A stretch of DNA of 64,000 nt, taken from Amoebophrya sp. A120 (Eukaryota; Protista; Dinoflagellata). The notes under the pieces were generated by a model. That model saw only the letters and a program-made list of their open reading frames with translations. It did not search any database and was not told where the DNA came from. Below, in pieces: positions 1 through 64,000 of the stretch. Positions within the stretch are counted from its first letter, which is position 1, and every line of letters begins with the position of its first letter. A program made the position numbers and the translations under genes. The DNA lies in assembly GCA_905178155.1 (NCBI GenBank), contig CAJINV010000011.1, positions 1,201,982 to 1,265,981 of the forward strand, written 5' to 3'.

Positions 1-16
1 TGTGACATTCGCGCTG

Positions 17-754
17 TCACTCCGCGAACCAGAGGCCGTCCTGGTTGCGGTAGAAGCTCTGGCCGGCAACGTACTTTACTTCCCTTCCCGTGTTCTCGCA
101 AAAATCTTCCCCGGACACCGTAAATTGAACCTCTGGGTCACTTTCTGCTTGCCAGTATTCCCCCCGGTTGGCGCCCGGCACTCTGCCCCAGCGCCTGCCG
201 TTGATTTTTTGAAGGAACGCCGCCCGAGACTCCTCTGCTTCTTTTCTCTGTTGTTCTATCCTCGCCTTCTGTTGCTCGTTTCTTTGCGCCATTTTCCCCG
301 TAGCTTGCCTCTGTTTCTTTTGCCGGTCGGCTCGGCCCGTCTGTTCCATCCTTTTTGCACGCATAAATTCCTTTGTGGCTTCTGCATCGGGCGGGGCCTT
401 GAAGAATTGCTCTGCATCGAGGCCGTAGTGGTGGAAGTCCTGCAACACCAGCTTCCCCCACGGTGACTTAGTCGCGACCTCGTTTGCTATCCAGAGCCCG
501 GAGGGCTCTGTTTTATCTCGCGCTGCGTGTGCCACCCAAGCCATACGCTTTTCCCGCACGGCTGTCTCTATGTCCAACACCCCCAATCGCCTGCATAGCT
601 CTATTCTGCTCGCGTAGTCGTCCTCTTCTTCCTGTTCGTCGCTCTGCTGCTGCTCTCTCTGCCACTGTCTTTTCTCGCCAAGCCACGGCGGGGCCGCTGT
701 CTTTTCTCGCCAAGCCACTGTCTTTCTCTGCCACTGTCTTTTCAGCTGGGCCAC
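17..754 (-). mobile_element. 3' fragment of a non-LTR (RTE-like) retrotransposon ORF, 5'-truncated; the element's 3' end lies off the left edge of the window
   Basis: LDIETAVREKRMAWVAHAAR resembles the post-RT I...IR..RLRW.GHV.R motif of RTE-type LINEs. The last ~60 aa align with the peptide at 27808-27997. No RT core is present. Confidence 0.6.
661..745. repeat. Scrambled short tandem repeats at the 5' truncation point of the LINE fragment
   Basis: GCCACTGTCTTT(T)CTC and CTGTCTTTTCTCGCCAAGCCAC units recur about 4 times. Confidence 0.7.
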
Positions 755-1052
755 GGCGGGCGGAGCCGCGGCGGCGGCGGTACAGTCGGCACGGGGTGGC
801 GCGTTTATCGGCTGGAAGTCGAACTGAGACGAAAGACAAAGAAATCAATGACGCATACTGAAATAAAACAACTCTGCTCAACTACTGCATGCCAGACCTG
901 CTAACGAAACTGATAAAGAAGACAGTCACGCTTCTTTAGTGGACCTATAAAACTCTTGGCGCCTGTAATTACCTTTCTAGCATCAGCTAGTCAAATGAAC
1001 TACGAGCTGAGGCTCGGGTTGTGTTTTTTATCCGTTTTGAATTCAATGTAAT

Positions 1053-1134
1053 GAACCGATCCAAGTTCAACTTGGATCGGTTCTATGAAGAATCACTATG
1101 AAGAATACAACTTAGTTGTATTCTTCATAGTGAT
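1053..1134. repeat. Two adjacent perfect palindromes
   Basis: GAACCGATCCAAGTT-c-AACTTGGATCGGTTC at 1053-1083 and ATCACTATGAAGAATACAACT-t-AGTTGTATTCTTCATAGTGAT at 1092-1134. Confidence 0.95.
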
Positions 1135-1518
1135 CGTCATGTCCTCGTGACTACCAACTCTAGATGTGGTCTCGCCCAGGGCTCCAGACATCGTTTCTTC
1201 TTCGCATCTTCGCTACTGGTAGAAGTCGCACTTAAAAAGTAGCAGTCGTTGTCGTGCAGTCGTTTTCATCTTCGGACGAGTCGCGAATGTGTCGACTGTG
1301 ATTCACGAATCGCCCGTGTAACGCGCGTTACACGACCTGGGATTTGGTTACCGGGTCGGAGATTTATTATTTTATTATTTCGCAATGTACTACATAGCGA
1401 AAGCGAACAAACAAATGAATCGAATGTAGTCCGTTCGATGACTGCTCGACGTTCCAAACGAAAAAACAAGTAGAGAAATAAACTCAAGTAGAACCTAGAA
1501 GACCAAAACTAAGCAACG

Positions 1519-2427
1519 ATGGTGCTCGGAGGACTCAGCCACCAAATATCGACCGCTTTCGCGTCCCTACCTGCATGGAGGTCTCGCGGTAGTGAGCACT
1601 ACGCCACCTCCACAAGCCACGAATCTCCTTCGCGTTTCGGAGAAGATGAGCTGCTTCGTCTTCCTGACACAGGTAGTTCCGGGAGTTCGTCTTCATCCTC
1701 ATCAAGAAAGACGTCTTCGGCCAACTGGTGGATGTTGCCGGGAGCTGCAAATCTGGGAAGCAAGACTGGAAGCAGACCACACTCGTTGTCGTCCTTTCAT
1801 GGGCTCGACAGCGGTGTAGTGCAGCCACGAACGCGAGCGACCTCGTCACTGCAGCGTACTTCTGAATCTGATTGTACACCGGTGATGAAACGCGACAAAC
1901 ATACACAATCATCAACGCTGCACCCAAATCGAAACCCAGGAGACAGCCACAGCAAGACCTCTTTTGTCGAAGCCGGTCTGATGGGCAAGGAACACCACCA
2001 TGAGGAGCACGACCACGGCGAAGGCCACGAAAACGACCACGACAAGAAAGACCACCACGGAAACAAGACCGAGCCCCAAGACCCGAAACTCCGAGCAGCG
2101 GAGGTGAAAGCGGCGGCTAGGTCGGCGTTTCGGGTGGCCTTCATCGGATTCATGGCGGCTTCTTCGGAATGGATGTCGGCGTATGTGGGATACCAGATGG
2201 ACGTACTTTAACGTTGTGCTTTGTTTTGCTATCTAGAGCTGGTAGAGTTGTGCATAGCAAACTCCAAACTTCCCTGCCGTCGTTTCTTGTCTTTTGTGAA
2301 AAACAAAACTCTCCAAACACCAAAACAGATCGTGCTGGATGAGGAAGACAGCAAAGCCGAAGACGCGAAAGACCGAGTTATGGAAGCGAGGCGAGCCGCG
2401 GGGCCAGCACCGCAGATGATGCGGTGA
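1519..2427 (+). CDS. Hypothetical Ser/His-rich protein, 2 exons (1519-2202, 2329-2427)
   Basis: ORF 1519 joins in frame through a GT..CAG intron at 2203-2328 to IVLDEEDSK...MMR*. Confidence 0.6.
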
Positions 2428-3681
2428 GAAACAAACACATTGTGACGTAGCAAGAATAACAGAACGGATATCCTCTGATCGTGATCGTCGTCATTGTGAC
2501 TCCGTATTTTTGCAGCTAATTGGACAAATCTGTATCTGAAGCTGCTTTTCGGCTCAGAGCGTGATCTTTCGTATTTCTTTCGAAGGGAAAACTTTGACAA
2601 CACCACCAACACTTAATCCACGAATAATACTTCGACGCTCTACCTCTACAAGTACAAGTGACTGATGCAACTAGATGCAAGAAGTAGACTTTCGTACAAC
2701 TTCCGTAGCTCGGTCGTGAATCGGAAATGAAAACCAAAACGTGTCTTAATGCCAGAAGGAGATTCGTTTTCGCCGTCATGGTGATATGCAATCAACACAC
2801 CGCTGTCGTCGATACTGTTTGATCGTCAAAAAAATCGTAGTCTTCAGTACGAAAAACGAACCGGAAGCGAAAATCTGTCGTGAAGAACGCTTTAATCTCT
2901 GAAGAAATCGGAAACTCTTGGTGATAAATTTCCAATTCGTCATGCCATCGTGAAACTTCTTCGTCGTCGCAATTCGTCAGGCTACGCTCACATGAAAACG
3001 TTTACGTCAACGAATCGAAATCGTAATCGTATTGATGGACATTGCACAGAATTATATCCACAACGTAAAGAAAGGTAAAACTGAATTCGTTCGGAATGTT
3101 TCGTCATGTAAAATCTTCGGATCATCGTCGGCGGTCATGATGTTGAAGCTAGCTTTCATATTCATCTTACGTTCCTGAAAATGTCACAATTTTTCAGTGA
3201 AATCTTGATCCAAAATTCCCCTACATCTTTAAAAAGCTCTCTCCCACCCATATTTTCAATTTCGTAGTAGTTTCGTACCCCGAACGCAAAATTTTGTTTC
3301 TCTCTGCATGTAACCAAAAATTTTTGTATTTTCCGTTTTTCCCCTATCTTGTTCGACCGAATAATTTTCCAAACTAGAATTTGTTGCAGGTTGTTGGGTT
3401 TTCGAAAGAAAGTACTGTAGAAAATGTCCTAAGAAAGTGGAAGAAAATTGTGAGTAGAGGAGATAACACTCAAAGACATCATAACTGGCTCACTCTGCTG
3501 CTCAGGCGAAGTTTGATTCCCTGCTCGCAAGAACGACAAAAAAAATTTCGTCCCCCTCCCGTGTGGCAAGTAGTACCCAGACATCGAGAGTTGGAGCCGA
3601 CGCCAACTAGCGACAACCCGCCGCACCAGAAGAAGTTGAAGTACCCGCATCGGATTTTCGCAACACAAACCCGACGGCAAG

Positions 3682-6600
3682 ATGAATCTGTTACTGTTCT
3701 GGCACAGTGAGATCACCAAGGAGGAGGTGAAGGGGCATAATATGTACACGGTGGAAATCGACCCCACAGATTACAGGTACTTACTGCTTTTGCGAAGATT
3801 GCATGAGGAACAATTTTGGACATGATTTAATTATGTACGTACAAGTAGATGCTTTCATACTGCTCTGCATGGCAGGATGACAGATGAACAAGTGGGATGT
3901 CGTACAACCTCAATATGAAGCAAGAAATGCAAAATCGAAAAATCAAGAAAAACATTAAAAAAAACACACATCCAGGTTTACCCACATTTTCGAAGTCCTA
4001 AACCTTTCTGGCTTCGTCGACCAGGTGGTGAAAGTTGGCATTGTCAACGGCAACACGGGGCTCGGCGAGGTCGAGTGGATCACGTACCCAAGGAATGACT
4101 TGCTCCGTCAGAAACTGGAAACGGGCGACGTGAAGTACCCCGTTTGCCTCCACGTCACCTCCGTGAGCCCGGAGGAGCTGCAGCCCCAGGAAAAAATCCA
4201 ACCCGGGGAAGAGGAGATTGACGCAAAGCAGTTGTTGAGCACAAGGGGAATCGGACGGGAGCAGGACGATGATAGTTATCTGCCCTATGTGTTGGAAAAC
4301 CGAAAAACGCTGATCTGCAAGCGGGTCGGCCCCAGCTACGGTCGCCGGGAGCCGCAGTTCGATCTGGACGGGTTTCTCGCGGCCAAATCGGAACAGGACG
4401 GGGAGCCGCCAAACAAGAGGTCAAGGTCCAACAGCCTGGCCAGTAATACCCCGCAGATGTCACCCGTGAAATACTCGGGGGACAAGAAGCTCGTGCACTT
4501 TATCCAGAGGTACTAGCCATAGCCGCTATGTTCCTCTTTGAGTTTTTTGCTTTTACTTTTGTTTTGATGTTCACTTGGTAATGTTAGCCAGTGCCAGTGA
4601 CATCAGTTTCAATAGCCATCGATCTACTTGTGAGCGAATGCATTAATAGTTACTTGCGCCACATCTACATCAGGCGACAATTCCGTTTGTTATTTGAAAA
4701 TCAATTTTCCCCATCTAAAATCCACTACAGACTCCGTGTCAAGCTGAAATTCACGCCCGAGCAGCTGTACCAGGGCCATGAAATGCAGCTTACGCGAAAA
4801 ACCTTCTTTATGGAGCTGTCAGGTTTGAAATCGTCAAAGTTGAAATAGTTTGCCATGCATAAAATGCAACGCAGAAAGTGTCTGTCTTGCAGAGTAGGCA
4901 AGGGGGGCAGATTGTAAGCCTGTTTTGAGGTAGAAATAAAGCTGCTGAAGTAGCATGACAAAAGGCGACTTCCTTACCCAAACAGCACGACAGACTGGAT
5001 TTCGGATCTACCCAAATTTGTCATGCGCCACTTGGCAACGGGGTTGCAACTTTCATCCATTTTCTGCATTACAAGTTATTTCAACTTTGTCGATTTCAAT
5101 CCTGACACATCCATATTCTTTACCCGCGGCGAACTCGCCCTGGGCCACACCGGTCGTTAGCATACAGAAGGGTGAATTTCCAGTGAACAATTTGTATTGC
5201 GTGGCATGATGCATGGATTAATCTTCAGGTGCATGCGAAGAACTAGAACACGAGGACAACATACAAGAAGCCAGCGCGCCGCGTTGATGGGCTGCTTGGC
5301 TGGTGGCGCTTCCCTCCTGTGGACGCTTGCCGCTTGTTGCCCAAAGAGGCGCACCTGGTGGACTGCGAAGCAACGCAGGTGGCTTAGGGCGGTCTTACAA
5401 CACGACGCTGCATGATCCGCAGACTCGATAGTGGCGGATCGACCGGGACGAGGGCTATGCCTGTAAAGGGGGTCAAAGGTACTAGCTCAACATGTCAAAA
5501 TAGAGAAGTCGCGTCACGGGTTGTGGCTGCCTCGGCTTGGATATCTGGAGACAGGTTGCTACGGATGCTAGCATCGCCTGCTTTGCTTTGTAAGTAACCT
5601 CCTCCCAGCTGTGTTCCTGCCTCATCTTGGTCGGTTCCTCTAGTAGTCTTCTTTGACGTGACCCCCAGGTCAGGAATTCTCTTGGTGAATTTTGAGGCTT
5701 TGTCTTTTTGCGAAACTTTTTTGAAGCCCCAAACTCGGAGTCTCTCACGCGCTAGCGAATTTTGAACAGGCACCGGAACCCAAAATTCACCGGCGCCCTT
5801 TTCAAAATTCACCCGAAAATTCACCGAGCGCCCCTTTTCGACCGTGATAAGCAAACTTTGGCGCAGAAAAGTGCTCAAAAATGTGCACAGGTAGGCCCTG
5901 GGGAGTGGGGCCGAGGGGAAAAGACAAGCGCCCTCTGTTGCCCTCAGCCCGTCTATATTCTGCCGAAAAGGCCTGGGGAGTTCACGCGCCTGCCGGGTAG
6001 AGGCGTCAAAGCTCTCGGCCTGGTCCTTTCACTCGTTTTTTTGCGCCTTCTTCCCTAATTGCATGTGCTTCGCAGCCTTTCTTTTTAGCGTCTTTGCCGC
6101 GGCTGCTGCAGTGCTCTATGCGAGCACAGGGAGACGAATAGACATGGCCAAAGAACGGCACCCAGGCCATGCCTAGAAGCTGCCCGCCGCATAATAAATT
6201 AAGCCTTGACTTCTGCGGTGTGCAGAACCCACTTCCCAGAAGGGCAAGAGGGATAATGCCCCGGCGGACTCATCTGCAATCTGTCATGCAAAATTCACTA
6301 CAAATTCGCCACTTCTCATGCTAACGGGTGTTAAAGCTGTAACTTCTTTACCCGCGGCGAACTCGCCCTGGGCCACACCGCCCCGGCACCGCATATCCTG
6401 AGTAAAAACGTACCCACACCAGAGTTGTAATGCAGATTTGCAAAGACAGCAAGACTTGTAATGCGCATCCGCATGAGAGCCATTTCCAATCGTGATGTGG
6501 GATTTGTGATGCTGTGAACAGGATGAGCAGATGAATCTGTGATGCGGCTGCACTTGCTAACCTGCACTACACTGCAGAGCGCAATTTGTCATGCGTGACT

Positions 6601-8500
6601 CACAAAGCTCCTAGGTTTGTGTTGCAAAATCCCCATCCTGACTCTGGTGTGGGTACGTTTTTACTCAGGATACCGCAGCCAATTTTGTCACCCTCGCAGA
6701 TTGCGCTCGGATCTCCCGAAATGCCACTCTCGCCGCTGATGCGACAGACGCAGGTGAAGGAGAGGAAAGAGGGCATCAACTACGTTTTCTTCAAGGTATA
6801 GGGATCAGTACAACTTTTTTTTGTGCGGCTAGTAATGCGCATCCGTCTCCTGCCATCTAAGGCGTAAGCGGAGCGCACGCTGCATTTATATGACTTTTTT
6901 CAACTACCAAGGAATGTGACCACCCAGGCAGGACGAGCGTAAGCTAGTGTCATGTTGATCATCGCAAACCAATCTTTGTCTTTATGCAACGAAACCCCAC
7001 AACAGGGCGCCGCGCTCCCGAAGCTTCCGGACGGCGTGACAGAGGACAACGACCCGCTCCGGACTCGTCTCTTCTACGTGGAAGACCCCATCCTTTCCGG
7101 CGACCTCTCCGGCAACGACGGGCCGAGCAATCTCGTGAGCAGCGAGGCCAGCGGAGACGACGGCAAGCAGCTCCCCGGCCTGGGCAAGATCTACGTGAAT
7201 GAGAAGGGGGAGAAGATCTACCCGGACGTTCCCGAGAACACGAAGATCCAGGTGCAGTCGAAAAAGGGCGAGGAAACGACCCGCGTCGTGATTCCCGGCA
7301 CGCCCGAGCTGACCGCCGTCCCCGGCGGCAAGAAGGGCAAGGGGGCGAGCCCACACATTTTGAAGCCCCCACCCGCGAAATTGTCCAAGCCCGTGCCGAA
7401 GGCCGAGGCGATGGCGGCGAGCAAGAGGGAAACTTCCGGCAGTCCGGAGCCCAACAAGGAACGAAAATCTGGGCGAAAATCCTCCATGCGACTCGGGAAA
7501 GCGCCGTTGTGGGACGTGCACCCGAATATCGACGTGATTCTCTGCTGTCCACGACCAAAAACGCTGGACAAAATCTTCGCGCAACTCGCAAACTTCGGCG
7601 TCAGGCGAATTTTTGTCGTGGGCGCCGCGAAGAAGGTATTGGGTGGTTCTTTATGTATAGCAAGTACATCATCTGCATCTGTATGTGATGTCCAGTAGCT
7701 GTGTATACTTGTTCATCGATCCCAGTCATACACTGCGTATCGCTTCCAGCACCTCGTTTCGACGAGGAAAGCTATCATGGTCCTCATCATTTTTTCATGC
7801 TCGAGAATAGAACAAGTTTAAGATGAAATTCAAATTATCCAAACCGATTCCTCCATCACAACAGGTCGAGCCGTCCTATTTCAGCAACACGAAAAAACTG
7901 TCCCCCGAGAACATCGAAAGAGCGCTTCTCGAGGGTCTGTCCCAGTCCGCGTATTACACCCGGATGCCGATGGTCCGGGTGTTGCCGAAACTCAGCATCA
8001 CGGAATTGTTGAAGTCCGGGTTCGGCATCAACAGCAAGATCTCACCCAAGATCGAGAAGAACCGCGGCCCGGAGCTCCCGCCGGACCCGACGGACAAGTC
8101 GACGCAACTCACCTTCGCGAACCACGAGGAAGCTTTCAGCGACGTGATGACCAGTGCCCAGATGGAGGAAACGACGATGTTCGCAGTTCGGGGGAAGACT
8201 TGTGCGAACAACTACCAGTACGGGAGTCTCAACCTAGTCGCGCACCCGTCCTCCACTTCCAGGAAAATCTCCGACATCATCTGCGACGACACCTACGCCG
8301 CGTTTCGGGGCGGGTTCTTGGGGAAAAGAGCCTACAACCGCATTGTGCTCTGCATCGGACCGGAGGGCGGCTGGACGGACCACGAGCTGGAACACGAATT
8401 AACCGCGTTCGAACAGGTGTCGCTCGGGCCCCGGGTCTTGAAGACGTCGGACGCCACGCAAAGTGTGTTGACCTTGCTGTACGAAGAGCTCGGGATCTAG
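3682..8500 (+). CDS. RsmE-like SPOUT RNA methyltransferase with long insertions; exons approx. 3682-3776, 3976-4509, 4674-4808, 5121-5152, 6381-6393, 6678-6795, 7006-7635, 7865-8500
   Basis: N-terminus MNLLLF...THIFEVL...VKVGIVNG (PUA-like). Central ILCCPRPKTL...FGVRRI...KVEPSYF...LEGLSQ. C-terminal IGPEGGW and SLGPRVLK are RsmE signatures. Four GT-AG and three non-canonical introns give one open frame. Confidence 0.8.
4809..5115. mobile_element. TIR introner, family A (307 bp)
   Basis: TATGGAGCTGTCAGG...CCTGACACATCCATA with ~39-bp imperfect TIR and TSD TTCTT (4804-4808/5116-5120). Removal gives RKTFFTRGE. Confidence 0.9.
5153..6343. mobile_element. ~1.2-kb TIR-bearing insertion flanked by a 37-bp direct repeat
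   Basis: Imperfect TIR CGTTAGCAT..GAAG..GAATTT..AGTGAA at ~5155 and its reverse complement ending ~6326. Direct repeat at 5116-5152 and 6344-6380. Confidence 0.75.
6394..6672. mobile_element. TIR introner (279 bp) with a perfect 32-bp TIR
   Basis: TATCCTGAGTAAAAACGTACCCACACCAGAGT and its exact reverse complement at 6641-6672; TSD CCGCA. Removal gives APAPQPILS. Confidence 0.93.
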
Positions 8501-9904
8501 AGGGTTGGTGACATGATCTTCATCACGACCATCACGAGGACGAGCCATTCGACATGCAGGGTTCTGCACTGATTTCTCAAGCGACACAAAAATAGGATTT
8601 TTTATAGCGACTTTATCTTTATTCGAGTTTACAGACCAATAGCAATAGCAAAGTAGTAGTTCAGACAGAGACAGCTCTGTCACTATTCACTACAGTTTAT
8701 TCCAGAATTTTCAAAGAAATCTTTTACAGACACAGTTTTCATCATCCTAGCAATAGCAATAGCTTAGTTGCTACCACTCAGAGGCGACAAACAAAAACAT
8801 AACGGTTAGCACTTCTAAACTTGTAGTTTATCGTTGTAGCGACAACTATCACAATTACCTATCTTTAGAATTCAGTATATGCACGACAATCAAGTACGAG
8901 TTTGAATTTGAGCGGAGGTGTAGCTTTTGGCATACGACTAGCACGATTTAGTTGTAGCAGTAGCGCAGAAGGAGCAAGACGCATTTGCTGTTCGAGGTGA
9001 TAAGTTAAGACAACTTCACTTCATTTGTACACCATTCGGCGACTACGACTACGAGAAAGAGGCCTGTTGCGCTTTGTACCGAAAAGGAGGGTCGTGCTAG
9101 ATGTATGATTCACAAAACGTTCAAACCTGTACCTACTATTGAAGATTTGAAATGTACATTCTTGCGTAGAAGTTTTCCCGGGCTGCCAAGGGTCCAGCCT
9201 CTTCCTACTTTTGCCCTCTTCTACTTTTTCCTCTTTATTGCCTACTCCAACCAGGTAGAGCTAGCGCAGTAGTGGTTGTGGTCGGTGATGCTGATAAGTA
9301 CTAAGTAAGTAGCCGCCCTTGCTTTCATCTCGATTCGGTCGAAACTAAGATTTTGGAGTCGCAGATTCCCACACCCAGCACTCGGTCTGTTTGTTGTGTC
9401 TTACCGTGAAATGAAACGGCACGGATGCTTTATTAATTTGCAGGTTTATCGGTCGGTTGCAAAAGTTGCACTACAAGTGTGAGCTGTTAATACTCGCTTT
9501 CGGTTATTCTCATTCTCTTATCGAACAGTGCCTTACTTTTTGAACCCAAAAATCGGCTTCAATCGCGGAAAAAAAAACACCAGGTCTCCACCAAAAAGAG
9601 GAGGGCCCTGAGACCAAAAACCCCTTTTTGACTCCACATTTCATTCCTTATTCCCGTGGGGGCTGCGGCACGGGAGTCCTTGTTAGTACATCATCACATT
9701 TCTAAGTTGCACACGAAGATTCTCATCCTTTTATTCTTTACCTCCACGACGTCTTATCTCGTCGGGTAGTTACAAGTTACGTGACCTGGGTGTTTTAGGT
9801 TCATCTCGTCCAAACTATCCAACTGCAGTAAACCAGGTTCTAGATCATGTTGATCTAGTTCCTGGTGTAGTTACATAAGTAGCGAAGCAGGAGTTATCAT
9901 CAAT

Positions 9905-12077
9905 ATGGCCACAACAGCAGCCGGTGCCGCGGCAGCCCTTTCTTCGACCAGCTATTCCGCAGCTTCGAGCCAGCATGGCAGCGAGCGAGAGCACTATGGT
10001 GTTGGTGGTGTCAACCACATGGCCGCGAGGATCCCCCCAATCCCGACCTCTTCACGGTCACAACTGAGTGCCGGCACCGGCATCAGCGGAGCGGGGTCAG
10101 TGGCGGGGGAGATGGTGACCGCTGGTGGGACGAGCAGCAGCAGCGCGGCGATGTTTAGTCGACCAATAAACTTAGCTGCTTCACCAGGAGCACCGGTGAG
10201 CGGGGTTGCGAATCCGAACCTTTTGTATCATAGGACCACCTCCGCGGCGGCCACAAGTAGCAGCACTACAACTGGGCCGACGATGGCACACCTACTTCAT
10301 CCGGCTTTCGACCTGGTAAACGGGACGACAGCTAGTATTAGTAGTAACAACGCAGTGATATACGACGTCGACGACTTAGTGTACCAGGAAGTACAGAAAG
10401 CCGCCCAGCAGAAGCTGCATCTGTCGCACGATTTTCCGAAACCCAGTGCTGCCACGCTCGCCTTATTAATGAGGGCCAGCTCGGGACAGCAGGCCGCGTC
10501 AACATCGTTGTTGAAAAAAGCGGGAAATAAAGATAGCAGCAACTACAAGGGGGCGCAAATACCCACCGCGACAGCAACGTCCTTGTCAAAGACCAAAGGC
10601 GAAGATGAGGATCAGCCCAGCAAACTCGGACCCGGTGATGGCGAGATAGAGTCGATTCCCTCGTGCGGAAAGCAAATCTCGCGCAGCACCAGCGCTTGCA
10701 CCGCCGGTGTTCTGTCACCCGGCAATCGGAAGACAAACAGTACGGCGAGCAGCTCTTACCCGTCTGGAGAGCTCCTTAACGAAGTAGCGGTAGAAGAGAT
10801 GTTGAACCTGAACGGAGCTCCAACAGGAACAAGACAGCATGTTGAGAACACCACCACGACGATAACATCAAATCCTCAAGACGTAGACAGCGCGACGCTG
10901 GAACTGCAACTGGAGGCGCAGCGACCGCCGGAAAAACCGCGAGAATTGTTTGCGACGAAGGTACCGGTCGTTCTTGGTGTTGACGACATGGGGACGCAGT
11001 CGAGCACGAGTTCCTTCCAGCAACAGGACATAGCTGGGAAGCTGTACAGCCAGAGTATCAGAGACTACAGGAGCAATGCGAACAACGAATTCTACCATGC
11101 AGGGACCTCTACAGGATCTTCTTTAGCGACGAGTAAAAATCAAGCAGTCACAACTACTTGTTCAGATATCGCAGGTCGTATCGACCAGCTGCATCAGCAC
11201 CGCCCTCCCTCAGGCAATACAAGCAAACGCGGTGTTGACAACTCGCGATCCCAGCACCTGTACCAGCAAAACCGCGACCTGAGACAATTGGCTGCGCAAC
11301 AGCACCTCCGCGAGGAACAAGATGAGGAAATTTTCGTGACCCACACCAACTTGGCGCAAATCTGCAGTCCGTTGTTTTTGAAATGGGAGAAGCATGCGCA
11401 TTGCAGCACGGATTTAATTCTCCTGACCAGGTTCGCTCGGCTGCTTAACCTACAGTCTTCCATTTACGACGAGTTCGCGCGGATCTACTTGCGGATGATG
11501 AAAATGCTGCACTTGTGCGACTACCCAACCTCGGAGCTGGCTTCCGTTTTAGCCCACGCTTCCTCCTACTACAGCACTGTAACGGTTTCGATGTCACAAC
11601 CCATGGCAGCGCTGGAAAGGGCAAACGTCATCACGATATTGTACAGACTCATTTTCTTGCTTTTGATCAATTGAGATGGCAAGTAAGTATGCATCTCTGG
11701 GAGTCCTCGTTGAAGATGTTGTGATAGATAATTTGCAATCATTTCTTAGGCACTGCTATCATGAAAAGCCTGAGATTGGATCCCGATGAACAAAAATGCC
11801 GAGGAGCAAAAAAAACAAATCAAAACTCAGGTGTTTCGTTGGGCATAGTTACGCGCAAGACGAGTGCTGCCCGCTGCGGGTCTGGCACCAGTATCTCTTC
11901 AACCGGTACTGCGATTTGAGAACGTTGAATCAGGCACTCATCCGGATCTTGATGCTGCTCCGCTGGAACTTAAGGGTTCACGACGTCCATGCGCGGCACA
12001 GATTCCTCATGCTCGAAGACGTGACAGGGGCAGGGACGAGAAGTGGCGTGGGCGAAGCTGATCTTCTGGAAAGATGA
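9905..12077 (+). CDS. Low-complexity protein with a C-terminal cyclin-fold-like domain (p35/PHO80-like by eye); exons 9905-11640, 11831-12077
   Basis: A GT..CAG intron at 11641-11830 joins ANVITIL to CFVGHSYAQDECCPLRVWHQYLF, which resembles the CDK5-activator LYLSYSY..E..YPL segment. Confidence 0.55.
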
Positions 12078-13170
12078 CAAAAGGAGAAGATGAACTTCTG
12101 CGGAATTTAGGATTGACGATGTTCTCTCCATAGAATTTTTCAAAGCACGATCATCGCATGATTCATACAGTCAGAATCAAAAACGCAAAACCTTCGCCAC
12201 AGCGAAACCACAGTACGTGCACGTGCGTGGCCGCCTAAGTACTTTTTTGGTGCGACCTTCGCCTTCCTTTGCGAGGTTTGGTCACGATGTTCGCCAAGAC
12301 TGATCATTCCAGCAAGAACTGAAAAGCGCAACTAATGCCGGGGAGATGATCCTCGCATGATGATGATCCGGCTCTCTAAAGTTACGCTTATTGCTCGTCG
12401 AAGCCTCCTGTGCATCATGTCGGACTCAAAATTACCAAAATAGATCAGGCAGTTCTTCCGCGCTCACAATCAACGATTTCTCTGTGAACCTCATCGGAGA
12501 CTTCGCTAGACTCGAGTGCTACAACAACAGACTCATTTCTTGTCCCGGTTACGCCTTTATCCTTTGTGGCTGACTGGTCTATCCTTGGGTCGACAATCAT
12601 GTAATTTGCATTTAGATGCAGTTTTATAGATTCTGGTTCATTCTTGTCCTGTACTTCCTTTCTCCCGTGGATGTGCAGTCTATCATTGGACCTAAAGCAA
12701 CTGCTATCCAGTCGAAGGGTTCCCCGCTTTCTGTAGTGGTGAACTCTTTTTTGGAAGTGACAGATAGATGATTTTGGACATTCGGTACTCTTTTTTGCGT
12801 TGTACCCGCTTCATTGAAACGCGCCGTTGAATGATCGGTAATGAGCATGAATGGGTATTTCTCGGTCATGGTATTTAAAAATTTAAAATTAGTCGCATAT
12901 CGGTTTTGCATCATTTTATCAGCGCAAATCGGTACTTTTGCTCAGGTTGGCAACAAGCCCGCAATCTCGGTAATCTCGCAATCGTAGCAGGCGGAGACTC
13001 GTCGCGAGCTAGATCTCTCTCTTCATGTGCAAAGCCATAATTTGAATTTGTTTGCGACATCACAAGAGCGCTGCTATTAGGGCCCCTGGTGGAGCCCACT
13101 CAGTCTAGTACTAGTTCGGGATATATCATACCTGTTTAGGTCGAACAAGTTGACTTCTTTTTATCCGCAG

Positions 13171-13932
13171 TACAATTTCTACAAGATGGTGTACAGCCTC
13201 CGTGGTACCGTGATTCGGTACAGCTCTTTATCCCTGATGGTCATTGCCACTGCCATGTCCGTCTCTTTCTGCGTCAACGAAGGCGAGCGAAGCGGGCGCA
13301 ACGCGGGCTTTCTAACCACTCTCGGGTACGCTCTACGTATATCTCTGCCTGCGCTTCTCTTTCTCACCGGCATCGTTGGAATTGTCATTACCGAATCCTA
13401 CAAATCGAGAGAGGAGGTTTTGAGAGTGTACTACTTCATCTTCCTGGGCATGATTCTTTCCACCTTTGCCTTCCTTTTGTGGGGGATGATTTCCCTCCAG
13501 GAATTGCTCAAAGAAGGGGGATCGAACGCCACGGTCGCGTCGAACCATTTGAGCAACGCCGGGTGGCCGTCCATGCACTGGTCGCAGCAGATGTACTTCA
13601 TCGAACAATGGATCGTCGTGTGGCCAATTGGGATTTTGCTTCTAATCGATTTATGGATCATTATCACCCGCACGTACACGGATGTCCAGGCGGTCCGGCA
13701 GTACGCGATAGAAAACGTGGAGTCGCTCTACTCCCACTACGACGAAACCTTTCCGCGGGCGTCGCAAGTAAAGCACTACGATGCGATGGCGCTGCCAGGA
13801 CAGCGGGCCTCCGCGGGTGAGACGAGGCTCAAATCTGAGAAAAGGCCTTCGAGAAACAGTGTGCTTTCACGGAATTTTGCTGCAGATGAAGAGTTGTACG
13901 GATTTGCAAGGCCACCCTCGAAGAGTAGCTAA
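13171..13932 (+). CDS. Multi-pass membrane protein (about 4 TM segments); probably has upstream exons in 12350-12720 that I could not resolve
   Basis: Hydrophobic stretches in ORF 13150-13932 and an acceptor-like TTTTATCCGCAG ending at 13170. Confidence 0.55.
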   Translation, partial: YNFYKMVYSLRGTVIRYSSLSLMVIATAMSVSFCVNEGERSGRNAGFLTTLGYALRISLPALLFLTGIVGIVITESYKSREEVLRVYYFIFLGMILSTFAFLLWGMISLQELLKEGGSNATVASNHLSNAGWPSMHWSQQMYFIEQWIVVWPIGILLLIDLWIIITRTYTDVQAVRQYAIENVESLYSHYDETFPRASQVKHYDAMALPGQRASAGETRLKSEKRPSRNSVLSRNFAADEELYGFARPPSKSS

Positions 13933-15037
13933 AAAACAGTCTGGGAACCATCATGATTCTGCTGTCTACTCACCTCCTGGAGGGGTGTGATGTCTTACTC
14001 TAGTTAGAGGGCATCTAGTCAGTTTCTAAATTTAAAGATCACCGCGCGCGCGGATTTTTACTCATGTATTTACAGTATACCTGATCCTGATGTATATGCG
14101 GTTTTTCTTTTTAAAAAAGTTTTCTTTCGTCGATGTGAAGGATCCACAAGTGGATTCGAATCGCTGGTACTCGACATTCCAAGTCGAACGCACGAGGACA
14201 ATATTCCGATGAACGCCCAAAGAACTCATGGGTTTGAGCGAGACAATTACTGTGCTAGTTTGCCTCACCGAGAAGTCAAAATGAAAACTAGAGTGAATGA
14301 TGCGCTTTGGGTGGCACTTCACCACTGGGGGGGGATTGTCGCGACGGCCGTGTTCGTTCTTCCAGATCTATAAGAACTACTACACGCTGGTGTCATCGGT
14401 CGATCTACCCAGTTGGAGATCTTTAAAACAGCAATCTCTGAACAAAGTGCAGTGCCTATTCAGGAAGTTCACGATCCCTTGACGACACTTGGCCGAGCAG
14501 TGTGTGATCCGCAAATCTAAATCTTCGTCTAGACATTGGTCGATGTGTCTCTTCTTCATCTAGAAATCGGCTCACCTTGATTTCGCGCCCGCAGAGAAAG
14601 AGAAAAACAATGAGGCCGAGGTGGAGTTGCTCATCAGACAAGAGCAAACTGATCCTAAAGAAGAAGATAGATCACTGAAAAGCATGATAGATCCACATCG
14701 ATTCCACTTGCCAAAGGATTGAAATTGATGGTTGTAAGATCGAAAAAATCCGTCTCCTGTATGTCATGCCATAAGCGTTCTGAAAAGGTGCACGCAAGAT
14801 CAACGGACGAAAGAATGTTTACAAGATTCTGATACTAGGATTCCTCTTGCTTCAACGATCGCAAAATTTAAAGATCGCCTTAAAATACGCCAGTAATAAT
14901 GGCAGAAGACATATCATCACCGGCTACAAAATCTAAAACCCCCTTCCATCTTTTTTCCAACCCACACGAAAACCTCACAGGGAAACGAGTTTCAAGTAGA
15001 TTCTGTCTGCTCCTTCTCAAAAAAACACACACACAAG

Positions 15038-16354
15038 ATGCCGAAGATCAACGTGTCTTACCCTCAGATGTCTTTGCAAAAGACGTTTGAGATCGAGGAC
15101 GAGCACAAGATGATGCCATTCTGGGAGAAGCGCATGGGTGCTGAAATCGCGGCCGACTCCCTCGGTGACCAGTTCAAGGGCTACGTTGTCAAGATCACGG
15201 GAGGGAATGACAAGCAGGGTTTCCCGATGAAGCAGGGAATCTTGAAGAACGGACGCGTTCGTCTCTTGTTCAAGGACGGTATGTCCTGCTACCGCGTCCG
15301 CCGTGGTGGTATGCGCAAGCGCAAGTCCGTCCGTGGCTGCATCGTCGGACACGACTTGGCCATCTTGAACTTGGTATTGAATTTGATGTTGCACAAGCTT
15401 GTGATACTTTTTTAATTTAGATTTCCTGTTATCGATGCAATGCTGATGCAATCACATGCTGCGCAAGTTTTTGGTGTTTTCCAAAATCCTATAACATCAA
15501 TCTTCAAAAACAGGTCATCGTCAAGAAGGGTGCTGAGGAAATCGAGGGTCTGACTGACGCCACCCCGGCCAAGCGTTTGGGACCCAAGCGTGCCACCAAG
15601 ATCCGCAAGATGTACTTTTTTTTTCCGGGATTTAGAAGTGCCAGTCTTCGCGTTATTTCGCATTCTTTCAGAATTCAGAATATCTATGCCTGATTTTGAT
15701 GTATGTTGTGTGTCCTCCCCTAGCGCTGACAGTCGTGATTTTGTAGAGCTGAAGAACTCCTCATCAATCTAAATTCTTTACACAATCCACAGGTTCGGCT
15801 TGGAAAAGGAGGATGATGTCAAGAAGTTCGTCGTCCGCCGTGCCGTTAAGGAGGATGGCAAGCGCACCAAGGCCCCGAAGATCCAGCGCCTGGTCACCCC
15901 GCAGCGCCTCCAGCGCAAGCGCCGCGTCCGCAAGGCCATTGTCAAGAAGGTATAGTGGAATTTTTGTATTTAGTTTCACGTTTACTTCCCTTCGTGAGCT
16001 TGATGGAGACGAGCCCGTCGATATTACGATGATCGCTCGTCCCTCAGTAGTTTTTCTAGCTGAGAGCTGAGCCTGTAAAGGATGGAGAGTTGTAGAGATT
16101 CGAATGATGTGCGAACAAGTGATGTGTATGTAGTTGTCGTTTTTCCGAGAGTAATATCATGAGAGTTTCTGTGCTTCGCATTTGTGATTCGCATGGTAAA
16201 TGTCAATCTTATGACAAAAATCTAGGTCGTTGAGAACCGTGAGCAGAAGGCGGCTTACCACCAGCGCGTCCACGACTTCCGCGTTGCCGCGAAGGAGAAG
16301 CGCTCCGCTATGTTGGCCAAGAAGAAGAAGGGAAAGGTCGCCAAGAAGGCGTAA
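15038..16354 (+). CDS. RPS6: 40S ribosomal protein S6 (eS6); exons 15038-15373, 15514-15611, 15793-15949, 16226-16354
   Basis: [39 protein letters not shown] and [12 protein letters not shown] motifs; three GT-AG introns in frame. Confidence 0.97.
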
Positions 16355-17175
16355 GTATGCTGCTGTCGACATACGCAAAATATGAGCATATTGTAGCTTC
16401 CTTTTGACTCGGTCGTTCTCATGTTCGGAAGTCAAGAGCATGAATATGAACAAGGACGACCCATTCGATGAGCATCTGGACGAACTTACACGTTGTGTTT
16501 GTTGAGAAGAGCGAAGCAGAATCAAAAGACACGCACGAAGCGCCACAGGAGGCAAAGCTGTGCCTTTCTCCTCGTCCTCGCATGTTGGAGACAAGTACTC
16601 GTCAAACAAGTACTCTGTTGAGTGTTCAGGTTGTGCAGCTGTAGATCTGGTTGCGATTCGAGAGAGCATTCCGTCTTGTTATACGTCCATCGAATTCTGA
16701 CTTTCTATACACGAATGACGTTGCATTTCGCACGGGCTCGTCGGATCTTCGCCAGGAGATCGATGCTTTCAATCGACGTCCAAGAATGATCACTGATTAC
16801 CGCGGTCATCTTCTCGTCTCCTGCTGTTGTGTCAACATGCCAATGAAGCTCGAGGTCGGACTCGGACCGCCGCGTTCGTTAGAAGAAAGGCCTTTAGTAT
16901 TGTCAGAAGGGCATTCGAGTAGTTACGATAATGTCCCGTTGAAACATCAAGACCGTGAAATTATTGCCCGTATAGGTGCCTTAAGACAGACCATTTTTTC
17001 CACATCTCACGCCTCTGTGCTCCGGCACCCGAACAGATTTGGGAGTTCATTTGTCCAGTGCTTCACGTCTCTTGGCACCACTGATTGTATTAATCGACGC
17101 GACGCATGCACAGACTTTCGCTTGCTGCGTGTCTCCCCCCGGCGGATCCGCGATTGGCGCAGCGCAAGTTGCTAG

Positions 17176-20100
17176 ATGCAGGAGGCATCCTCGTCGTCTA
17201 CCGCTGCGGAGGAGCAGCTGCTTTTGCTTCCACCGTCGGAATCAACGGGCTCAGTAACTACTGAAAAGAGCGAGGAGTGTGACGGGACGACGACGAGTGT
17301 GAATTCCTCAGAACATCAAGCGTGTGAAGAGTCTGTGGAAGAACGCAAGGCAGCGAAATCGGCTACTAGTAGTAGTAGTACGAGTAGGTCGAGCAGTACA
17401 ACTGCCACTGGGGCTCTCTCTTCATCTTCCGCTACTAGCAATACAACATCTTACGGAAGTTTCGCGCGACGGCCTAGTACACGGGCCGCGTCAGGCAGCG
17501 GGAAATCTTCAAGTAGACCGCGTCGTGAGCCCTTCAAAATAGTGCTGGATCAGTCTCTGTATCTTCCAAGGCACGGCCCTCGTTCGGGAGCAGACTCATC
17601 ACGCGACGCCAGGAGAGCTTCATCAGCGCAAATACACATACCAGAAACAACGCCAAAAGAGCAGGACCGGCATCCGGACCAACATATTCCAGGAGATAAA
17701 AGCACGTTTCCCAAAGTCCGCATCAGCACGGCTTCGTCGCCGGTCTCGTCGACCTCACCCGGAGACGCGACGAGACATAATCTTTCGAGTCGGAAAAAGT
17801 CCTCTTCGCTCCGCTTTCAACCACGGTCTAGGGGATTCACGGCCGAAACGGTGACGTCTGAAGAAGAGCAGGCCGGGAATTCCGGACGCCGGGAGGCTGT
17901 TCCGGGGTCGAACTCACGGCACGACCATCCGGAGCCCGACCTCATTGGGGCGAGCAAAAGTTTTGAGCGGGTGGGGGGAGACACCGGGGTTTTATCTGCA
18001 GTCAAGGAAGAAGTCGTGGTAGCTACGAGGTCGGTGAAATCAACACTGCACAGCTACACGGGCGGCGAACAAAACTCTAGAACCGTTGGCCAAGAACTTC
18101 CTGCGAGCTACCCATCTGCTTCCGTCATCATGTTCGACGCACAGGCGCAGCCGGGGATTCTCACCTCCGATATGGCCTCGTCAACACCGAATATGGTGAA
18201 TCAAGGACCGCTCCTTGTCGCCATACTGAGTGTGTTCATTTTTTGCTTCAACAGCGAGCTACTCCAGGACCTGTCGAGTGAGGTGTCACCCCTCTGCAAT
18301 CTTTGTTGCGCACACATGAGCGGATTGTTGTTTTTCCCGTGGACGAAATGGGCATCGAAATGGAGGAACCGGAATATGCGTTGGCAAAGACCTGGCGGTG
18401 GTGACCACGAGGACACAGCGGGTAGTTCTCCCGTTCCCATTCCGTCACCCGGTGGAGCAGGGCCCGCCCCTTCTCAGGCCGGTGATTCGCAGCAGCAGCG
18501 CCCAGGTGCTGGTGTTGGTTTGCAAGTATCACCAGAACGGGCGACGCATTTGGAGGCTGCTGGGTTACCAAAGCTTCGCGCCGGCGGTTCATCTGGACAG
18601 CACAGCGCGAACAACAAATCGCTGCAAAATAATCATGCTGGAGAACAAGGACATCAGCAGAATCAGCAATATCTTGACTCGCTCTACTCGGATCAGGAGG
18701 AAGAGTCGTCGGTTTCACCGGGCGATTTGTCCCCATCGAGGAAGCGGGGCGATGTGTTCTCAAAATCGGATGTTAAGTTTTGGCAGAAGGCGGCGTTTTT
18801 CTCCATTCTGATCATGAGCTACAACTGGTGCTTTTTGAAAGCGATGGACACGCTGCTCGTGAACACTATGTATGGATCTGTTAGGATTGAAATTGACAAA
18901 GTCGAAAGATTTGTGATGCACAAAATCGATGCCAGTTGGAGCCTCAGTTTCCAAGTGGTGCATGACAAATTTCGGCAGCACCAAGATCCAGTCTGTCATG
19001 CTGTTTGAGCAAAGAACGCTGCTCCTGTTATGCTACTCTGGCAGCACAAGCACATCGCCTTCGCCTAAACAGGCTTGCAATCGGTCTCATATGCCTCCTC
19101 CCCAACGCAGGCCATGCGTGCCCTACATTTTATGCATTACAAATTTTTCGATTTCGTCGATTTCGATCCTGGCACTCCCATAAACACGGTCACGGCTCTC
19201 TACCAGGTGAACGTCGCACTGTGCGGCATTTTATGCATTGCAAAAGTATCGTACTCGTAGTAATTGGAGTCATGCATTACAAATTGCCTTCCCAAGGTAA
19301 AACAGCATGACAAATTTGATTTCTCATGCTGAGCAAATTTGCCATGCGATTTATACTAGTACGATACTTTCGCAAGGCATACATTTTCGAGTACACCCGC
19401 GGACAGGGGTGTACGACGTTCAAGATCAGCGGCACGGTGTTGTGTATGCTAGGTGCAGCGATCGTAGCCTTGTTTTCGCCCACGCGCGGCACCCCCGGCG
19501 ACGATCCGGACGAGGGACCGCGCGGCCACGTCGCGGCCGCCCTGGTGGGATCCTCGTCCGGCACGGGCGTTGCTGCGCACTTCGGGCCGACGGCGGCGGG
19601 CATTGGGTTTAGCATAATGGCCGCAGTTATCCTGTGCAAAAGTATCGTACTCGTAGTAATTGCATTTCTGCATTACAAATCTCTTTCTCAAGGACAAGGT
19701 AAATCAGGAGCATTATAAATTCAATTTGTAATGCTGGGGGAATTTGTAGTGCAATTCCAATTTATATATACTAGTGCGATGCTCGTGCATTGCATAGCAG
19801 TCGGGGCGGCTACTTACGCGTGTCTGCTGGTGGAAATGGTCGGGGTGGAAAAGGTGCGACTTTTTCAGAAAACGATGGTGTAGTTCGTGCTGAATTTAGA
19901 AGAACGGATGATTTCTATTTGTTCTCTTTGGTTATATGTATCAGCCTATTCATCTTCCTTTTCCACAGGCCCGCAACCCCGCCGCCTTCTGTGTGAACTT
20001 TGGTTTTGCGATCAGCTTTTGTCATTTGGTTCTCGTCGTGCCCTTTCTCTTCTTTGCCGACTGGATGCACTGGGAAGAGCTGCGACTCCCGCCCAATCTC

Positions 20101-20646
20101 CTCGACGGCCTCCGTTTCGCCCTGAGTTGCGGCATGGCGTTCAGCGTCAATCTGTGCTGGTTCTACGTGCTCTACGCGGGCGAGGACGCGAGTCTGCTGT
20201 CCAACGTGGTCGCACTCTCCATCCCGATCTCGGTCTTTCTGGACGTTTGCTTCCACGCAAAGTACCCCGGCGGCGCGGAGTTGGCCGGGTTGTCGGCGAT
20301 TGTGTGCAGCTTCGGGTTGTTCTTTCTCCACAAGAACGCGCGGGCGCGGCAAAGTTTGTACGACCGGTTGCGCAGTGAAAAATTGAAAAGCGAGGACGTG
20401 TTTGTGGGACCACAGACTTCTGGGTTGGTCGTTCCAGCTGCAGCTTCGAGGTCACCTGCTCCTGCCACCACTGCCGTGGCCGGCGCGTCTTCGAGTAGTA
20501 GCAGTAGTGCTGTTGCAGCACAGAAGCAGAGCAGCTCACAGAATAATTATCGATACTTCGAATCACCACCGGCGGCGGGCGGGAAGAAAGCGACGGCTAG
20601 TGTATCTGGCGCGGGGGATTACGCCAATGAGAATGATTGGATCTAA
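17176..20646 (+). CDS. DMT/EamA (SLC35F-like) transporter with a long Ser-rich N-terminus; exons approx. 17176-18866, 19188-19231, 19387-19627, 19802-19838, 19969-20646
   Basis: Multiple TM helices. YNWCFLKAMDTLLVNTVTALYQ and LSNVVALSIPISVFLD are DMT-like. The frame is restored by removing three introners and one GT-AG intron. Confidence 0.8.
18867..19182. mobile_element. TIR introner, family A (316 bp), opposite orientation to the 4809 and 59211 copies
   Basis: TATG(TATG)GATCTGTTAGGATTGAAATTGACAAAGTCG...CGATCCTGGCACTCCCATA; TSD AACAC; internal segments are the reverse complement of the 4809 copy. Confidence 0.9.
19232..19381. mobile_element. TIR introner, family B (150 bp)
   Basis: TATGCATTGCAAAAGTATCGTACT...AGTACGATACTTTCGCAAGGCATA; TSD CATTT. 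Removal gives CGIFEY. Confidence 0.92.
19628..19796. mobile_element. TIR introner, family B (169 bp)
   Basis: TATCCTGTGCAAAAGTATCGTACT...AGTGCGATGCTCGTGCATTGCATA; TSD GCAGT. Removal gives AAVGAATY. Confidence 0.88.
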
Positions 20647-21744
20647 AAATACATAGTTTGAGCTTCCTTTTCTTTACTGAAGTAGTACGCTGTAGAAACA
20701 ATTTTGTATATTCAGGACGTTAAAGTCGATATGAAAGTCTCGTCGACACAATAATTGGAGGTTCGATTTGAACTTCCTCATGAAAATTCAACTTCTTTTA
20801 CCGTGCGCACGTGCGCGCTCGTCGTTGATTCAAGAGTGTAAGTAACAAAACAAGCGCGGAGTTGTATTGTAAAGGAATTTTACGAATTTCAGCTCTGAAG
20901 AAGACACTGACGCTAAACCAAAACTAGCGGCGCAGAGAAAATACCGATTAAGGGTAGACCAACGCGGCTGCCAACCTTTATTAACGCTGCTGCATCAAGT
21001 TAGGTGTGCATCTTCTACATACGAATTTTCAGAATCATCGATGTGTAAAATTGCAACGGACCCCTTTGCTTTTGCATTTGCTGCAGATGCCGCAAGAACC
21101 CTTCCCAATTTCTATGACTCGACGAAATCGAAAACCAATCTTAATGTGGAAGAAGCGCAAAGACCGCCCACGACTTCAAAGTTCGCCGTCGCTGTTGCGC
21201 TTCTGTGGACGACCACCGGCAGACATGCGCTCGCACCGTCCGCAACTCCAAGCACCAGTTGTTCGAAAAAAACAACAACAATAAAACCGATACTGATGAT
21301 TCCACAAAAGATGAACGACGATCCCTTTCCGAACACGACACAAGAAGATCTGGAAACGGCTCTTGCTCCTGCTCCTGCTCCAGATCTTCGACCCTCAACA
21401 AGATGAAGCTGCATCACTTCGTGACAAGGAGGAAATATCTTTATCACCGACAGCGACATCAATTTGTCTTAGATGAAGTTGTAGATGAAGCGCACGATGT
21501 TTATTCACTTCAGATGATATTCATGAAATGATGTCAAGCCACTTCTATGATTTTCTTCGGGTTTGGCAGCGGGGTGACTTTCACGTCCCTTCGCTCTAAT
21601 AACCTTAACCATGACCATGTCGTCAATACAAGAGCGGTAGCGTACGCATAGGCGTAGTTTGATTCCAGTTGTGCCGCTGCCGTCGTTTCTTGTAACGACC
21701 GCGCCGCCCAAGCCCAACAAGAACGACGAACCTCCCAAAGCGCG

Positions 21745-24700
21745 ATGGTTCTCACCCGAGCAGAGCGTAGGAAGCGCACATCAGGCGGCGCAGCCAACCC
21801 ACCTCCAAATGTTAGCGCAGGAGTTGTTCTTGCAGCTCCTGGTGCTGTGTCTGGGGGAGTAGTACTTGCTCAGGGTCAACAAGCGTCCGCATCGGCTTCG
21901 TCCAGAGAGCATTCGCAATCGGGGGTTGCGCCCCCGATCAATGGAGTTGGACAGCAGGGTATGCAGAATGGACGGCCACACGGCAGTGCACCGCATCAAC
22001 GAACCGGCGGCGTGGCTTCATCTGCAGCTGGAACAATGGCTTCGCGCGACCCCACTGTGCATGAGGAAAGGCGTGCGGCCGCAGCACTGGGGTCGTCTTC
22101 ACAACAAGTACAGCATCAGCAACGAGTTCTTGCTCCTGCAGCGCCGGCAACCACGTCCTCGGGGATGTTGGCTTCTGCGCAACATTTCTTTCAGGGAAAA
22201 ATGATGCCCCCACAACAAGAACCTGTTCGTAACAAATCGCCTGCCGCAGCTGGTGCGCCCCCCGCAGGGTTCGTACCGTCCGTTGTTCCGGCTGGTTGGG
22301 AGCGTGTCGAGAGCCGAAATAGACCAGGGCACTTCTACTTCCGAAATCTTGCCACTGGCCAGACGCAGATACAGCCGCCGGTCGTCGGAAATAATAACGC
22401 AGCTTTTCCGATGGTGGTTCATCCCGGACGAGGGCCACAGGTGCAAATATTACCGTCGCACCACCAACCCGCAGAAGCTGTTCTGCCGAATAATGTTCCG
22501 CCATCACCGGATTGGGAGAAGAAGGAAAGTCGGTCTAAGCCAGGGGAGTTCTATTTCAAAAACAAGCGTACAGGGGAGAAGCGTTGGACGGCACCAGAGG
22601 GGTTCTTCAAAGAGGTGCAAGATCCGAGAGGACATGATCCGAAAAACGATCACCGGCAAGAACCGCAAGAACAACCACAGCAGGTACTGGTGGGTACGGG
22701 CCCGAGCGCAAGTTCCAGTTCGGGGAAAAATGCGGGTAGGAGCAGCAACAAGCCGCAGAAGCTTTTCCCTTTTCAGGCAGCAGCTGCACCTGTGGCAGCG
22801 TCTTCATCTGTTACGCCCGGGAGCGGCGGTGCTCTCGTCCATCATCAACCTGTGACAGCCCCTTCACCTGATCCGGGCACCCCAGCGCACGGGCTGCAGT
22901 TTGCCTCTTCCACCGACCGCACGCAACAGCTGCAGTACCAGGAGCAGCAGCAGCACAGCGGGAAAAATCAACCCACAGCTCCGCCAGGTATTCTGAAAGG
23001 GCACCAGCACACTCCTGGAGGCGCTGGTGCCGTTTCCGGACCGCCGGTGTCCAGTACTCGCAAACAGCGGAGGGAGGAGCGCAAAGTGGGTTTCAACTTT
23101 GTGCCGGAACAGAGGCAACAAACAGAGGCAGGTGTTCGTGTTGCTGCGCAAACGCGAAGAGAACATGCTGGAAATTCCGGTGCCAGGCACACGAATAGAC
23201 GATCGCTCGGTGGAAATAAACGGCTTTCCCAAGGTGGTGCTCGGGACAACTCGCAGCGAAGTGGACTTTCCTCGCCAGCAGCATTTCTACCTCCTCCAGG
23301 CATGGGTACTAGTATGGCGAGTCATGGCGACGCTCTTGCGCCACACCATCCACCACGAGGACCAATGCCAGTTGTTGCGACCTCGAGTCACATGGGACTT
23401 TCCCCCGCTCCTTCTTTTCCTGTTCACAATTTCGTGCCACCTGGTGGTACTATTCCCTTTATTCCCACTGGAGCCCACCTCCCGGTTCAGCAGCAACAAC
23501 CATTTGTGAAAGGACAAGCACAACGACCACAAGCGCCACCAGGAGCAGCTTTCGTCGGTCCTGACCCCCACGCTATGCTGAAAGCGCGTGTCCTGGTCGC
23601 CAGTCAGCCGTCAGCACCTCAGCAGCGAAAAAGACCCGCAGTGGAGCAAGCGACCGATAATTCCTCAGACGATACTGGTGCTGCAGCTTCTCTCTCCTCC
23701 TCTTCCGAAGAAGATTCTTCTGACGATGAAGACGAACACGACCTGATCAAGCGCAAACGCATGCTCAATGTCGACAAGCTGTGGCCCCAGGAATTCTCCC
23801 TTAAATCCACCCTCAACGGGACCGCCGCGGCACAACAGAAAGCAAAGCAACTTGCGAATGCGGAAGCGAAAAAGGCGGCGGAAGCGGGGTCCGCGTTGCT
23901 GTCTCGGTTCAAAAACGGCCCCCGGCGAACCCGGGAAAAAAGCGAGTGGGCGCACCAGTACGATTTTACGATCCACGACGAGAAACAGCAGATTTCGTCC
24001 GACGAAGATTTTGGTGTTGGGACGAAACGCGATATCAGGGCTGCGAAAAGAAAGATGAAAAACAAAAACCCGCGGGGGAACAATAAGCAAGCAGATAATG
24101 ATAATTTTTATTCAACAACGGATGGCATCAACCCGGCGCGAGGGGGTCCTCGAGGTCGTGGCAACATCATGCAGCTGGGCGGTAGTGGAGCTGCGTCTGG
24201 TGGTGCGCTTGTAGTTCCGCCTGCAGGCGGTCATCCTGCGGCTCCTTCGGGTAGAAGTTCTGTTGGTGTTCATCTTACAACAGCCGGTGGTCAGCAGCCC
24301 CAGCAGGAAATGCTTCGCCGCGGTTCGTTCAAGCCGTCGACATTGTTCTCCAGAGACCCGCACATATCCGCGCAAAGCCGCAGTTTGTTGCTGGAGCATC
24401 TCAAGGGGCAGATTGCTGCGAGAAAGGCAAGAGGAAATGTTGAGAACAAAGGAAAAGGGCGGAATGGCATCGAAAAGGATCAGGATGAAAATAGGAAGAA
24501 AACCCCGAAAATAGTAATGGCCGTCGAAGTTGAGCACCAAGATGCACCGCAAAACATCGCTCACGTCCTGCAGCAAGCCGCTAAGGAAAATCGTATTTAC
24601 CCATCACTTGCGTGTGCGCGGACTGTGGCGTTTTCTACGAGTAGAAACGGCAACCGGACGGGAGACACGACTTCTACTGCGCCGGGCGTTGTAGCCGCGG

Positions 24701-27700
24701 AATTTATTTTAACCGATAAAGATAATTTGGTGCCGGACTACACAAACACGCGCGTACAGCTGCAGCAACGATTTTTGGGCGGCAAGACACACATGAGCTT
24801 GTTTAAAGGGATGTCGTCATCGTCGTCTGCAGGTTCTAGTGCAATTGCAATTACATCCTCGGTTGTACAGACGGAGATGATGAGCAATCAAGAGCACCAA
24901 TTTGTCCTCGCTCAAAACAACACTTTTGCACGTCTATCAAAATAAAAAATCCCCCCTCCCCATATCGAACAGGAAATTTGTGATGCTGGATTTGCGTACA
25001 CAAATCAGATTTGTCTTGCTGGAGAGGACTGCAGGCCCACATCAAGCCTGAGTACAGAGGTTTTGGCCTAGGCGCTTAGCATGAGAAACGTCTGCGCTGT
25101 AGGCCCAACAGCATCACAGACCGCTTGTATAATACGGCGAAGCCTGTGGAATTGCCTTCTTGCAAGACAGACGTGATTTGTGGTCGCAAATCAGCATTGC
25201 AAATTTTCTGCGCCGTACCTTTTCGATATGGGGAGGGGGGATTTTTCCTTACGATAACGTCCCGACGTGGATCATGCGTCCAGCATCCAGCACCTGGACG
25301 CCGAACATCAAATAAATCTTCGGTCTGGCGTCTCTATTTTCGGACCTGCAGAACGTATGAGGTCCTCAGATGTGAAGTTTCCAATTTTTCCAAAAAAAAA
25401 ACTATCGATGCATAAATAACTATGTAGTTCAGTAGCTAGCTAAGGTGGAGCGGTTTCAAGGTCTCCGGCTGCGTCTCGTAACGGCGATCCGGCATCTCGG
25501 CGAAGCAGGAGCTGGCCATTTGTATGGAGTTTTGAAAATCCTAGTGAGCGAGCATTGAAAAAGCAAATGTCTGATGTGGTTCCCTAATACATGACTCCAG
25601 TAGTAGCGGTCTGATGCACAATCGTCGACGAGATCGGAGAAATCTAAGCTCTACACGGCTCTTACGGGGCACAAATAGGGGTCCTGGAAAAAGGTTGCTC
25701 ACAAATGTCTAGGATCAGTATCTGATGGCGCCGCTCGCTCGATGTGCTCTACGAATACGACCCGCCACGGCTCTCAGAGTCGGCTCTTTCATGTTGTTTC
25801 GATTTACGATATTCCGATCAGGCTTGCACGTAAATTTCGAACGATACGCTCAGGTCGATGCTCTTAGTTTCTAGGCAACGAGCGTTCCACATTGCTGCTT
25901 CTTATTCACAAATCCACATTCTCATCAACCACAGGATCCTCGTCTTTGCGCCCATGCTCACCTCCCTCACCGCAGGTCGTACAGAAGCCGAAATAGAGGA
26001 CAAGGACTGTAGCGACGGCTTGGCGACGAGACCGTTCCGAGATACGCAGCCGGAGACCACGCAACCGCCCTACCTGAGCTAGCTAGTTCATGAGATAGAT
26101 ACTAAATTACCTAAAGTAGCTAGTTTTTTTTTTCGATTTTGTTGAAATTTCACATCTGAGGACCTCATAGAACGACTAAACCTTCGGTCCGCCGTCTCTA
26201 CTTTCGGACCGATCCTCCGGTTTCGGTCTGCCGTACTGAGTGGAAAACTTCACAAATACAAATATCTGCAAAAATTGGTCTTTAGAGGCTTCACGGCTGC
26301 TGGGAGGGGGCCCAGGGTCTGCGAAACGCGACGCCGGTGAGTCGAACACCAGCACGGCAACAGCGCGCGGCGTTGTTCTGTCCGGCAAGGTCCGGAGGGT
26401 TTGGCGTCGCTGAAGGCCATACCGGACGACGACGAGCATGCATGTACTTCAAGAACAAAATCGGAAGGCTGTTGCCTTTCCTTTGTGTCGCGTCCGCCGA
26501 TGCGGTTTGTCGTTTAGCCCGTGATTGGAGCAAAAAAACGCTATTCCCACTTGGAAACTTTCCACAAATGAACAGACCCGACCCCTCCGGAGACCCACAA
26601 ATCTGGGGCCCTTCTGAACAGCCAAATTCCCACTTCCCGCTTGGAAACTTTCCACAAATGAAAAGGCAGGGGGGTCCGGCGACCCCTGCCGGAGAGGTCG
26701 CCCGCGAGCATTTTTCTGCGTCATTTTGATGCGATTTCCGCCTTTCGGCGATTCGCCGCGACCTATTACTGCCTCCGCCGGCGCCGCATGGCGCCGGAAT
26801 TCCGGGCACCCTGGCGTGGCCCCGAGAGCCCTAGTCCCGCCCTGCTAAGCGGCCCGCGCTGGTGCGACTTTGGTCGGGTTAAATGGCGACCGCCTGAGAT
26901 GAATGCTCTGGCGCCCCTCCCAAGGATGCCCGACAGGGCCTGAATTGCTGAAAAGCATAACACTGGGCGCCTGTTTCTCTGCAGTTCTGCCTTTTAAGCA
27001 TCAATTTTTGCAGATATTTGTATTTGTGAAGTTTTCCCCTTAGTATGCCGTCTCTATTTTCGGACCGATCCTCCGGTTTTGGAAGGACCAGCGAAGACTC
27101 TATCACTACCATCTCACCTACTTGCAGGAAACTCGAAAGGCCCGCTACGCCGCTACGCTGCAGGAGAAACTCGGCCAGAAACTCGCCTCCACGGACGGGG
27201 CGAAGCGGATGCGACTGCGGTTCGAGAACAATCTGCCCGTCGCGCTCGCCCAACCGAAAATGCGCTCTCCGCTGACGTATCAAATGTAAAAATGTCTGGG
27301 TGGTCTGGAAGAGTGCATTTTTGTCATGCTTGTCTGGCATGACTGTCAAATCTCTCATGCACGTTACCCAAGAGCACCACTTTTCTGTCATGCAGAAACG
27401 CAGTTCGCCATGCAGAATAGGCAACACCTAGAAGCTCAGAAACTTGTGATGCTGAGCCAGCATTTCTGGCCTCATCATGAGACGCCACCCAGCATCACAA
27501 GTTTCCAGACCCAGACATTTTTACATTTGATATGACGCTGTGCGAACTTTGCTGGAAGACCGCGGTGTACAAGGATAAAAAGACGAAGCAGCCGGTTTGC
27601 AGCCAGAACTGCCAAGTGGCGTTGCAACTGTACCGAGACCCCATGGGCCTGGAGAACGACAAGTACGGGGGGAAAGGTGCAAACCAGGCTCTGTGGAAAA

Positions 27701-27726
27701 AATACGTCGAGGGAAAAGACCTGTGA
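21745..27726 (+). CDS. Large protein with two WW domains and a C-terminal HIT/YL1-like Cys cluster; exons approx. 21745-24934, 25262-25355, 26175-26233, 27051-27277, 27538-27726
   Basis: WW motifs PAGWERVESRNRPGHFYFRNLATGQTQ and PDWEKKESRSKPGEFYFKNKRTGEKRWTAP. C-terminal LCELCWKTAVYKDKKTKQPVCSQNC. The frame is continuous after removing four introners. Confidence 0.78.
24935..25256. mobile_element. TIR introner, family C (322 bp)
   Basis: TATC...AAAAATCCCCCCTCCCCATATCGAA and its reverse complement at the right end; TSD ACGTC. Confidence 0.92.
25356..26169. mobile_element. Large TIR introner D (814 bp)
   Basis: TATGAGGTCCTCAGATGTGAA...TTCACATCTGAGGACCTCATA; TSD GAACG; an additional subterminal inverted repeat TAGCTAGCT..GGTCTCCGGCTGCG. 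Confidence 0.92.
26234..27045. mobile_element. Large TIR introner E (812 bp) with a GC-rich core
   Basis: TACTGAGTGGAAAACTTCACAAATACAAATATCTGCAAAAATTG and a near-exact reverse complement ending CCCTTAGTA; TSD TGCCG; internal direct repeat CTTGGAAACTTTCCACAAATGAA twice. Confidence 0.92.
27278..27532. mobile_element. TIR introner, family F (255 bp)
   Basis: TATCAAATGTAAAAATGTCTGGGT...ACCCAGACATTTTTACATTTGATA; TSD TGACG. Confidence 0.92.
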
Positions 27727-27784
27727 AGAGGATGGCACGATGGATATTCATCATTACTTTTTATATGCTTTTGCGATATGTTCA

Positions 27785-28121
27785 AATGTTGTTGTGCAAT
27801 TCTGTGCGCAAATCAGCGGAAAACGTTGGGTAAGAGTTCCCGACGGAGACGGAAGAACCTACGAAACGGAAGAAGAGAACCCGGCGCGTTTCCAGATACA
27901 ATGGGAGGCCTTTTGCGAACACTCAGGCAAGGAGGAGGCGTGGGTAGCAGGCCTACTATTCACAAAAGAGGAGGGAGAGTTGTGGGTTGCCGCTTGAGGC
28001 GAGACAGTCGATGTCTCGAGGAAAGAATCGCTTGTGTGTACATCCGAGAAAAGAAGATTTGACGAAAGAAAAGAAACAAATTTTACACCCGGATAGACAC
28101 GTAATGAATGAATGAATGAAT
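27785..28121 (+). mobile_element. 5'-truncated non-LTR retrotransposon 3' end with an (AATG)n tail
   Basis: Encodes ISGKRWVRVP...FCEHSGKE..WVAG...LWVAA*, homologous to the C-terminus of ORF 17-754. Tail AATGAATGAATGAATGAAT at 28103-28121. TTGCGATATGTTCA is duplicated at 27771-27784 and 36367-36380. Confidence 0.78.
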
Positions 28122-28691
28122 CGCAAATAAAGAACCACGATAATGGAATTTTACAATCGACCGAGAGAAGTAGAGAGAACAAAGGGCACAGACATTGTGG
28201 GCGGTGAGCAGTCGCTCTCGATAAGCATTCGCTTACTGTTTTTATTTTTTCTGCCGTCACATTCTCCAATGAAGGTGAGTAGCGCCACCTCCCTCTGAGC
28301 TTGCGACGAGTGTCTCCGACCTGTTGGTGATCACTTTTCCTCGATGTTCAGTCACATTTGTCGAGGCTGTCGTAGACCTGTTGGTGAAGTTCTCAACAGG
28401 TCGGCACATTTTTGGCCGGTCTTGAGCGTCCCAGGAAAGTGTTTTACATCTCATTCGAGAGAAAACGCAAGTTCTCCTGCAGCTTGCAGTCGCAAGCGGT
28501 CCACGCCTAGGACAAGGGTCATCTATAGAGTTCTATTCTACGCAGAGAGAGAGATTGTAAAATCGCAAATAAAGAACCACGATAATGGAACTTTGCAATC
28601 GATCGAGAGAAGTAGAGAGAACAAAGGGCACAGACATTGTGGGCGGTGAGCAGTCGCTCTCGATAAGCATTCGCTTATTGTTTTTATTTTT
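28119..28691 (+). repeat. Split direct repeats A1 - spacer - B1/A2
   Basis: A1 and A2 are ~131 bp with 4 mismatches seen by eye. B1 (167 bp) abuts A2, overlapping at AAT. Confidence 0.93.
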
Positions 28692-28727
28692 CCCACCCTC
28701 GATCAAGATCGTTCCCTCCCTGACAAA

Positions 28728-30197
28728 ATGGACTCACTTCGTGCCGCACAGCACAGCTCGTCCTCCGCGGCAATGGCGCAGCGGATCCTCGCAAGAAGAC
28801 GAGCCGCGTCAGCATCAGTGCCACCGTCATCAGCATCATCTTCGTTTTCCCGCCCTCCTCTCCCTCAACATCAGCGGCAGCGAAGCACATCTGACTTCAC
28901 GAGTGCACCATACCAGAAGACCCAGCTAAGTGAGCCATCGTCATCTTATGGGAAAGATGTGTTCTCAGCCGCAGTTGCTGCATGCCATGACTGCGAACTA
29001 GCAACGGAAGGCATCATTGCCGACCCCGCGAGCAGCAAGAAACCCCTTAAGCCCGGACTCTTCTCAGAAGTCGCTTCTCACCCAAAAATTCTACGACTAT
29101 ACAAGGACGCAATGGACCCGAGCAAACAAAAAGTCACGAAACAAAAAGAAGAAGTTTTTTCTCTTCTTGACGACAAGTCGCGGCACCAGGCAGCAGTCGA
29201 GAAAATGGCGAAACGTCCAGCAAATGCCACCGAGGGCGCCAGGATGAAATGTTATTTTCAAGTCTGCGAGCGAGCCAGCCAGCATCCTGAGTTAGAATTC
29301 CTCCGCAAACCATGGCCCATCACCCGAGCACATGCAGTGCACTTCTTCACTGCGCTCGTGGGAGATAGCGACGACTCCAGTACTTACGCTACTGCAGATG
29401 ATTATCTGTGGAGCGTAATTGGAAGGCTTGAAGCCATTCCAGGCGGAAGCAGCCTCGGAGTCGCAGACAAGACACACCTGTCACAGTTGGTGTCGCGCCA
29501 AAAACGCACCGGGAAATTCAATCACTCCCAGGCCCCGCCGGTGATGCTAGCCGAGCTCACCGAGTTAATGCGCCCGATCAATAAACGGAAACACGAATTC
29601 GGTGCTGCCTGCGGAATCGGGTTCCTGTTCGGGTTACGAAAAGCAACACTCCTGTCCAAGATCTCCTTCGGTGGAGACGACATTCCACATTGCTGCGAGG
29701 ACATCCCCGATTCACCATCGGATTTTGAAGATGGAGGTGATCTAGATGAGGCTATGCAGGTTGTTCATCTGACCTCGAGAGCAAGTAACACATGCGTGCC
29801 TTTTTCGGGAGACTTCAGTTTTAATGCTGCGGCAGGAGTTTTCTGCCTTTCTCTCGAAAAATATGTGTTGAAGTCGAATTATATTCGTCGAGTGTATGTG
29901 AAGTGTTTGTGCGGTACTGCACTTGATTGTTTGTGCCCACACAAACTTATTCCGCTGCTTTCGCACCCGCAGCACGATTGGCGAAGTGAATTCTCTTCTG
30001 ATTTTCTAGCCTATTTTGGTACTGGACGTACCCAGTCGTTGCGCATAGGCTGTCTACAACAATTAATGAGTTGTAAGATAAGTGCAACGCGCATAGGCTG
30101 TCATTTACGATGGCGCACGGAGAATATGAAAGAGTATTATAACCGCGGCAATCAATATGCGGCCAATCCTTACAAAGAACTCAACTTCATCCCGTGA
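28728..30197 (+). CDS. Tyrosine recombinase of the retroelement
   Basis: GFLFGLRKATL (catalytic R), TQSLRIG (HxxR position, Q for H), HLRW, and MKEYY (catalytic Y) near the C-terminus. Confidence 0.8.
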   Translation: MDSLRAAQHSSSSAAMAQRILARRRAASASVPPSSASSSFSRPPLPQHQRQRSTSDFTSAPYQKTQLSEPSSSYGKDVFSAAVAACHDCELATEGIIADPASSKKPLKPGLFSEVASHPKILRLYKDAMDPSKQKVTKQKEEVFSLLDDKSRHQAAVEKMAKRPANATEGARMKCYFQVCERASQHPELEFLRKPWPITRAHAVHFFTALVGDSDDSSTYATADDYLWSVIGRLEAIPGGSSLGVADKTHLSQLVSRQKRTGKFNHSQAPPVMLAELTELMRPINKRKHEFGAACGIGFLFGLRKATLLSKISFGGDDIPHCCEDIPDSPSDFEDGGDLDEAMQVVHLTSRASNTCVPFSGDFSFNAAAGVFCLSLEKYVLKSNYIRRVYVKCLCGTALDCLCPHKLIPLLSHPQHDWRSEFSSDFLAYFGTGRTQSLRIGCLQQLMSCKISATRIGCHLRWRTENMKEYYNRGNQYAANPYKELNFIP

Positions 30198-30536
30198 CTC
30201 AACCAATTCACTCAGACCAACAGCACGGCATTCGCATTCGCGCCGGCAGTCCGCTCGTGAGAATTCTCTCAGTTGGCATTCGCCTGCTCTTGCCTAGTCA
30301 GACGCGCCGAGAGTCTCATTACATTCAAACTGCAGTCTGTTGAGAGTCCAGAGTTATTCTCTCACAAAGCATTATCTACCGAGCGAGTCACGTTCAAAAT
30401 TCACTCGAGAGAAGCCAAGCAGTATCAGGAAGTGGCCCTCTTACGAATGCTGGAGAGAGAAAAAAGTTTCTGACTCAGCTCCCTTCATCATTTCGCAGTC
30501 ACTCTCCAGAAGCTAGAAAACTCGATCAAATTCAAG

Positions 30537-32994
30537 ATGGCTCTCAACGCAGGAGCCTTTCAGCAGGTCGGCAATGGCTTGGGGCCGCAAGCAGGAGTAC
30601 TCGGTGGAAGTGCCGACCCGCTGTTGGCCGTGGTCCCGCCCCAGTTACAGGTGAACCCGAAAGCAAAGGCCAAGAACAAAGCCGGTCCCCCGCCGCCGCC
30701 CAAAGCGGTCACTCAACCGGTCGGCGCAGTCCAACAGCCCCATGCTCCGAAAGCCCCTGCTCAAGGTCTCGCTGCCATCGGGAATCCCAATGCCAACCCC
30801 CCGGTTAACATCAATGCGGGCGTCAATCAAAACCCGGGCACCCCGGCGAATGGGAACAACGCGGCAGGTGCAGCGGCAGGAGGCGGCGCAGTCGCGGGCG
30901 CGCAACAAGCCGCAGTCGCGGGCGCACAGCAAGTCGCTGGCGCAGCAGGAGGCGCAGCCGCAGGAGGAGCTGCTGCAGGCGCGCAGCAGCAAGCGGGAGC
31001 GGCTAATCAGCAGCCAGGAGCGCAACAACAAGTTATTCCCGCCGGTCAAAACAACGGACAACAAGTCGCTGCCCAGGCCAACGCCAATAATCAGGTGCAG
31101 CAGCCACAAGCCCCCATCGCGAATCAACAGCAGTTGAACCAGCAGCCGGCTGCTGCAGCGGCCGTGCAGGCGCAGCAACAGTTACTGGCACAGCAGCAAG
31201 CTGCTGCAGCGGCGGCGGCACAGCAGGCGCAAGTGCAGCAGCAAGCTGCGGCAGCAGTCGCTGCCCAGCAAGCGCAGCAGCAGTTACAACAGCAGCAACA
31301 AGCAGCTGCGGCACAGCAAGCGTTGCAGCAAGCACAGGTCCAGCAGGCCCCGGGTGCAGCGATTGCACCAGCTGCCGTAGTCCAAGGACCGGGTGCCGCG
31401 CAAGTCCTCCCGAACGCGAATGTAGCTGGCAACAATCAGCAGAATATAAATCAGAACGCGGCTGCTCCACTGCAAATCAATCCACCAATTCAGCAGCAGT
31501 TTCCGGCCCCCGCCCCGCCGGGGAACCAGAATCAGCAGCAGTACGCGCAGGCACCGGGCGGTGGTGCAGCCCCACCACCAGTTGGCGCACCACTCGGAGG
31601 ACCAATCCCAGCACCATTCGGTCCGGTCCCCCTTGGCGCGAACTTGCAACAGCCGGGCGCAGTCCCCATCTTCCCGCAGATGCCACCCATCAACGCGAAT
31701 TTCAACTGGCAGGACCAGCACGCGCAGATGTATTTCCAGCAACTTTATTACCAGAATCAGCTGATGGCGCAGCAGAACGCCAACATGCAGGCGATGATCC
31801 AACAGCAAACTACGATGTCGCAAGGAGTAACTGGTTTGGCGGAAGCCTTCCCATCTGCAAACGATCCGTGGCACCCCGACGCCCCGATGACCGCTCAGGA
31901 ATCTACCGCGTTCGCGAATGCAATCAACCATCTTCCCCGGTCGGATCGGATTTTGTTAGAATCATTCAAGCAAATCTCTGCGATGGTACGGGATAAGACC
32001 CTCCACCAATCCGCGAACATCGGAGTAAAATACTCGTACAAGAATCAAGCGCAAGTTTCTGATGTCAAGACCACCAAGACAACTACACCAAGCAATGCGT
32101 CCTTCGACGCTCTTGCGGCACCTCGCAATCGGCGGAAAGCAGCCCCCGGTCTTCGAGTCTCCGGCCGAGGCCTACGAGCTGGTATTGCTCATGGACGATC
32201 ATTTCCGGGCGATTCCAGAATCTGCTTCCCAATCGGAATGGGAATCGATCGCCACGTCTAAGCTCTACGAGGTGCTGGCGACTTCGGCGGACAAACTCGC
32301 ACCGGCCAAGACCTATTTTCACGACGGCGTCGCGATCGAGACCAGTTACCAGGAGCGTGCGCGTGATTATTTCATGCTCGCCGACAACGACGCTTCTGGT
32401 TTTCGTTTCCAGATGCAGCAACTCATGAACGTGTCGCATCAAACAGCAAACATGTTTCACAACTCCACGTTCCGAGCCATCCTCAACATCCCGGATACTT
32501 CTTCTTCCTCCCGCATTCCCGGCCGTGACCGTTCGCCGCGCCGTGAAACATCTACGCGTGCAGAATTAGTCGCCGAAGGAAAGTCCTTGAAGTACTGTTG
32601 GCATTACATGAAGTGCACGCCGTGCGAAAATCGCACGAAAGTCATCAACGGCTGCGTAGAATGCGACAAGGGCGGGAAGCATCCTTCCAAGAAGTCACAG
32701 TTAACCCGTGAACAGTTTAAAGCGATCAAAGCTACCCATTTGGGGAAGCAAGCGCTGTCGAAGATCGGGTATTTTGATTGGATGGGCGGCTCTATTTACA
32801 AAGGCGATAACATCTCCAAGTACTTTCCGGAGCGCGAGTCTTCTTCCACAGCAAAAAGCAAGGGAGGAAAGAAGGGGAACAAGGGGAAGAAGGGGAAGAA
32901 GTCTCCGCCAGAAGTAAAAATCGACCAGTCCGAAGACGAGAGTAATCATTCCGACAACAATGACGACAAAAACGAGAAGCCAGATGATAAGTGA
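30537..32994 (+). CDS. Gag-like protein (Q/A/P-rich N-terminus, Cys/His cluster, basic tail) split over two overlapping frames (30537-32261 and 32062-32994)
   Basis: Lies between YR and RT. The second frame contains YCWHYMKCTPC...CVECDKGGKH. A frame change is needed between 32029 and 32261. Confidence 0.6.
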
Positions 32995-33660
32995 AGTGAT
33001 TCCATCGCTACTGTTTTTTGTGTCCGCGTTTTGCGTTGACAAAAAAGTTTTTAGAAAATCAACTTAAAATGAATCTCGCCTTACATTTATACTCATTGTT
33101 TCATCAAATAGTTATCATCTCTCGTCAGTGTTATCAATCTTGTTTTTTGTCAAATGCAACCCCAAGCACTCTATACGATTATTTACATATTTTTCCACGA
33201 CTTTCCATGTCTAGCAGTATTCCACTGCCTGTTTTCCTGTCACAGGAGCGCCTCATGTTTCCATAAGTGCATTCGCACTCTGGTGTTTTTCACGCCACCG
33301 CCTTTCCAGTCGGAAAGCACAGCCCATTCGACCGTCGCAATTGCGATTCCCCTCGAAGAGGGCATGACTTCACGGACAATCAGCTTTCCATTCGAGTAGC
33401 AGTTGCTACTCTATTTCCATGAAGTCAACCTATTCTATACTTTCTTTTCTAGTACGCTGCAGAAGTCGCAGTATTTTCGGCGCGCGTCGTGTTTGTCCTC
33501 ACTGTTTGTCTGTCGTCGTCGTCTTAGTTCCGAGAGACACGTCGAGTGAGGGAGTCACAGGGAGTGGACCTCGTGGTCACGAAAGGAAGAGCGACGTTGC
33601 TAGATTTTTCCTTGCGCCTCGATATCGATATGACCTTTTCGTAATCAACTAGCGTCCACG

Positions 33661-36033
33661 ATGAGCAAAGTTTGCCTTCCCCCGCAAGGGGAGTTTTACG
33701 ACGATCCCATCCCGCAGTCAGACCAGAACGACTACTCCAAAAAGTGGAAGGAGATGCTTTCGCGGATTGGTTGCGACAAACGGAAGCGTTCTCCATTTTC
33801 CCCGCTCAATTCTGAGTTCCTCGCAGTAGACGCGACTAAGTTGTCGACCGTGGATATTCGCGCGGAAATTGATGCAACTAACGCTGCAGCTGCCCCGCGT
33901 GATACACGATTGAAGTCATCGATGTGCGACGAGGTTCGGAAGTTCCACGGGAAATACAACGTCGGGTTCATCGACATGGTCCTGGAGAAGGCTAGTTTCA
34001 ATGGCCGCGCAGTAGTGAAGGAGGTTCTGGCACAGGGAGGCACCTGTATTCGGGATTGCAAAGCCCCCTCCGCATGGGGTGCTCCATCAACTCGGCGTAA
34101 GCCATGGTTTTCGACCACGGAGCCCCCGCACAACCTCGCCTCGTACAAGCCCGGCACCCCGCCTCCGGATTGGTCTGAAGCTCACATTCGTGAGATTTAC
34201 AGGCAGACCGAAGAGGAGACCGAAGTGGAGCCGTTGTTGGGGCACGCGCGATTGGCCAAGAGCATCTCGTACAGACAAGCGAAAAAGGCGGGGTGGAGCC
34301 ACGTGTGGCGTCGTTTCTGTGTCGAACAGAAGACGAAAATTCGGATGATCGACCCCGCGTGCGCTTGTAATTCGCGCAGCGATCTGTCGAAGGGGGTCCC
34401 GATGGGCTCGGCCCATGAAATCTTGGGCGCGTCCGCGGTCTTGCGTGACCCGTCGTTACGCGAGCAGAACTACGTGTCGCTGACCCGGAAGACAGTGAAG
34501 GCCGGACGGTCCTTGGAGAAGAAGTACGAAGATGCGTTCGTCGCTTTCGTCGAGTCTGGGACGCCGATACCGGACGAGCTGAAGAAACCGCCGAAGCGGT
34601 ACCACGACTCAGTCGAGTCTGCTCAAGTGGCCGCCGGCTATCCGCATCCCAAGCGCCAAAAATTCGCCCCCGGGCTGTTGGTCGCGTTGATGATGCTAGT
34701 GGTTGACGTCCACAAAGCGTACAACACCATCGCCGTCCGCCCGTCGCACAGGAAGTGCAACAGGTTGTGCGTCTTCGACCTGGACAGGATGGCTTACAGG
34801 TTCTACGAGGCGCTGACCCTCATCTTCGGGAACGTCCATAGTGTCGTGTGTTGGGTTCGGGTTTCCATGGCATTGAAGTGCGTCGTGGTTTTCTTCGTCC
34901 AACTGATGCTCAGCGTGTACGTCGACGACTTCGCTTCCCCCGTCCCTGAAGCAGTTGGTGACAAGGCGAAGGACCTCGTGCTGTACCTATTTCAGATCAT
35001 GCGGCTCGGCATCCACCCGAACAAGGTGAAGCTGGAGAAGGTCACCGAAGTCTTGGGCTTGGTGTTTGATCTGGCTGCCGACACGCCCGAGTTTTTTGTG
35101 TCCATGCAGCGAGCGAACAGCATCACTTCCATCATCGATACTGCCCTCGCTTCCGCCTCGCTCCCCACCGACGTAGCAGAGTCGCTACACGGCAAGGTGA
35201 TGTTCTGCCTGTCCGCATTAGTGGACCGCCGTTACAATCCAGTCTTGAAACCGTTGGCGCAGTTCATCCACCTCCCGCAGTCAGGAGGTGCCGCATTTTC
35301 CGACAAGGTGAAGCAGTGCTTGCACAACATCAAGCTCATCCTTGCGGCCAACTTGAAGAAACGTCCTGTGTTTGAACGACCGGAAGATGACAACCTGCTT
35401 TTGTACACTGATGCTTCGTACAGCCACGGTTCGGGCTGGCACTCGGCCGTTTTTGTTTCTGCTGGGAAATTGTATGGTCGATTTCTACGTGTAGTTGAAT
35501 CTGATTTGTCATCTTCGGTTCCGATCAAGCATCCCATATCGTTCCTCGAAACGGTGGCTCCGGTGGTCGCAGTGCACGAGTTTGCGAGCGTCCTACGGCC
35601 GAAGAGTCATTTCCGGTTGTCAGTCGACAACGACAGTGCGAAGAATGCATTCTTGAACCAGAATTCGCCCAAGCAGCACATGGCCACGATGGCGCTATTC
35701 TTCTGGTCGTCGTGCTCCGCGCTGGCCTTGTCGCCATGGATCGACCGGGTCCCGACGGGATTCAACGTGGCGGACATTCCCACTCGTCCCAGATTCCTGT
35801 TCTACATAATCTCCAATTTCCCAGGGGCTTTCGAAGAGATGTGTGACTACTCGAAATCATCGATTTTGATTGCGCGAAGCGCCATGAAGCTCGAGACACA
35901 TGCAAAGTTCGGTGAGATCCCTGGCGTTTCCATGAGTCAGTATCACGAGCCCACCAAGTGGTGCAAAGCATCAGAGAAATTCATTCGAGTTGACACATCA
36001 CGATCGGACATAGTTTTTGATGACATTGTATAA
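33661..36033 (+). CDS. Reverse transcriptase / RNase H (DIRS-type)
   Basis: RT motifs VDVHKAY, LIFGNVHS and YVDDF. RNase H motifs LYTDAS, ISFLE, VDNDSA and NVADIPTR. Confidence 0.95.
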   Translation: MSKVCLPPQGEFYDDPIPQSDQNDYSKKWKEMLSRIGCDKRKRSPFSPLNSEFLAVDATKLSTVDIRAEIDATNAAAAPRDTRLKSSMCDEVRKFHGKYNVGFIDMVLEKASFNGRAVVKEVLAQGGTCIRDCKAPSAWGAPSTRRKPWFSTTEPPHNLASYKPGTPPPDWSEAHIREIYRQTEEETEVEPLLGHARLAKSISYRQAKKAGWSHVWRRFCVEQKTKIRMIDPACACNSRSDLSKGVPMGSAHEILGASAVLRDPSLREQNYVSLTRKTVKAGRSLEKKYEDAFVAFVESGTPIPDELKKPPKRYHDSVESAQVAAGYPHPKRQKFAPGLLVALMMLVVDVHKAYNTIAVRPSHRKCNRLCVFDLDRMAYRFYEALTLIFGNVHSVVCWVRVSMALKCVVVFFVQLMLSVYVDDFASPVPEAVGDKAKDLVLYLFQIMRLGIHPNKVKLEKVTEVLGLVFDLAADTPEFFVSMQRANSITSIIDTALASASLPTDVAESLHGKVMFCLSALVDRRYNPVLKPLAQFIHLPQSGGAAFSDKVKQCLHNIKLILAANLKKRPVFERPEDDNLLLYTDASYSHGSGWHSAVFVSAGKLYGRFLRVVESDLSSSVPIKHPISFLETVAPVVAVHEFASVLRPKSHFRLSVDNDSAKNAFLNQNSPKQHMATMALFFWSSCSALALSPWIDRVPTGFNVADIPTRPRFLFYIISNFPGAFEEMCDYSKSSILIARSAMKLETHAKFGEIPGVSMSQYHEPTKWCKASEKFIRVDTSRSDIVFDDIV

Positions 36034-36200
36034 GAGTTTGAAGTATACATTCTGCGTTGCAAGATTCGCGAGTCACGCGTTGCTTACTTATAGTATGACC
36101 TAGGCTGTCAGTTCACGCGATGAGCTATACACAGCTTTTGGACGCATTCCAGGTTCCTGTGTTTTGGTGAAAGTTCTCGCCGAGCGCGCACGCTCAGCAC

Positions 36201-36367
36201 CAGGTCGGCACATTTTTGGCCGGTCTTGAGCGTCCCAGGAAAGTGTTTTACATCTCATTCGAGAGAAAACGCAAGTTCTCCTGCAGCTTGCAGTCGCAAG
36301 CGGTCCACGCCTAGGACAAGGGTCATCTATAGAGTTCTATTCTACGCAGAGAGAGAGATTGTAAAAT
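36201..36367 (+). repeat. Right terminal repeat B2
   Basis: Appears identical to 28397-28563 over 167 bp. Confidence 0.95.
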
Positions 36368-37070
36368 TGCGATATGTTCATGTTGAATATATGCGCCGTG
36401 TAATAGTGACGAACGCCGCGAGTACAACGCGTAGTAGATCTGAAGTCAAAGAAGCACAACTTCGACGAGGCTCCCGCTCCTGGATGGTGCGAGATGACAG
36501 ACGCGATGCACCACCATCGCAAAGAGCCAGAAGGAAAAATGGTCTATATCTGCCTTTACCGGAATCATCCTTGTCGGCTGTTGTATCGTGTCATGTTCAA
36601 CAAGTAGTCGTCCCTGACCCTGGAGTTATAGAGAGACCGTGAGCAAACGCAAACCGCACGCGTTCGGATTTGGAATTGGAAGCTTTAGTTATTTGCATGA
36701 CTGAGTAGAAGAGGTAAAAGTACTTACGTTGCTCGGTGCTTATTTTCCACTACCACACTGCACAGGTAGTCTCCTGCCTCTTTCTTTCATTATGGTTCGT
36801 CTTCGTCTTTTCGTGGTAGCGGTTTTTTGCTTCATCTACATTTTCAAAGAAGCACCCATAGCAATAAACCTCTGGTAAATAAAATTAGCCACGAAGAGGT
36901 GGGCGATCTACGGCCGCATGTAGAAGTTTGTGAAACTGAATGAAATACTGCGAAAGCACTGATGAAAGAATTTAAATTTCCAAGAAGAAATCTAGGACCT
37001 TGTTTGCGGCCTTAGTCGTGTACTTCTACGTGTACCTGATTTTTGTTTTTCAGTTTGTGAAATAAAAATA

Positions 37071-40000
37071 ATGATAAGTGGCATTCCTCCATTACCGGCG
37101 ATTTTTGCGCAAGAATTGCTCCTGAATCGAGGTTCCGACGCAAAAGGTGACCATCATGGGAGCGATGTGGTCGCGGAATCCGCGGCTGGACCACCACGCA
37201 GCAGTGATTCATCGGGTCAACAAGAGCAGCGACAGCAGGCTATTAACGCGGAATGCAATCTGTTCGTCGTTGGTAGTGCACGGAAAGCGTTTTTTCGCAG
37301 CTTTGTCGATAGCTGTGCCACATCTTCACCGGGGACACAAGGACAAGAAGCACCTGCTTCTCCACTTTCGCCAAATGTTAATAAACCAGGAGGCGCCGCT
37401 GCGGCGCTTCAACTTCTGACAGGAGCAGCGTCCGGTGCGAGGAACAAGTCGAAAATCCTGAACCTTGTTGAAAGAGCTTCTTCGTCGACGGCGCCTAGAA
37501 AGGACTACTACGCGATTGAAGGCACGACCATAGTGGGGGCAGGAACCGCAGCGAAAGTGGCAGGAAAATCAGGGAGAGACAAAGAACAAGACGTCGTCCG
37601 AGCTGTGACACCAGCAAATGGCTCGTCCCGCTTGGTGGACTTCACCTACATAGATCTTCTTCTGCCACCTGCAGATGATGTAGTTGTTGACACTTCTGTC
37701 GGAGGTGTCGTACTAGGCCCTCCAGGACGACCCTCTTCTTCTTTCCCACCACCGCCCCCTAGAGGTGCCAGTGGGACTACACACCAAGCGACTGCGACGT
37801 CTTCTGATAGTACAACCAGACTTCTCCGTGTGAACGTGTGGGCCGTTCCGGATTTCAAAACTGCTGCCCCAAACTTTCTCCCCAAAGAGGCTCGAAAAAA
37901 CGCTCTGCTGCAGAACTCGCTCCTCTGTATCGCGTGTATCCACGATACCTTCGGCCGCCGCGACCGCTTTTCGGGGCTGCGGGACGAGGTCGCCGCGTAC
38001 GTGGACGAAGCGAAAGAGTTGGCGCTCCCACTCATCGAAAACTGCTCGCAAGAGGAACTGGCGAGGGTGAGAATGAATTCAAGCAGCTTCGGTTTGCCGA
38101 TTTTCGTGTTTGTCGATTTTCACAAGAGAAGTGAGGATGCCGCCGTACAAGACGGAAGTAGAACAGCAAGTGCTGGTGCGTCAGAAAAAGCGGCCTCTTC
38201 ATCTACGTCAGCAACTTTTCTTGCCGCATCGCTGCGAAGCCAACTGTTGCCGTACCGGGCGGGGCTCTTCTTTCCCTTGAAGCAGGAACCGAGGGCGGAA
38301 ACCCGATCTGGAACTCGAGGAACTGCGTTGGAGACAACTCTAATGCGGTACATCAGCGCGTTCCTGTCGGCCCAGCATGACATACATTCGCAGTTGCACC
38401 GGAACCTCCAGCCCAGGCACAAGATACAAGATCGGTTGGCGAATGTGATTGCCGAATTGCGCAATAAACTACACGGCGCAACAAATTTTTTCGCAACACC
38501 AGATGATGAAACCGGTGCTGAAAAAAAGCAGTCATCACAAGAGCTCCTCTTCGTCCCCATCGCGGTTGACACAGACGCGGACCTGAAAAATTTCCTCAAC
38601 ATGGAACGCATCGACCTCGATAACCCCGGGTCGTCCCTACTGGACGTGAAGTCTAGGATCAGCGTCGATTTCTCATCATCATCTTCCCATGCTGGTCGTG
38701 CGTCAGCGTTGTCGACGGGAGGTTCTGCTTCCTTCAAGCGGCGGAAGGGAGAGGGAGAACAACAACAAGTGAGACAAGGTCAAGGTACGGACCTGAAGAT
38801 TGTGGGGTCCGCTCCAGAAATTGAATCCGGTGAACATCAAGCGTTCTTGTCTGACAGTGAAGACCTGAGTTCTTCCTCGTCCGAGGAGGAGCAAGACTCG
38901 ATCGACATGGGCGGCATGATGTTGTTGAATTACGGCAGTAGTTCATCAACCTCAAATCTAGCTCCGAGAAGATTCTTGCGCTCCGCGTCGAAGTCTGGCG
39001 GCAGCAAGAGCAAACTCCCAGATCCAGATCTCCTTCTCGGTGAGTGGGTCGCGGAAGACAGTAAATCTGGAGGGGCTGGTCGTTTGCAACAAGGTTCATC
39101 CTCTCAACATCAACATCAGCGTAGCACTAAAAGAAGAACGAAGCCCCAGTTCACCGCACCAGCCAACGCCTTTCTGGAGAACCTTCTGCAGCACACGCAA
39201 ACGTCGCCCTTTTTCCAGGATTTGTTGCACGCGAAAACTTCCACTACAAGCAGTGGGGCAGGAGTTTCGCCGCGTAGTACTACGTTGGGGGCACGAGGAG
39301 AACCGGGTGCGCAGGCTGGTGGACAAGCGAAACAAGATGAAGCAGAAGATGTCGCTCCTGCGCGGGAGGATCATGCTCCTGCGGTTCCCGGGAGCCCCGC
39401 AGCAAGCTCCGCCGGGCGACGACGAAAATCCAAACTGGACGACGGCGCTGCAGCTACCGGGGCCGGAGCGGGTGATGATCATGACAATGCGTTTGACAGT
39501 CCACGGGAACAAGATGAAAACATCATCAATCCAAACGCGACGGCAATTACTGGTGCTGGTCCTCCTGCTACTACGACCGTCGTTGCTCCTCCTGCGGCAA
39601 ATAAATCCTCATCCGGAGAAAACAACTTGGTAGAAATAGTTGCAAATGGAACTACAAGAACTCTGGTGCCGCTCGCCGGAGCTTCTGCACGACAGGACCT
39701 CCAAGTGGACGCCAGCAGGAGCGTTTCCAAAAGCAGTAGTGCATCCGGCCGGGGCGGCGCTTTGTTTAGCAAGTTCGCGAATATGTTCCAAATGAAATTA
39801 GACACAACGACGAGTAAAAGTCCCTCAGATGTTGGCGCTGGGCCCTCATCCGCCGCCGGAGTTGTTGGAAAAATCGATTTGCAAAATAAAAGTGGCGATG
39901 CGTCTTCACGAGATGTTGGCGATTCCTTGTTGCAGCCATTGTCGACAGCGGCTGTTGTTCCTCCTGCATCTTCTTCTTCAGGGCCACCCAGTTCATCAAG

Positions 40001-40683
40001 AGAAGAACCTGAGCGCGTGAAAATCCTAGGTGGGCTTCTTGGGCCTGCTCCCGGTGCATCGATAAACACTTCGTCAACATCTGCCACCGCGGCTCCAACG
40101 GGACCGCAAACCAGCTCCGCGTTAGAACGGCTACGTGCCATGACCGCGCGGCGTTCCCGAGACAGTAACCGCACAACTCCAGCAGGAGCGGGTGGAGTCC
40201 GGACCGGGCGCAGCGGTTCTGGTGGACGCACCGCCGCTGGTGCTGACGGCGGCCCGCGCGGCCTGTCTTCGCACACCCAGCAGTTGCAGAACCTCCGAGC
40301 GCAGACCGCCATACCTACGGACGGCACGAAGGCGCGGCGGCAGTCTCCAGCTGCGTCCGGCTCTTCACGCTTTGTGCCGGCCAGTCGGCGTGGGGAATCT
40401 CCCGGATCAGGCGGGGGGCGGGCGGGGGTGGGGCTTCGAGGGGTATTTCAGTACTGCTTTTTTTTTGTCTTAATGTTCAAAACACAGACTGTGACCAACC
40501 TGTTCGAGATGCACATCATTCTTTCAATGCGAAAATTTGAAATTTTTTTATCCGTTCCACTCTCATCAACATCAACATCAGGAACCCCCCAGAGGACCGG
40601 ACGAGCCGCCGTCAACGCTCTCTACCTTGGAGCGGTTGCGAAAGCTGCGCGCTGACAGGGAAGCAAGAAACACAAAAAAGTGA
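37071..40683 (+). CDS. Dynein light intermediate chain-like protein with low-complexity insertions; exons 37071-40442, 40582-40683
   Basis: DFTYID..RVNVW, GLPIFVFVD, LRSQLLPYRAGLFF and LFVPIAVD occur in the same order as DLIC motifs. A GT..CAG intron leads to ...LERLRKLRADREARNTKK*. Confidence 0.55.
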
Positions 40684-41759
40684 AACGAGCGCATCCTTGC
40701 TCTGGTTCGGGCTAACGATCGACAAGAACAAAAGAATGTTTTCGTAAAAGATCTTCCACATTGACATACGCACGAAACACTAAAACTTGACATAGCAGTG
40801 CCAAGAGGCCTGAGCTGACGTGGCAGTAAACAAAGATTTCAATGTCGCCGGCGAGCTTGTGAAAAGTTTCAGTTTGTTGACGCCAGGATCTCGGTTTTCG
40901 CGTCGCTTCGGAAAGATGTGATTCGATGGTGAGTAAAGCAACATGATGATCCCACGCACCGCGTTGATTCATCATAGCATCTTCGACAAGAACGTCGCTT
41001 CTACTTTAACTTTGATGACGCACCACAGCCACTCGAGTGGCGCGGATTTTTTTGGCTCTGTTGAAGATATTTGTCGTCGTTCTCATTTTTGACGTGAGCT
41101 TGTTCTCGAACTCCAAGGTCCTCCTGTCTTGCGCATAGCATCGATCAAGTTCGTAGTTTGAAACGATCTTTTTCTTTCCGTATTTTGCGCCGTTTGTTTT
41201 TTTACATCGATCGGCACAACTCGAGAAAAGCGAGCAACCAACAAAATCCAAAGTAGGAGATGGCAATTACCTAAATGATAATATTGAAAAATACACATAC
41301 AGCACAAGAAATCAAGCGCATCGATCTATTCTTTTGATTCTTGGAGTGGTGCTCTTTATCTCAATCCCAAAAAAACCTAGAGGCAAAACCTAGAGTAGAC
41401 CAAGATGTAGGTAGTGCTCAGTCACGAGGACCACCTTGCAAAGACAAAAAGTATAACGAAAAGATAAAGCGATGAGCATGAGCAGCTTTTCAAGCACTAC
41501 CCTTATTTGTTGTAAACGATAAATATAAAAGCGTCACAAGCACTACCCTTCTAAGAAGTCAAATTAAAATTATTCGATATGTCGTCCCGCATCCGATTCC
41601 GAGCCCGCGCCTCGCACTTCTGCCGTACAGTGGACCCTCCGCGTTACGCAGAGAAGGTGGAGCGCGGGCGTACAGGATCAGGACCACTTCTAGGCGGTCC
41701 TATTCTGGTCGCGGTGTTTCTATTTCTTGTCCCCTCCTCTTGTCACGTTTCTCGTGCCA

Positions 41760-44055
41760 CCATGTTAACCATCCACGAGGAGCACGAGTCCGCATGGACG
41801 GGGATCGATTTTCCGTATTATGCCTACTCGTCTTGTTCGTCAGTGTCGCTCTCGTCAGCACTGCCCTGGCGCACCAGCCAGAGTTGTCGATACCAGCCAC
41901 TAATATCACGGCGAGGCCCGACATGTCAACATCTGCAGTCAGGAACAACAAGCCGAACAAACTGTGCAGCCACTGCTTTTGCAGGGAACAATCCGACTGC
42001 CCCCCGGGCGGCTGCGATACATGGACAGCATCCCCAGAGCGTATCGCACAAAGACCAGGCGTCCAGCTACACAACCTCCGGCGGGGAAATGTTGACCTCG
42101 AAGAGGGCGGAGACGTCGTTGCGCGGCGCCACGAGCACATTTTGGAAAAGCAACGCCGAGTGGAACAACGGGGGTCACTCTGGCAGCATCGAGGCGCGTC
42201 CACGTCGAGGTCGACGTCGTCACGGAGGGCGGCATGAGCGGTTCCGTGCTTCCCGTAGTTCCACCGCAGGTGCAAAAACTTCGCAAAGCCATCAGCATCA
42301 GAGTCCGGCTGCCATGCGCATTTCATTCAGCGGCACGACCGACCGAGAGAAGCCGGGATTGGAGGCACTCTCGCGGCAGGCACTTCTCCGCCGCCAAGAA
42401 CTGCAGCGCGAGCGGTTTCCTTTTCCGTTCTCGGTCTCGGCCAGTTCCCTTTCTCAATCTGCTGGTATGTAGTTTTTTTATGTATAAAGATGATCTCGGT
42501 ATTTCTATTTCTGGCACGATCGCTGTTTTTTTTCGGTTTTGCATGAGCGGAGAGACGTTTAAATCATGGTTCGGAACCTCCCAATAGACTAGCTCACCGG
42601 AAAATTTTGGTTGATTTCACTGGGGAATGATTTTCGTTTCCGGGCACCTGAGCGCGTCCGACACCTCTACATCGCCGGGCAACCGCTACGCCGCAGCACT
42701 GCGGTACTGGGAAAGGGGTGATATTTCAGTGAAGTCTCACTTTTTCCAGAGTCTCACTTTTGGGCGCCCAAAAGTGAGATTTCTCAAAAAGTGAGACTTC
42801 AGTGAAGTCTCACTTTTTCCAGAGTCTCACTTTTGGGCGCCCAAAAGTGAGATTTCTCAAAAAGTGAGATTTCAGTGAAATCTCACCCATTTCCCAGTGC
42901 GGTACTGGGCTCCAGTGCGGCACTGGAGCCCAGTATCACTTTTTCCAGAATCTCACTTTTGGGCTCGAAAGTGAGATTTCTCAAAAAGTGAGATTTCAGT
43001 GAAATCTCACCCATTACCCAGTGCGGCACTGGGAAACGGGTGTGATTTCAGTGAAATCTCACTTTTTCCAGAGTCTCACTTTTGGGCGCCCAAAAGTGAG
43101 ATTTCCCAAAAAGTGAGATTTCACTGAAATCTCACTTTTTCCAGAATCTCACTTTTGGCGCCCAAAAGTGAGATTTCTCAAAAAGTGAGGGCATTTTTAA
43201 GAGTGTGCATGTAGTGCGTAGGCACAGGAGTTGGCCGCTTTGTATTATTGTTATTGTATATGAGTCGTAGTGGTATTGGTAGGAGATCAAGATCATGGCC
43301 CGCGCAGCCTTTCGCCTCTGTTGACCGCGCAGCATTTCATTTGTATGGGGCATTTATGAAGCAGAGAGCGCCAAATTGTGTAGGTGCTAATGTGAAGTTT
43401 AGCCGTTTTCGCCTCCCAGTGTTTTGCAGAAAAATTTTCCGGTGAAGAGGGGGGGGCTTTTCCGATCCATGGCTTTAAATGGATATCCATCTCAAAGTCT
43501 AACCAGTTTCTGTTTTCATGCAAGTTTTTCGCTAGTATGCACGATTTTCAAAAAGGAAACGCATTAACATTTTACAAAGCGGAAGCGGCCGCGATACCCC
43601 CCCCCCCCGCCAACGAGCAGCCTCCACTCCCTACGGGGGCGCCGCTGTGGAGGGTAGACCGCTGCCCAGCAGACCTCGGAGGCTTGATCAGCCCAAGCTG
43701 CCTGGATCCAGTGCCGTCGTCCACTTCGTCAGAGAGCGGAATAGGCACGTATACGACTCTTGGCCATGATGGCAACTTGAGTCCGTTTGCCACGATCGGC
43801 GGCGTAGCAGCTACATACCACGAGGGGCACGAAGAAGTTGAAGTAGGAGTCGGCGTTAGAAGCGGTCTCTCTAGCCCTGCCACCGGATTGCTCCCACGTC
43901 CGTCCTCGCCTTTTTCCGAGGACGAACCCGCTTTATTTCTTCTGCCACCGGCTTGGGGTTCGGGCTTCTCCAGCGCTGCCAGTAGCACCAGCGGTGACTC
44001 GAGCTCAACGCAAGACCTTCCAGTCCTTCGCCATTTTCGTCGCCGGCCGCGATGA
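41760..44055 (+). CDS. Possible hypothetical gene, exons ~41760-42464 and 43580-44055 (start uncertain)
   Basis: A GTATGT donor at 42465 and an ACAAAG acceptor at 43579 join ORFs 41579-42472 and 43537-44055 in frame. No recognisable domain. Confidence 0.3.
42539..43523. mobile_element. Foldback-like element: degenerate long TIRs enclosing a palindromic minisatellite
   Basis: Perfect inverted repeat TCACCGGAAAATTTT at 42594-42608/43431-43445, plus outer matches TTTAAA.CATGG.TCGGAA and TTGCATGA. Confidence 0.6.
42690..43189. repeat. Array of ~73-bp self-complementary units
   Basis: About 5 copies built around the palindrome TCTCACTTTTGGGCGCCCAAAAGTGAGA, interspersed with CCAGTGCGG(T/C)ACTGG hairpins. 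Confidence 0.95.
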
Positions 44056-45108
44056 CTTTGGCTCCCGCCCTGCTTGCTTCTGTACATCTACAACGAATAC
44101 CAATACTAACAAATACCAGTGGAAATGTTGACAAGAATACAGCAAGCCTGGTTTAGAAGAATGAGCAGCCAGTGTGAGCGGACATGCGCAAGGAGGGATC
44201 GTGCAGTAGAAAAACGAACACAATGAATAACAGTTGTACTTTCCCCGCGTGTGCCTATCATGGACTGCTTTTTGCGTCGTACTCTTTAACATGTATACAA
44301 ATTTTCCCGTTTGTAGCACAAATGACCCAAACTAAAATATAATGAGGCGCCCTCGATGTCGTGGTCTCACGCCCAGCTGGAGACCTAACTCAAACATCAT
44401 GTATGCTTATATATGATATGCAGAAACACCAAAATGCGACGACCTTCTGCTATTATTTACTGTGAGGACTATAGACGAAAAAAAAATAATGTTGATTCGA
44501 TCGTCAGGACTGTTGATTCGATTGATCTCGTCAGTTGTACGATGAGATCAAGAAAAATGAAAACAAAGAACATGAGACCACTCTGCGGCACCAATAAACA
44601 TTGCCGCACCCCCTGTGCCACCCCCAAACCATTTTAACGAAATACGTATAGAGAAGCTGGAAAAATACCCAACAAATAGTACATATGCACACGCAAAATC
44701 AAAAATATGGCCGCGCTCATCACGAAGATTCGTGCTTTCATCGGAGTGACATTTATGTTCGCGTCGTGGTGTTCATCTCAGTACCGGGAGGTTCAACTTC
44801 AAGTACACAAGTGGATCACCTTCGCCGAGCGCGACCACGTTCTCTACTTGTATGTACAAAAAATACGATGATCTTCTCGTTATCGATAAGTATCGACCTG
44901 CTTCCCGACGAGAAAAATCCTGCTTGTCGTACGTTTCTTTTACGCAAAACTGTCGAGCCGTGTACTACCTTCCTTTTCGGGATCATCGCTTTTTTTCTGT
45001 GTAAGTACGACTCCCTGATACAATAATTCCTCGTGTTCCTCAATGTGCCCACGAGTCTTGATAATTATCGATCATTTGCTCTATTCATTCGTTGCGTCCT
45101 TTGTGAGG

Positions 45109-47734
45109 ATGGCCACCACCACAATGAAAGCGAATCGGTCTGCTCTGGTGACGAGAACTCGACCGATGCCTTCTGCGATAGCCACTACACCGTTGCTCCC
45201 GCAACAACCGGGAACAGCGACTTCACGCTGCACTACGAGGTTCTTGTCGTTTTCCCTTTTCTCAACTTCCGCGTCAACATCGTCTTCAGTTCGGACAAGA
45301 ACTCCCAAGGAGAACACATCCCCTTCGCAACATGCCCATGAGCTGCTGCACCGCATGCCGAACTCTACCCGCAACTTTCTACAGTCAAAGTTAAAAGAAG
45401 CAAACCAAAGGAGAAGAGCGATTCTATCCGTCGAGGCAGAAAGGAGGAAACGCCACCTGCGGAGCCTGCATATGCATTGCAAATGTGTCTGGGTCTGGAA
45501 GGTTGCAACTTGTAACGCTGTCTTTGAATTCGAAATCGAATTCCAAGAAAATCTGTATTGCAGGACCAACAACAGGAGTCCAGTTTGTGTATACGCTGAG
45601 AGGGCATTTGTCATGCGGAATAGGCGCGAAGAAGCCCTCTAAAAATCTGTGATGCTAGACCATGCATTACAGGCATCGCGGATCATACAAAATATGCATG
45701 ACAAGCCTGGCAATGTTCCAGACACAGACATATTTGCATTTGATACTGCATCTGACAGAGCAAGAGATCGCTGCGGACGACGCTGTGCACTCACAAATTG
45801 CTGCGTTGATGATGGAAAACGACAATGCAGGAGCTGATGACGGAGATGAGACACGGCCGGATTGTTCCAAGAACATCAACCCTCCTGAGCAAATAAACTA
45901 CGTGAAGAACAGCCACCCGCTCTCACAGTGGCTCACTGTTGCGGATGACCTGCTCCAGAGGTCCGCTACGCTCACAACCGCAGACGCGGTGCTTGCCCTG
46001 CGGTGTTTCTACCACGCCGAAATCGCGGACTCGAATCTGGTGCATGCGCTAGTTGAGGTATTGGTGGTGAGGCTGAAACAGAGCCTGGAACGAGCGGAAA
46101 TGGTCGTGGAAAGAAGTGCTGTAGGTGGTTTAAGAAGTGGGCACGGAAGAGGTACAACAGCGACACCAGGCTCTTATTCTTTCATGGAAATAATGGTGCC
46201 AACATCATGTGGAGATCAGGGCGACACAGAAGATCCTGAAGAATTTCTTGCGGGCGTAGCAGCGGAGTTGGAGAAAGTGGCTGCGTTTGCGAGAGAAGTA
46301 GGAACAACTCAGACGCTCGGAAGTTGTGCTACGGCAAATCAGTTGGACTGCGCAAAGGTTGTAACAGAAGATGAAGGGGCGGCGACTGAACTGACAGACC
46401 GGGATCATGAAAGCAGCGACATCAAAGTAGATCATCATGAGAATGATTTACCTGATCACGCAAAAACTATATCACCTAGTACCAGACTCGCGAACACGGT
46501 GACAGTAACCTTCCTAAGCCCTGCTTGCGCACGTAGACTGCGGCGCACACTAGTAGACTGCGTTAACGCCTTTTTGCGAATCGCATTCCGGACGTTGAGA
46601 CAGAAGCAGGACCGGACTCTTGACAGCGGAGGACGGGGAGCAGCCTTCTCTTCGACGTCGTCCAGGACGAGCGGTGTCAACATAAACGGCGGCTGCACGA
46701 CGACAACCCTTCATCGTTTCACGCTGACAGGTTTTCTGGTTTCGCTTGCGATCGACGATCGTCATTCTTGCAAAGAGTTCTTGTGTACTGAGCGCAGCAA
46801 TCTATCGTCTCTAACGGCCGCCGCACAAATTCCTGACGGGGAGGTAGGCGCTACTCACGTTGAGGGCCTCCAGACGAAGAAAACACACGCGAGGATCTTC
46901 GAACAAGACCAAACCGATCGCAAACGCTCGCAAATCCTCACGGTGCTTTCGACCCAGCACCTGAGCATCCTCCCTCTCCGTGACCTCCTGAGGCTCCAAG
47001 CCCGTGCGGAGCACGATCCGGAACTGAAGTCGCTGTACGAGGCGTCCTGCTCCCGGGAACGGGCCATGCTGTCGGCCATGGGCGTCAGCGAGGTTTTTTC
47101 GCTCCTGTGGCAGGAAACAATAATGAACCAGCTTGTTCTTTCTGAAGAAGATAATTATTCCGAAGCCGAGATGAAGGGCGCGACAGGGCGGACTCTAGCT
47201 GAAGAGGACCCAGGGCCGTTCGCGCGAAAACTGCGGGCAGTGCTGAATTACAAGCTAGCGGCGCTGACCGTGGAAGACATTCGCCGTTTGCCGCAGCGGT
47301 TCCAGATTTTAGAATTGCTGTTACGAACAAGTGAGGAGAAGATGCGAACAAGGCAGGGAGCAAGCACATCATCTACTTCAGGCTGTAGTACCAGCACATC
47401 TGCACACGGAGCAATAAACCTTGCACTGTCGCCAGCGGAGTTTGCCTTCGCTCAGAACCTGGCCACCTACGCTCGACAGAACGTTTCCGCCTGCTCCTCC
47501 AAGGATCTGGCGCTGCTCGGAAAAGCAATGGAGGGGCGAAGCTGCATACCACTCGCGCAGGCTATTCGCCTGCATTTGATGAACCAGTGCAGGAAGGAAG
47601 AACTCAGGTGGACTTCATCTTCAAATTCGAGATCAGGGAGCTCTATTGCCGCTCCTATCAAGAAAACACAGTCTTCTGTTTATTTTCATTCGCCTTTCAG
47701 TACAACTACAACTACACAAGCTGCGTTTGCGTGA
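45109..47734 (+). CDS. Hypothetical helical protein; exons 45109-45470, 45751-47734
   Basis: Two ORFs are joined in frame (RSLHLTEQE) by removing the introner at 45471. Confidence 0.7.
45471..45745. mobile_element. TIR introner, family F (275 bp)
   Basis: TATGCATTGCAAATGTGTCTGGGTCTGGAA...TTCCAGACACAGACATATTTGCATTTGATA; TSD CTGCA. Confidence 0.92.
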
Positions 47735-48021
47735 TTAGCTTGCTACAAACAAGCCGCTACAGATTTTGTGATGGGCTTCGGCATCACCAATAATTGGCTT
47801 CGGCATCACCAATGAGGCTGGATGTTCATCTTCACCTTCTCTTTATTGCTCTACCGCTTTAAAAATACTGGTAAATAAACTACCGTAAACAAATCTATCA
47901 CTCACTGGCAAAATACGACAACCATAAAGTAACGACAAGTCGCCGAAGTCCACTCGAGGCGGAAATTTTTTTATCTCGGAATACCGCAAGTAGAAGTCTA
48001 GGAAGATAGCTGATCACTACC

Positions 48022-48896
48022 ATGCTCGCCCGTAGCAGTGTCTCCCACAGCGGCAAAAAAGTCGCTGTGGTCCTTGCGGGTTGCGGCGTGTACGACGGTA
48101 GCGAGATCCACGAGGCGGTATTCACGCTTAATACCTTGTCGAAGAAGAAAGTTGCGTACCAGTGCTTCGCGCCCAACATCCCGCAGATGCACGTTATCGA
48201 CCACACCAAGGGGGAGCCGATGGAGAAGGAGACAAGGAACGTCCTGGTCGAATCCGCCCGGATAGCACGTGGGAAAATCCAGGACTTGAAGGATCTGAAA
48301 GCAGCCGATTACGACGGTTTGATCTTTCCCGGCGGATTCGGCGCGGCGAAAAACCTGTGCGATCTAGCGGTGAAGGGCCCCGAGGTGACGCTGGAGAAAG
48401 AAGTGGAGCGCGTGGTCAAAGACTTTCACAGCATCGGCAAACCGATGGGGTTCTGCTGCATCGCGCCGGGAATTGCCGCCAAGGCGTTAGGAGAAAGTGC
48501 AGGGGTGGAGGTAACCGTTGGAAGCGAGACGGAATCACCGGACTGGCCGTACATTAAGATTGGCGTCGTGCCCTTCAATGTTTTACAGTGTGATAGTAGA
48601 TGCCGGTGATGCACTTGTCGTTGTCCTCATGTTTTTAATTTTCAACTTTAGCTCTGATATTCCTGTGGCTTTCAGCTAATGCTACTTCCTACGAAACAAA
48701 ACACAGTTACGCCGGCACGGTTGGCGCTATTAAGGCGGTGGGGGCGACGCACGTGGAAAAGCCGCTGAGCGACGCCCACGTGGACACAAAGAACAAAGTG
48801 GTGACATCTCCGGCGTACATGTGCGAGGGCGCGCCGATTCATGAGATTGAAGAAAGCGTTGCTGCGATGGTCACGAAGACCGTAGAGATGATGTGA
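48022..48896 (+). CDS. ES1/ElbB (GATD3-like, DJ-1/PfpI superfamily) protein; exons 48022-48548, 48707-48896
   Basis: [44 protein letters not shown] and VVTSPAYM motifs; GT-AG intron at 48549-48706. Confidence 0.95.
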
Positions 48897-49721
48897 CCTG
48901 AATGTTAAAATGCTGTGATGATCTGGCGCTTCACATCAATCACAATTCATTGCTGCAAACTGCAATGCACGCTTTCGCTTTGACGGGCTTTGGTAAACAG
49001 TTCCAGAGCAAACACAGACTTACGGTAGATTTTGCGAAGGATGCATTTACGCACCATTCTAGTATGACATTGCATTCTGTCTCCGAAGAAAAAAAAGAAA
49101 AACTGCATTTCTATTGGTTTTGCAAGGCTACGAATTCCTACATTGATTTGCTGTGATGGCAATCCTGGAGCTGGAGCTTCTCCTTCTTCTGACAGTTAAA
49201 GCCACGGCACAAAGAACTTTGTCTATGGAACGATCAAGACGAAGATCTCGTCTAGCCCTTGCTTTTCCGAAGATCAACATGCACCGCGACTTATGATCCC
49301 CCGTCACTTTTCATCAGCTTTCCCATTTCTAAGGCGAAGGTCTTGGCCTGTTTCGCGAGGATAAAGTGAACACACAACAAGCGATCCATTTTTTGTAAAA
49401 CTATAGTCCCGCCGCGCCGTTGTACTTCTAGATTACGGCATTGTCAACAAAGACGATCTCCTTTTTGAACTTCATTTTTCGAAGTTTTGCGGTTTATTTT
49501 TTTCAGAGCCAGGCCGCGCGATGAAGTAGACGTAACTAATTTATTTTTCGATGAGTACGACTTCTAGTTCTATCTTAAGAAGTCAAGGTCCAGCCCTTTC
49601 TTTAGACATAAAGAGAAAGAACGTTCTTTACCGTATTTCTAACAGAGACTGAACACACGTACAGCAGTACGTAGTATAATCTTAATCCCCGCCTAGTACC
49701 CTGTTTAATCCCAAAAAACAA

Positions 49722-52700
49722 ATGTTTGACACCATGAGACCTCCCACAGCATCCCGATCACCCACCACGACGAGCGAGATCTTTTTGTACTAAGCAGGAC
49801 GTCGCGTCGTGTGTTGAAAACACGATTTTATTCCCTGGTCATTTTTGAGACCTGAAGACCGCGAGGATCAGACACCGATCTTCACTTCGCCCGTCATGCC
49901 GTCGATCAGCGTGGATTCCATGCGGATCGACGAGATCGAGCAGTCGCTGGAAAAGAACCCGACGCAAACGGCGCTGTGGCTGCGATACGCGAAACACTGG
50001 GAGAACACCGACGAGGTCAACGCGCTTGCCGTGTATAACGATGCGGTCCGGCGTTGCCCGCACGTGGAACTGTGGCGGCAGTACATCGAGTACTGCAAGC
50101 GGTGCGTCACGGTGAAAGGCGTCGTTGCAGTCATGCACGCGGCGATCGACGTGATATCCCACGACCACCGATGCGGGGATTTTTATGCAATGCAAATTTC
50201 CTGTACATGTACAAAATGCATCACAAATTATGTCACAACCAACTTGGAGGATGCCATTTGTCTTGCTGAATAGGATTCAGTGAAAGCTTTGTCATGCAGA
50301 AACCGCATTTGTACGTCGTGTACGGGAAATGTGCTGTGGATAATTTGTTTCAGGAGTACATCGCGCTGCTGAAAGCCGTGTGGAACTACCAGTACAAGTA
50401 CTATGCATTGCAAAAGTATCGTACTAGTATAAATCGCATGACAAATTTCCTCAGCATGACAAATGGAATTTCTCATGCTGGTTTGCCGCAAAACAAAGAT
50501 TTGTAATGCATAACAGCAATGACTACGAGTGCGATACTTTTGCAGTGCATAAGTACCGAGACGAACTGATTCTAGACGACTACGACCCTGCTTTGTTACT
50601 GGGCGACCCAGACGCGGATGCGGCAAAACTGGCGGAAGAGGAAACGGAACTTGCGAACAAGTGCGGCGGGCACATCCCGCTCACGCACGACGAGGACGAG
50701 TCCATTAAGTGGATCGCGAAAAAAGCTCCCTCCGACAGCTACATATCGGTCAAGACGAGGCTGTCCCTGGAGCACATCCGAAGGCTATCGAGACAGGTAC
50801 AGCTACTTGGTATATTCTAATGCTGGATGTAGTTGGGTGTGGACGTTTTTTTATTTCAGATTCCCATTCCATGTTGGAAGTCGTGGAACTTGTTTTACAT
50901 GAACGGAGCAGTTGCTGTTGCAGTCTGCAGAACGTACCATACGCTTATGACCGTAGTGGATGTTGAAGATACTTCGCCATCCTTTTTTTAGTTGCGATAC
51001 AGCACGACCGCGATTCTTGCGACCTGTTCTGACTTGAGAGCATTTTTGACAGGTTGTACTTGTCATGCAATTTTTAATGTCACACGATCTTGTTGCCATA
51101 TTAAAATGACTATCAGGCCTGCACCAGTCCTTCTTCCTGCGTCGACAAGATTGTGAAAGCTTACGAAACGTTCGAGGACAAGCTGATCGGGCACAAACAT
51201 TCCCTCTCCAACACGATGGACAGGGAGGGTGTCGTGAAGGAATTTTACCACAAAATCACCAACGCGAAAAACGTCTACCAGAAACTCGAAAAACTGTACC
51301 AAAACGTCGACACGCTGACCATCCCCCAACCCGAAGTCTCCGTTTTGTCCAAAACCCCCTCGAAATCGACGAACCAACTGCTCAAATGGGCGGAACTACT
51401 GTCCAATTGCGAGCAGATCGTGCAATTTGAGCGCGGGAACCCGTTGAAGCTCGAGGTCGCGGATTACCAAACGCGAGTGATTTTCCTGTACCAAAACATG
51501 CTTCTAATCACCTCCTGCTTTGCCGACTTCTGGTACAGCTTCTACCAGTTTCTCTACACCTTTTCTCCGGTGAAAGCCTTGCAGGTTTTGAAAATCGCCT
51601 GCGAGAAACTCCCCAACGATTTGTTCCTGCGGTTGAGTTACATCACCAATTTCGAGGAGCTGATCTACAAGAAGCACTTCAACGCGACGTTGCTCGGCGA
51701 TGTGATGAACAGCCAAGCAAGCACTTCCGGCTCTTATCAAATGCAAATATGTCTAGGTCAGGAAGATTGCTGAGGTTTGTGATGCTGTGTCTGCTTGACA
51801 CAGAAGGTGTGCCATGCAAGGCTTAGCATCACAGGTTTTGAGACGGTTTTCCAATGCCTAATCCGCATGACAAATGCCTTCTTTCGGCGACAGGAAAAAG
51901 AGCTTCATCTTTTGCTGTCCAAGCATGACAGATTTTTGTGTGGTCTAAGTATGCATCACAAGTTCGCATCCTTACACAAGACCCAGACATATTTGCAATC
52001 AATAGCTCTCTCCATGAAGCGATCTTCGACATTGAGAATTCGCCGGAATATGCGACGCTGTTGAAAGATATGGATTTGGTGCTGCAGAAAACGGCGAAGC
52101 AGAAAAATAATCCCGACGATCCGGACAAAATCGAGTTTGATTTTGACGAGGAGGATCCGGAAATCGAGATCCCCCACACCTCGAAGTTCCGCCAAGGGAG
52201 CAGCAAGGAGCAGAAATACAAACTCGTTTTCACGTTGTACGAGAAACTTTTGCAAGAGCCGTTCTTCGAGGGGGAGCAGTACGCGCTGGTCATCATCCAT
52301 TTTTTGAATTTCATCCGTCGCCAAGCGGGTCCCGACCAGTGGCGGGATTATTTGTTGAAAAAAGTCTTCATCAACAACCACCAAAAGTTGACCTGGGAAG
52401 TGTACGCCAGTCAGGCGTTGGTGGAATACCACTGCTTCGGGGAGAGGGATCGCTGTGCGCAGATTTACAAAATCGGTATTAAACAACTTCTTCGTCTTGG
52501 TATTGCTATTGGATCATGACGGCTAGTTCTTCTGTTATTGATGCTGATCAACATGAGATTTTGCTTTTATTTTTGCAGACCTACACTAACGCTGGAAATT
52601 GATGCAGTTTCGGTTTCCAGCAAATTAAAACCTCACGAATTCTTCTATACAGCCCTAGACCGCTTCCGCACGGTGGAGACTTTTGAGCCGTCTTTAGTTG

Positions 52701-55700
52701 CGTCCTTCGTCAACTTTCTGATTTCGGTCAACGATTTAGCCGCCGCCCGGGACGAACTTACCCTGGCCATGCAGAAGTGCTACAAACTCCTCCGCGAGAT
52801 TCAGCACAAATCCGACAACCGAAACCAGAAGGACAAGCGGGTCCAAACCGAGAAGCAGAAACTGGGGCAGGGCTTTAAGTTTCTCTTTGAGAAATTGATC
52901 CGATTACAGCAGTATCAAATGCAAATATGTCTGAGTCAGGAAGATGTCATGCTGTTTTTGCATGACGCAGAAGGTCTGGCATGGAAGCCGTAGCATCACA
53001 GGTTTCGAGAAGGTTTCGCAATGCCTAATCCGCATGACAAATCCCGCACTTCGGTGACAGGAAGTGGACATCTTTTGCTGCCTATGCATGAGAGATTTGC
53101 GTGTGTTGTGAAATGCGCATCACAAGTTCACATCCTTCCAGACCCTGACATATTTGCAGTGCATAAGCAGTCCTACGGCGACGACCAAGATTCCTTTACG
53201 AAGATTCTGTATGCACTGCAAAAGTAACGCACTAGTATGAATCGCATCACAGATTTGCTCAGCATGTGCATGATATAAATTGAGTTTGTAATGCTGATTA
53301 GCGTAGTAGAGATGTAGATCTGTCATGCATGAATGCGATTCGTACGAGTGCGATGCTGTTGCAGTGCATAGTCTGCAGCAAAAAAACCAGTTTCTCCTCG
53401 AGTCGGTCCCCGACGTGGCGCTGGTGCAAGCGGAGAGCTTAGTCGGCGACCATATTCTGTCTGACGCGCACGAGGACGCGGCGATCAACGCGTTTTTGAA
53501 CGACACCCTGACGACCATGCTGCACGTCAGCGGCGATCCGACCGACCCGGCAGCTGGTAGGATTTTTTATAAGTACTTGTCTTCTGGATGTGGTCGTTCT
53601 TGTTCTTCGCTCTGCCGTGTGTAGAAGTCTCGAAAGAGAGGAAGTAGTTCCTCTGTCTCTATGTGACATTGACATTCTGCAGCTCCAGGATATAAATTTC
53701 TAACGTCGAAAAAACATCACTATCAGCCTTCGAGGACGAATTCCAGCAATTTCAGCAGCAACAGCAGCAGCAACAACAGGGTGGAAAGAAGGGACGGGGG
53801 AAGCGGCAAAAGGGAAAGACGTTGTCCCACTACGACATGCGGGACGCGTTTCACAGCGACAAAATCATCCACACCTACCACCTCGACCAGGACTACAACC
53901 GACCCAACTTCTTGCGCGCGAACCTGCTCAGCTCCATACTGCAGCCGGGTGCGAACAGTTTCTTCTCCTGCAGCTCCGTGCTCCCCTTCGCCGAGGCGCA
54001 AAGCAGGTATGTTGTGATATACAATGAATCACGACTTCCTCTACTGACAATTATGAAGACACTATGTTTATGCAGCTACGTCGGAGAGCGGCGGCGCCGC
54101 CGTGTGAAGATGGTGCGTGTCAATGTTTATAACAACTCAAGAAAATCAAATTTTCCTTTATCCGCCATAGGTTCAAGTTCCAACACCTGACCCCCAACAC
54201 CAACAAACTGAACCCAGTCGCGTCGAAGAATTTTGACAAGTACAAGAAAGCCACCGACGCCCAGGAGGAGAAAGAAAAGGAGAAGGAAAAGCAGGAGCAG
54301 CGGAATAACCGAGGCAGAAACAGGAACAACAAACACAACGACCGCAATAATAATAACCAGGGTGCTGGCGGCGGCGGGCTCCTCACGGTCGGCCAGGTTC
54401 GGAGCAAATCCGGCTCTTTCGCCGAGGACGCAGAAAATTCGAAGGAGGTTGTTTCGAGCAAGGCCGCCGCGAAGACAACTGCAGCTGGGAATAAAACCAC
54501 AGGAAATAATCTGCTAAACAAGGAGGGCTCAGCTGCATCCGGCGCGGAAGGTGAACAGGATCAGGATCAGATTGCGCTGATGGTGAAGCAACGCATGTTG
54601 GCACAGTTTGAGGACAGCGATGACGACTTGATGCAGGGAATCAACTTTCGGGACGAGGAAGTAGACGTAAACACCGCCACGAAGAAAAAGCCCGCTGCGG
54701 CCCCGAAAAACCGCGTAACCCGACCGGACACGGCGCGGATGCACGCGTTTAACCCCATGAACGCGGTGCAGATTGCTTCGGCGGGACAGAACCTGGGCCA
54801 AGTGTCGAACATTTTGCCGAAGGTCTTGCTGGACCTCCAGCAAATGCTACCGAAGCACAAGGTTTGTCATTCTCTACTTGCTTTTTAGTTTTTTATTCAT
54901 TCTGCGTTTGCGTATACGCTTTTGCTTATGCTAGAAGATGCCTCTTGGTCTTGAAGGTGGTAGATTTATTGGAGAGTGAGTAGATGAAGTACAAGACACA
55001 GTCGCAGATTGACTATATACTTTTTTTTGTTCCTGCTCGACAAAAACCCGCTTTTTTTCCTATCGCGACCCACATACTATCAAAAAGAAATGTCCTCCAC
55101 ACCTAACCTCACAGCAGGTGCTGAAGGGATCAGCCCCGGACGTGGACTACATCATGAGCGTACTGCAGACGGTTGAGGTTCCCGAGCTTCCCCTCGACCA
55201 GTTCTGCAAGGCGCAACCGGACCCGGGCAGCGGGTTGGGCGGCCGAAGCAAGGACGCCGGGTTTATGGGCGGCCTCGGCGGCGGCTTGTTCGGCGGCGCG
55301 GGCGCGCGGGTCACGTCCCTGGACGAAAACACCGGGATGATGCACGCCGTCGGTGGCTCCGTACACAACTTTTTGATCGAAGGCGCGGTGGATGAAAGCA
55401 GGTTGGATTTGATCTTGATTTCGCAGCTGTTTTATATTTTCTTCTACTGGATATAGATGCTCATGGTGTAGTCTGTAGTCGCAGCTGCATGCAGCTCCAT
55501 GACATGTTGACACATGTGTGGCGCTTGTGCTTTCACGAAGATTTCTGCATGGTGTAAAACAATAGACCCGGCGGCGTGGTCCCAATCGCTCATGTATTGA
55601 TATGGTCAACATATGAACACCAGGTACCGAATACGCGGGGCCGGCACGGGGCAATCCGCTGCGCTGCGCGAGCCCCGTCGGGTGAAAAAGGCTCCCGGCG

Positions 55701-55828
55701 GTGCGAAAAAGGAGGAACCCGGGGAAAGTGACCACGAAGCAAACGCGGAAATGTCGGCCATGCGGGAGAGGCTGAATGTGAAAAGACGCAAGGTTCAAGA
55801 TATCGTCAAGGCGGAGATCGGGGCTTGA
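49722..55828 (+). CDS. CSTF3: Cleavage stimulation factor 77 kDa / RNA14 (HAT/Suf repeats); multi-exon with five introners plus GT-AG introns
   Basis: HAT repeats (LWLRYAK, LWRQYIEY, FERGNPL, WEVYASQALVEY). RFKFQHLTP, RPDTARMHAFNP and LP...KGSAPDVDYIM match the CstF-77 C-terminal motifs. The start codon is inferred. Confidence 0.88.
50184..50342. mobile_element. TIR introner (159 bp) with a degenerate TIR
   Basis: TATGCAATGCAAATTTCCTGTACA...TGTACGGGAAATGTGCTGTGGATA; TSD ATTTT/ATTTG. Confidence 0.85.
50402..50551. mobile_element. TIR introner, family B (150 bp), reverse orientation relative to 19232
   Basis: TATGCATTGCAAAAGTATCGTACTAG...CGATACTTTTGCAGTGCATA; TSD AGTAC. Confidence 0.93.
51735..52004. 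mobile_element. TIR introner, family F (270 bp)
   Basis: TATCAAATGCAAATATGTCT...AGACATATTTGCAATCAATA; TSD GCTCT. Confidence 0.9.
52913..53165. mobile_element. TIR introner, family F (253 bp)
   Basis: TATCAAATGCAAATATGTC...GACATATTTGCAGTGCATA; TSD AGCAG. Confidence 0.92.
53210..53370. mobile_element. TIR introner, family B (161 bp)
   Basis: TATGCACTGCAA...TTGCAGTGCATA; TSD TTCTG/GTCTG. Confidence 0.9.
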
Positions 55829-56259
55829 GTGCTGGGAGATGAATGGCCGCGATGCATTCATTTTTGAATGGCCTGGAATGAAATAAAGTGGACTTCTCGT
55901 TTTCCAATCTTGAGTATTAAGCCCGATCGAGATCCAAATAAGAGCAAATAATTTTTGGCAATTTCAATTTAGAAAATAAAGAAAACGATAAGCGACGAAA
56001 ATCTAAGTAGCGACTTTCAAATCTGATTTCTGAGCCCATGGAAAGTCAGACAGTATAGATGGGTGGTACATCATGGACGTCACCATCATCATACGAATAG
56101 ATACGAAAGTATACACATCCGATATGGAGGAGAATACCATCGGACGCCTAATTTTTACCCATGGGAAGCCAGAATGCGCCGATGCTGGTAGCAAATTTCA
56201 TTTCGTCTCACGTAGCTACTTGCGGTGTTCTTGTGTTTTCCGGACGACAAACTTCTTTT

Positions 56260-58350
56260 AAGATTGTGCCTTGACGGCCTGCTGCGGCATCAAAAAAAGG
56301 CCAGGACTTTCACCACAGGCACGCGCCAAGAGCCGCCGGGCGGGGCTCTGTGAGCTCAAGAAGAGAGAGCAAAGGCGCCGGAGTACCAGAGCAGACCCGG
56401 CGCGCCCCTTCCCCTGGGGTGGCGAGGAGCCCCAGCCCTGTGCGCGGGCGCCCCTGCCTTTGAGTGGCGCGCCGCGCGCCGGCCGTGGCTCGCTGCGAAG
56501 CCAGGCCAGGCCATGGGCGCTCCCCGCGCCTGCTGGTTCGGCAGCGGGGTAAATTAATGGGCGCCAGCCCCGGAGGCCTTCGGTGTTCTGACGCATTTCC
56601 GGAGCAGCCGCGCCAAAGCTGCTCGCTTCGCTTTATATATTCGCCCCGGCGGGCCACTTGTCCAGAGCGTGGGTGCACGGCAGAGGAGAAAGTCGCCGGC
56701 CGCACGGTCGCGGGCGCTGTTTGCGGCGATGTGGCGCAGCTCCCCGCCGTATGCCACCGCCATGGCGCGCCCGCACGGGCCGGCTGATGTCCCAGACCGG
56801 CGGGCACGGCAGTTGCTTGCGGGCCTTTTGTTGAGTTGTTCGACGTCGGCCGGGCGGCCCGTGCTACGTACCGGGGGCGGCGGGGCTCTTCAAGTACCAG
56901 CGCCGCACCGGAAAGCGTTAGGCGCGCGGCCCTGTGTTGCGCCCTCGATTGCGGGGTCGCAGGCGCTGCCTCGCCCGCGGGTGCGGTGTCGCAAGTTTGG
57001 CGGGCCCGGGGTGGTTTTGGGGGGCCTGCCCCCCGGCCCCGGCAGGCGCTGCCTTCTTTTTCGAAGGTGCTAGCTGCGCGCGCGGCCGCTTGGCGCAGGC
57101 GGCGGGCAGGCGCGGGGGCCAGAAGGGGCGCCGGGCCCTTGGCTCCGGGGGCGGTGTGGCTCCGGGCCCGAGCGGGGCGGGCGAAGTGGTGGCGCCCTGA
57201 TGTTGGCCGGGCGGGCCCATGGGGCCGGCGCCGGAAAGCGTCGCCGCAGCACACACTCGCCGCCGGCCGGATTGGGCTCCCAGGTGCGTGGCCGAGCAGT
57301 TGTGGCCCAGGCTGGACGGCTATCATTGGGCAACGAATTGCATAAGGGCGCGGCGCTTCTGTGTCGCTCACAACCACGCCCCCAGCGCCGCTCGCAGGCG
57401 CGATGCCGATGTGGATGGAGTGTTGCCGGCCGCAGCAGGGGAGGGCGGAGGTGTGCCGCCAGCAGGATGGGGCGCGCAGGGCGGGGCGCGCCGCCGGCAG
57501 TTCGGCAGGCAGCAGCAGGGAAGGGCGGAGGTGTGGCCGGCCGTTGTCCCTATGAAAGAGGGCAGCCCGCCGCGATCGAGGTGCGCGGCCTGGCCCCCGC
57601 GGGCATGGGCGGCGCCATCGTTGTCGTGCAAAAAGAGCGCGCGGGCCGGGCGGGTTCAAAGGTAGGGCCGGCCGCCCGCTTCGGACGATTTCCAATCCCG
57701 GGGCCGGCCGGCAGCAGGGCGAGCCTTCGCCCGGCCCGGCACGCACGATGGTCGTCGTCGGCAAAACCTGCGTACGCAAGTGCCTTGCTGTGGGGAAAGT
57801 AAGGCCCCTTAGAGACGGGCCGACGAGCGGGCGCCCTCGGAGGGCGCAAAGGAGACAACAGGAGCGCGCGCGCGCCCTTGGCCGTCGCCTCGCTGGCTCC
57901 GCTGCGTGCGTGGCTGGCCCGTTGCTTGTTTCTGTTGCCGCGCGTGCGCGGCCGGCGCCCGGCCCGCCGGTTGGCTGCCCCGTAGCGCCGCAGACATGCG
58001 CCCTCCCTCGTCTTTGCCCCGTCGTCTTGTTGGGGTTGTTGTTGGGGGGGAGGGTGCCGCTTCGTGTTTCATCCCCCTCCCGCCTTTTGGCTGCGGGCGC
58101 GCGCCCGCCGCCGGCCGCCCCCTCTACGTCACTCCCCGCTGGGTGGCGTGGCCCCTCCCTCGGGGGCCGCCGGGCGGACCGCGGGGTGTGTGTCCGTGTT
58201 GGAACGCCACCGACCCTGCGTCGTCAGCAGCCATGGATTTGTGTTTGCTGGCTCGCTCGCGCGCCTTTCGATATGTTGGCAGGGACGCACCCCGCGCCCG
58301 CTATCCGAAACCGCAGGCACGCCTGGCGAGCAAGTTTGGTCCTCCGTGTT
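56260..58350. other. Very GC-rich, apparently non-coding island
   Basis: Abrupt compositional shift. ORFs in all frames are R/A/P/G-rich shadows with no recognisable motif. Confidence 0.7.
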
Positions 58351-59084
58351 GGCTTTGCCTTTGCGTATATACTACGTACTCAGCTGCAGCGACGCTCTGT
58401 CTGTTCTTTGTTTGTACAGGAAAATGACAATGAGTGTGATCCGTCATTCTCATTGCAGCTAGGCTCTGCCTCGCGTAGATGTACTGTACTTGGTTAGGCC
58501 CAACCCCATGGCCGATAGGGCGATTACCCCCGCCGAGGTCAGGGATAGCGATCACCCGAATCCAGGTCTTCTCCGTCAGGTTCCTTCGTATTATTGGCAA
58601 CCAGTTAGAAAGACCAAGATCTACTCCTATATATTCATGCTGTGGCTCGTGTTGGTCCTAGTAGTTGGTCAAAGATCGAAGCCGTTGCAGTTGAAGTTGT
58701 ATATATGATTGTTCAGACTTCTGTTCGCAGCAAGAAGTCACTGCTCTGTTTGACTTTATCTTGGCTGTATTTTCACAGATCCTAGGGAAAGGTGAAGACC
58801 AGAACTTCCTCGCCAAGAAAGATTTCTTGTTGCGCAACAGTCTATCACTCTGGATATGGAAGGCTGGAGGCGAAGGCGCCATGATATAACTACAAGCTTC
58901 GCAAGAACAAGAAGTCGATAAAAAGATACAAAAAAAGAATATGCGGAGTCCACGTCGGGATATCTTCGTCAGTTGCAAGCCGCCCGTTTAGTTTTACCTA
59001 TTGCCCAAGAGCTGCAGTAACTTAAAAACGAAAACCTTCTAGACACTCACGTTAAAATAAAGTCACTATATCAAGCACACCATC

Positions 59085-61239
59085 ATGGACAACGTGATGG
59101 GTCGCCGCAAGGGCGACCACTTTGAACGGTGGGACCCCAAGTATTTTCGCGAATTGGAAGAAACGAGGTACGGCTTTCTCGCCCAGTGCGACTACATCGT
59201 GCGGTTTCTCTATGGGAGCGTCAGGATCGAAATCGACAAAGTTGAAATAATTTGCCATGCATAAAATGCAAGGCATGAAGTGCCTGTCTTGCCGGGATGG
59301 CAAGTGGGGCAGATTGTGAGCCTATTGAGGGTTTGGGATAGAGCTGCTAAAGGAGCATGACAAAAGCAGTCTTCTGTGCCAAAACAGCATGACAGATTGG
59401 ATTTCGGTGCTCCGAAAATTTGTCATGCGCCGCTTGCTAAGTGAAAGTGGGTCGCCAACTGGTATCGGTTTTATGCATTACAAACTTTGACGATTTCGAT
59501 CCTGACACTCCCATATTATCGCGTTGTGCGTAAAGGACACTTTTTGGTTCTGTTGGAACGCGTCCACGCGGTATTTTTTCCACAGCGTGCCCTTCGAAGC
59601 GGACCAGTTATGGGAAAAGGAAGTGGAGGGAAGGAGAAAAGAGGAAAGCGAAACAGAAAAACAAAAACTACGCACTCATGATGCAAATAAAACAGAAGGC
59701 AAAACCGATGGTGACCAGACGCTGGCTTCGCCACCCGCAACAGCGAAGTCATCGAAGATGAACCAGGTCAACAGAAGTCGCGATGACACGACGAGCGAGC
59801 ACCAAGGTCATAGGGATCATGTCGAAAACGCGTCAGCCAGTGCCACTTCCTCAGGACCGACGAAGTCATCGGCGCAGGACGAGGCGGGTTCAACAGTTGG
59901 CTCTACTCCTGCAGCTTCACATTCATCCCCTTCCCCGAATGAAGATTCCGTCAACGTCAACAAGCTCACAGCAGATGTTGATTCCGACACCATGCAGGCG
60001 GAACTCGCTCAAAACTCGCCGGCAAGACGAAGGAGTGCATCCAAATCTTCGAAGAAAAAAGGAAGCACGACCACCTTGTTCATCCTGCGTGCACTCACCG
60101 TCTTTGCCCGACTCGTCATATTCCTCGTAGCTTTCGTCTACATTAATGTCAACGACTTTGCGACCAAGCAAACCAAAGAAGAAATAACGAGGAACGCATC
60201 TTCAATCTCCAGCCGGCTGAAGCGCTTCTTTCTGAACGTTCTGTACCGAGCGAAAGTCATCCTTTGCCATGTTTCCAGCCTCTGGGAAAACGAGATGTCC
60301 CCAAAAATCGAGGGGCTGCGACGCAATTACAAGAAGTCCTGGCGGGTGACGGACCGAAAGTTTTGGGAGGTGGTCGTTTTCCGGCACAGTTACTTGACCT
60401 CGACGAAAAACGATCCTGCTCCGGAGGGCCAGTACCAAATCAGCCGCTGGACAATTTTGGACAAACACGCGCAGGTGCACTTCCGCGCGAGACGCTTGTC
60501 GCAGTGGCTGTGGGTGAACAGTGGCAGGGTCGTGCGGTTCTGGCTGCTGCTGTGCATAGCGCAGGTTTTGTTTGCGGGCTCGAAGCGGGTGATCTTCGCA
60601 AGCCTTGTGGATATCGTGGGAGGAACAGGAATATCCTCGTCGCATTCTACAAAGAACAGAGCAGCTGATCATGACATTTCGATCCTCAAATGGGCACTCA
60701 CTTCTACGGATGAACCGGGCCGCCTGATTTTTGACGATTTCGCGGAGTTTTTAGGGACGAGTTCCGGCGGGTTTTTACACACGTTCATCTCTCCGCCCAC
60801 AGCTGCTTCCACCACCGATGGCACAAGTTTCATGCTTTCCGCCTACACGATCTTCCTAGAAAATTTTAACGTTCCTGCCGCTGAAGGTCAGCTACGGTCT
60901 TACCTCGCAATTGTCTACAACCTGCTCACGCTCGTTTTCGCGATTGGTACCCATTTTACCCTGACCGCCGTCGGAGCAGGGGTGCGCGTGTTGAGCTTCG
61001 CGTTAAAGGCGGTTTTGTTCTACGAAAACATCTTCCTCAACGCAGTGTGGAATCACTATTGGACGTCTGTTGTGCCGTTACTCTTTGCGACCCGTCTTAT
61101 CTTCGATATGAGTTCCCATTGCAACGGTTTATGTAGTGCGCCGTTCCAATTCATCGAGAGTGATGCGGAAAAGAAGGCGAAGAAAAAGAGAAGTTGGTGG
61201 ACCAGTTACGGAAGAAAAAATTATTGGTCCTCCTGGTAA
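59085..61239 (+). CDS. Hypothetical membrane protein; exons 59085-59210, 59521-61239 (a possible extra last exon 61986-62019 via a GTAAG donor at 61236)
   Basis: MDNVMGRR...YIVRF joins ALCVKDTFW after introner removal; several TM segments. Confidence 0.7.
59211..59515. mobile_element. TIR introner, family A (305 bp)
   Basis: TATGGGAGCGTCAGGATCGAAATCGACAAAGTT...AACTTTGACGATTTCGATCCTGACACTCCCATA; TSD TTCTC/TTATC. Confidence 0.92.
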
Positions 61240-62230
61240 GTTCTACAACTCGAACTCAAGTGGCCGCATTTATGTATAACGAAATGCGGCACTCACTCCC
61301 ACTATGTGTAGAGCACATCAAATTGCAAGCGAACAAGGACGACAAAGTATTGGAGCTGTGAAAATGTTGCCCTTTTTTCTGGGAAACTCTGTCTAGCGAA
61401 CAAAGTGCCGAAAACTGTGTGAAAAATGTGGTAAGAAAAACCACAAGCAGTAGGGTGCCAGCAGGAGATCCCTAGACCTGAAATAACGGTCTGTTCGCCT
61501 CGAAGTCCGTACTATCCAGATTTACATGAATGAATGATAATTGTGATCCGATCGATCTCCAACTACGTGTACGTTCCGAGCACAGGAGTTCCTCATATGT
61601 CAGTCTGATCCCAGTGGAGTCGTTCGCATGAACTGACGATCACGACAAGAGTGGTTCTTTCTTACTGATGAAAAGATGAATAAGCACTAATGAACCAGAT
61701 AATCTCCACCTTGTCCTTCTTCACAATCACCGAGCGGATCCAAAATGTGTCAGTGTCTGAAAATCTTCATGACGATAAAGGGAGACACAAAAATTCAACA
61801 TGGAATTCAGTGTCAATGTTGACGCCAACGGCCTCCGTTGGTGCTCCTTGTGGATCAAAAAATATGATGATCCCGAAGAAGAACCTTAGACGACCATGTC
61901 TAGTATGTCAACAAATCGAAGTCTGAATCGATGTGATTGCAAGGTGGATATGATTTTTGCTCGTAATTTTACTTTTTTCCTGCAGGATCTGGATCGATCG
62001 CCAGAAGGTGAAGGATTAGAATTAGAAAGCGTAGCACAGAAAGTGAAACTACAAGCGAGGAAGGCCAGAAGAAGATCATGTTAACATAGATTACGTTCGG
62101 GTACGCGCAACATATGCTATACAAGGTCTGAACGTAAAAGGAACGCGCCGTCTACTGCTATCAATTAGAGCACGACGCTTCATCGTATTTTTCTGTGTAA
62201 CGAGTAAAAACCTTCCACTAACTCACGACC

Positions 62231-64000
62231 ATGCCGCCGAAATCCAAAGCTCATCACCACCGTTCTGGGCAGAACAATGTCAAGAAGGCGCACAACAAGA
62301 AGCGCGGGGCCGGACCAAACCAGCCTGCGCCGCAGTTGCTGGCCTCGAAAGGGAAGAAGAAGCAGAACAACAAGTCTGGCAATGGTGACAAGAACTCAAA
62401 AGCTACCGCCCCGAAACTCGTCTGTTTCGTCGCGTTACACGACAGCGCAAATCCGTACTTGTTGAAAACCCAGTGCCTGAAGCAGGTCGGGTACGAAACG
62501 GAACACCTTCCGTACTCGCCGGTGACGGTCAATTTGCCGCCCTGGGCACAGACCAGCGCGCCAGGAGCCGGACAAGGAACTAGAGGTACGACTTCTTTGA
62601 CAGGCATTTAAGATGACGAAGAGGATATCGTCGATTAAACAACCTGAACCAATCTACCATCAGGTTCTTGTTTCAGGAGTACCATGAAAAACCCTAAGTC
62701 AGTGATTAGCTGCAACACGTGGACGTGCCTTCTTCACCATGAAGATGATGATAAGTACATTTATTCGCATGTGAATGTGCATAATCTAAATCTATCTCCA
62801 CCCCCATCATCGAACAGGTAACCAGCGCATGACGTTTTGGGACATTGCCAGTCGCGACAAGTTTCACATCCTAGATGCCGCCAAGGTCGCGGACGTGGTG
62901 GTGCTCTGCATGGGACCCCACGGGTCCCTGGAGTCCCGCCCTTTTGACGACATTGGGTACGAGACCCTGTCCTGCCTAAAATCCCAGGGCGTGCCGACGG
63001 TGGTGGGGGCGATGCAGGGGCTGGGGGGTGATAGTAGCTACCAGAGCATGGTGGAACAGCTGTTCAGCCAGGATACGGTCGCGAATTCCTCCTGCTCTTC
63101 CTCCTCCTCCTCCAGCACAACGACGACCACAACCTCCAAACATGCCCAACAGATGTTGTCGAAGAAGCAAAAACAGGCCATGTCGAAGCTCGTCCAGCGC
63201 TTTTTCGAATCAGAGTTCCCGAACGGCGAGAAATTCTTCGAGTGCAGTACTCCAAACGACTTGACCAATTTCGTCCGCCACGTTTCAAATACCAATTTGA
63301 AAGACCTGGCCTACCGAAAAGACCGGGGCTACATGCTGATAGAACAAGCGGAACCGAATTTCGAGAACGACAAAACGAAATTGAAATTATCCGGTTTTCT
63401 CCGCGGTTCCGGCATCTGCAGCAATAACCTGGTGCATTTGACCGGAGTGGGGGATTTTCCGGTTTTGGAAATTGCCACCGCGGACGGGAAGCAGAGACGG
63501 GTCAGGATGAATAAAGTGGGTACTGTTGAAGGCGGTAGTGCAGCAGTTAGTGAAATTCAGCGGCTGCAGCCCTACGATCCGTCGCAGAATGAGCAGCATT
63601 TGGGGGAGCAGGAGGCAAACAATGACTGTGCGATGGACGGGGCGGGGGACGGTAAGGAGTTGGTTTTTTTTGACGTTGCAAAAAATGTGTTTGCTTTCTT
63701 TCGTGATTTGTCGTAAGCGATCATCTAAAATCGCGCATATTTTTTTCCCGCCAACACTACACTAGAGCAGCCGTCAAGAATAAAGAAAAAATGAAAAAAT
63801 CGCAGCCGACGCCATGACCGATATCCCGGACGCGGCGGAGGGCGCGGTGCCAACGATGCTGGGCACGGCAGGGTTGAAACAAAGGGACGAAGATGAGGAC
63901 TCCGATTTTTCCTTTTCCGATTTAAACGAAGAACTGTTCCGCTACGCGGAGGAGTGCCCGACAAAGAAAACGATGGAGTTTGAAGAGCGCGCATTGGAAG
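62231..64000 (+). CDS. TSR1: Pre-rRNA processing protein TSR1 (AARP2CN region), runs off the window; first intron 62586-62817
   Basis: APKLVCFVAL, ILDAAKVADVV, LKSQGVPTVVG and LSGFLRG...NNLVHLTGVGDF motifs. Confidence 0.88.

Follow-up and report, generated by a model that had tools for sequence, protein, structure and literature searches.

The window analysed here, a stretch of 64,000 nucleotides from the genome of the marine algal parasite Amoebophrya sp. A120, raises the question of how segments that interrupt coding exons, and that lack GT-AG ends, are removed so that the reading frame is restored. In this lineage, introns without GT-AG ends number in the tens of thousands, and the mechanism of their removal is left open in the available text of two reports (PMC7789003, PMC11282704). 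The spliced models built from the window equal three A120 protein records: P0001 (1202/1202 residues), P0003 (901/901, gene B) and P0009 (last 484/484).

Element anatomy, families and host genes

All 16 elements listed by a first-pass annotation were found, with the lengths (150-814 bp), terminal inverted repeats (TIRs) and end sequences (TAT...ATA in 15, TAC...GTA in one) that it gave (Table 1). Its claim of flanking 5-bp direct repeats holds for 16/16, but three of these (50184, 53210 and 59211) carry one mismatch. A perfect 5-bp repeat together with a TIR score of at least 16 occurs in 13/16 elements; 10 shuffled windows gave one such case. Also as annotated, six genes are hit and CstF-77 (Pfam Suf matched in three exons) carries five elements. 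BLAST grouping at a coverage of at least 50% yields nine groups (three with several members inside the window), and merging two distant members leaves seven, in line with the earlier count of at least seven families. The element at 18867 is inverted relative to those at 4809 and 59211.

In every element (16/16), each of the three forward frames contains stops, and every element also folds strongly (z of -2.6 to -14.4, versus -1.8 to +2.0 for eight GT-AG introns). Pfam gave no match for two ORFs of 26234-27045 (short frames searched in part), Rfam gave none anywhere in the window, and a search up to 15 kb turned up neither a transposase nor a TAY...RTA element of larger size; weak long TAY...RTA matches (scores 14-21) were taken as chance. 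The sequence TGTNATGC is put forward as the one bound by the elements' transposase. DNA contigs matching one 15.5-kb stretch number 11,743, stacked over the elements, and a related assembly holds 130 loci of elements. Among the relative's copies, 82/120 are flanked by an exact 5-nt repeat and 0/120 by an exact repeat of 3, 4, 6, 7 or 8 nt, so that the target-site duplication has the fixed length (5 nt) of a MITE. TIR introners with LTR-integrase-like ORFs are described for A120 in the available portion of Gozashti 2025 (PMC12130899).

The elements, which lie in coding exons between 5-bp repeats, are best read as MITE-like introners, non-autonomous DNA transposons. They belong to the introner class published by Farhat et al. 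2021, to which the annotation rightly linked them. Four traits of this class were tested and all were found: location in an A120 gene, RNA-supported removal without GT-AG, a TAT TIR with a repeat, and membership of families.

Table 1. Positions in the window of the introners, the additional removed segment and the CstF-77 gene.
Feature	Coordinates	Strand	Details
Introner, 307 bp	4809..5115	+	Repeat TTCTT; family of 18867 and 59211; gene A (RsmE-like RNA methyltransferase); removal matches P0009
Extra non-GT-AG segment	5116..6380	+	1,228 nt between 37-nt direct repeats (5116, 6344); removal required for P0009
Introner, 279 bp	6394..6672	+	Repeat CCGCA; TIR 30/30; gene A; P0009
Introner, 316 bp	18867..19182	+	Repeat AACAC; extra TATG at left end; gene B (membrane protein); P0003
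Introner, 150 bp	19232..19381	+	Repeat CATTT; gene B; P0003 model
Introner, 169 bp	19628..19796	+	Repeat GCAGT; gene B; P0003 model
Introner, 322 bp	24935..25256	+	Repeat ACGTC; gene C (WW domain); basis frame only
Introner, 814 bp	25356..26169	+	Repeat GAACG; gene C; basis frame only
Introner, 812 bp, TAC...GTA	26234..27045	+	Repeat TGCCG; gene C; basis frame only
Introner, 255 bp	27278..27532	+	Repeat TGACG; gene C; basis frame only
Introner, 275 bp	45471..45745	+	Repeat CTGCA; gene D; frame only
CstF-77/Suf gene	49896..55828	+	5 introners, 6 GT-AG introns; 1,202-aa product = P0001
Introner, 159 bp	50184..50342	+	CstF-77; repeats ATTTT/ATTTG, mismatch at position 5; joint 50178>50343, 4/4 runs
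Introner, 150 bp	50402..50551	+	Repeat AGTAC; CstF-77; joint skips 155 nt, 4/4 runs
Introner, 270 bp	51735..52004	+	Repeat GCTCT; CstF-77; joint skips 275 nt, 4/4 runs
Introner, 253 bp	52913..53165	+	Repeat AGCAG; CstF-77; joint skips 258 nt, 4/4 runs
Introner, 161 bp	53210..53370	+	CstF-77; repeats TTCTG/GTCTG, mismatch at position 1; joint 53205>53372, 4/4 runs
Introner, 305 bp	59211..59515	+	Repeats TTCTC/TTATC, mismatch at position 3; gene F; joint 59208>59519, 3/4 runs

Removal from transcripts and presence in DNA

The annotation predicted precise removal and proposed a search of transcripts. In assembled cDNA contigs (four runs of one study), the elements that are covered are all skipped (6/6, none retained), each with the loss of the element plus one 5-nt repeat and not via GT-AG; six GT-AG introns are skipped likewise. 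Support for the other 10/16 (4809 to 45471) comes from protein records (five) or the frame alone (five). The raw-read RNA runs X8 and X9 have one read each on the stretch. Sliding the junction within the repeat gives GT-AG, GC-AG or AT-AC in 0/16 elements, as had been stated for GT-AG, and the GT-AG (or GC-AG) ends of U2-type introns were found in 0/16 in any register.

The spliced CstF-77 frame is that of P0001, and keeping any single element truncates it at 125-668 aa. In gene D, 811 aa are open with the 45471 element removed and 207 if it is kept; a homologue search with gene C found nothing. The earlier claim that deleting an element plus its repeat restores the frame is true locally at 4809, but gene A also needs a 17th removal, of 1,228 nt. 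The right end of this segment is TIR-like, ending GTA at 6339-6341, and its left end is damaged.

Two explanations would place the joints outside RNA processing. Hairpins flanked by direct repeats are the setting in which reverse transcriptase produces template-switch artefacts, and a single study supplied all of the transcript data, as cDNA, so the real mRNA might keep the elements. We give this hardly any credence, since the same contig skips both GT-AG introns and elements, and since CstF-77, which any one retained element would truncate, is the sole A120 match in a homologue search and is conserved with its A25 orthologue, colinear across the element sites at 59% identity. Excision from DNA before transcription, a possibility raised in the annotation by analogy with ciliate IESs, is very improbable. 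TIRs with a direct repeat are typical of DNA transposons, a cut in the centre (after repeat base 3) would suit a strand-symmetric DNA reaction, and ciliate IESs are likewise short, TIR-like and exonic, have TA at their ends and are precisely removed. Contigs of the DNA-type run X1, however, cross the flank-to-element borders at a depth of 40-46, single-copy like the flanks, and one of them spans 53210-53370 whole (depth 42). The judgement is made on contig continuity and depth in one run of unspecified life stage, in which rare alleles would drop out. IESs are lost from the DNA with one TA remaining, whereas here the elements stay in the DNA, both TA-bearing ends are removed from the transcript and one 5-bp repeat is left. 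Thus, removal at the RNA level is supported, and the IES-like option is not.

Position of the cut within the repeat

Mismatched repeats allow the true cut to be read from existing data. Transcripts keep the base of the left copy at repeat position 1 (53210) and position 3 (59211), and that of the right copy at position 5 (50184). A fixed cut would therefore follow either base 3 or base 4 of the repeat, two positions that these three informative junctions do not separate. All three are also compatible with joints formed within the longest run of identical bases, a fixed cut being favoured by a factor of about 2. In the relative, 22/104 copies have a single repeat mismatch (7/2/4/4/5 at positions 1-5), with no depletion at the centre. 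All five positions being affected, identity of the repeats is not needed. Pfam matched few flanks of these mismatched loci, and 1/10 flank ORFs was found in the collection, where it stood alone; guessing the exonic copy by AT bias gave mixed answers. At one locus (L046, mismatch at position 3) the right-copy residue looks by eye nearer to what we take to be the family pattern, a weak point that would count against a fixed register.

Match to ordinary donors

The ordinary donors of this genome (n = 18) have GT in 18/18, A at +3 in 15/18, Y at +4 in 15/18 and GTAY in 13/18. A cut after repeat base 4 gives the introners an N-TAY start, as in the GTAY donors, and no other register fits: elements score +2.1 bits at +2 to +6 in this register and -1.9 to -5.9 bits in the other five. 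The +1 base in the window is G in five elements, T in five, C in four and A in two. The annotation's statement that there is no splice-site consensus is right as regards the repeats, but a partial donor may be provided by the element's own start. A G+1/AG bias was sought in 45 oriented copies from the relative (position-5 G in 10, position-3 A in 11, position-4 G in 17; none significant); these copies, of one family, are split between the two orientations (23 versus 22). No branch-point motif was seen in the elements. The putative N-TAY donor sits within a strong stem, an inner perfect G-TATGG donor at 18867 is not used in P0003 (a record that favours the longest frame), and the 1,228-nt segment that gene A loses has no N-TAY start. 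The transposase may simply require TAY.

BLAT slides joints toward partial GT-AG matches. Amoebophrya gene models were built with BLAT (Farhat et al. 2021, PMC7789003), and the NT-NN excess in Table S4 of that paper, in which, for either strain, each of the nine commonest non-canonical classes has +2 T, was set aside as donor support because it is possibly an aligner effect. The same source reports 83/89 spliceosomal proteins and U2, U4, U5 and U6 in A120; U1 snRNA and snRNP27 were not found there. As U1 proteins exist, the U1 snRNA may be divergent rather than lost. Loss of SNRNP27K accompanies +4 U donors in fungi, according to the accessible part of PMC10581693.

Proposed mechanism and alternatives

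We put at about even the chance that the elements are removed from pre-mRNA by the cell's own major spliceosome, relaxed and guided by the terminal hairpin, which reads +2 to +4 and takes a 3' site four bases past the hairpin. Somewhat short of even, in our view, is the more specific version in which it dispenses with the chemistry of G+1 and the AG end, reading only U-A-Y at +2 to +4 with the hairpin as a ruler (one base before, four after). The cut likely has one fixed position, at which the element end mimics an ordinary intron start, and a modified spliceosome would then be indicated. The annotation had proposed recognition of hairpin plus repeat. This is supported in part: the hairpin plausibly plays a role, but the relative's mismatched copies lend no support to recognition of the repeat itself.

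Insertion would create the 5-bp duplication, and pairing of the TIRs would draw the element ends together. The 5' cut would then be made one base ahead of the hairpin, giving an N-UAY start with +2 U, +3 A and +4 Y as in ordinary GUAY donors and +1 free, and the 3' cut would fall four bases beyond the hairpin in any sequence. Because one plus four equals five, removal would recreate the exact target site wherever and in whichever orientation the element had inserted, and spread through exons without cost to the protein would thereby be explained.

A spliceosome-independent nuclease and ligase might instead recognise the hairpin base and cut a set number of bases away from it (2+3 or 1+4). Such a pair, for which we see roughly one chance in four, fits cut sites without sequence preference, the use of both orientations, the strong stems of all 16 elements and the cut after base 3 that the junctions permit, and has a proposed precedent in the nonconventional introns of euglenids, excised as circles according to the portion of PMC11282704 available. 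It leaves unexplained the host-donor match of the element ends at +2 to +4 in a permitted register, the euglenid geometry (+4 to +6 pairing with -8 to -6) differs, and the literature found names no such enzyme. Improbable, and clearly more so, is RNA-level removal guided by the direct repeat, with the joint anywhere in the longest identical stretch and the hairpin only juxtaposing the copies. The joints at 50184 and 53210 fall within four identical bases, gene A loses its segment between 37-nt repeats despite a damaged hairpin end, and 18867 uses the outer, repeat-defined end; yet 59211, with only two identical bases flanking the joint, gives a single form in 3/4 runs, and central mismatches (4/22) are not depleted.

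The N-TAY register is one sharp prediction that separates the relaxed spliceosome from a nuclease-ligase or homology-guided joining. If this prediction holds, RNA shape can replace terminal intron bases held essential for splicing chemistry, the harmless colonisation of exons by transposons is accounted for, and a rule for correct gene models in Amoebophrya parasites follows. On the more specific version, every element with TAY ends that duplicates 5 bp would act as a perfect intron, irrespective of where and which way round it inserts.

Comparison with known systems

A search of literature outside subscription journals found no published removal mechanism or cut register for Amoebophrya. New relative to that literature are the limits that three mismatched-repeat junctions set on a fixed cut (behind base 3 or base 4) and the proposed N-TAY donor match. 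With the introners described by Farhat et al. 2021 (PMC7789003), those of the window share the organism, inverted repeats with a 3-5-nt direct repeat, a TAT start in A120, RNA support, a length of about 240 nt and strain-specific families; the elements of A25 begin with TTA-R-R. In the A120 gene models publicly available, the elements of genes A, B and CstF-77 are already left out. The two descriptions differ in that the repeat is exactly 5 bp here, and in that the border within the repeat, with no clear splice signature, is left undefined in the available text of that paper.

The introners of Gozashti et al. 2022 (PMC9860276) are also TIR/TSD transposons acting as introns, cut inside the duplication with the mRNA unchanged. 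They have real GY/AG sites, carried or co-opted, whereas neither G+1 nor AG is required here. The non-canonical introns of Fritillaria borealis (PMC11282704; 10.1101/2025.08.15.670264) are, in the sections available, likewise MITE-derived, with TIR and TSD, non-GT-AG, and found in a lineage without a minor spliceosome. The latter source, as far as its available text goes, has the U2 spliceosome removing these TIR-derived non-canonical introns. Their dependence on the spliceosome was tested and they have preferred ends (AG-AC, AG-AT), while ends vary freely here. Euglenid nonconventional introns, as described in the accessible pages of PMC11282704, likewise have a terminal stem that joins the ends, TSD-like repeats and a mechanism that is not settled. 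Their pairing begins at +4/-6, their junctions follow a pyrimidine-purine consensus and their products are circles; in the introners of the window the stem starts at TAY, one or two bases from the permitted cut, so that pairing would start at +2/-5 or +3/-4, and the junctions are without base bias or consensus.

Elements and their published class

The first-pass annotation had claimed 16 elements with TAY...RTA ends and a 5-bp direct repeat in six genes, all of which we recovered. A search for TAY...RTA segments whose ends are inverted and whose flanks match identified 13 with a perfect repeat (the control gave 1 match across 10 shuffled windows), and allowing one mismatch added three more (see the table). 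The elements are 150-814 bp long, with ends TAT...ATA in 15 and TAC...GTA in one. At 50% coverage they fall into 9 groups, or ~7 after merging of distant members, consistent with the at least seven families claimed; members of one family occur in both orientations in the window. End-to-end stems were predicted by folding in 16/16 (z -2.6 to -14.4), whereas eight control GT-AG introns lack them (z -1.8 to +2.0). As annotated, all 16 are housed in coding exons (coding sequence is an estimated ~56% of the remaining DNA; p ~1e-4, a rough value), and sliding the junction within the repeat yields GT-AG in 0/16. Tandem coding repeats of ~11 residues each (25320-27090) host three introners of gene C (WW domain).

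The 16 elements are real and belong to a class published from the same genome; the annotation had noted that such introners are reported from Amoebophrya. Passages of Farhat et al. (2021; PMC7789003) describe A120 introners with inverted and direct repeats that begin TAT, with 5-bp repeats in one example, put non-canonical introns at >60%, and leave the border position within the repeat unknown. Our literature search found no account fixing the register or mechanism in Amoebophrya, a point on which figures and subscription literature may bear. The largest CstF-77 exon has two protein matches, from strains A120 (100%) and A25 (58%), which identifies the organism as A120.

Coordinates of mismatch-bearing elements and other features in the window
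Feature	Coordinates	Gene or location	Description
Introner	50184-50342	CstF-77	repeat mismatch at position 5; joint 50178>50343
Introner	53210-53370	CstF-77	repeat mismatch at position 1; joint 53205>53372
Introner	59211-59515		repeat mismatch at position 3; joint 59208>59519
Removed segment, non-GT-AG	5116-6380	gene A	1,228 nt between 37-nt direct repeats; absent from protein record P0009
Retroelement-like block	28100-36370		3-4 long ORFs of 515, 595, 321 and 799 aa
73-bp-unit array	42697-43190	intergenic	direct and inverted order, nested palindromes
GC-rich (68%) 2-kb block	56300-58400		637-aa open frame on minus strand

Removal from transcripts

Transcript contigs from four runs (one sample, one study; the RNA type is an automatic guess, though six GT-AG introns are skipped) skip all five CstF-77 elements, each with 5 additional nt, in 4/4 runs; the element at 59211 is skipped in the same way in 3/4. 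Each of the six covered elements is thus absent with one repeat, and all 13 listed joints are these elements or GT-AG introns; contigs drop rare forms, and minor junctions may exist. A tandem acceptor (CAG-CAG) lies at 54862-55117, its downstream AG being used in 1/4 runs.

The joints give a CstF-77 frame of 1,202 aa, identical to the A120 record P0001, and retention of any single element shortens the product to 125-668 aa. Spliced models of gene A (RsmE-like RNA methyltransferase) and gene B (membrane protein) agree with P0009 and P0003, and A25 orthologues are colinear across the element sites. The claim that removal restores the frame therefore holds in these genes, but gene A also needs loss of the 1,228-nt segment to match its record. 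For five elements (genes C and D), the evidence of removal is the reading frame.

The right end of the 1,228-nt segment is TIR-like and the left end damaged; its removal does not fit the simple introner rule. The GT-AG intron at 50797-51116 starts G-TACAGCT, resembling the TIR of the damaged element, contains TGTNATGC and is flanked by ACAGG/TCAGG; it may be an old introner reading GT-AG by chance. At 18867-18874, TATG occurs twice (a 4-nt duplication), creating an inner perfect GTATGG donor that is unused in P0003.

The retroelement-like block has split direct repeats (28119/28561 and 28394/36198) and by eye resembles a tyrosine-recombinase (DIRS/Ngaro-like) retrotransposon; its ORFs had no match in Pfam or PDB. 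The 637-aa frame had none in Pfam, and transcript cover of its block is low in one run.

Copies in a relative

The family motif matched at least 130 loci, all of the matches listed coming from one metagenome assembly. These listed matches comprise 127 distinct flanks, and the far end is clear in 120. Among those 120, the 5-nt repeat is exact in 82, has one mismatch in 22 and has more than one in 16; exact repeats of 3, 4, 6, 7 or 8 nt were found in 0/120. A small model, trained on window sequence, assigned the coding strand (102 copies scored, 45 confident). The 45 oriented copies divide 23 vs 22, and base composition is unbiased at every position of the repeat. There is thus no preference for G+1 or AG, a result that speaks for a geometric rule rather than a GT-AG reader that is simply imprecise.

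Origin of the elements

Target duplications of LTR-type integrases are ~5 bp. The fixed repeat length and the TAY ends common across unrelated families point to a single transposase type, and part of Gozashti et al. (2025; PMC12130899) reports A120 TIR introners with LTR-integrase-like ORFs. The motif TGTNATGC, present in both orientations, has 50 occurrences in the 4,997 bp of element sequence (15/16) but just 5 in the remaining 59,003 bp, a ~120-fold lower density, as expected of a putative transposase-binding site. TGTNATGC / GCATNACA is common to unrelated families in 15/16 elements and is frequent in the relative's copies too, with 248 occurrences in 16,010 bp.

Position of the cut and mechanism of removal

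Identical repeats give no placement of the cut, so only the three mismatched repeats place it. Transcripts retain the left base at positions 1 and 3 and the right base, which agrees with the A25 residue, at position 5; thus a fixed cut, if any, falls after repeat base 3 or 4. A cut after base 4 would give an intron of the form N-TAY...RTA-NNNN. The window's ordinary donors (n=18; 7 RNA-supported, 4 placed by protein record, 4 by eye and 3 by an RPS6 frame that is clean) have GT in 18/18, +3 A in 15/18, +4 Y in 15/18 and GTAY in 13/18. Against this profile the elements score +2.1 bits only with the cut after base 4; each of the five remaining registers scores negatively (-1.9 to -5.9). From three junctions and this one coincidence we hypothesize an N-TAY donor register. 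The supposed lack of any splice-site consensus holds for the repeat itself, but the element start may match donor +2..+4.

The most likely mechanism, in which we place middling confidence, is a relaxed major spliceosome that would read donor +2..+4 and set the 3' site 4 bases beyond the stem. It leaves two loci unexplained: the gene A segment and, at 18870, the inner G-TATGG that goes unused. The same three junctions also fit joining inside the longest identical stretch; such repeat-guided joining is doubtful, because central mismatches are not depleted in the relative (4/22), which weighs against a homology requirement. The annotation had proposed recognition of terminal hairpin plus repeat: the stems make its structural half plausible, and mismatches in 22/120 relative copies disfavour a need for repeat homology. 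A hairpin nuclease-ligase, of the kind suggested for euglenid introns in a passage of PMC11282704, is the more plausible alternative, if tentative. Absence from transcript contigs agrees with the proposed RNA-level removal. The DNA-level option fares worse: run X1, a DNA-type run that covers introns and intergenic DNA uniformly at depth 42-56, yields contigs that enter elements at depth 40-46, one spanning all of 53210-53370, so the elements are present in its DNA. Since this run is a single stage and may itself be the assembly source, excision from DNA at other stages is very unlikely rather than impossible; a cDNA artefact is less probable still.

According to the parts of PMC7789003 on splicing, A120 has nearly all spliceosomal proteins, while U1 snRNA and snRNP27 were not found. 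Its Table S4 shows an excess of T at +2 among non-canonical introns, which fits a relaxed spliceosome but is left out of the support because the aligner may produce it. Passages on other systems offer parallels to a relaxed spliceosome: in fungi, SNRNP27K loss accompanies +4 U donors (PMC10581693), and in Fritillaria, TIR-derived non-canonical introns are handled by the U2 spliceosome (preprint 10.1101/2025.08.15.670264).

What the first reader, a model, noticed from the sequence alone, without database searches (positions are those of the whole stretch)
4809..53165. The same introner families occur in both orientations in sense-strand genes
Seen: family A copies 4809 and 59211 run opposite to 18867; family B 19232 is opposite to 50402; family F 45471 is opposite to 51735 and 52913 by end asymmetry. 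All host genes are on +. Inference: removal cannot depend on a strand-specific branch point or polypyrimidine tract, which favours symmetric hairpin recognition.
Basis: partly seen in the sequence, partly recalled or inferred. Interest (0 to 1): 0.75.

Follow-up and report, generated by a model that had tools for sequence, protein, structure and literature searches.

The report
Introns that work in either direction
In the marine parasite Amoebophrya, an already described kind of small mobile intron sits forwards or backwards in genes about equally often and is missing from the spliced transcripts either way, so the cell likely recognises these introns by their paired ends rather than by the usual one-way intron signals.

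Summary
Observation confirmed. The window is Amoebophrya sp. A120, and the elements are its published non-canonical introners: TAT..ATA inverted ends, 5-bp target duplication. Interior alignments confirm every named orientation pair, and all hosts are on +. Both orientations are removed as element plus one duplication: 7 of 7 elements are skipped in transcript contigs, and deposited proteins match the models for 50402, 51735, 52913, 53210 and 45471. Among copies with a called host strand the orientations are 56:56. The 4809 copy is not a clean intron: it lies in a compound insertion. The inference is only partly right. One-strand interior signals are excluded, but signals inside the inverted ends (a U-run in 122 of 144) are not, and the hairpin requirement is not shown (G·U vs A·C 77:58, p=0.12). 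The system is not fully symmetric: the cut likely falls after target base 3-4, and one family-B stem position is U·G in 33 copies but C·A in 5 (p=4e-6), unexplained. The class is known; I found no report of orientation-blind removal. The scan noted similar hairpin introns in other genomes, none on orientation.

The parts
4809..5115 (.). Family A introner, reference orientation; first part of a compound insertion 4809-6348 in an RsmE-like gene (+)
   Evidence: not tested in RNA
5116..6380 (.). 37-bp direct repeat (5116-5152, 6344-6380) around a second, CACC-ended inverted-repeat element; one repeat copy is predicted to stay in the mRNA
   Evidence: homolog P0123 collinear across the predicted junction
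6394..6672 (.). Family G introner, target repeat ccgca
   Evidence: frame restored; homolog collinear
18867..19182 (.). Family A introner, opposite orientation, 4 extra bases at the left end; spliced
   Evidence: joint skips 321 = 316+5 in 4 of 4 runs
19232..19381 (.). Family B introner, opposite to 50402; spliced
   Evidence: joint skips 155 in 4 of 4 runs
19628..19796 (.). Family B introner, same direction as 19232; spliced
   Evidence: joint skips 174 in 4 of 4 runs
24935..25256 (.). Family H introner; spliced
   Evidence: joint skips 327 in 3 of 4 runs
25356..26169 (.). 814-bp introner without the internal 10-mer or the A-run at +11..13; spliced
   Evidence: joint skips 819 in 2 of 4 runs
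26234..27045 (.). 812-bp introner with TAC..GTA ends; spliced
   Evidence: joint skips 817 in 3 of 4 runs
27278..27532 (.). Distant family F introner, same direction as 45471; spliced
   Evidence: joint skips 260 in 3 of 4 runs; interior scores 37-40 vs shuffle maximum 27
45471..45745 (.). Family F introner, opposite to 51735 and 52913
   Evidence: deposited 803-aa protein P0125 equals the model with element+5 removed; no bridging contig listed
50184..50342 (.). Family K introner, mismatched target repeat (position 5); the downstream copy is kept there
50402..50551 (.). Family B introner, reference orientation, in the CstF-77/Suf gene; spliced
   Evidence: contig coordinates fit exactly; P0121 identical across the junction
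51735..52004 (.). Family F introner, reference orientation; spliced
   Evidence: contig piece stops at 51729 and runs on elsewhere; P0121
52913..53165 (.). Family F introner, reference orientation
   Evidence: P0121 identical across the junction; contig length fits (one of 39 fitting models)
53210..53370 (.). Family B introner, reference orientation; mismatched target repeat (position 1), upstream copy kept there
59211..59515 (.). Family A introner, reference orientation; mismatched target repeat (position 3), upstream copy likely kept there
   Evidence: contig piece begins at 59519 with 277 nt lying elsewhere; open frame of 614 aa
49896..56158 (+). Host gene, CstF-77/Suf homolog, five introners plus seven GT-AG introns (end approximate)
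   Evidence: 1201 of 1202 columns identical to P0121
17176..20643 (+). Host gene, 901 aa with hydrophobic C-terminal part, three introners; no Pfam hit
21658..27723 (+). Host gene, WW plus zf-HIT, four introners

Best explanation
These are MITE-like mobile introns of Amoebophrya A120 that lie in coding exons in either direction and are removed together with one 5-base target duplication, likely by a machinery that reads only the two inverted ends as a paired stem. Shown: structure, both orientations about 1:1, exact removal in both, no GT-AG or other shared border. Inferred: a transposase inserts the element at random orientation; the two ends pair in the pre-mRNA whichever strand is transcribed; a structure-guided factor then cuts at fixed distances from the stem base (likely 1-2 nt before the 5' arm and 3-4 nt after the 3' arm) and joins the exons, as proposed for euglenid nonconventional introns. 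Recognition would be symmetric in sequence but polar in geometry. The enzyme is not identified.
For: 7 of 7 elements in 17800-28000 are skipped as element+5, no alternative joint listed. Deposited proteins match models for both orientations. Element+5 restores the frame best in 112 of 116 scorable copies, of 203 examined. Orientation B 42:39, F 8:11 in fetched loci; B 29:27 with an independent host-strand method. 5'-role and 3'-role ends cannot be told apart at positions 1-20. Borders readable as GT/GC-AG in 11 of 144, chance 10.4. Interiors differ among families (150-814 bp), and two spliced copies lack the shared internal 10-mer. Both strands fold equally. Three mismatched target repeats bracket the cut after base 3 or 4.
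Against: No significant general G·U over A·C excess (77:58, p=0.12; non-B families 25:23 at positions 8-20). Positions 4-7 of the ends pair in only 33-72% of copies. Predicted pairing of the outer 10 bases is only 0.42-0.44 for three removed copies (24935, 51735, 52913). A U-run inside the ends is available to a spliceosomal factor in both orientations. End symmetry is explained by transposition alone. The cut offset rests on three copies of three families, and a codon-model test on 24 further mismatched repeats was uninformative. RNA evidence is contigs of one sample whose RNA status is a guess of the tool; efficiency per orientation was not measurable.
Confidence: 0.55

Rival explanations
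1. A re-tooled U2/U6 spliceosome without U1 removes them, reading sequence signals that sit inside the inverted ends and so appear in both orientations; the hairpin only helps or is a by-product.
For: U-run in 122 of 144 3' ends, in both orientations. Nearly all spliceosome proteins present and U1 not found in A120 (PMC7789003 section 10). Tunicates splice non-GT-AG transposon introns with the spliceosome (PMC11282704 section 6). The strand-polar site at family-B position 21 could be a sequence read in the 5' arm.
Against: No shared border dinucleotide at offsets 1-4, the likely cut range; offsets 0 and 5 share only the element's own TA at one side. Target bases are nearly random. Families A and I lack the A-run/U-run at that position yet are spliced. 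A stricter branch word (YTRAY) lies near the 3' end in only 7/44 and 6/41 family-B copies.
Confidence: 0.3
2. The joints are reverse-transcriptase template jumps across a hairpin between direct repeats, or the polymerase skips the hairpin during transcription, so no RNA splicing occurs.
For: Hairpin plus direct repeat is the textbook setting for such jumps (recalled). It is orientation-blind. All RNA data here are presumably cDNA-derived.
Against: The joined form is the only one listed, with no depth inside the two 0.8-kb elements. Five insertions interrupt CstF-77, whose frame needs every removal and is collinear with the A25 ortholog, which argues against a pure library artefact. Target repeats tolerate mismatches at all five positions (30 of 720 sites; the caller allowed only one mismatch). 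Polymerase skipping in vivo is not excluded.
Confidence: 0.08
3. The elements are cut from the DNA, like ciliate internal eliminated sequences, and the transcripts come from cleaned templates.
For: TA-bounded, orientation-blind and precisely removed, like such sequences (recalled).
Against: In DNA run X1 unique contigs run into the element ends at normal depth (26-32) without a listed break at the junction (table 8, truncated). One target copy is removed with the element.
Confidence: 0.04

Closest known systems
Introner elements among the non-canonical introns of Amoebophrya A120 (Farhat et al. 2021, PMC7789003; read: abstract, sections 10, 11, 12, 16, 25, term passages, supplement part 2 of 5 and a term search of it)
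   Same: Same strain; inverted repeats starting TAT, then 7 variable bases and an A-run; 3-5 bp direct repeats; non-canonical borders; hairpin bridging already proposed; mechanism left open.
   Different: In what I read, 'orientation' refers only to gene order. Element orientation against the host, constant removal of one 5-bp repeat, the cut offset and the position-21 polarity are not given.
Euglenid nonconventional introns (PMC12501133: abstract and discussion; PMC11282704: section 6 and passages)
   Same: Non-GT-AG borders, paired ends, target-duplication-like repeats, proposed MITE origin, stem set off from the cuts with a longer 3' than 5' overhang.
   Different: Euglena code is N3-CDG...CH'G-N5-6|R; here TAT..ATA with an inferred 1-2 and 3-4 nt offset and no purine rule evident after the cut. 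Circular excised introns are reported there and untested here.
Spliceosomal TIR introners of algae, dinoflagellates and fungi (PMC9860276: section 7 and passages; PMC12130899: passages; PMC8469720: passages)
   Same: Non-autonomous TIR elements that become introns; some are internally symmetric.
   Different: They carry or co-opt GT/GC and AG; here such borders occur at chance rate (11 of 144). PMC9860276 allowed opposite-orientation matches in its method but I saw no orientation result; PMC12130899 required 5'-to-5' similarity. I recall that Huff et al. 2016 may describe both orientations for Aureococcus introners; the paper was not held, so this is unchecked.
IS3EU/GingerRoot DNA transposons (PMC10045372: passages)
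   Same: TA..TA termini; an integrase-like frame was reported in an A120 TIR introner family (PMC12130899 passage).
   Different: Their target duplications are usually 6 bp; here 5 bp. No transposase was examined here.

Membership tests
Amoebophrya A120 introner elements | Host is Amoebophrya A120 | tested here: met
   Window proteins 100% identical to named A120 proteins P0001, P0121
Amoebophrya A120 introner elements | Terminal inverted repeat starting TAT, A-run after 7 variable bases | tested here: met
   T-A-T in 98-100% (the caller required TAT/TAC); AAA at +11..13 in 127 of 144; families A and I lack the run
Amoebophrya A120 introner elements | 3-5 bp direct repeat at the borders | tested here: met
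   5-bp repeats visible in a scan blind to them; 174 of 212 exact, though that caller required at least 4 of 5
Amoebophrya A120 introner elements | Removed from RNA at non-GT-AG borders | tested here: met
MITE / non-autonomous TIR DNA transposon | TIR, target duplication, many dispersed copies | tested here: met
   (summed DNA contig depth of thousands to tens of thousands vs about 27)
MITE / non-autonomous TIR DNA transposon | Cognate transposase acting on these ends | not testable with these tools
   No genome held; records behind the loci not held
IS3EU/GingerRoot | TA..TA termini | tested here: met
IS3EU/GingerRoot | 6-bp target duplication | tested here: not met
   0 of 212 with a flush 6-bp repeat (caller tuned to 5 bp); window copies 5 bp
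U2 spliceosomal intron | GT/GC-AG borders | tested here: not met
   0 of 16 window copies can be read GT-AG or GC-AG; 11 of 144 vs chance 10.4
U2 spliceosomal intron | Branch point and pyrimidine tract near the 3' end | tested here: inconclusive
   U-run and TNAY word lie inside the ends in both orientations; YTRAY rare
U2 spliceosomal intron | Lariat intermediate, snRNP dependence | not testable with these tools
   Only contigs mapped
Euglenid nonconventional intron | Base-paired ends, non-canonical borders | tested here: met
   Predicted folding
Euglenid nonconventional intron | N3-CDG...CH'G-N5-6|R code | tested here: not met
   Ends read TAT..ATA; inferred overhangs 1-2 and 3-4 nt
Euglenid nonconventional intron | Excised as full-length circles | not testable with these tools
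   No raw RNA reads of this strain mapped
Self-splicing group I/II intron | Conserved catalytic RNA core | tested here: not met
   No Rfam match in the window at gathering score; unrelated interiors of 150-814 bp

The most novel reading that the evidence does not exclude
Amoebophrya A120 runs a second, spliceosome-independent splicing system that excises any TAT..ATA hairpin at fixed offsets whatever its orientation, interior or target sequence, which made its transposons harmless at any coding site; and the transcript leaves a strand-specific mark on the element (U·G but not C·A at family-B position 21), either by selection on the RNA stem or by a transcription-linked change of one adenine.
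Probability: 0.4. Interest if true: 0.85.

Novelty: already known. Interest (0 to 1): 0.55.

Why it matters
How Amoebophrya removes tens of thousands of non-GT-AG introns is stated as open in the paper that described them. Orientation-blind, target-blind removal narrows the signal to the terminal 20-25 bases and explains how a transposon can colonise coding exons without needing a splice site in the target. It also supplies natural experiments: flipped copies, mismatched target repeats that locate the cut, and one polar stem position whose two states can be compared for intron retention in RNA-seq of this strain. The element class and the hairpin idea are already in print, which caps the score.

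Tried and rejected
No genome was held, and the records behind 30 loci were not searchable, so family A has only 2 extra copies. Viral contigs gave 0 matches. The joint table was filled by DNA-run repeats, so evidence there comes from piece coordinates. The internal 10-mer GCATNACA[A/G] (46 of 48 hits inside elements, 14 of the 16 elements; my notebook says all 16, which is wrong) was rejected as a splice signal: it has no fixed distance from the 3' end, occurs only antisense in 6394, and is absent from two spliced copies. A general G·U bias and a general sense-strand A>G bias (273 vs 254) were not found. For position 21: age-dependent build-up was not seen (G in 9/14 young, 8/23 old copies), inheritance was not seen on a poorly resolved tree (27 changes vs 24.9 shuffled), and a purge of C·A insertions predicts about 2:1 orientation against 39:38 seen (p=0.005). 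No such site was found in family F (n=23). The codon-model test of cut position on 24 mismatched repeats was uninformative. Low-confidence host calls (74 of 203 copies) were left out of the counts; among 40 family-B-like ones the position-21 split was 12:7, not significant. Copy 18867 was left out of the 144-copy set because of its 4 extra bases.
Full report
What the window is. A conserved exon at 48022-48552 is 100% identical to a protein named Amoebophrya sp. A120 and 78% to A25; the CstF-77 exon gives the same result. The window holds ordinary GT-AG introns and 16 elements of one build: 5-bp direct repeat, TAT (once TAC), an inverted repeat of about 20-60 bp, a family-specific interior, ATA (GTA), repeat. 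This matches the introner elements described for this strain (PMC7789003 section 11).

Observation. Further copies extend the pattern: 19628 runs with 19232, 53210 with 50402, and 27278 with 45471. All six host genes are on +. One correction: 4809 is followed by a 37-bp direct repeat that encloses a second element; removing the A copy alone ends the frame after 216 codons, removing 4809-6348 opens 679 codons, and a homolog is collinear across that junction. It is not a clean test case.

Are both orientations removed? In 17800-28000, contigs of runs X3-X6 list 8 joints: one GT-AG intron and 7 of the 7 elements, each skipping the element plus exactly 5 bases. These include the opposite-direction copies 18867, 19232, 19628 and 27278. 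The runs are one sample and the tool only guesses they are RNA; the GT-AG joint and empty intergenic bins support that guess. For the reference direction, one X3 contig has piece coordinates that fit removal of 50184 and 50402 to the base (299 nt) and breaks off at the 51735 repeat. The deposited A120 protein P0121 equals my model with 50184, 50402, 51735, 52913 and 53210 removed (1201 of 1202 columns). P0125 equals the model without 45471. The published A120 gene models were built from transcripts (PMC7789003 section 25); that these proteins come from that pipeline is my assumption. For 59211 the evidence is indirect: a contig enters the window at 59519 with 277 nt lying elsewhere, and the frame opens. 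In DNA run X1 unique contigs run into the element ends, so the removal is not at DNA level as far as contigs show.

A larger sample. A family-B end pattern found 128 loci in metagenome contigs, holding 203 distinct elements, with best identities to window copies of 75-89%. I treat them as the same or a close lineage, without proof. A codon model trained on the window called host strand correctly in 321 of 325 calls at the margin used (554 positions tested); the strict rule called 0 of 175 non-coding positions. Host strand was called for 129 of 203. Orientation against the host: B 42:39 (81 of 122 copies, p=0.82; strict 38:34), F 8:11 (19 of 25), A 0:2. With window copies A+B+F is 56:56, 95% interval 0.40-0.60. 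An ORF-length method agreed in 78 of 80 calls and gave B 29:27, F 6:13. Interior-only orientation was clear in 84 of 85 B copies, and orientation is scattered over the family tree (32 changes vs 28.6 shuffled). Removing element+5 beat +3 and +4 in 112 of 116 scorable copies. Small families G, H and K were 3:0, 3:0 and 2:0, too few to judge.

What the symmetry proves and does not. No interior signal confined to one strand can be needed. Ends in the 5' role and 3' role are alike at positions 1-20, target bases are close to random, and GT/GC-AG readings occur at chance rate. Both strands fold into end-closing hairpins of equal strength. But signals inside the ends survive a flip: a U-run lies 11-13 bases from the 3' end in 122 of 144 copies. 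The ordinary introns of this genome show little pyrimidine tract by eye. If the RNA stem were under selection, G·U pairs should outnumber A·C in the transcribed direction; the count is 77:58 (p=0.12), and positions 4-7 are often unpaired. So ends-only recognition is well supported, while recognition by pairing rather than by sequence is likely but not shown.

Two polar features. First, three copies with mismatched target repeats show which copy is kept: upstream at position 1 (53210), upstream at position 3 (59211), downstream at position 5 (50184). If one rule holds, the cut lies after base 3 or 4, so the intron has 1-2 unpaired bases before the stem and 3-4 after it, a geometry like that of Euglena introns (PMC12501133 abstract). 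Second, at position 21 of the family-B ends the transcribed 3' arm carries G in 37 of 79 copies but the 5' arm carries the matching C in 8 of 79; U·G 33, C·A 5 (p=4e-6; the only strong site among 37 positions tested). It holds with the independent host call (25:3) and points the same way in both orientations (22:2 and 10:3). Three simple models did not fit (see Tried and rejected). Selection on the stem, a sequence read in the 5' arm, and a transcription-linked mutation remain open.

Mechanism. Most likely a transposase inserts the element either way, the ends pair in the pre-mRNA, and a structure-guided factor cuts at fixed offsets and joins the exons (0.55). The main rival is a re-tooled spliceosome reading end-borne sequence (0.3); template jumping (0.08) and DNA excision (0.04) fit worse.

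Literature. The class and the hairpin idea are in PMC7789003; its main text and supplement use 'orientation' only for genes (supplement figures not visible, parts 1 and 3-5 seen only through the term search). Searches aimed at orientation of introners listed no paper that I saw report it for these elements; the one hit (PMC10228655) I saw only as a listing. Huff 2016 was not held; Roy 2023 and Henriet 2019 were not read; supplements of PMC9860276 and PMC12130899 were not read and could hold orientation data. Other Amoebophrya strains use GT-AG (PMC12005148 passages). Earlier notes of this scan mention similar hairpin introns in other genomes, none on orientation and none for this genome.

Verdict. 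A real and well-supported property of a known system, apparently not yet reported, which narrows an open mechanistic question and offers direct tests. Interest 0.55.

Noticed in passing
window 5116-6380: A second element with CACC-type inverted ends lies between two copies of a 37-bp exon stretch; the frame needs net removal of 4809-6348. It may be one compound intron or two nested removals with a 37-bp rather than 5-bp repeat.
   Followed up: partly
family B ends, position 21; L001-L128 and window 19628, 50402, 53210: Transcript-strand polarity at one stem position: U·G 33 vs C·A 5; a neighbouring change at -22 often accompanies it. Unexplained.
   Followed up: yes
target repeats of 144 sense-oriented copies: In mismatched repeats the upstream copy has A/T and the downstream G/C in 20 cases, the reverse in 6 (30 mismatches). 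Post hoc, unexplained.
   Followed up: partly
element ends, positions 4-7: A small vocabulary (GCAT, GCAC, CCTG, CAAA, GAAC) is shared across families and both ends, and pairs poorly, while positions 1-3 and 8-20 pair well: a likely internal loop near the stem base.
   Followed up: partly
14 of 16 window elements: A repeated internal 10-mer (GCATNACA[A/G]) in both directions, 46 of 48 window hits inside elements; likely a transposase-binding subterminal motif (inferred).
   Followed up: partly
window 42594-43445: 852-bp element with TCACCGG..CCGGTGA ends and an interior of nested palindromic 73-bp repeats, no 5-bp target repeat seen; a different class from the TAT elements.
   Followed up: no
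window 18867-18870: Four extra bases (a duplication of the element's first four) lie between target repeat and inverted end, yet the whole 316+5 is removed, so the left cut follows the outer TAT or the target repeat rather than the longer paired stem.
   Followed up: partly
window 25327-25362, 26191-26226, 27047-27082: Three copies of a 36-bp coding repeat in the WW/zf-HIT gene, separated by the two 0.8-kb introners.
   Followed up: no
window 56200-58300: GC-rich (about 0.69) stretch without transcript contigs and with a 637-codon frame on the minus strand.
   Followed up: no
window 28119-28700 and 36198-36370: Dispersed direct repeats of 140 bp (94%) and 173 bp (99%) not built like the TAT elements.
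   Followed up: no

Follow-up and report, generated by a model that had tools for sequence, protein, structure and literature searches.

How the tens of thousands of non-canonical introns of Amoebophrya spread and are removed is the wider question here. The introners of strain A120 have been published (Farhat et al. 2021, PMC7789003; Gozashti et al. 2025, PMC12130899), and the genome paper split the elements into 1,954 families (PMC7789003). The DNA analysed here is a stretch of 64,000 nt (the window). A first-pass annotation had noticed in it a short motif inside otherwise dissimilar introners and had proposed that it binds a common transposase or a factor that marks these introns for removal.

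On both strands of the window, GCAT[GCT]ACA matched 52 times against 5.99±2.20 in 100 shuffles (largest 12), or about 6 expected; a match to the background would have been a refutation by the annotation's own terms. Sixteen elements with TIRs and TSDs, 4,997 bp in total, contain 47 of the 52 matches (rate ratio 111, binomial p 1.6e-46), and 14 of them carry two to five copies each, where the shuffles average 0.15 or less per element. As had been claimed, the motif is rare outside the introners of the window, where the five remaining matches equal the chance level; two of the five (6282 and 51061) sit within other element-like sequence. The two elements with no match, 25356-26169 and 26234-27045, are those that we took to be families D and E of the annotation, which left its letters undefined and had found the motif not obvious there. 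An unseeded k-mer count of the window placed the three 8-mers named in the annotation among the top enriched 8-mers, and the full motif is 11 bp long, GCATBACARAT, with a degenerate fifth base. The original observation is confirmed and is stronger than first stated. Besides the length of the motif, two details needed amendment: motif-bearing elements lie within the range 6394..53370 given for them but also beyond it, at 4809-5115 and 59211-59515, and both directions of the motif recur in most elements but not in every one, the element 6394-6672 having all six of its sites on one strand.

The elements are given here without an assigned strand, and their motif sites by position and direction. 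The ~305-bp family comprises the TAT…ATA element 4809..5115 (TSD TTCTT; 4848-, 4880-, 4953+, 4985+, 5016-, 5066+) and the introners 18867..19182, in reverse orientation (TSD AACAC; 18909-, 18960+, 18991-, 19134+), and 59211..59515 (TSD TTCTC/TTATC; 59250-, 59282-, 59355+, 59387+, 59418-, 59475+). Introners of the ~150-bp family lie at 19232..19381 (TSD CATTT; 19235+ at the terminus, 19274+, 19305+, 19319-, 19337-), 19628..19796 (TSD GCAGT; 19670+, 19710+, 19724-, 19742-), 50402..50551 (TSD AGTAC; 50405+ at the terminus, 50436+, 50454+, 50468-, 50499-) and 53210..53370 (TSD TTCTG/GTCTG; 53244+, 53284-, 53318-), and the introner 50184..50342 (TSD ATTTT/ATTTG; 50187+ at the terminus, 50218+, 50256-, 50287-) clusters with them. 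To the ~260-bp family belong the introners 27278..27532 (TSD TGACG; 27319-, 27350-, 27383-, 27442-, 27492+), 51735..52004 (TSD GCTCT; 51775-, 51826+, 51865+, 51923+, 51953+) and 52913..53165 (TSD AGCAG; 52945-, an 8-mer match, 52993+, 53032+, 53086+, 53117+, and 53152- at the terminus), together with the TAT…ATA element 45471..45745 (TSD CTGCA; 45474+ at the terminus, 45508-, 45551-, 45606-, 45645-, 45664+, 45696+). The introner 24935..25256 of the ~321-bp family (TSD ACGTC) has its sites in three pairs, 24976-/25009-, 25079+/25111+ and 25162+/25194+, spaced by 33, 32 and 32 bp. The TAT…ATA element 6394..6672 (TSD CCGCA), with 18 relatives in other loci, carries its - strand sites at 6423, 6454, 6502, 6535, 6584 and 6615 (spacings 31/48/33/49/31). 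A motif-bearing element of ~1.2 kb with approximate boundaries, 5153..6341 (5190-, 6279-, 6311-), has apparently lost its left end and ends on the right in …GCTGTA; it is flanked by a 37-nt direct repeat (5116-5152/6344-6380) and matches locus L057 at 81% across 704 nt. The two introners without the full motif, 25356..26169 (814 bp, TSD GAACG) and 26234..27045 (812 bp, TAC…GTA, TSD TGCCG), contain CACAAAT half-sites, the former three, with a distance of 30 bp between two of them, and the latter five, with 33 bp between two, where 0.12 and 0.09 are expected (p 0.002 each).

For comparison, we used 657 kb of other loci (130 loci) from a matching genome, in which 409 elements were called. A matrix trained on the window scored a motif site in 406 of the 409; one 521-bp element carries no site at all. 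These elements form 13 multi-copy families with about six unrelated types of terminal repeat (TIR), some families having TIR types and short patches in common. The termini are TAT…ATA in 393 of the 409; TAT stands at all 26 family ends and A at positions 11-14 in 18-24 of the 26, and TGT occurs at 6/582 ends only, always opposite a TAT end. Behind the invariant TAT, positions 4-8 of the TIR are variable and positions 9-25 conserved, yet the latter differ among the classes. Among 366 copies identified with no TSD filter, 274 are flanked by an exact 5-bp TSD and none by a longer one (exact 6-bp repeat 0/366), and the window elements have exact 5-bp TSDs in 13 of 16 cases and one mismatch in three. 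The TSD is of unbiased sequence and lies directly outside TAT…ATA. With TIRs, a 5-bp duplication and many dispersed copies, the elements have the anatomy of transposons. The dispersal is seen in the 13 families and in DNA contigs that run off at element ends (91 at the left end of 45471..45745 and 179 at that of 50402..50551), but not for the 812-814-bp elements, of which the 130 other loci yielded no relative. Lone motif sites outside elements are threefold more frequent in the other loci than in shuffles (99 vs 28-36). When 52 clusters of sites lying outside called elements were searched for TIRs of any kind, some proved to contain elements ending in TA, and a second kind of terminus did not clearly emerge. 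The paired motif also occurs in 74 stretches of viral contigs, two with a weak TIR/TSD call spanning the match; another hit, L197, is a protein-coding repeat.

The motif is conserved within families. With motif columns defined from a third copy, since definition from the compared copy biases identity, identity was 0.85 in motif columns against 0.72 in other interior columns and was higher in 13/13 families; TIR positions 9-25 likewise reached 0.85. The degenerate fifth base drifts (0.66), and private changes amount to 0.025 at core motif bases vs 0.076 elsewhere. The spacing of the sites, whose analysis the annotation had proposed, is constrained as well. In the window, 21 of 76 same-strand pairs have a distance of 30-34 bp vs 3 expected, the motif recurring at 31-33 bp. 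The excess was replicated in eight families that the window lacks (5.3 vs 0.9); two families have no such pair (0/17 and 0/5). Tandem duplication of a 32-bp unit was rejected as the source of the spacing, the spacer identity being 0.28. Measured from the element end, the outermost site that faces outward stands at 30-32, 39-42 or 50-53 bp, in steps of one helical turn (n=18, R=0.84 at 10.5 bp, p 5e-5; p 1e-4 for 14 class-distance pairs), by a test that was chosen after seeing the data and that covers related families. Inward-facing first sites showed no significant phasing (n=8, p 0.17), and for all distances pooled a 16.2-bp period fits slightly better than 10.4. At the terminus, TAT is followed by the motif itself in the two largest families (131/454 ends), and L064:1598-1753 also has it at the terminus; in 11 of the 13 families it is absent there.

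On balance, GCATBACARAT is probably a subterminal double-stranded DNA binding site of one candidate transposase common to all families, which would mobilise the non-autonomous TAT…ATA, 5-bp-TSD introners in trans. Several protein subunits may bind the sites on one helix face and position the TAT end for cutting, an arrangement that we liken to Tn7-like ends or to MITE subterminal repeats. An element copy with an intact array would go on transposing, and the motif would therefore be conserved though TIRs and interiors diverged. The termini and the TSD length suggest an integrase-type DDE protein. Sections of PMC1636448 and PMC10201428 offer precedents for subterminal binding sites. Two features of transposase-bound subterminal repeats were found here: a near-end motif on both sides that is conserved like the TIR, and phased, constrained spacing, the inward-facing sites excepted. 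We also count in favour of the transposase that both motif-free elements are spliced and lack relatives elsewhere. Counted against it are the 11 families without a terminal motif, the excess of lone outside sites, the slightly better 16.2-bp period and the two families without a 30-34-bp pair. The annotation's binding site common to dissimilar introners is supported, and a common transposase is its likeliest reader, but no such protein was found. Pfam detected no transposase among 86 reading frames taken from unannotated stretches and long elements, nor among 142 of the 389 long frames in the other loci. No coding capacity was found in the elements, and no autonomous transposase-coding partner with the motif in the window or the 657 kb of loci (<1% of the ~115-Mb genome). 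Sections of the genome paper likewise report no transposase in A120 and rule out general transposase mobilisation (PMC7789003).

The main rival, which we rank below the transposase and consider unlikely, is a host or accessory protein that bends DNA at the motif, filling the part that IHF has at Tn7-like ends and required by every family for transposition, with TIR positions 9-30 being read by family-specific transposases. The conserved but class-differing TIR positions 9-25 suit class-specific transposases with a shared accessory protein equally well, and such a protein would account for one motif across about six TIR classes. The TIR layout resembles that of Tn7-like ends, where a terminal dinucleotide and a spacer of ~8 bp precede the first binding site (sections of PMC10201428); the end-phasing is equally compatible with an accessory protein, and the lone outside sites fit it. 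It is opposed by the place of the motif at the very terminus in L064:1598-1753 and in two families, which is what a site for a transposase would show, by three to six copies per element instead of one, and by an outside count at chance level in the window.

The second role proposed in the annotation, marking for removal, can be judged from contigs that we read as RNA, a status that is a guess from one sample, in which the same contigs skip GT-AG introns and no source among the matches listed is on record as RNA. By these contigs, 13 of the 16 window elements are skipped as the element plus 5 nt, non-GT-AG, nine by direct joints and four by length arithmetic, so that one TSD copy is left. Among four RNA-like runs, 18867..19182 was skipped as 321 nt (4/4), 19232..19381 as 155 nt (3/4), 19628..19796 as 174 nt (4/4), 24935..25256 as 327 nt (2/4) and 27278..27532 as 260 nt (4/4). 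An X1 contig joins 51729 to 52005 across 51735..52004 (275 nt skipped), and another 59208 to 59519 across 59211..59515 (310 nt; the third base of the left TSD copy is kept). Length arithmetic on one X1 contig gives removal of 50184..50342 as the element plus 5 nt, and length arithmetic also gives that of 50402..50551, 52913..53165 and 53210..53370. No RNA-like contig among the matches listed bridges 45471..45745; the raw RNA runs X8 and X9 have one read each over 45000-60000. The two introners without the full motif are also removed precisely, 25356..26169 as 819 nt (1/4 runs) and 26234..27045 as 817 nt (3/4), and the full motif is thus not in every intron of the class. Nor is the motif strand-specific relative to transcription: with the gene strand inferred from codon usage for 303/409 elements, copies of the family with motifs on one strand are oriented 7:7 along and against the gene, and sites are sense-only in 24 elements and antisense-only in 37. 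Because both motif-free elements are spliced and one-strand families occur in both orientations, a splice mark on RNA is unlikely, but CACAAAT half-sites remain in both elements. Removal may instead depend on the TAT…ATA termini or on the terminal stem, in which G·U vs A·C mismatches on the inferred sense strand number 114:115 at positions 9-20 and 227:182 at positions 9-25 (p 0.03, driven by position 21).

A removal mark on DNA strikes us as quite improbable. Here a DNA-bound chromatin factor on the motif would mark the element for co-transcriptional removal and replace the missing U1 snRNA, for which sections of PMC7789003 report no detection in either A25 or A120. Three points speak for such a mark: almost all of these introns carry the motif, a DNA site is indifferent to orientation, and the elements free of the full motif retain phased half-sites. 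The full motif is, however, dispensable for precise removal, and the 521-bp element, a putative intron, has no site. Moreover, private changes at core bases (0.025-0.035) are near the 0.026-0.052 implied by TSD decay, and the terminal TA changes less (0.011, 13/1164), a contrast suggesting that selection after insertion acts on the ends rather than on the motif. In older copies, an underpowered test of neutral decay after insertion gave an excess of 0.009 at core vs 0.013 at other bases.

An RNA splicing enhancer or hairpin pairing partner is very improbable. Sites in both orientations in most elements could pair, and GCATG overlaps the RBFOX element; this and the likeness of GCATG to ApiAP2 elements and of the reverse motif to a Sox-Oct composite site we take to be coincidence. 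The degenerate fifth base, the 7:7 orientation, the sense-only and antisense-only elements and the splicing of motif-free elements largely refute such a role, and pairing needs no identical sequence across families. A functionless relic of common descent deserves hardly any credence: shared TIR types and patches make shared ancestry of the families likely, but conservation above the flanks with a neutral wobble base, spacing kept where spacer sequence is not, and interiors that do not align once the motif is masked (72/78 pairs within shuffles) largely refute this explanation, which the annotation had named as fatal to its own.

Sections of PMC7789003 describe A120 introners like those here, ~150-320 bp long and in many families, with inverted repeats starting TAT-N7-AAA, short border direct repeats and non-GT-AG removal; in two of our families, the TAT-N7-AAA start consists of TAT followed by one copy of the internal motif. 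On this anatomy the window likely comes from Amoebophrya, a marine parasite. Farhat et al. give 3-5-nt repeats of variable position, whereas we find a fixed 5-bp TSD directly outside TAT…ATA. Family 38 in sections of PMC12130899 (808-810 bp, TIR 49-53, 'Ginger, 5-bp TSD, TA/TA termini') resembles 25356..26169 and 26234..27045 in size and ends, as set alongside by description. Those sections of both papers mention neither a common internal motif nor any rule for spacing or end-phasing, and we did not find the internal, end-phased motif in print. MITEs such as Emigrant/Lemi1 likewise have TIRs, are non-autonomous and carry motif repeats of either orientation close to their ends, and hAT, CACTA and Tc1/mariner cases are cited too (sections of PMC1636448); there, however, the transposase is known and the motif belongs to the TIR of the family itself, whereas here it spans about six TIR types and the whole element. 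By their ends and TSD, the elements fit neither of two eukaryotic groups fully. IS3EU/GingerRoot elements share the TA…TA termini but usually have 6-bp TSDs, and TDD-4 and TDD-5 make 5-bp TSDs as here (PMC10045372, PMC6839031, PMC2836005, PMC12730594). Ginger2/TDD TSDs of 4 or 5 bp (PMC2836005) agree with ours, but the Ginger2 termini TGTNR do not. Tn7-like/CAST ends share invariant terminal bases, a short variable spacer and helix-paced site arrays (sections of PMC10201428), but they are prokaryotic, asymmetric and TG…CA-ended, in contrast to the TA…TA introns of a eukaryote, so that the analogy is architectural only.

One conserved motif with a spacing rule unifies the introner families and argues for one protein-driven DNA mechanism. 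Like these elements, Tn7 makes a 5-bp TSD. The motif provides a defined bait for the missing protein and a signature for autonomous partners, and of the two candidate signals, now separated, the internal array would serve mobility and the TAT…ATA ends removal. We give only slight weight to the bolder idea that one protein reads a helix-phased code in virtually all introner families, regardless of their terminal repeats, mobilises them and, bound to the DNA as it is transcribed, hands their ends to a U1-less spliceosome. If this were true, insertion and intron definition would be one system, which would explain how exonic insertions in either orientation can be harmless by the thousand.

The genes of the window are eukaryotic and lie on the + strand (ribosomal protein S6e, a HAT-repeat protein, an RNA methyltransferase and Tsr1). 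GT-AG introns interrupt them, as do short elements bounded by terminal inverted repeats (TIRs). We delimited 16 elements, 14 by a search for TAT…ATA ends with flanking repeats and two (18867-19182 and 26234-27045) by eye and then checked. The ends are TAT…ATA in 15 and TAC…GTA in one, and all 16 carry a 5-bp target-site duplication (TSD; 13 exact, three with one mismatch), the same anatomy as that of the Amoebophrya sp. A120 introners in the part of PMC7789003 consulted. The first-pass annotation had described a motif recurring inside dissimilar introners and seemingly rare elsewhere, and the counts bear this out: GCAT[GCT]ACA has 52 matches in the window against 6.0 ± 2.2 by chance, and 47 of these lie within elements, which total 4,997 bp (ratio 111, p = 1.6e-46). 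Fourteen elements hold two to five matches each; those at 25356-26169 and 26234-27045 hold none. Iterating a weight matrix gave the 11-bp motif GCATBACARAT. Of its sites, 71 fall in elements; the 19 outside them are weaker or scattered. A site was present in one of the five GT-AG introns that were checked. The GT-AG intron at 50797-51116 has one strong site (51058, - strand), about 33 nt inside its …GCCATA end, and may be a decayed introner within, or converted into, a canonical intron. The 8-mer has no match in a palindromic satellite-like array of about 24-nt units with long inverted arms (42690-43190). The two motif-free elements, which match published A120 families 38 and 196 in size and ends as far as the consulted part of the source goes, both lie inside a short repeated exonic stretch (25319-27070; three similar copies of about 30 nt) of one WW-domain gene.

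A scan with the terminal pattern of one family gave 130 loci, of which the 52 short ones were omitted; 75 of the 78 long ones were analyzed (three overlapping loci were dropped), giving 656,742 bp enriched by design for the query family. The 78 names listed are all contigs of assembly JACKZZ01, whose strain may or may not be that of the window, and none of the loci overlaps the window. The element finder returned 409 elements, and none in 324,537 shuffled bases; they form 13 multi-copy families, eight of them new relative to the window. With the window-trained matrix, 406 elements contain one or more sites and 383 contain two or more; two of the remaining three have sites slightly below the cut-off and one has none. 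Sites are enriched 14-fold in elements over all other sequence, and 33-fold once family-like fragments are masked. After masking, the rest of the loci still contains 140 sites in clusters, plus 99 lone ones where 28-36 would be expected; decayed elements or other sites therefore exist. Of 366 copies found without a TSD filter, 274 are flanked by an exact 5-bp repeat, and no copy has a longer repeat. The motif is a real and general feature of this genome type.

The sites are also regularly placed. Of the 76 same-strand pairs in the window, 21 have a spacing of 30-34 bp, where 3.0 would be expected (p < 0.001, a result that holds when each family is represented by one element and when the choice of band is corrected for), and in the eight new families the band holds 5.3 of 21.9 pairs versus 0.9, a value reached in 5 of 1,000 null draws; two families lack it. 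The spacers are not copies of one another, and site distances are periodic, at 16.2 and 10.4 bp. At 18 family ends, the distance from the end to the start of the outermost outward-facing site is 30-32, 39-42 or 50-53 bp (R = 0.84 at 10.5 bp, p = 5e-5 in a post hoc test); phasing at the eight inward-facing ends is not significant. At 144 of 818 ends the terminal TAT runs straight into motif-like sequence; the two largest families account for 131 of these ends, and the other eleven families for none. Four elements (L064:1598-1753, L045:7812-7962, L050:9249-9360 and L052:16572-16680) carry four evenly spaced sites (31-35 bp); in the first they start at 4, 35, 67 and 98, the first directly after the TAT.

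Common descent of one family does not suffice as the sole cause. The 13 families fall into about six TIR types, and once motifs are masked and ends trimmed, the scores of 72 of the 78 family pairs fall in the range of shuffles, only one pair being clearly related. With motif columns set from a third copy, identity is 0.85 in motifs and 0.72 elsewhere, and it exceeds that of the flanks in all 13 families, with 0.66 at the degenerate fifth base; private changes affect 131 of 5,180 core bases versus 1,565 of 20,477 elsewhere. Along the TIR, identity is 0.99 at positions 1-3, 0.67 at 4-8 and 0.85 at 9-25. Across all element ends, positions 4-8 are variable and often unpaired between the two ends; positions 1-3 and 9-20 pair. 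The families likely share ancestry, and shared ancestry without selection does not account for the motif.

A protein complex assembled on the double-stranded element ends would select just such a word, conserved, strand-blind and phased with helix and end. We lean towards reading it as the subterminal sites of a transposase common to the families, for which we infer binding, the protein and a function in mobility. No transposase was found in 86 frames taken from long elements and from unannotated stretches; the loci have 389 long frames, and the 142 of these that were picked by composition yielded none either. The frames of a further motif-bearing element of about 1.2 kb (within 5116-6380; right end …GCTGTA, left end apparently lost) have no Pfam match; it sits between two identical 37-nt repeats beside element 4809 and has an 81% relative at L057:236-927. 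A retroelement-like unit (28119-36370) is marked by split direct repeats, one of 173 nt at 28394/36198 and another of 140 nt at 28119/28561, and contains long ORFs at 28728, 30537, 32062 and 33661. Words resembling reverse transcriptase, RNase H and tyrosine recombinase, seen by eye, suggest that the unit is of DIRS/Ngaro type; Pfam and PDB sequence searches gave no match. The GC-rich (63-74%) intergenic stretch 56300-58300, at single-copy depth in DNA run X5, holds a stop-free frame of 637 codons (- strand) without a Pfam match. Binding of the motif by an IHF-like accessory protein is a possible, though rather unlikely, alternative to a shared transposase.

Contigs of runs X1-X4, one sample that we guess to be RNA, also skip GT-AG introns exactly. 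Between 17000 and 28000 they skip seven elements as element plus 5 nt, the motif-free ones included (819 nt in one of four runs, 817 nt in three of four); in X1, direct junctions show two further elements to be skipped, and length arithmetic indicates four more. No bridging contig for element 45471 is among those listed. The two TSD copies at 59206-59520 have different third bases, and the RNA-like contig retains the left one; the 5' cut therefore follows the third base of the left TSD. The first-pass annotation had offered a common transposase or an intron-removal factor; precise skipping of motif-free elements speaks against the second at the RNA level, a DNA-level splicing mark seems doubtful, and the first is preferred. 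The motif-free elements do contain three and five copies of CACAAAT, the 3' part of the motif (p = 0.002 each), including pairs spaced 30 and 33 bp, and these half-sites count against reading the motif as a transposase site rather than a removal mark. Terminal TA is changed at 13 of 1,164 bases, less than the motif core (0.025; p = 6e-4), and TSD decay (0.052 per site between two copies) implies a rate near that of the core. This weakly suggests that, once an element has inserted, its ends are more important than the motif. Gene strand, inferred from codon usage for 303 of 409 elements (neighbors concordant in 186 of 191), shows families in both orientations, 7:7 in the family whose sites all lie on one strand, and 24 elements have sense sites only and 37 antisense only; an RNA signal is very improbable, as is a relic.

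Introners have been described before, and subterminal repeats are an established type of signal (precedents in parts of PMC1636448 and PMC10201428; termini and TSD definitions in parts of PMC10045372, PMC6839031, PMC2836005 and PMC12730594). In the portions consulted, PMC7789003 describes inverted repeats and repeats, with no transposase in A120 and U1 not detected, and PMC12130899 classes most families as TIR DNA of unassigned superfamily (supplement file 8, 50 of 58 A120 rows) and family 38 as Ginger with a 5-bp TSD and TA/TA ends. The portions of PMC11282704, PMC9860276 and PMC12005148 add no internal motif, and that of PMC6004678 contains none of the searched terms. Literature searches turned up no description of the motif or of its spacing; Farhat Fig. 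S25 and other figures, the authors' sequence files, the 2025 supplement file 14 and Roy et al. 2023 could show it. What appears to be new is one motif across unrelated TIR types, phased with helix and end, in introners, and this shared motif makes the question of what mobilizes them testable.

Follow-up and report, generated by a model that had tools for sequence, protein, structure and literature searches.

Among retrotransposons with a gene for a tyrosine recombinase (YR), several architectures with split direct repeats have been described. Ngaro-like elements (PMC8547959, PMC3783388, PMC9210276) carry a YR and a reverse transcriptase with RNase H (RT/RH), no methyltransferase, and split direct repeats A and B that overlap at an internal junction; their layout is A1-ORFs-B1A2-B2, with the frames in the order gag, RT/RH, YR. 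VIPER/TATE elements of kinetoplastids (PMC6681497) also have split direct repeats and no methyltransferase, but run gag, YR, RT/RH, with A1 at the start and B1, A2 and B2 following at the 3' end; VIPER has in addition a short A-B derivative, SIRE. In SymbioDIRS-Dnmt3 of Symbiodinium (PMC5890265), a dinoflagellate-lineage host, the arrangement is A-coding-B-A-B, a DNA methyltransferase (DNMT) lies within a pol whose divergent RT is poorly matched by Pfam, and the YR has an ORF to itself, which is shuffled in order relative to pol. The PAT-like elements Pat1 (nematode) and Kangaroo (PMC4157794) show that the internal junction need not lie at the 3' end: theirs is placed between methyltransferase (MT) and YR, with ORFs on both sides of it, an MT domain after RNase H and, in Kangaroo, an inverted YR. 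Under the circle model there should be two B|A junctions of equal standing, yet the literature, so far as the consulted portions extend, reports only one opening, and the specificity of DIRS recombinases was untested as of PMC7192593.

The window analyzed here, a 64,000-nt stretch of an Amoebophrya sp. A120 contig, contains at 28119-36367 an element that shares with Ngaro the split direct repeats and the overlapping junction, but departs from it in having that junction before all ORFs and the YR first. All features lie on the plus strand. Repeat A1 (28119..28249, 131 nt) forms the left end, its first letters being an AAT core, and is followed by a single-copy spacer x (28250..28396, 147 nt) and by repeat B1 (28397..28563, 167 nt). 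The closing AAT of B1 is shared with repeat A2 (28561..28691, 131 nt) and constitutes the internal junction; beyond it come YR, a gag-like ORF, RT/RNase H and repeat B2 (36201..36367, 167 nt), which forms the right end and whose last letters are again the AAT core. The order in the window is thus A1-x-B1A2-ORFs-B2, with an A-x-B length of 445 nt, and differs from both the Ngaro-like and the VIPER/TATE arrangements. The A copies differ at 4 of 131 sites (A positions 31, 35, 43 and 118; self-BLAST E 4e-58), while B1 and B2 are identical over 167 nt (E 1e-83), with one mismatch just upstream, at 28396/36200. The window has no further copy of A or B, the stretches separating the ORFs included. A first-pass annotation had already placed the B/A junction upstream of all ORFs, and its repeats and coordinates hold, the phasing being the window's own. 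It had also read the likeness of B1 and B2 as a sign of a young insertion; the identity stands, but is not in itself proof of youth, because copying would be expected to homogenize the B copies and because the gag-like ORF carries a frame change.

The YR ORF (28728..30197, 489 aa) presents R304, K382, Q436-x-x-R439, H459/W462 and Y470/Y471. Its AlphaFold2 model (pLDDT 84.8) has Cre as its best Foldseek matches (E 5.9e-4), so that a Cre-like fold is predicted, and its Atlas score is 0.96; fold, conserved residues and Atlas score agree with the encoded YR of the DIRS order. Sequence searches of the PDB returned nothing useful. Phage_integrase matched 4 of 24 scanned relatives, all under the cut-off. 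The catalytic-type R, K, xxxR, W and Y are conserved. The His of HxxR is replaced by Gln in this YR; a crude tally of 48 relatives gives Gln in 6, His in 26, Tyr in 1 and no call in 15. We considered this substitution as the mark of a dead YR and rejected the idea, as it is common to close relatives.

RT and RNase H share one pol ORF (33661..36033, 790 aa), as in the DIRS order, with the motifs DVHKAY, YVDD and YTDAS ... NVADIP. RVT_1 matches 8 of 10 aligned RT proteins (best 9.7e-8) and RT_RNaseH matches 2 of 10 weakly. There is no methyltransferase domain: Dam and DNMT give no Pfam match, and the six-frame translation contains neither [ND]PP[YFW] nor F[AS]GxG nor GxPC; in this the element resembles Ngaro and VIPER/TATE and differs from the PAT-like elements and SymbioDIRS. 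The nearest distant RT, P0011, is reached by HHalign at 99.2% through a match that begins past its N-terminal 400 residues; it shows 23% identity and sits on a long branch in a quick tree that holds only the relatives and the P0011 cluster. P0011 has motifs that resemble, by eye, a cytosine methyltransferase. Searches for Rfam matches and tRNA found none.

Between YR and RT/RH lies the gag-like ORF, so named from its position and a Cys/His cluster, which has no Pfam match and extends over two frames: a Gln/Ala-rich first frame (30537..32261, 574 aa) and a second (32029..32994, 321 aa open) with the Cys/His cluster and a basic tail. The second matches P0027 and P0028 at E 5e-11; the first matches P0027 in the tail, and weakly (E 0.015); Atlas matches are to unnamed clusters only (0.91). 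The ORF is conserved adjoining YR in relatives. Its frame change falls in the overlap, 32029-32261; the 140 candidate GT-AG pairs able to bridge it do not discriminate. Because of the frame change this copy may be dead; the YR and RT frames are open. A single independent public contig runs through 28648-36230 with neither a gap nor a differing letter (0 of each), which shows the order of the ORFs and the frame change to be genuine.

That order, YR, gag-like, RT/RH on one strand, is as first annotated, except that the two frames of gag had been missed. It is a family trait, seen in the gene models of other Amoebophrya genomes. In A25 the N-part of a YR is followed by its C-part and then by RT, three gene numbers past the N-part; in AT5.2 three pairs are linked (g12543/g12545, g7575/g7577 and g19529/g19530), with YR and RT separated by two gene numbers in two of them and adjacent, which counts against, in one; and two gene models have YR fused ahead of an ORF2b homologue. 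Other loci of the family lie around CAD7925134-CAD7925140, CAD7951996 and CAD7975698. The notion that YR comes first only through reading across an end repeat was rejected, as one contig spans the ORFs and no repeat lies between them. The proposal of a distinct lineage is upheld in that the order is lineage-wide, but wholly new it is not, given the shuffled YR and pol of Symbiodinium DIRS. Relatives numbered 1 of 104 in a metagenome scan, 0 of 59 candidate viral contigs and 0 of 2600 candidates in a longer-protein search with ORF2b.

AAT stands at both ends of the element and at its internal junction, with no duplication of the element's own, in keeping with the DIRS-order habit of integrating via a short junction core without target-site duplication. 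Of the trinucleotides at circle junctions, AAT is also the most frequent in the DIRS1-like entries listed. The left flank (27785..28118) is likely an older 5'-truncated retroposon with an (AATG)n tail, multi-copy and with variants to depth 250, and it is likely into this tail that the element inserted. A 14-nt duplication belonging to that older insertion, present in the window in just two copies (27771..27784 and, immediately 3' of B2, 36367..36380), marks the flanks as contiguous before insertion, and so allows the empty site to be rebuilt and the element's insertion to be recognized as clean. No spliced-leader relic was found.

From the AAT at ends and junction, the rebuilt empty site and an inverted repeat behind RT in a relative (L001), we conclude that this YR retrotransposon probably inserted as a circle in which B meets A at two junctions, opened by YR at the post-RT one. 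A transcript from A1, with its start predicted in the first 30 nt of that repeat, to B2 would be reverse-transcribed; the internal B1|A2 junction would serve for rebuilding the cDNA ends, and the product would be a circle B|A1-x-B|A2-ORFs, whereupon YR would cross the AAT of B2|A1 with a host AAT. The junction opened would then be the post-RT one, which stays internal in described elements. This is the circular permutation first suggested for the locus, and it remains the best fit, with the window phasing itself resting on the assembly. Counting against a circle is the report that DIRS-1 cDNA is mostly linear and single-stranded, with a circle junction that was not amplifiable (PMC7192593).

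The inverted repeat bears on which junction is used. The final 11 nt of B (28553-28563 in B1) form a perfect inverted repeat with A1 (arm 28148..28158) but not with A2, so that it measures 11 bp for B|A1 and 5 for B|A2; the A2 arm, 28590-28600, holds 2 of the 4 A1/A2 differences (p about 0.04). An 11-bp repeat was reached in 2 of 3000 shuffles and also at 14 of 1722 window positions, and all these statistics are after the fact. At 26 nt, the intervening spacer exceeds that of usual recombinase sites. Downstream of RT in L001 lies a 12-bp inverted repeat with other letters, whose left arm closes with the same AAAAT (0 of 2000 shuffles); past the arm no likeness to A or x was detected (53 of 200 shuffles score equally) and no second B was seen. 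Since the 11-12 bp inverted repeat that spans the junction behind RT is intact for B|A1, disrupted for B|A2 and, in different letters, retained in L001, it could perhaps serve as a signal marking that junction, as a candidate recombinase site or a single-strand stem.

The first-pass annotation overlooked that short k-mers stay unchanged under a local swap in the assembly that leads to the canonical layout: the true element might be A-ORFs-BA-x-B, the segments between the interleaved repeats having been exchanged by the assembler. The k-mer sets of the two orders are identical up to k=75, so the public k=31 contigs, which end exactly at the repeats, cannot separate them and are explained equally well by the canonical order; described split-repeat elements, in the portions seen, have their ORFs ahead of the internal junction, and L001 may itself be canonical. 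Yet the assembler had only 74 identical nt to cross, and longer multi-copy repeats, which interrupt the k=31 contigs, are spanned by the window without gaps or N. The perfect arm behind RT, common to the element and L001, agrees moreover with the phasing of the window and not with the swapped one. On balance we regard such an exchange as unlikely.

A tandem assembled in two steps, whether an A-x-B mini-circle of 445 nt and an A-ORFs-B unit entered one after another at a shared AAT or YR rearranged them in place, appears less probable still. It would accommodate the 4 of 131 differences between A1 and A2, and both solo AB units (Cafeteria) and SIRE, the A2-B2 of VIPER, appear in the consulted portions of the literature; but the B copies are identical, and a single-copy family would have to undergo two events at the one site. 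Depth is 41 for the element body and 73.6 for the B node (bin depth 68.4 expected, 70.3 observed), giving two copies of B and one of x, with no further near-identical mini-units in that data set, which weakens the tandem reading offered in the annotation. Its occurrence as a single copy speaks against a mini-unit family. There is only a slight chance that ordinary rearrangement of a dead copy produced a genuine layout of this kind, one uninformative on the mechanism of integration: the gag-like frame change and the single copy would suit this, but both ends lie exactly on the junction AAT, the flanks are contiguous and the YR and RT frames are open.

Given insertion through the post-RT junction, it is about an even question whether the permuted form is the family's standing layout or one of two coexisting openings; the layout is known from one locus. 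We suggest more tentatively, and with greater doubt than conviction, an undescribed Syndiniales YR-gag-RT lineage whose circle can open at either B|A junction, with both permutations in genomes and a covarying inverted repeat at the AAT core biasing the choice. Variable junction position and YR before pol are already partly described, but the literature searched describes no junction upstream of all ORFs, nor any DIRS element in Amoebophrya. Were the either-junction reading true, the locus would be genomic evidence for a two-junction circle and supply split-repeat elements with a first candidate att site. If this copy did open at the other junction, its perfect repeat on the used and broken one on the unused junction would allow a direct test of recombinase recognition, and bear on how such elements select the point at which they open and insert. 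The locus also adds a YR-first family from parasitic alveolates, and warns annotators that the ends of split-repeat elements can be misplaced.

RNA runs X4 and X5 contained nothing on the element or on its right flank, and are thus uninformative; X8, guessed to be RNA, gave two short identical pieces of RT at depth 3-11, which we do not count as expression. The folds of A, x and B, each taken alone, are not unusual (z -0.3, -0.1 and -1.7, respectively). The 3' end of x resembles the sequence preceding B2 and contains a hairpin (28300-28420, z -2.6).

The element at 28119-36367 carries three of its four split direct repeats ahead of its coding region: A1 (28119-28249, beginning with AAT), the spacer x (28250-28396), B1 (28397-28563) and A2 (28561-28691, overlapping B1 by AAT) precede the ORFs, while B2 (36201-36367, ending with AAT) follows them. 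The same AAT is thus common to the start of A1, the end of B2 and the B1/A2 overlap. B1 and B2, which looked identical to the first-pass annotation, indeed match over 167 nt without a difference, and A1 and A2 mismatch at positions 31, 35, 43 and 118 of 131; the window, including the stretches that separate the ORFs, holds no further A or B copy. All three ORFs lie on the + strand, separated by 339 and 666 nt: ORF1, the tyrosine recombinase or YR (28728-30197, 489 aa), ORF2, gag-like (30537-32261, with an overlapping second frame at 32029-32994), and ORF3, RT/RNase H (33661-36033, 790 aa). The claim that the B|A junction lies upstream of all ORFs, with YR, gag and RT/RH in that order on one strand, holds as annotated in the window, on whose assembly the phasing rests. 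Ahead of each ORF start lies a pyrimidine-rich tract with AG after it (28650-28727, 30450-30536 and 33570-33660), a candidate signal that would suit separate trans-splicing of three spaced ORFs.

In the public sequencing run X1, which may itself be the source of the window, depth is ~41 over the element body and 73.6 over the 167-nt B node, and the contigs contain the joins left flank-A1, x-B, RT-B and B-right flank. The junction-bin depth (expected 68.4, seen 70.3) fits two B copies and one x. Because the window order and the swapped canonical order (A-ORFs-BA-x-B) yield the same k-mer set for every k up to 75 and differ only from k=76, the X1 contigs cannot phase the repeats, and an assembly swap, in which the true order is canonical and the segments between the repeats were exchanged, would fit the same k-mers. 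Such a swap nonetheless seems to us rather improbable, given that just 74 nt need crossing and that the window passes longer multi-copy repeats without N where the X1 contigs break.

The insertion site appears clean. Exactly two copies of a 14-nt sequence occur in the window, at 27771 and, directly 3' of B2, at 36367 (chance expectation ~1.5e-6 in 400 nt). The 334 nt that separate the first copy from A1 (27785-28118) have an (AATG)n tail and are multi-copy in X1; this stretch is likely an older 5'-truncated retroposon with its own duplication (27771-27784, 36367-36380). We infer that the element entered this tail at AAT, with host DNA neither lost nor duplicated. This matches the integration through a three-letter circle junction set out for DIRS1-like elements (PMC3266345, PMC7192593); in the table rows shown, AAT is the junction seen most often (PMC3266345). 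A related retroposon copy that ends at this tail and sits in a different context is present in run X8 (guessed to be RNA), and a Trp-rich open frame at 27536-27997, with no credible Pfam match, overlaps the retroposon.

The first-pass annotation had proposed that the permuted layout arose when a circular intermediate was opened through its other B|A junction, or else from a mini-unit in tandem, an interpretation that is partly supported overall. Following the published circle model, a transcript would start in A1, among its first 30 nt (before the first A1/A2 difference), end in B2 and then be copied; the cDNA ends would be completed on the internal B1|A2, the resulting circle would hold two B|A junctions, and the YR would recombine the AAT of B2|A1 with an AAT in the host. 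As it would retain everything the cycle needs, a permuted copy could be heritable. The AAT at ends and junction, the clean insertion site and an inverted repeat at B|A1 favor the permutation; against it stands a repeat phasing indistinguishable from canonical over the same k-mer range. A report on DIRS-1, in which cDNA was mostly linear and single-stranded and the circle junction failed to amplify (PMC7192593), urges caution for any circle model.

In the inverted repeat in question, the 11 nt that close B, GATTGTAAAAT, pair perfectly with A1 28148-28158; with A2 the longest such repeat is 5 nt, since two of the four A1/A2 differences sit in that arm. All the statistics here are post hoc: an 11-nt repeat arose in 2/3000 shuffles and at 14/1722 window positions, and the clustering of differences in the A2 arm has p ~0.04. 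The sole relative compared as DNA, L001, is a broken 2473-nt fragment that begins inside RNase H and aligns to the 3' region of the element (score 370 vs <=84 in shuffles). Some 480 nt 3' of its RT match it has a perfect inverted repeat of 12 bp with a different sequence, the left arm likewise ending AAAAT and the right arm preceded by GATAAnnGA as in the element; in 2000 shuffles no such repeat arose, 28 gave any 11-bp repeat and one the GATAAnnGA motif, for a pattern drawn from the comparison itself. The post-RT junction thus appears to carry a perfect repeat in both, which integration has split in the window and which L001 retains whole. Since no A-like or x-like sequence was found after the L001 arm and no second B in its remaining 410 nt, L001 may have a canonical layout whose repeats are longer, or be a tandem or a stray fragment. 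Were the perfect arm a recombinase site, permuted copies would be the norm, with L001 an exception; were it instead a stem that serves in copying, canonical parents would be the norm and the window copy an alternative opening. In L001 (488-1060 and 1068-2060), the related RT fragment begins right after exon-like sequence of a host RNA-binding gene, RRM-like by eye.

ORF1 has no Pfam match. A profile search gives 48 relatives (Phage_integrase matches in 4 of 24 scanned, all under the family cut-off), the AlphaFold2 model built from 24 sequences has pLDDT 84.8 with Cre recombinase as its best solved-structure match (E 5.9e-4), and the Atlas concurs (0.96). R304, K382, R439 and W462 vary little or not at all in the alignment, with Tyr at 470-471, which we take to be the catalytic positions of a tyrosine recombinase. 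The His of HxxR is Gln in ORF1 and its close relatives, a motif described as variable among YRs (PMC3266345).

ORF3 has 11 relatives, ten of them at 30-48% identity; among ten aligned, RVT_1 matches eight and RNase H, weakly, two. Its nearest distant RT/RH is the P0011 cluster (ENA/JGI proteins, 1006 aa), whose N-terminal region has cytosine-methyltransferase-like motifs by eye and no such Pfam match; a quick RT tree covers the relatives and this cluster. Within the element itself neither a Pfam family match nor a motif for a methyltransferase was found. ORF2 is termed gag-like solely from where it lies and from a cluster of Cys and His residues. The second frame of ORF2 has matches in the C-terminal halves of the related proteins P0027 and P0028 (E 5e-11). 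The frame change recurs in an independent contig and may be a mutation, an intron or a programmed shift.

The suggestion that YR-first order marks a lineage is borne out among relatives, as judged from gene numbers and gene models, and we regard it as a family trait. Named close relatives come from Amoebophrya A25, A120, AT5.2 and Ameob2. In A25, on contig records of equal length, gene number 13707 (CAD7925134) models the N-part of the YR, CAD7925136 its C-part and number 13710 (CAD7925140) the RT, in this sequence; AT5.2 has three linked YR/RT pairs, two of them two gene numbers apart (g12545/g12543, g7577/g7575) and one adjacent (g19530/g19529). P0027 and P0028 are gene models with a YR fused ahead of an ORF2 homologue, and one 7557-nt transcript contig holds both YR and RT. 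The restriction to one locus and the unphased repeats limit the case; it gains from a YR-first order that runs through the family and from a candidate recombination signal open to testing.

In the portions of the sources available, Ngaro (PMC8547959, PMC3783388, PMC9210276), VIPER/TATE (PMC6681497) and SymbioDIRS-Dnmt3 (PMC5890265, including a keyword search of supplements) share the layout A-ORFs-B-A-B. The way of working resembles Ngaro/PAT, but the element lacks two defining features of Ngaro, repeat order and ORF order, in a comparison by layout. Odd orders in Bodo saltans, A1,A2...B1,B2 and A1...B1,B2,A2, doubted by their authors (PMC6681497), both differ from the order seen here. Nematode Pat1 and Kangaroo place the junction between MT and YR (PMC4157794), so a shift in junction position has precedent, and SymbioDIRS occurs in two forms with YR and pol shuffled (PMC5890265). 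The element is a variation on split-repeat YR retrotransposons; a junction of variable position and a shuffled YR/pol order are already partly described, and what stands as apparently new is the junction ahead of all ORFs. For this we found no description in the full-text literature searched; the original Kangaroo/PAT papers, the 2015 review, figures and Repbase lay outside that scope, so an earlier description is possible. Neither PMC12130899, PMC12477816 and bioRxiv 10.64898/2026.05.21.726589 nor the supplement of PMC7789003 yielded a match.

Inverted-repeat inserts resembling the introners described for the genus Amoebophrya (PMC7789003) abound in the window; together with the named relatives of the ORFs, they suggest a host of the Amoebophrya type. 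A 255-nt insert at 27278-27532 is bounded by terminal inverted repeats of 24 nt that match perfectly and begin with TA; it is extremely high copy in X1 (summed bin depth >500,000) and occurs in another context in the raw RNA run X4. Further introner- or MITE-like inserts starting TA lie at 4809-5115, 6394-6672, 19344-19665, 24935-25256, 25356-26169 (with 25417-26101 nested inside), 26234-27045, 53210-53370 and 59211-59515, those at 4809 and 59211 looking akin. Palindromic units of ~48 nt, head to head and in tandem, form an array at 42697-43189. A GC-rich island at 56001-58500 (GC 0.685 in 56001-58000) holds a 637-aa frame on the - strand and a 313-aa frame on the + strand, neither with a Pfam match. 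Host genes are seen at 21658-24945 (1095-aa frame, weak WW match) and at 62790-63716, the latter with Tsr1-like ribosome biogenesis domains.
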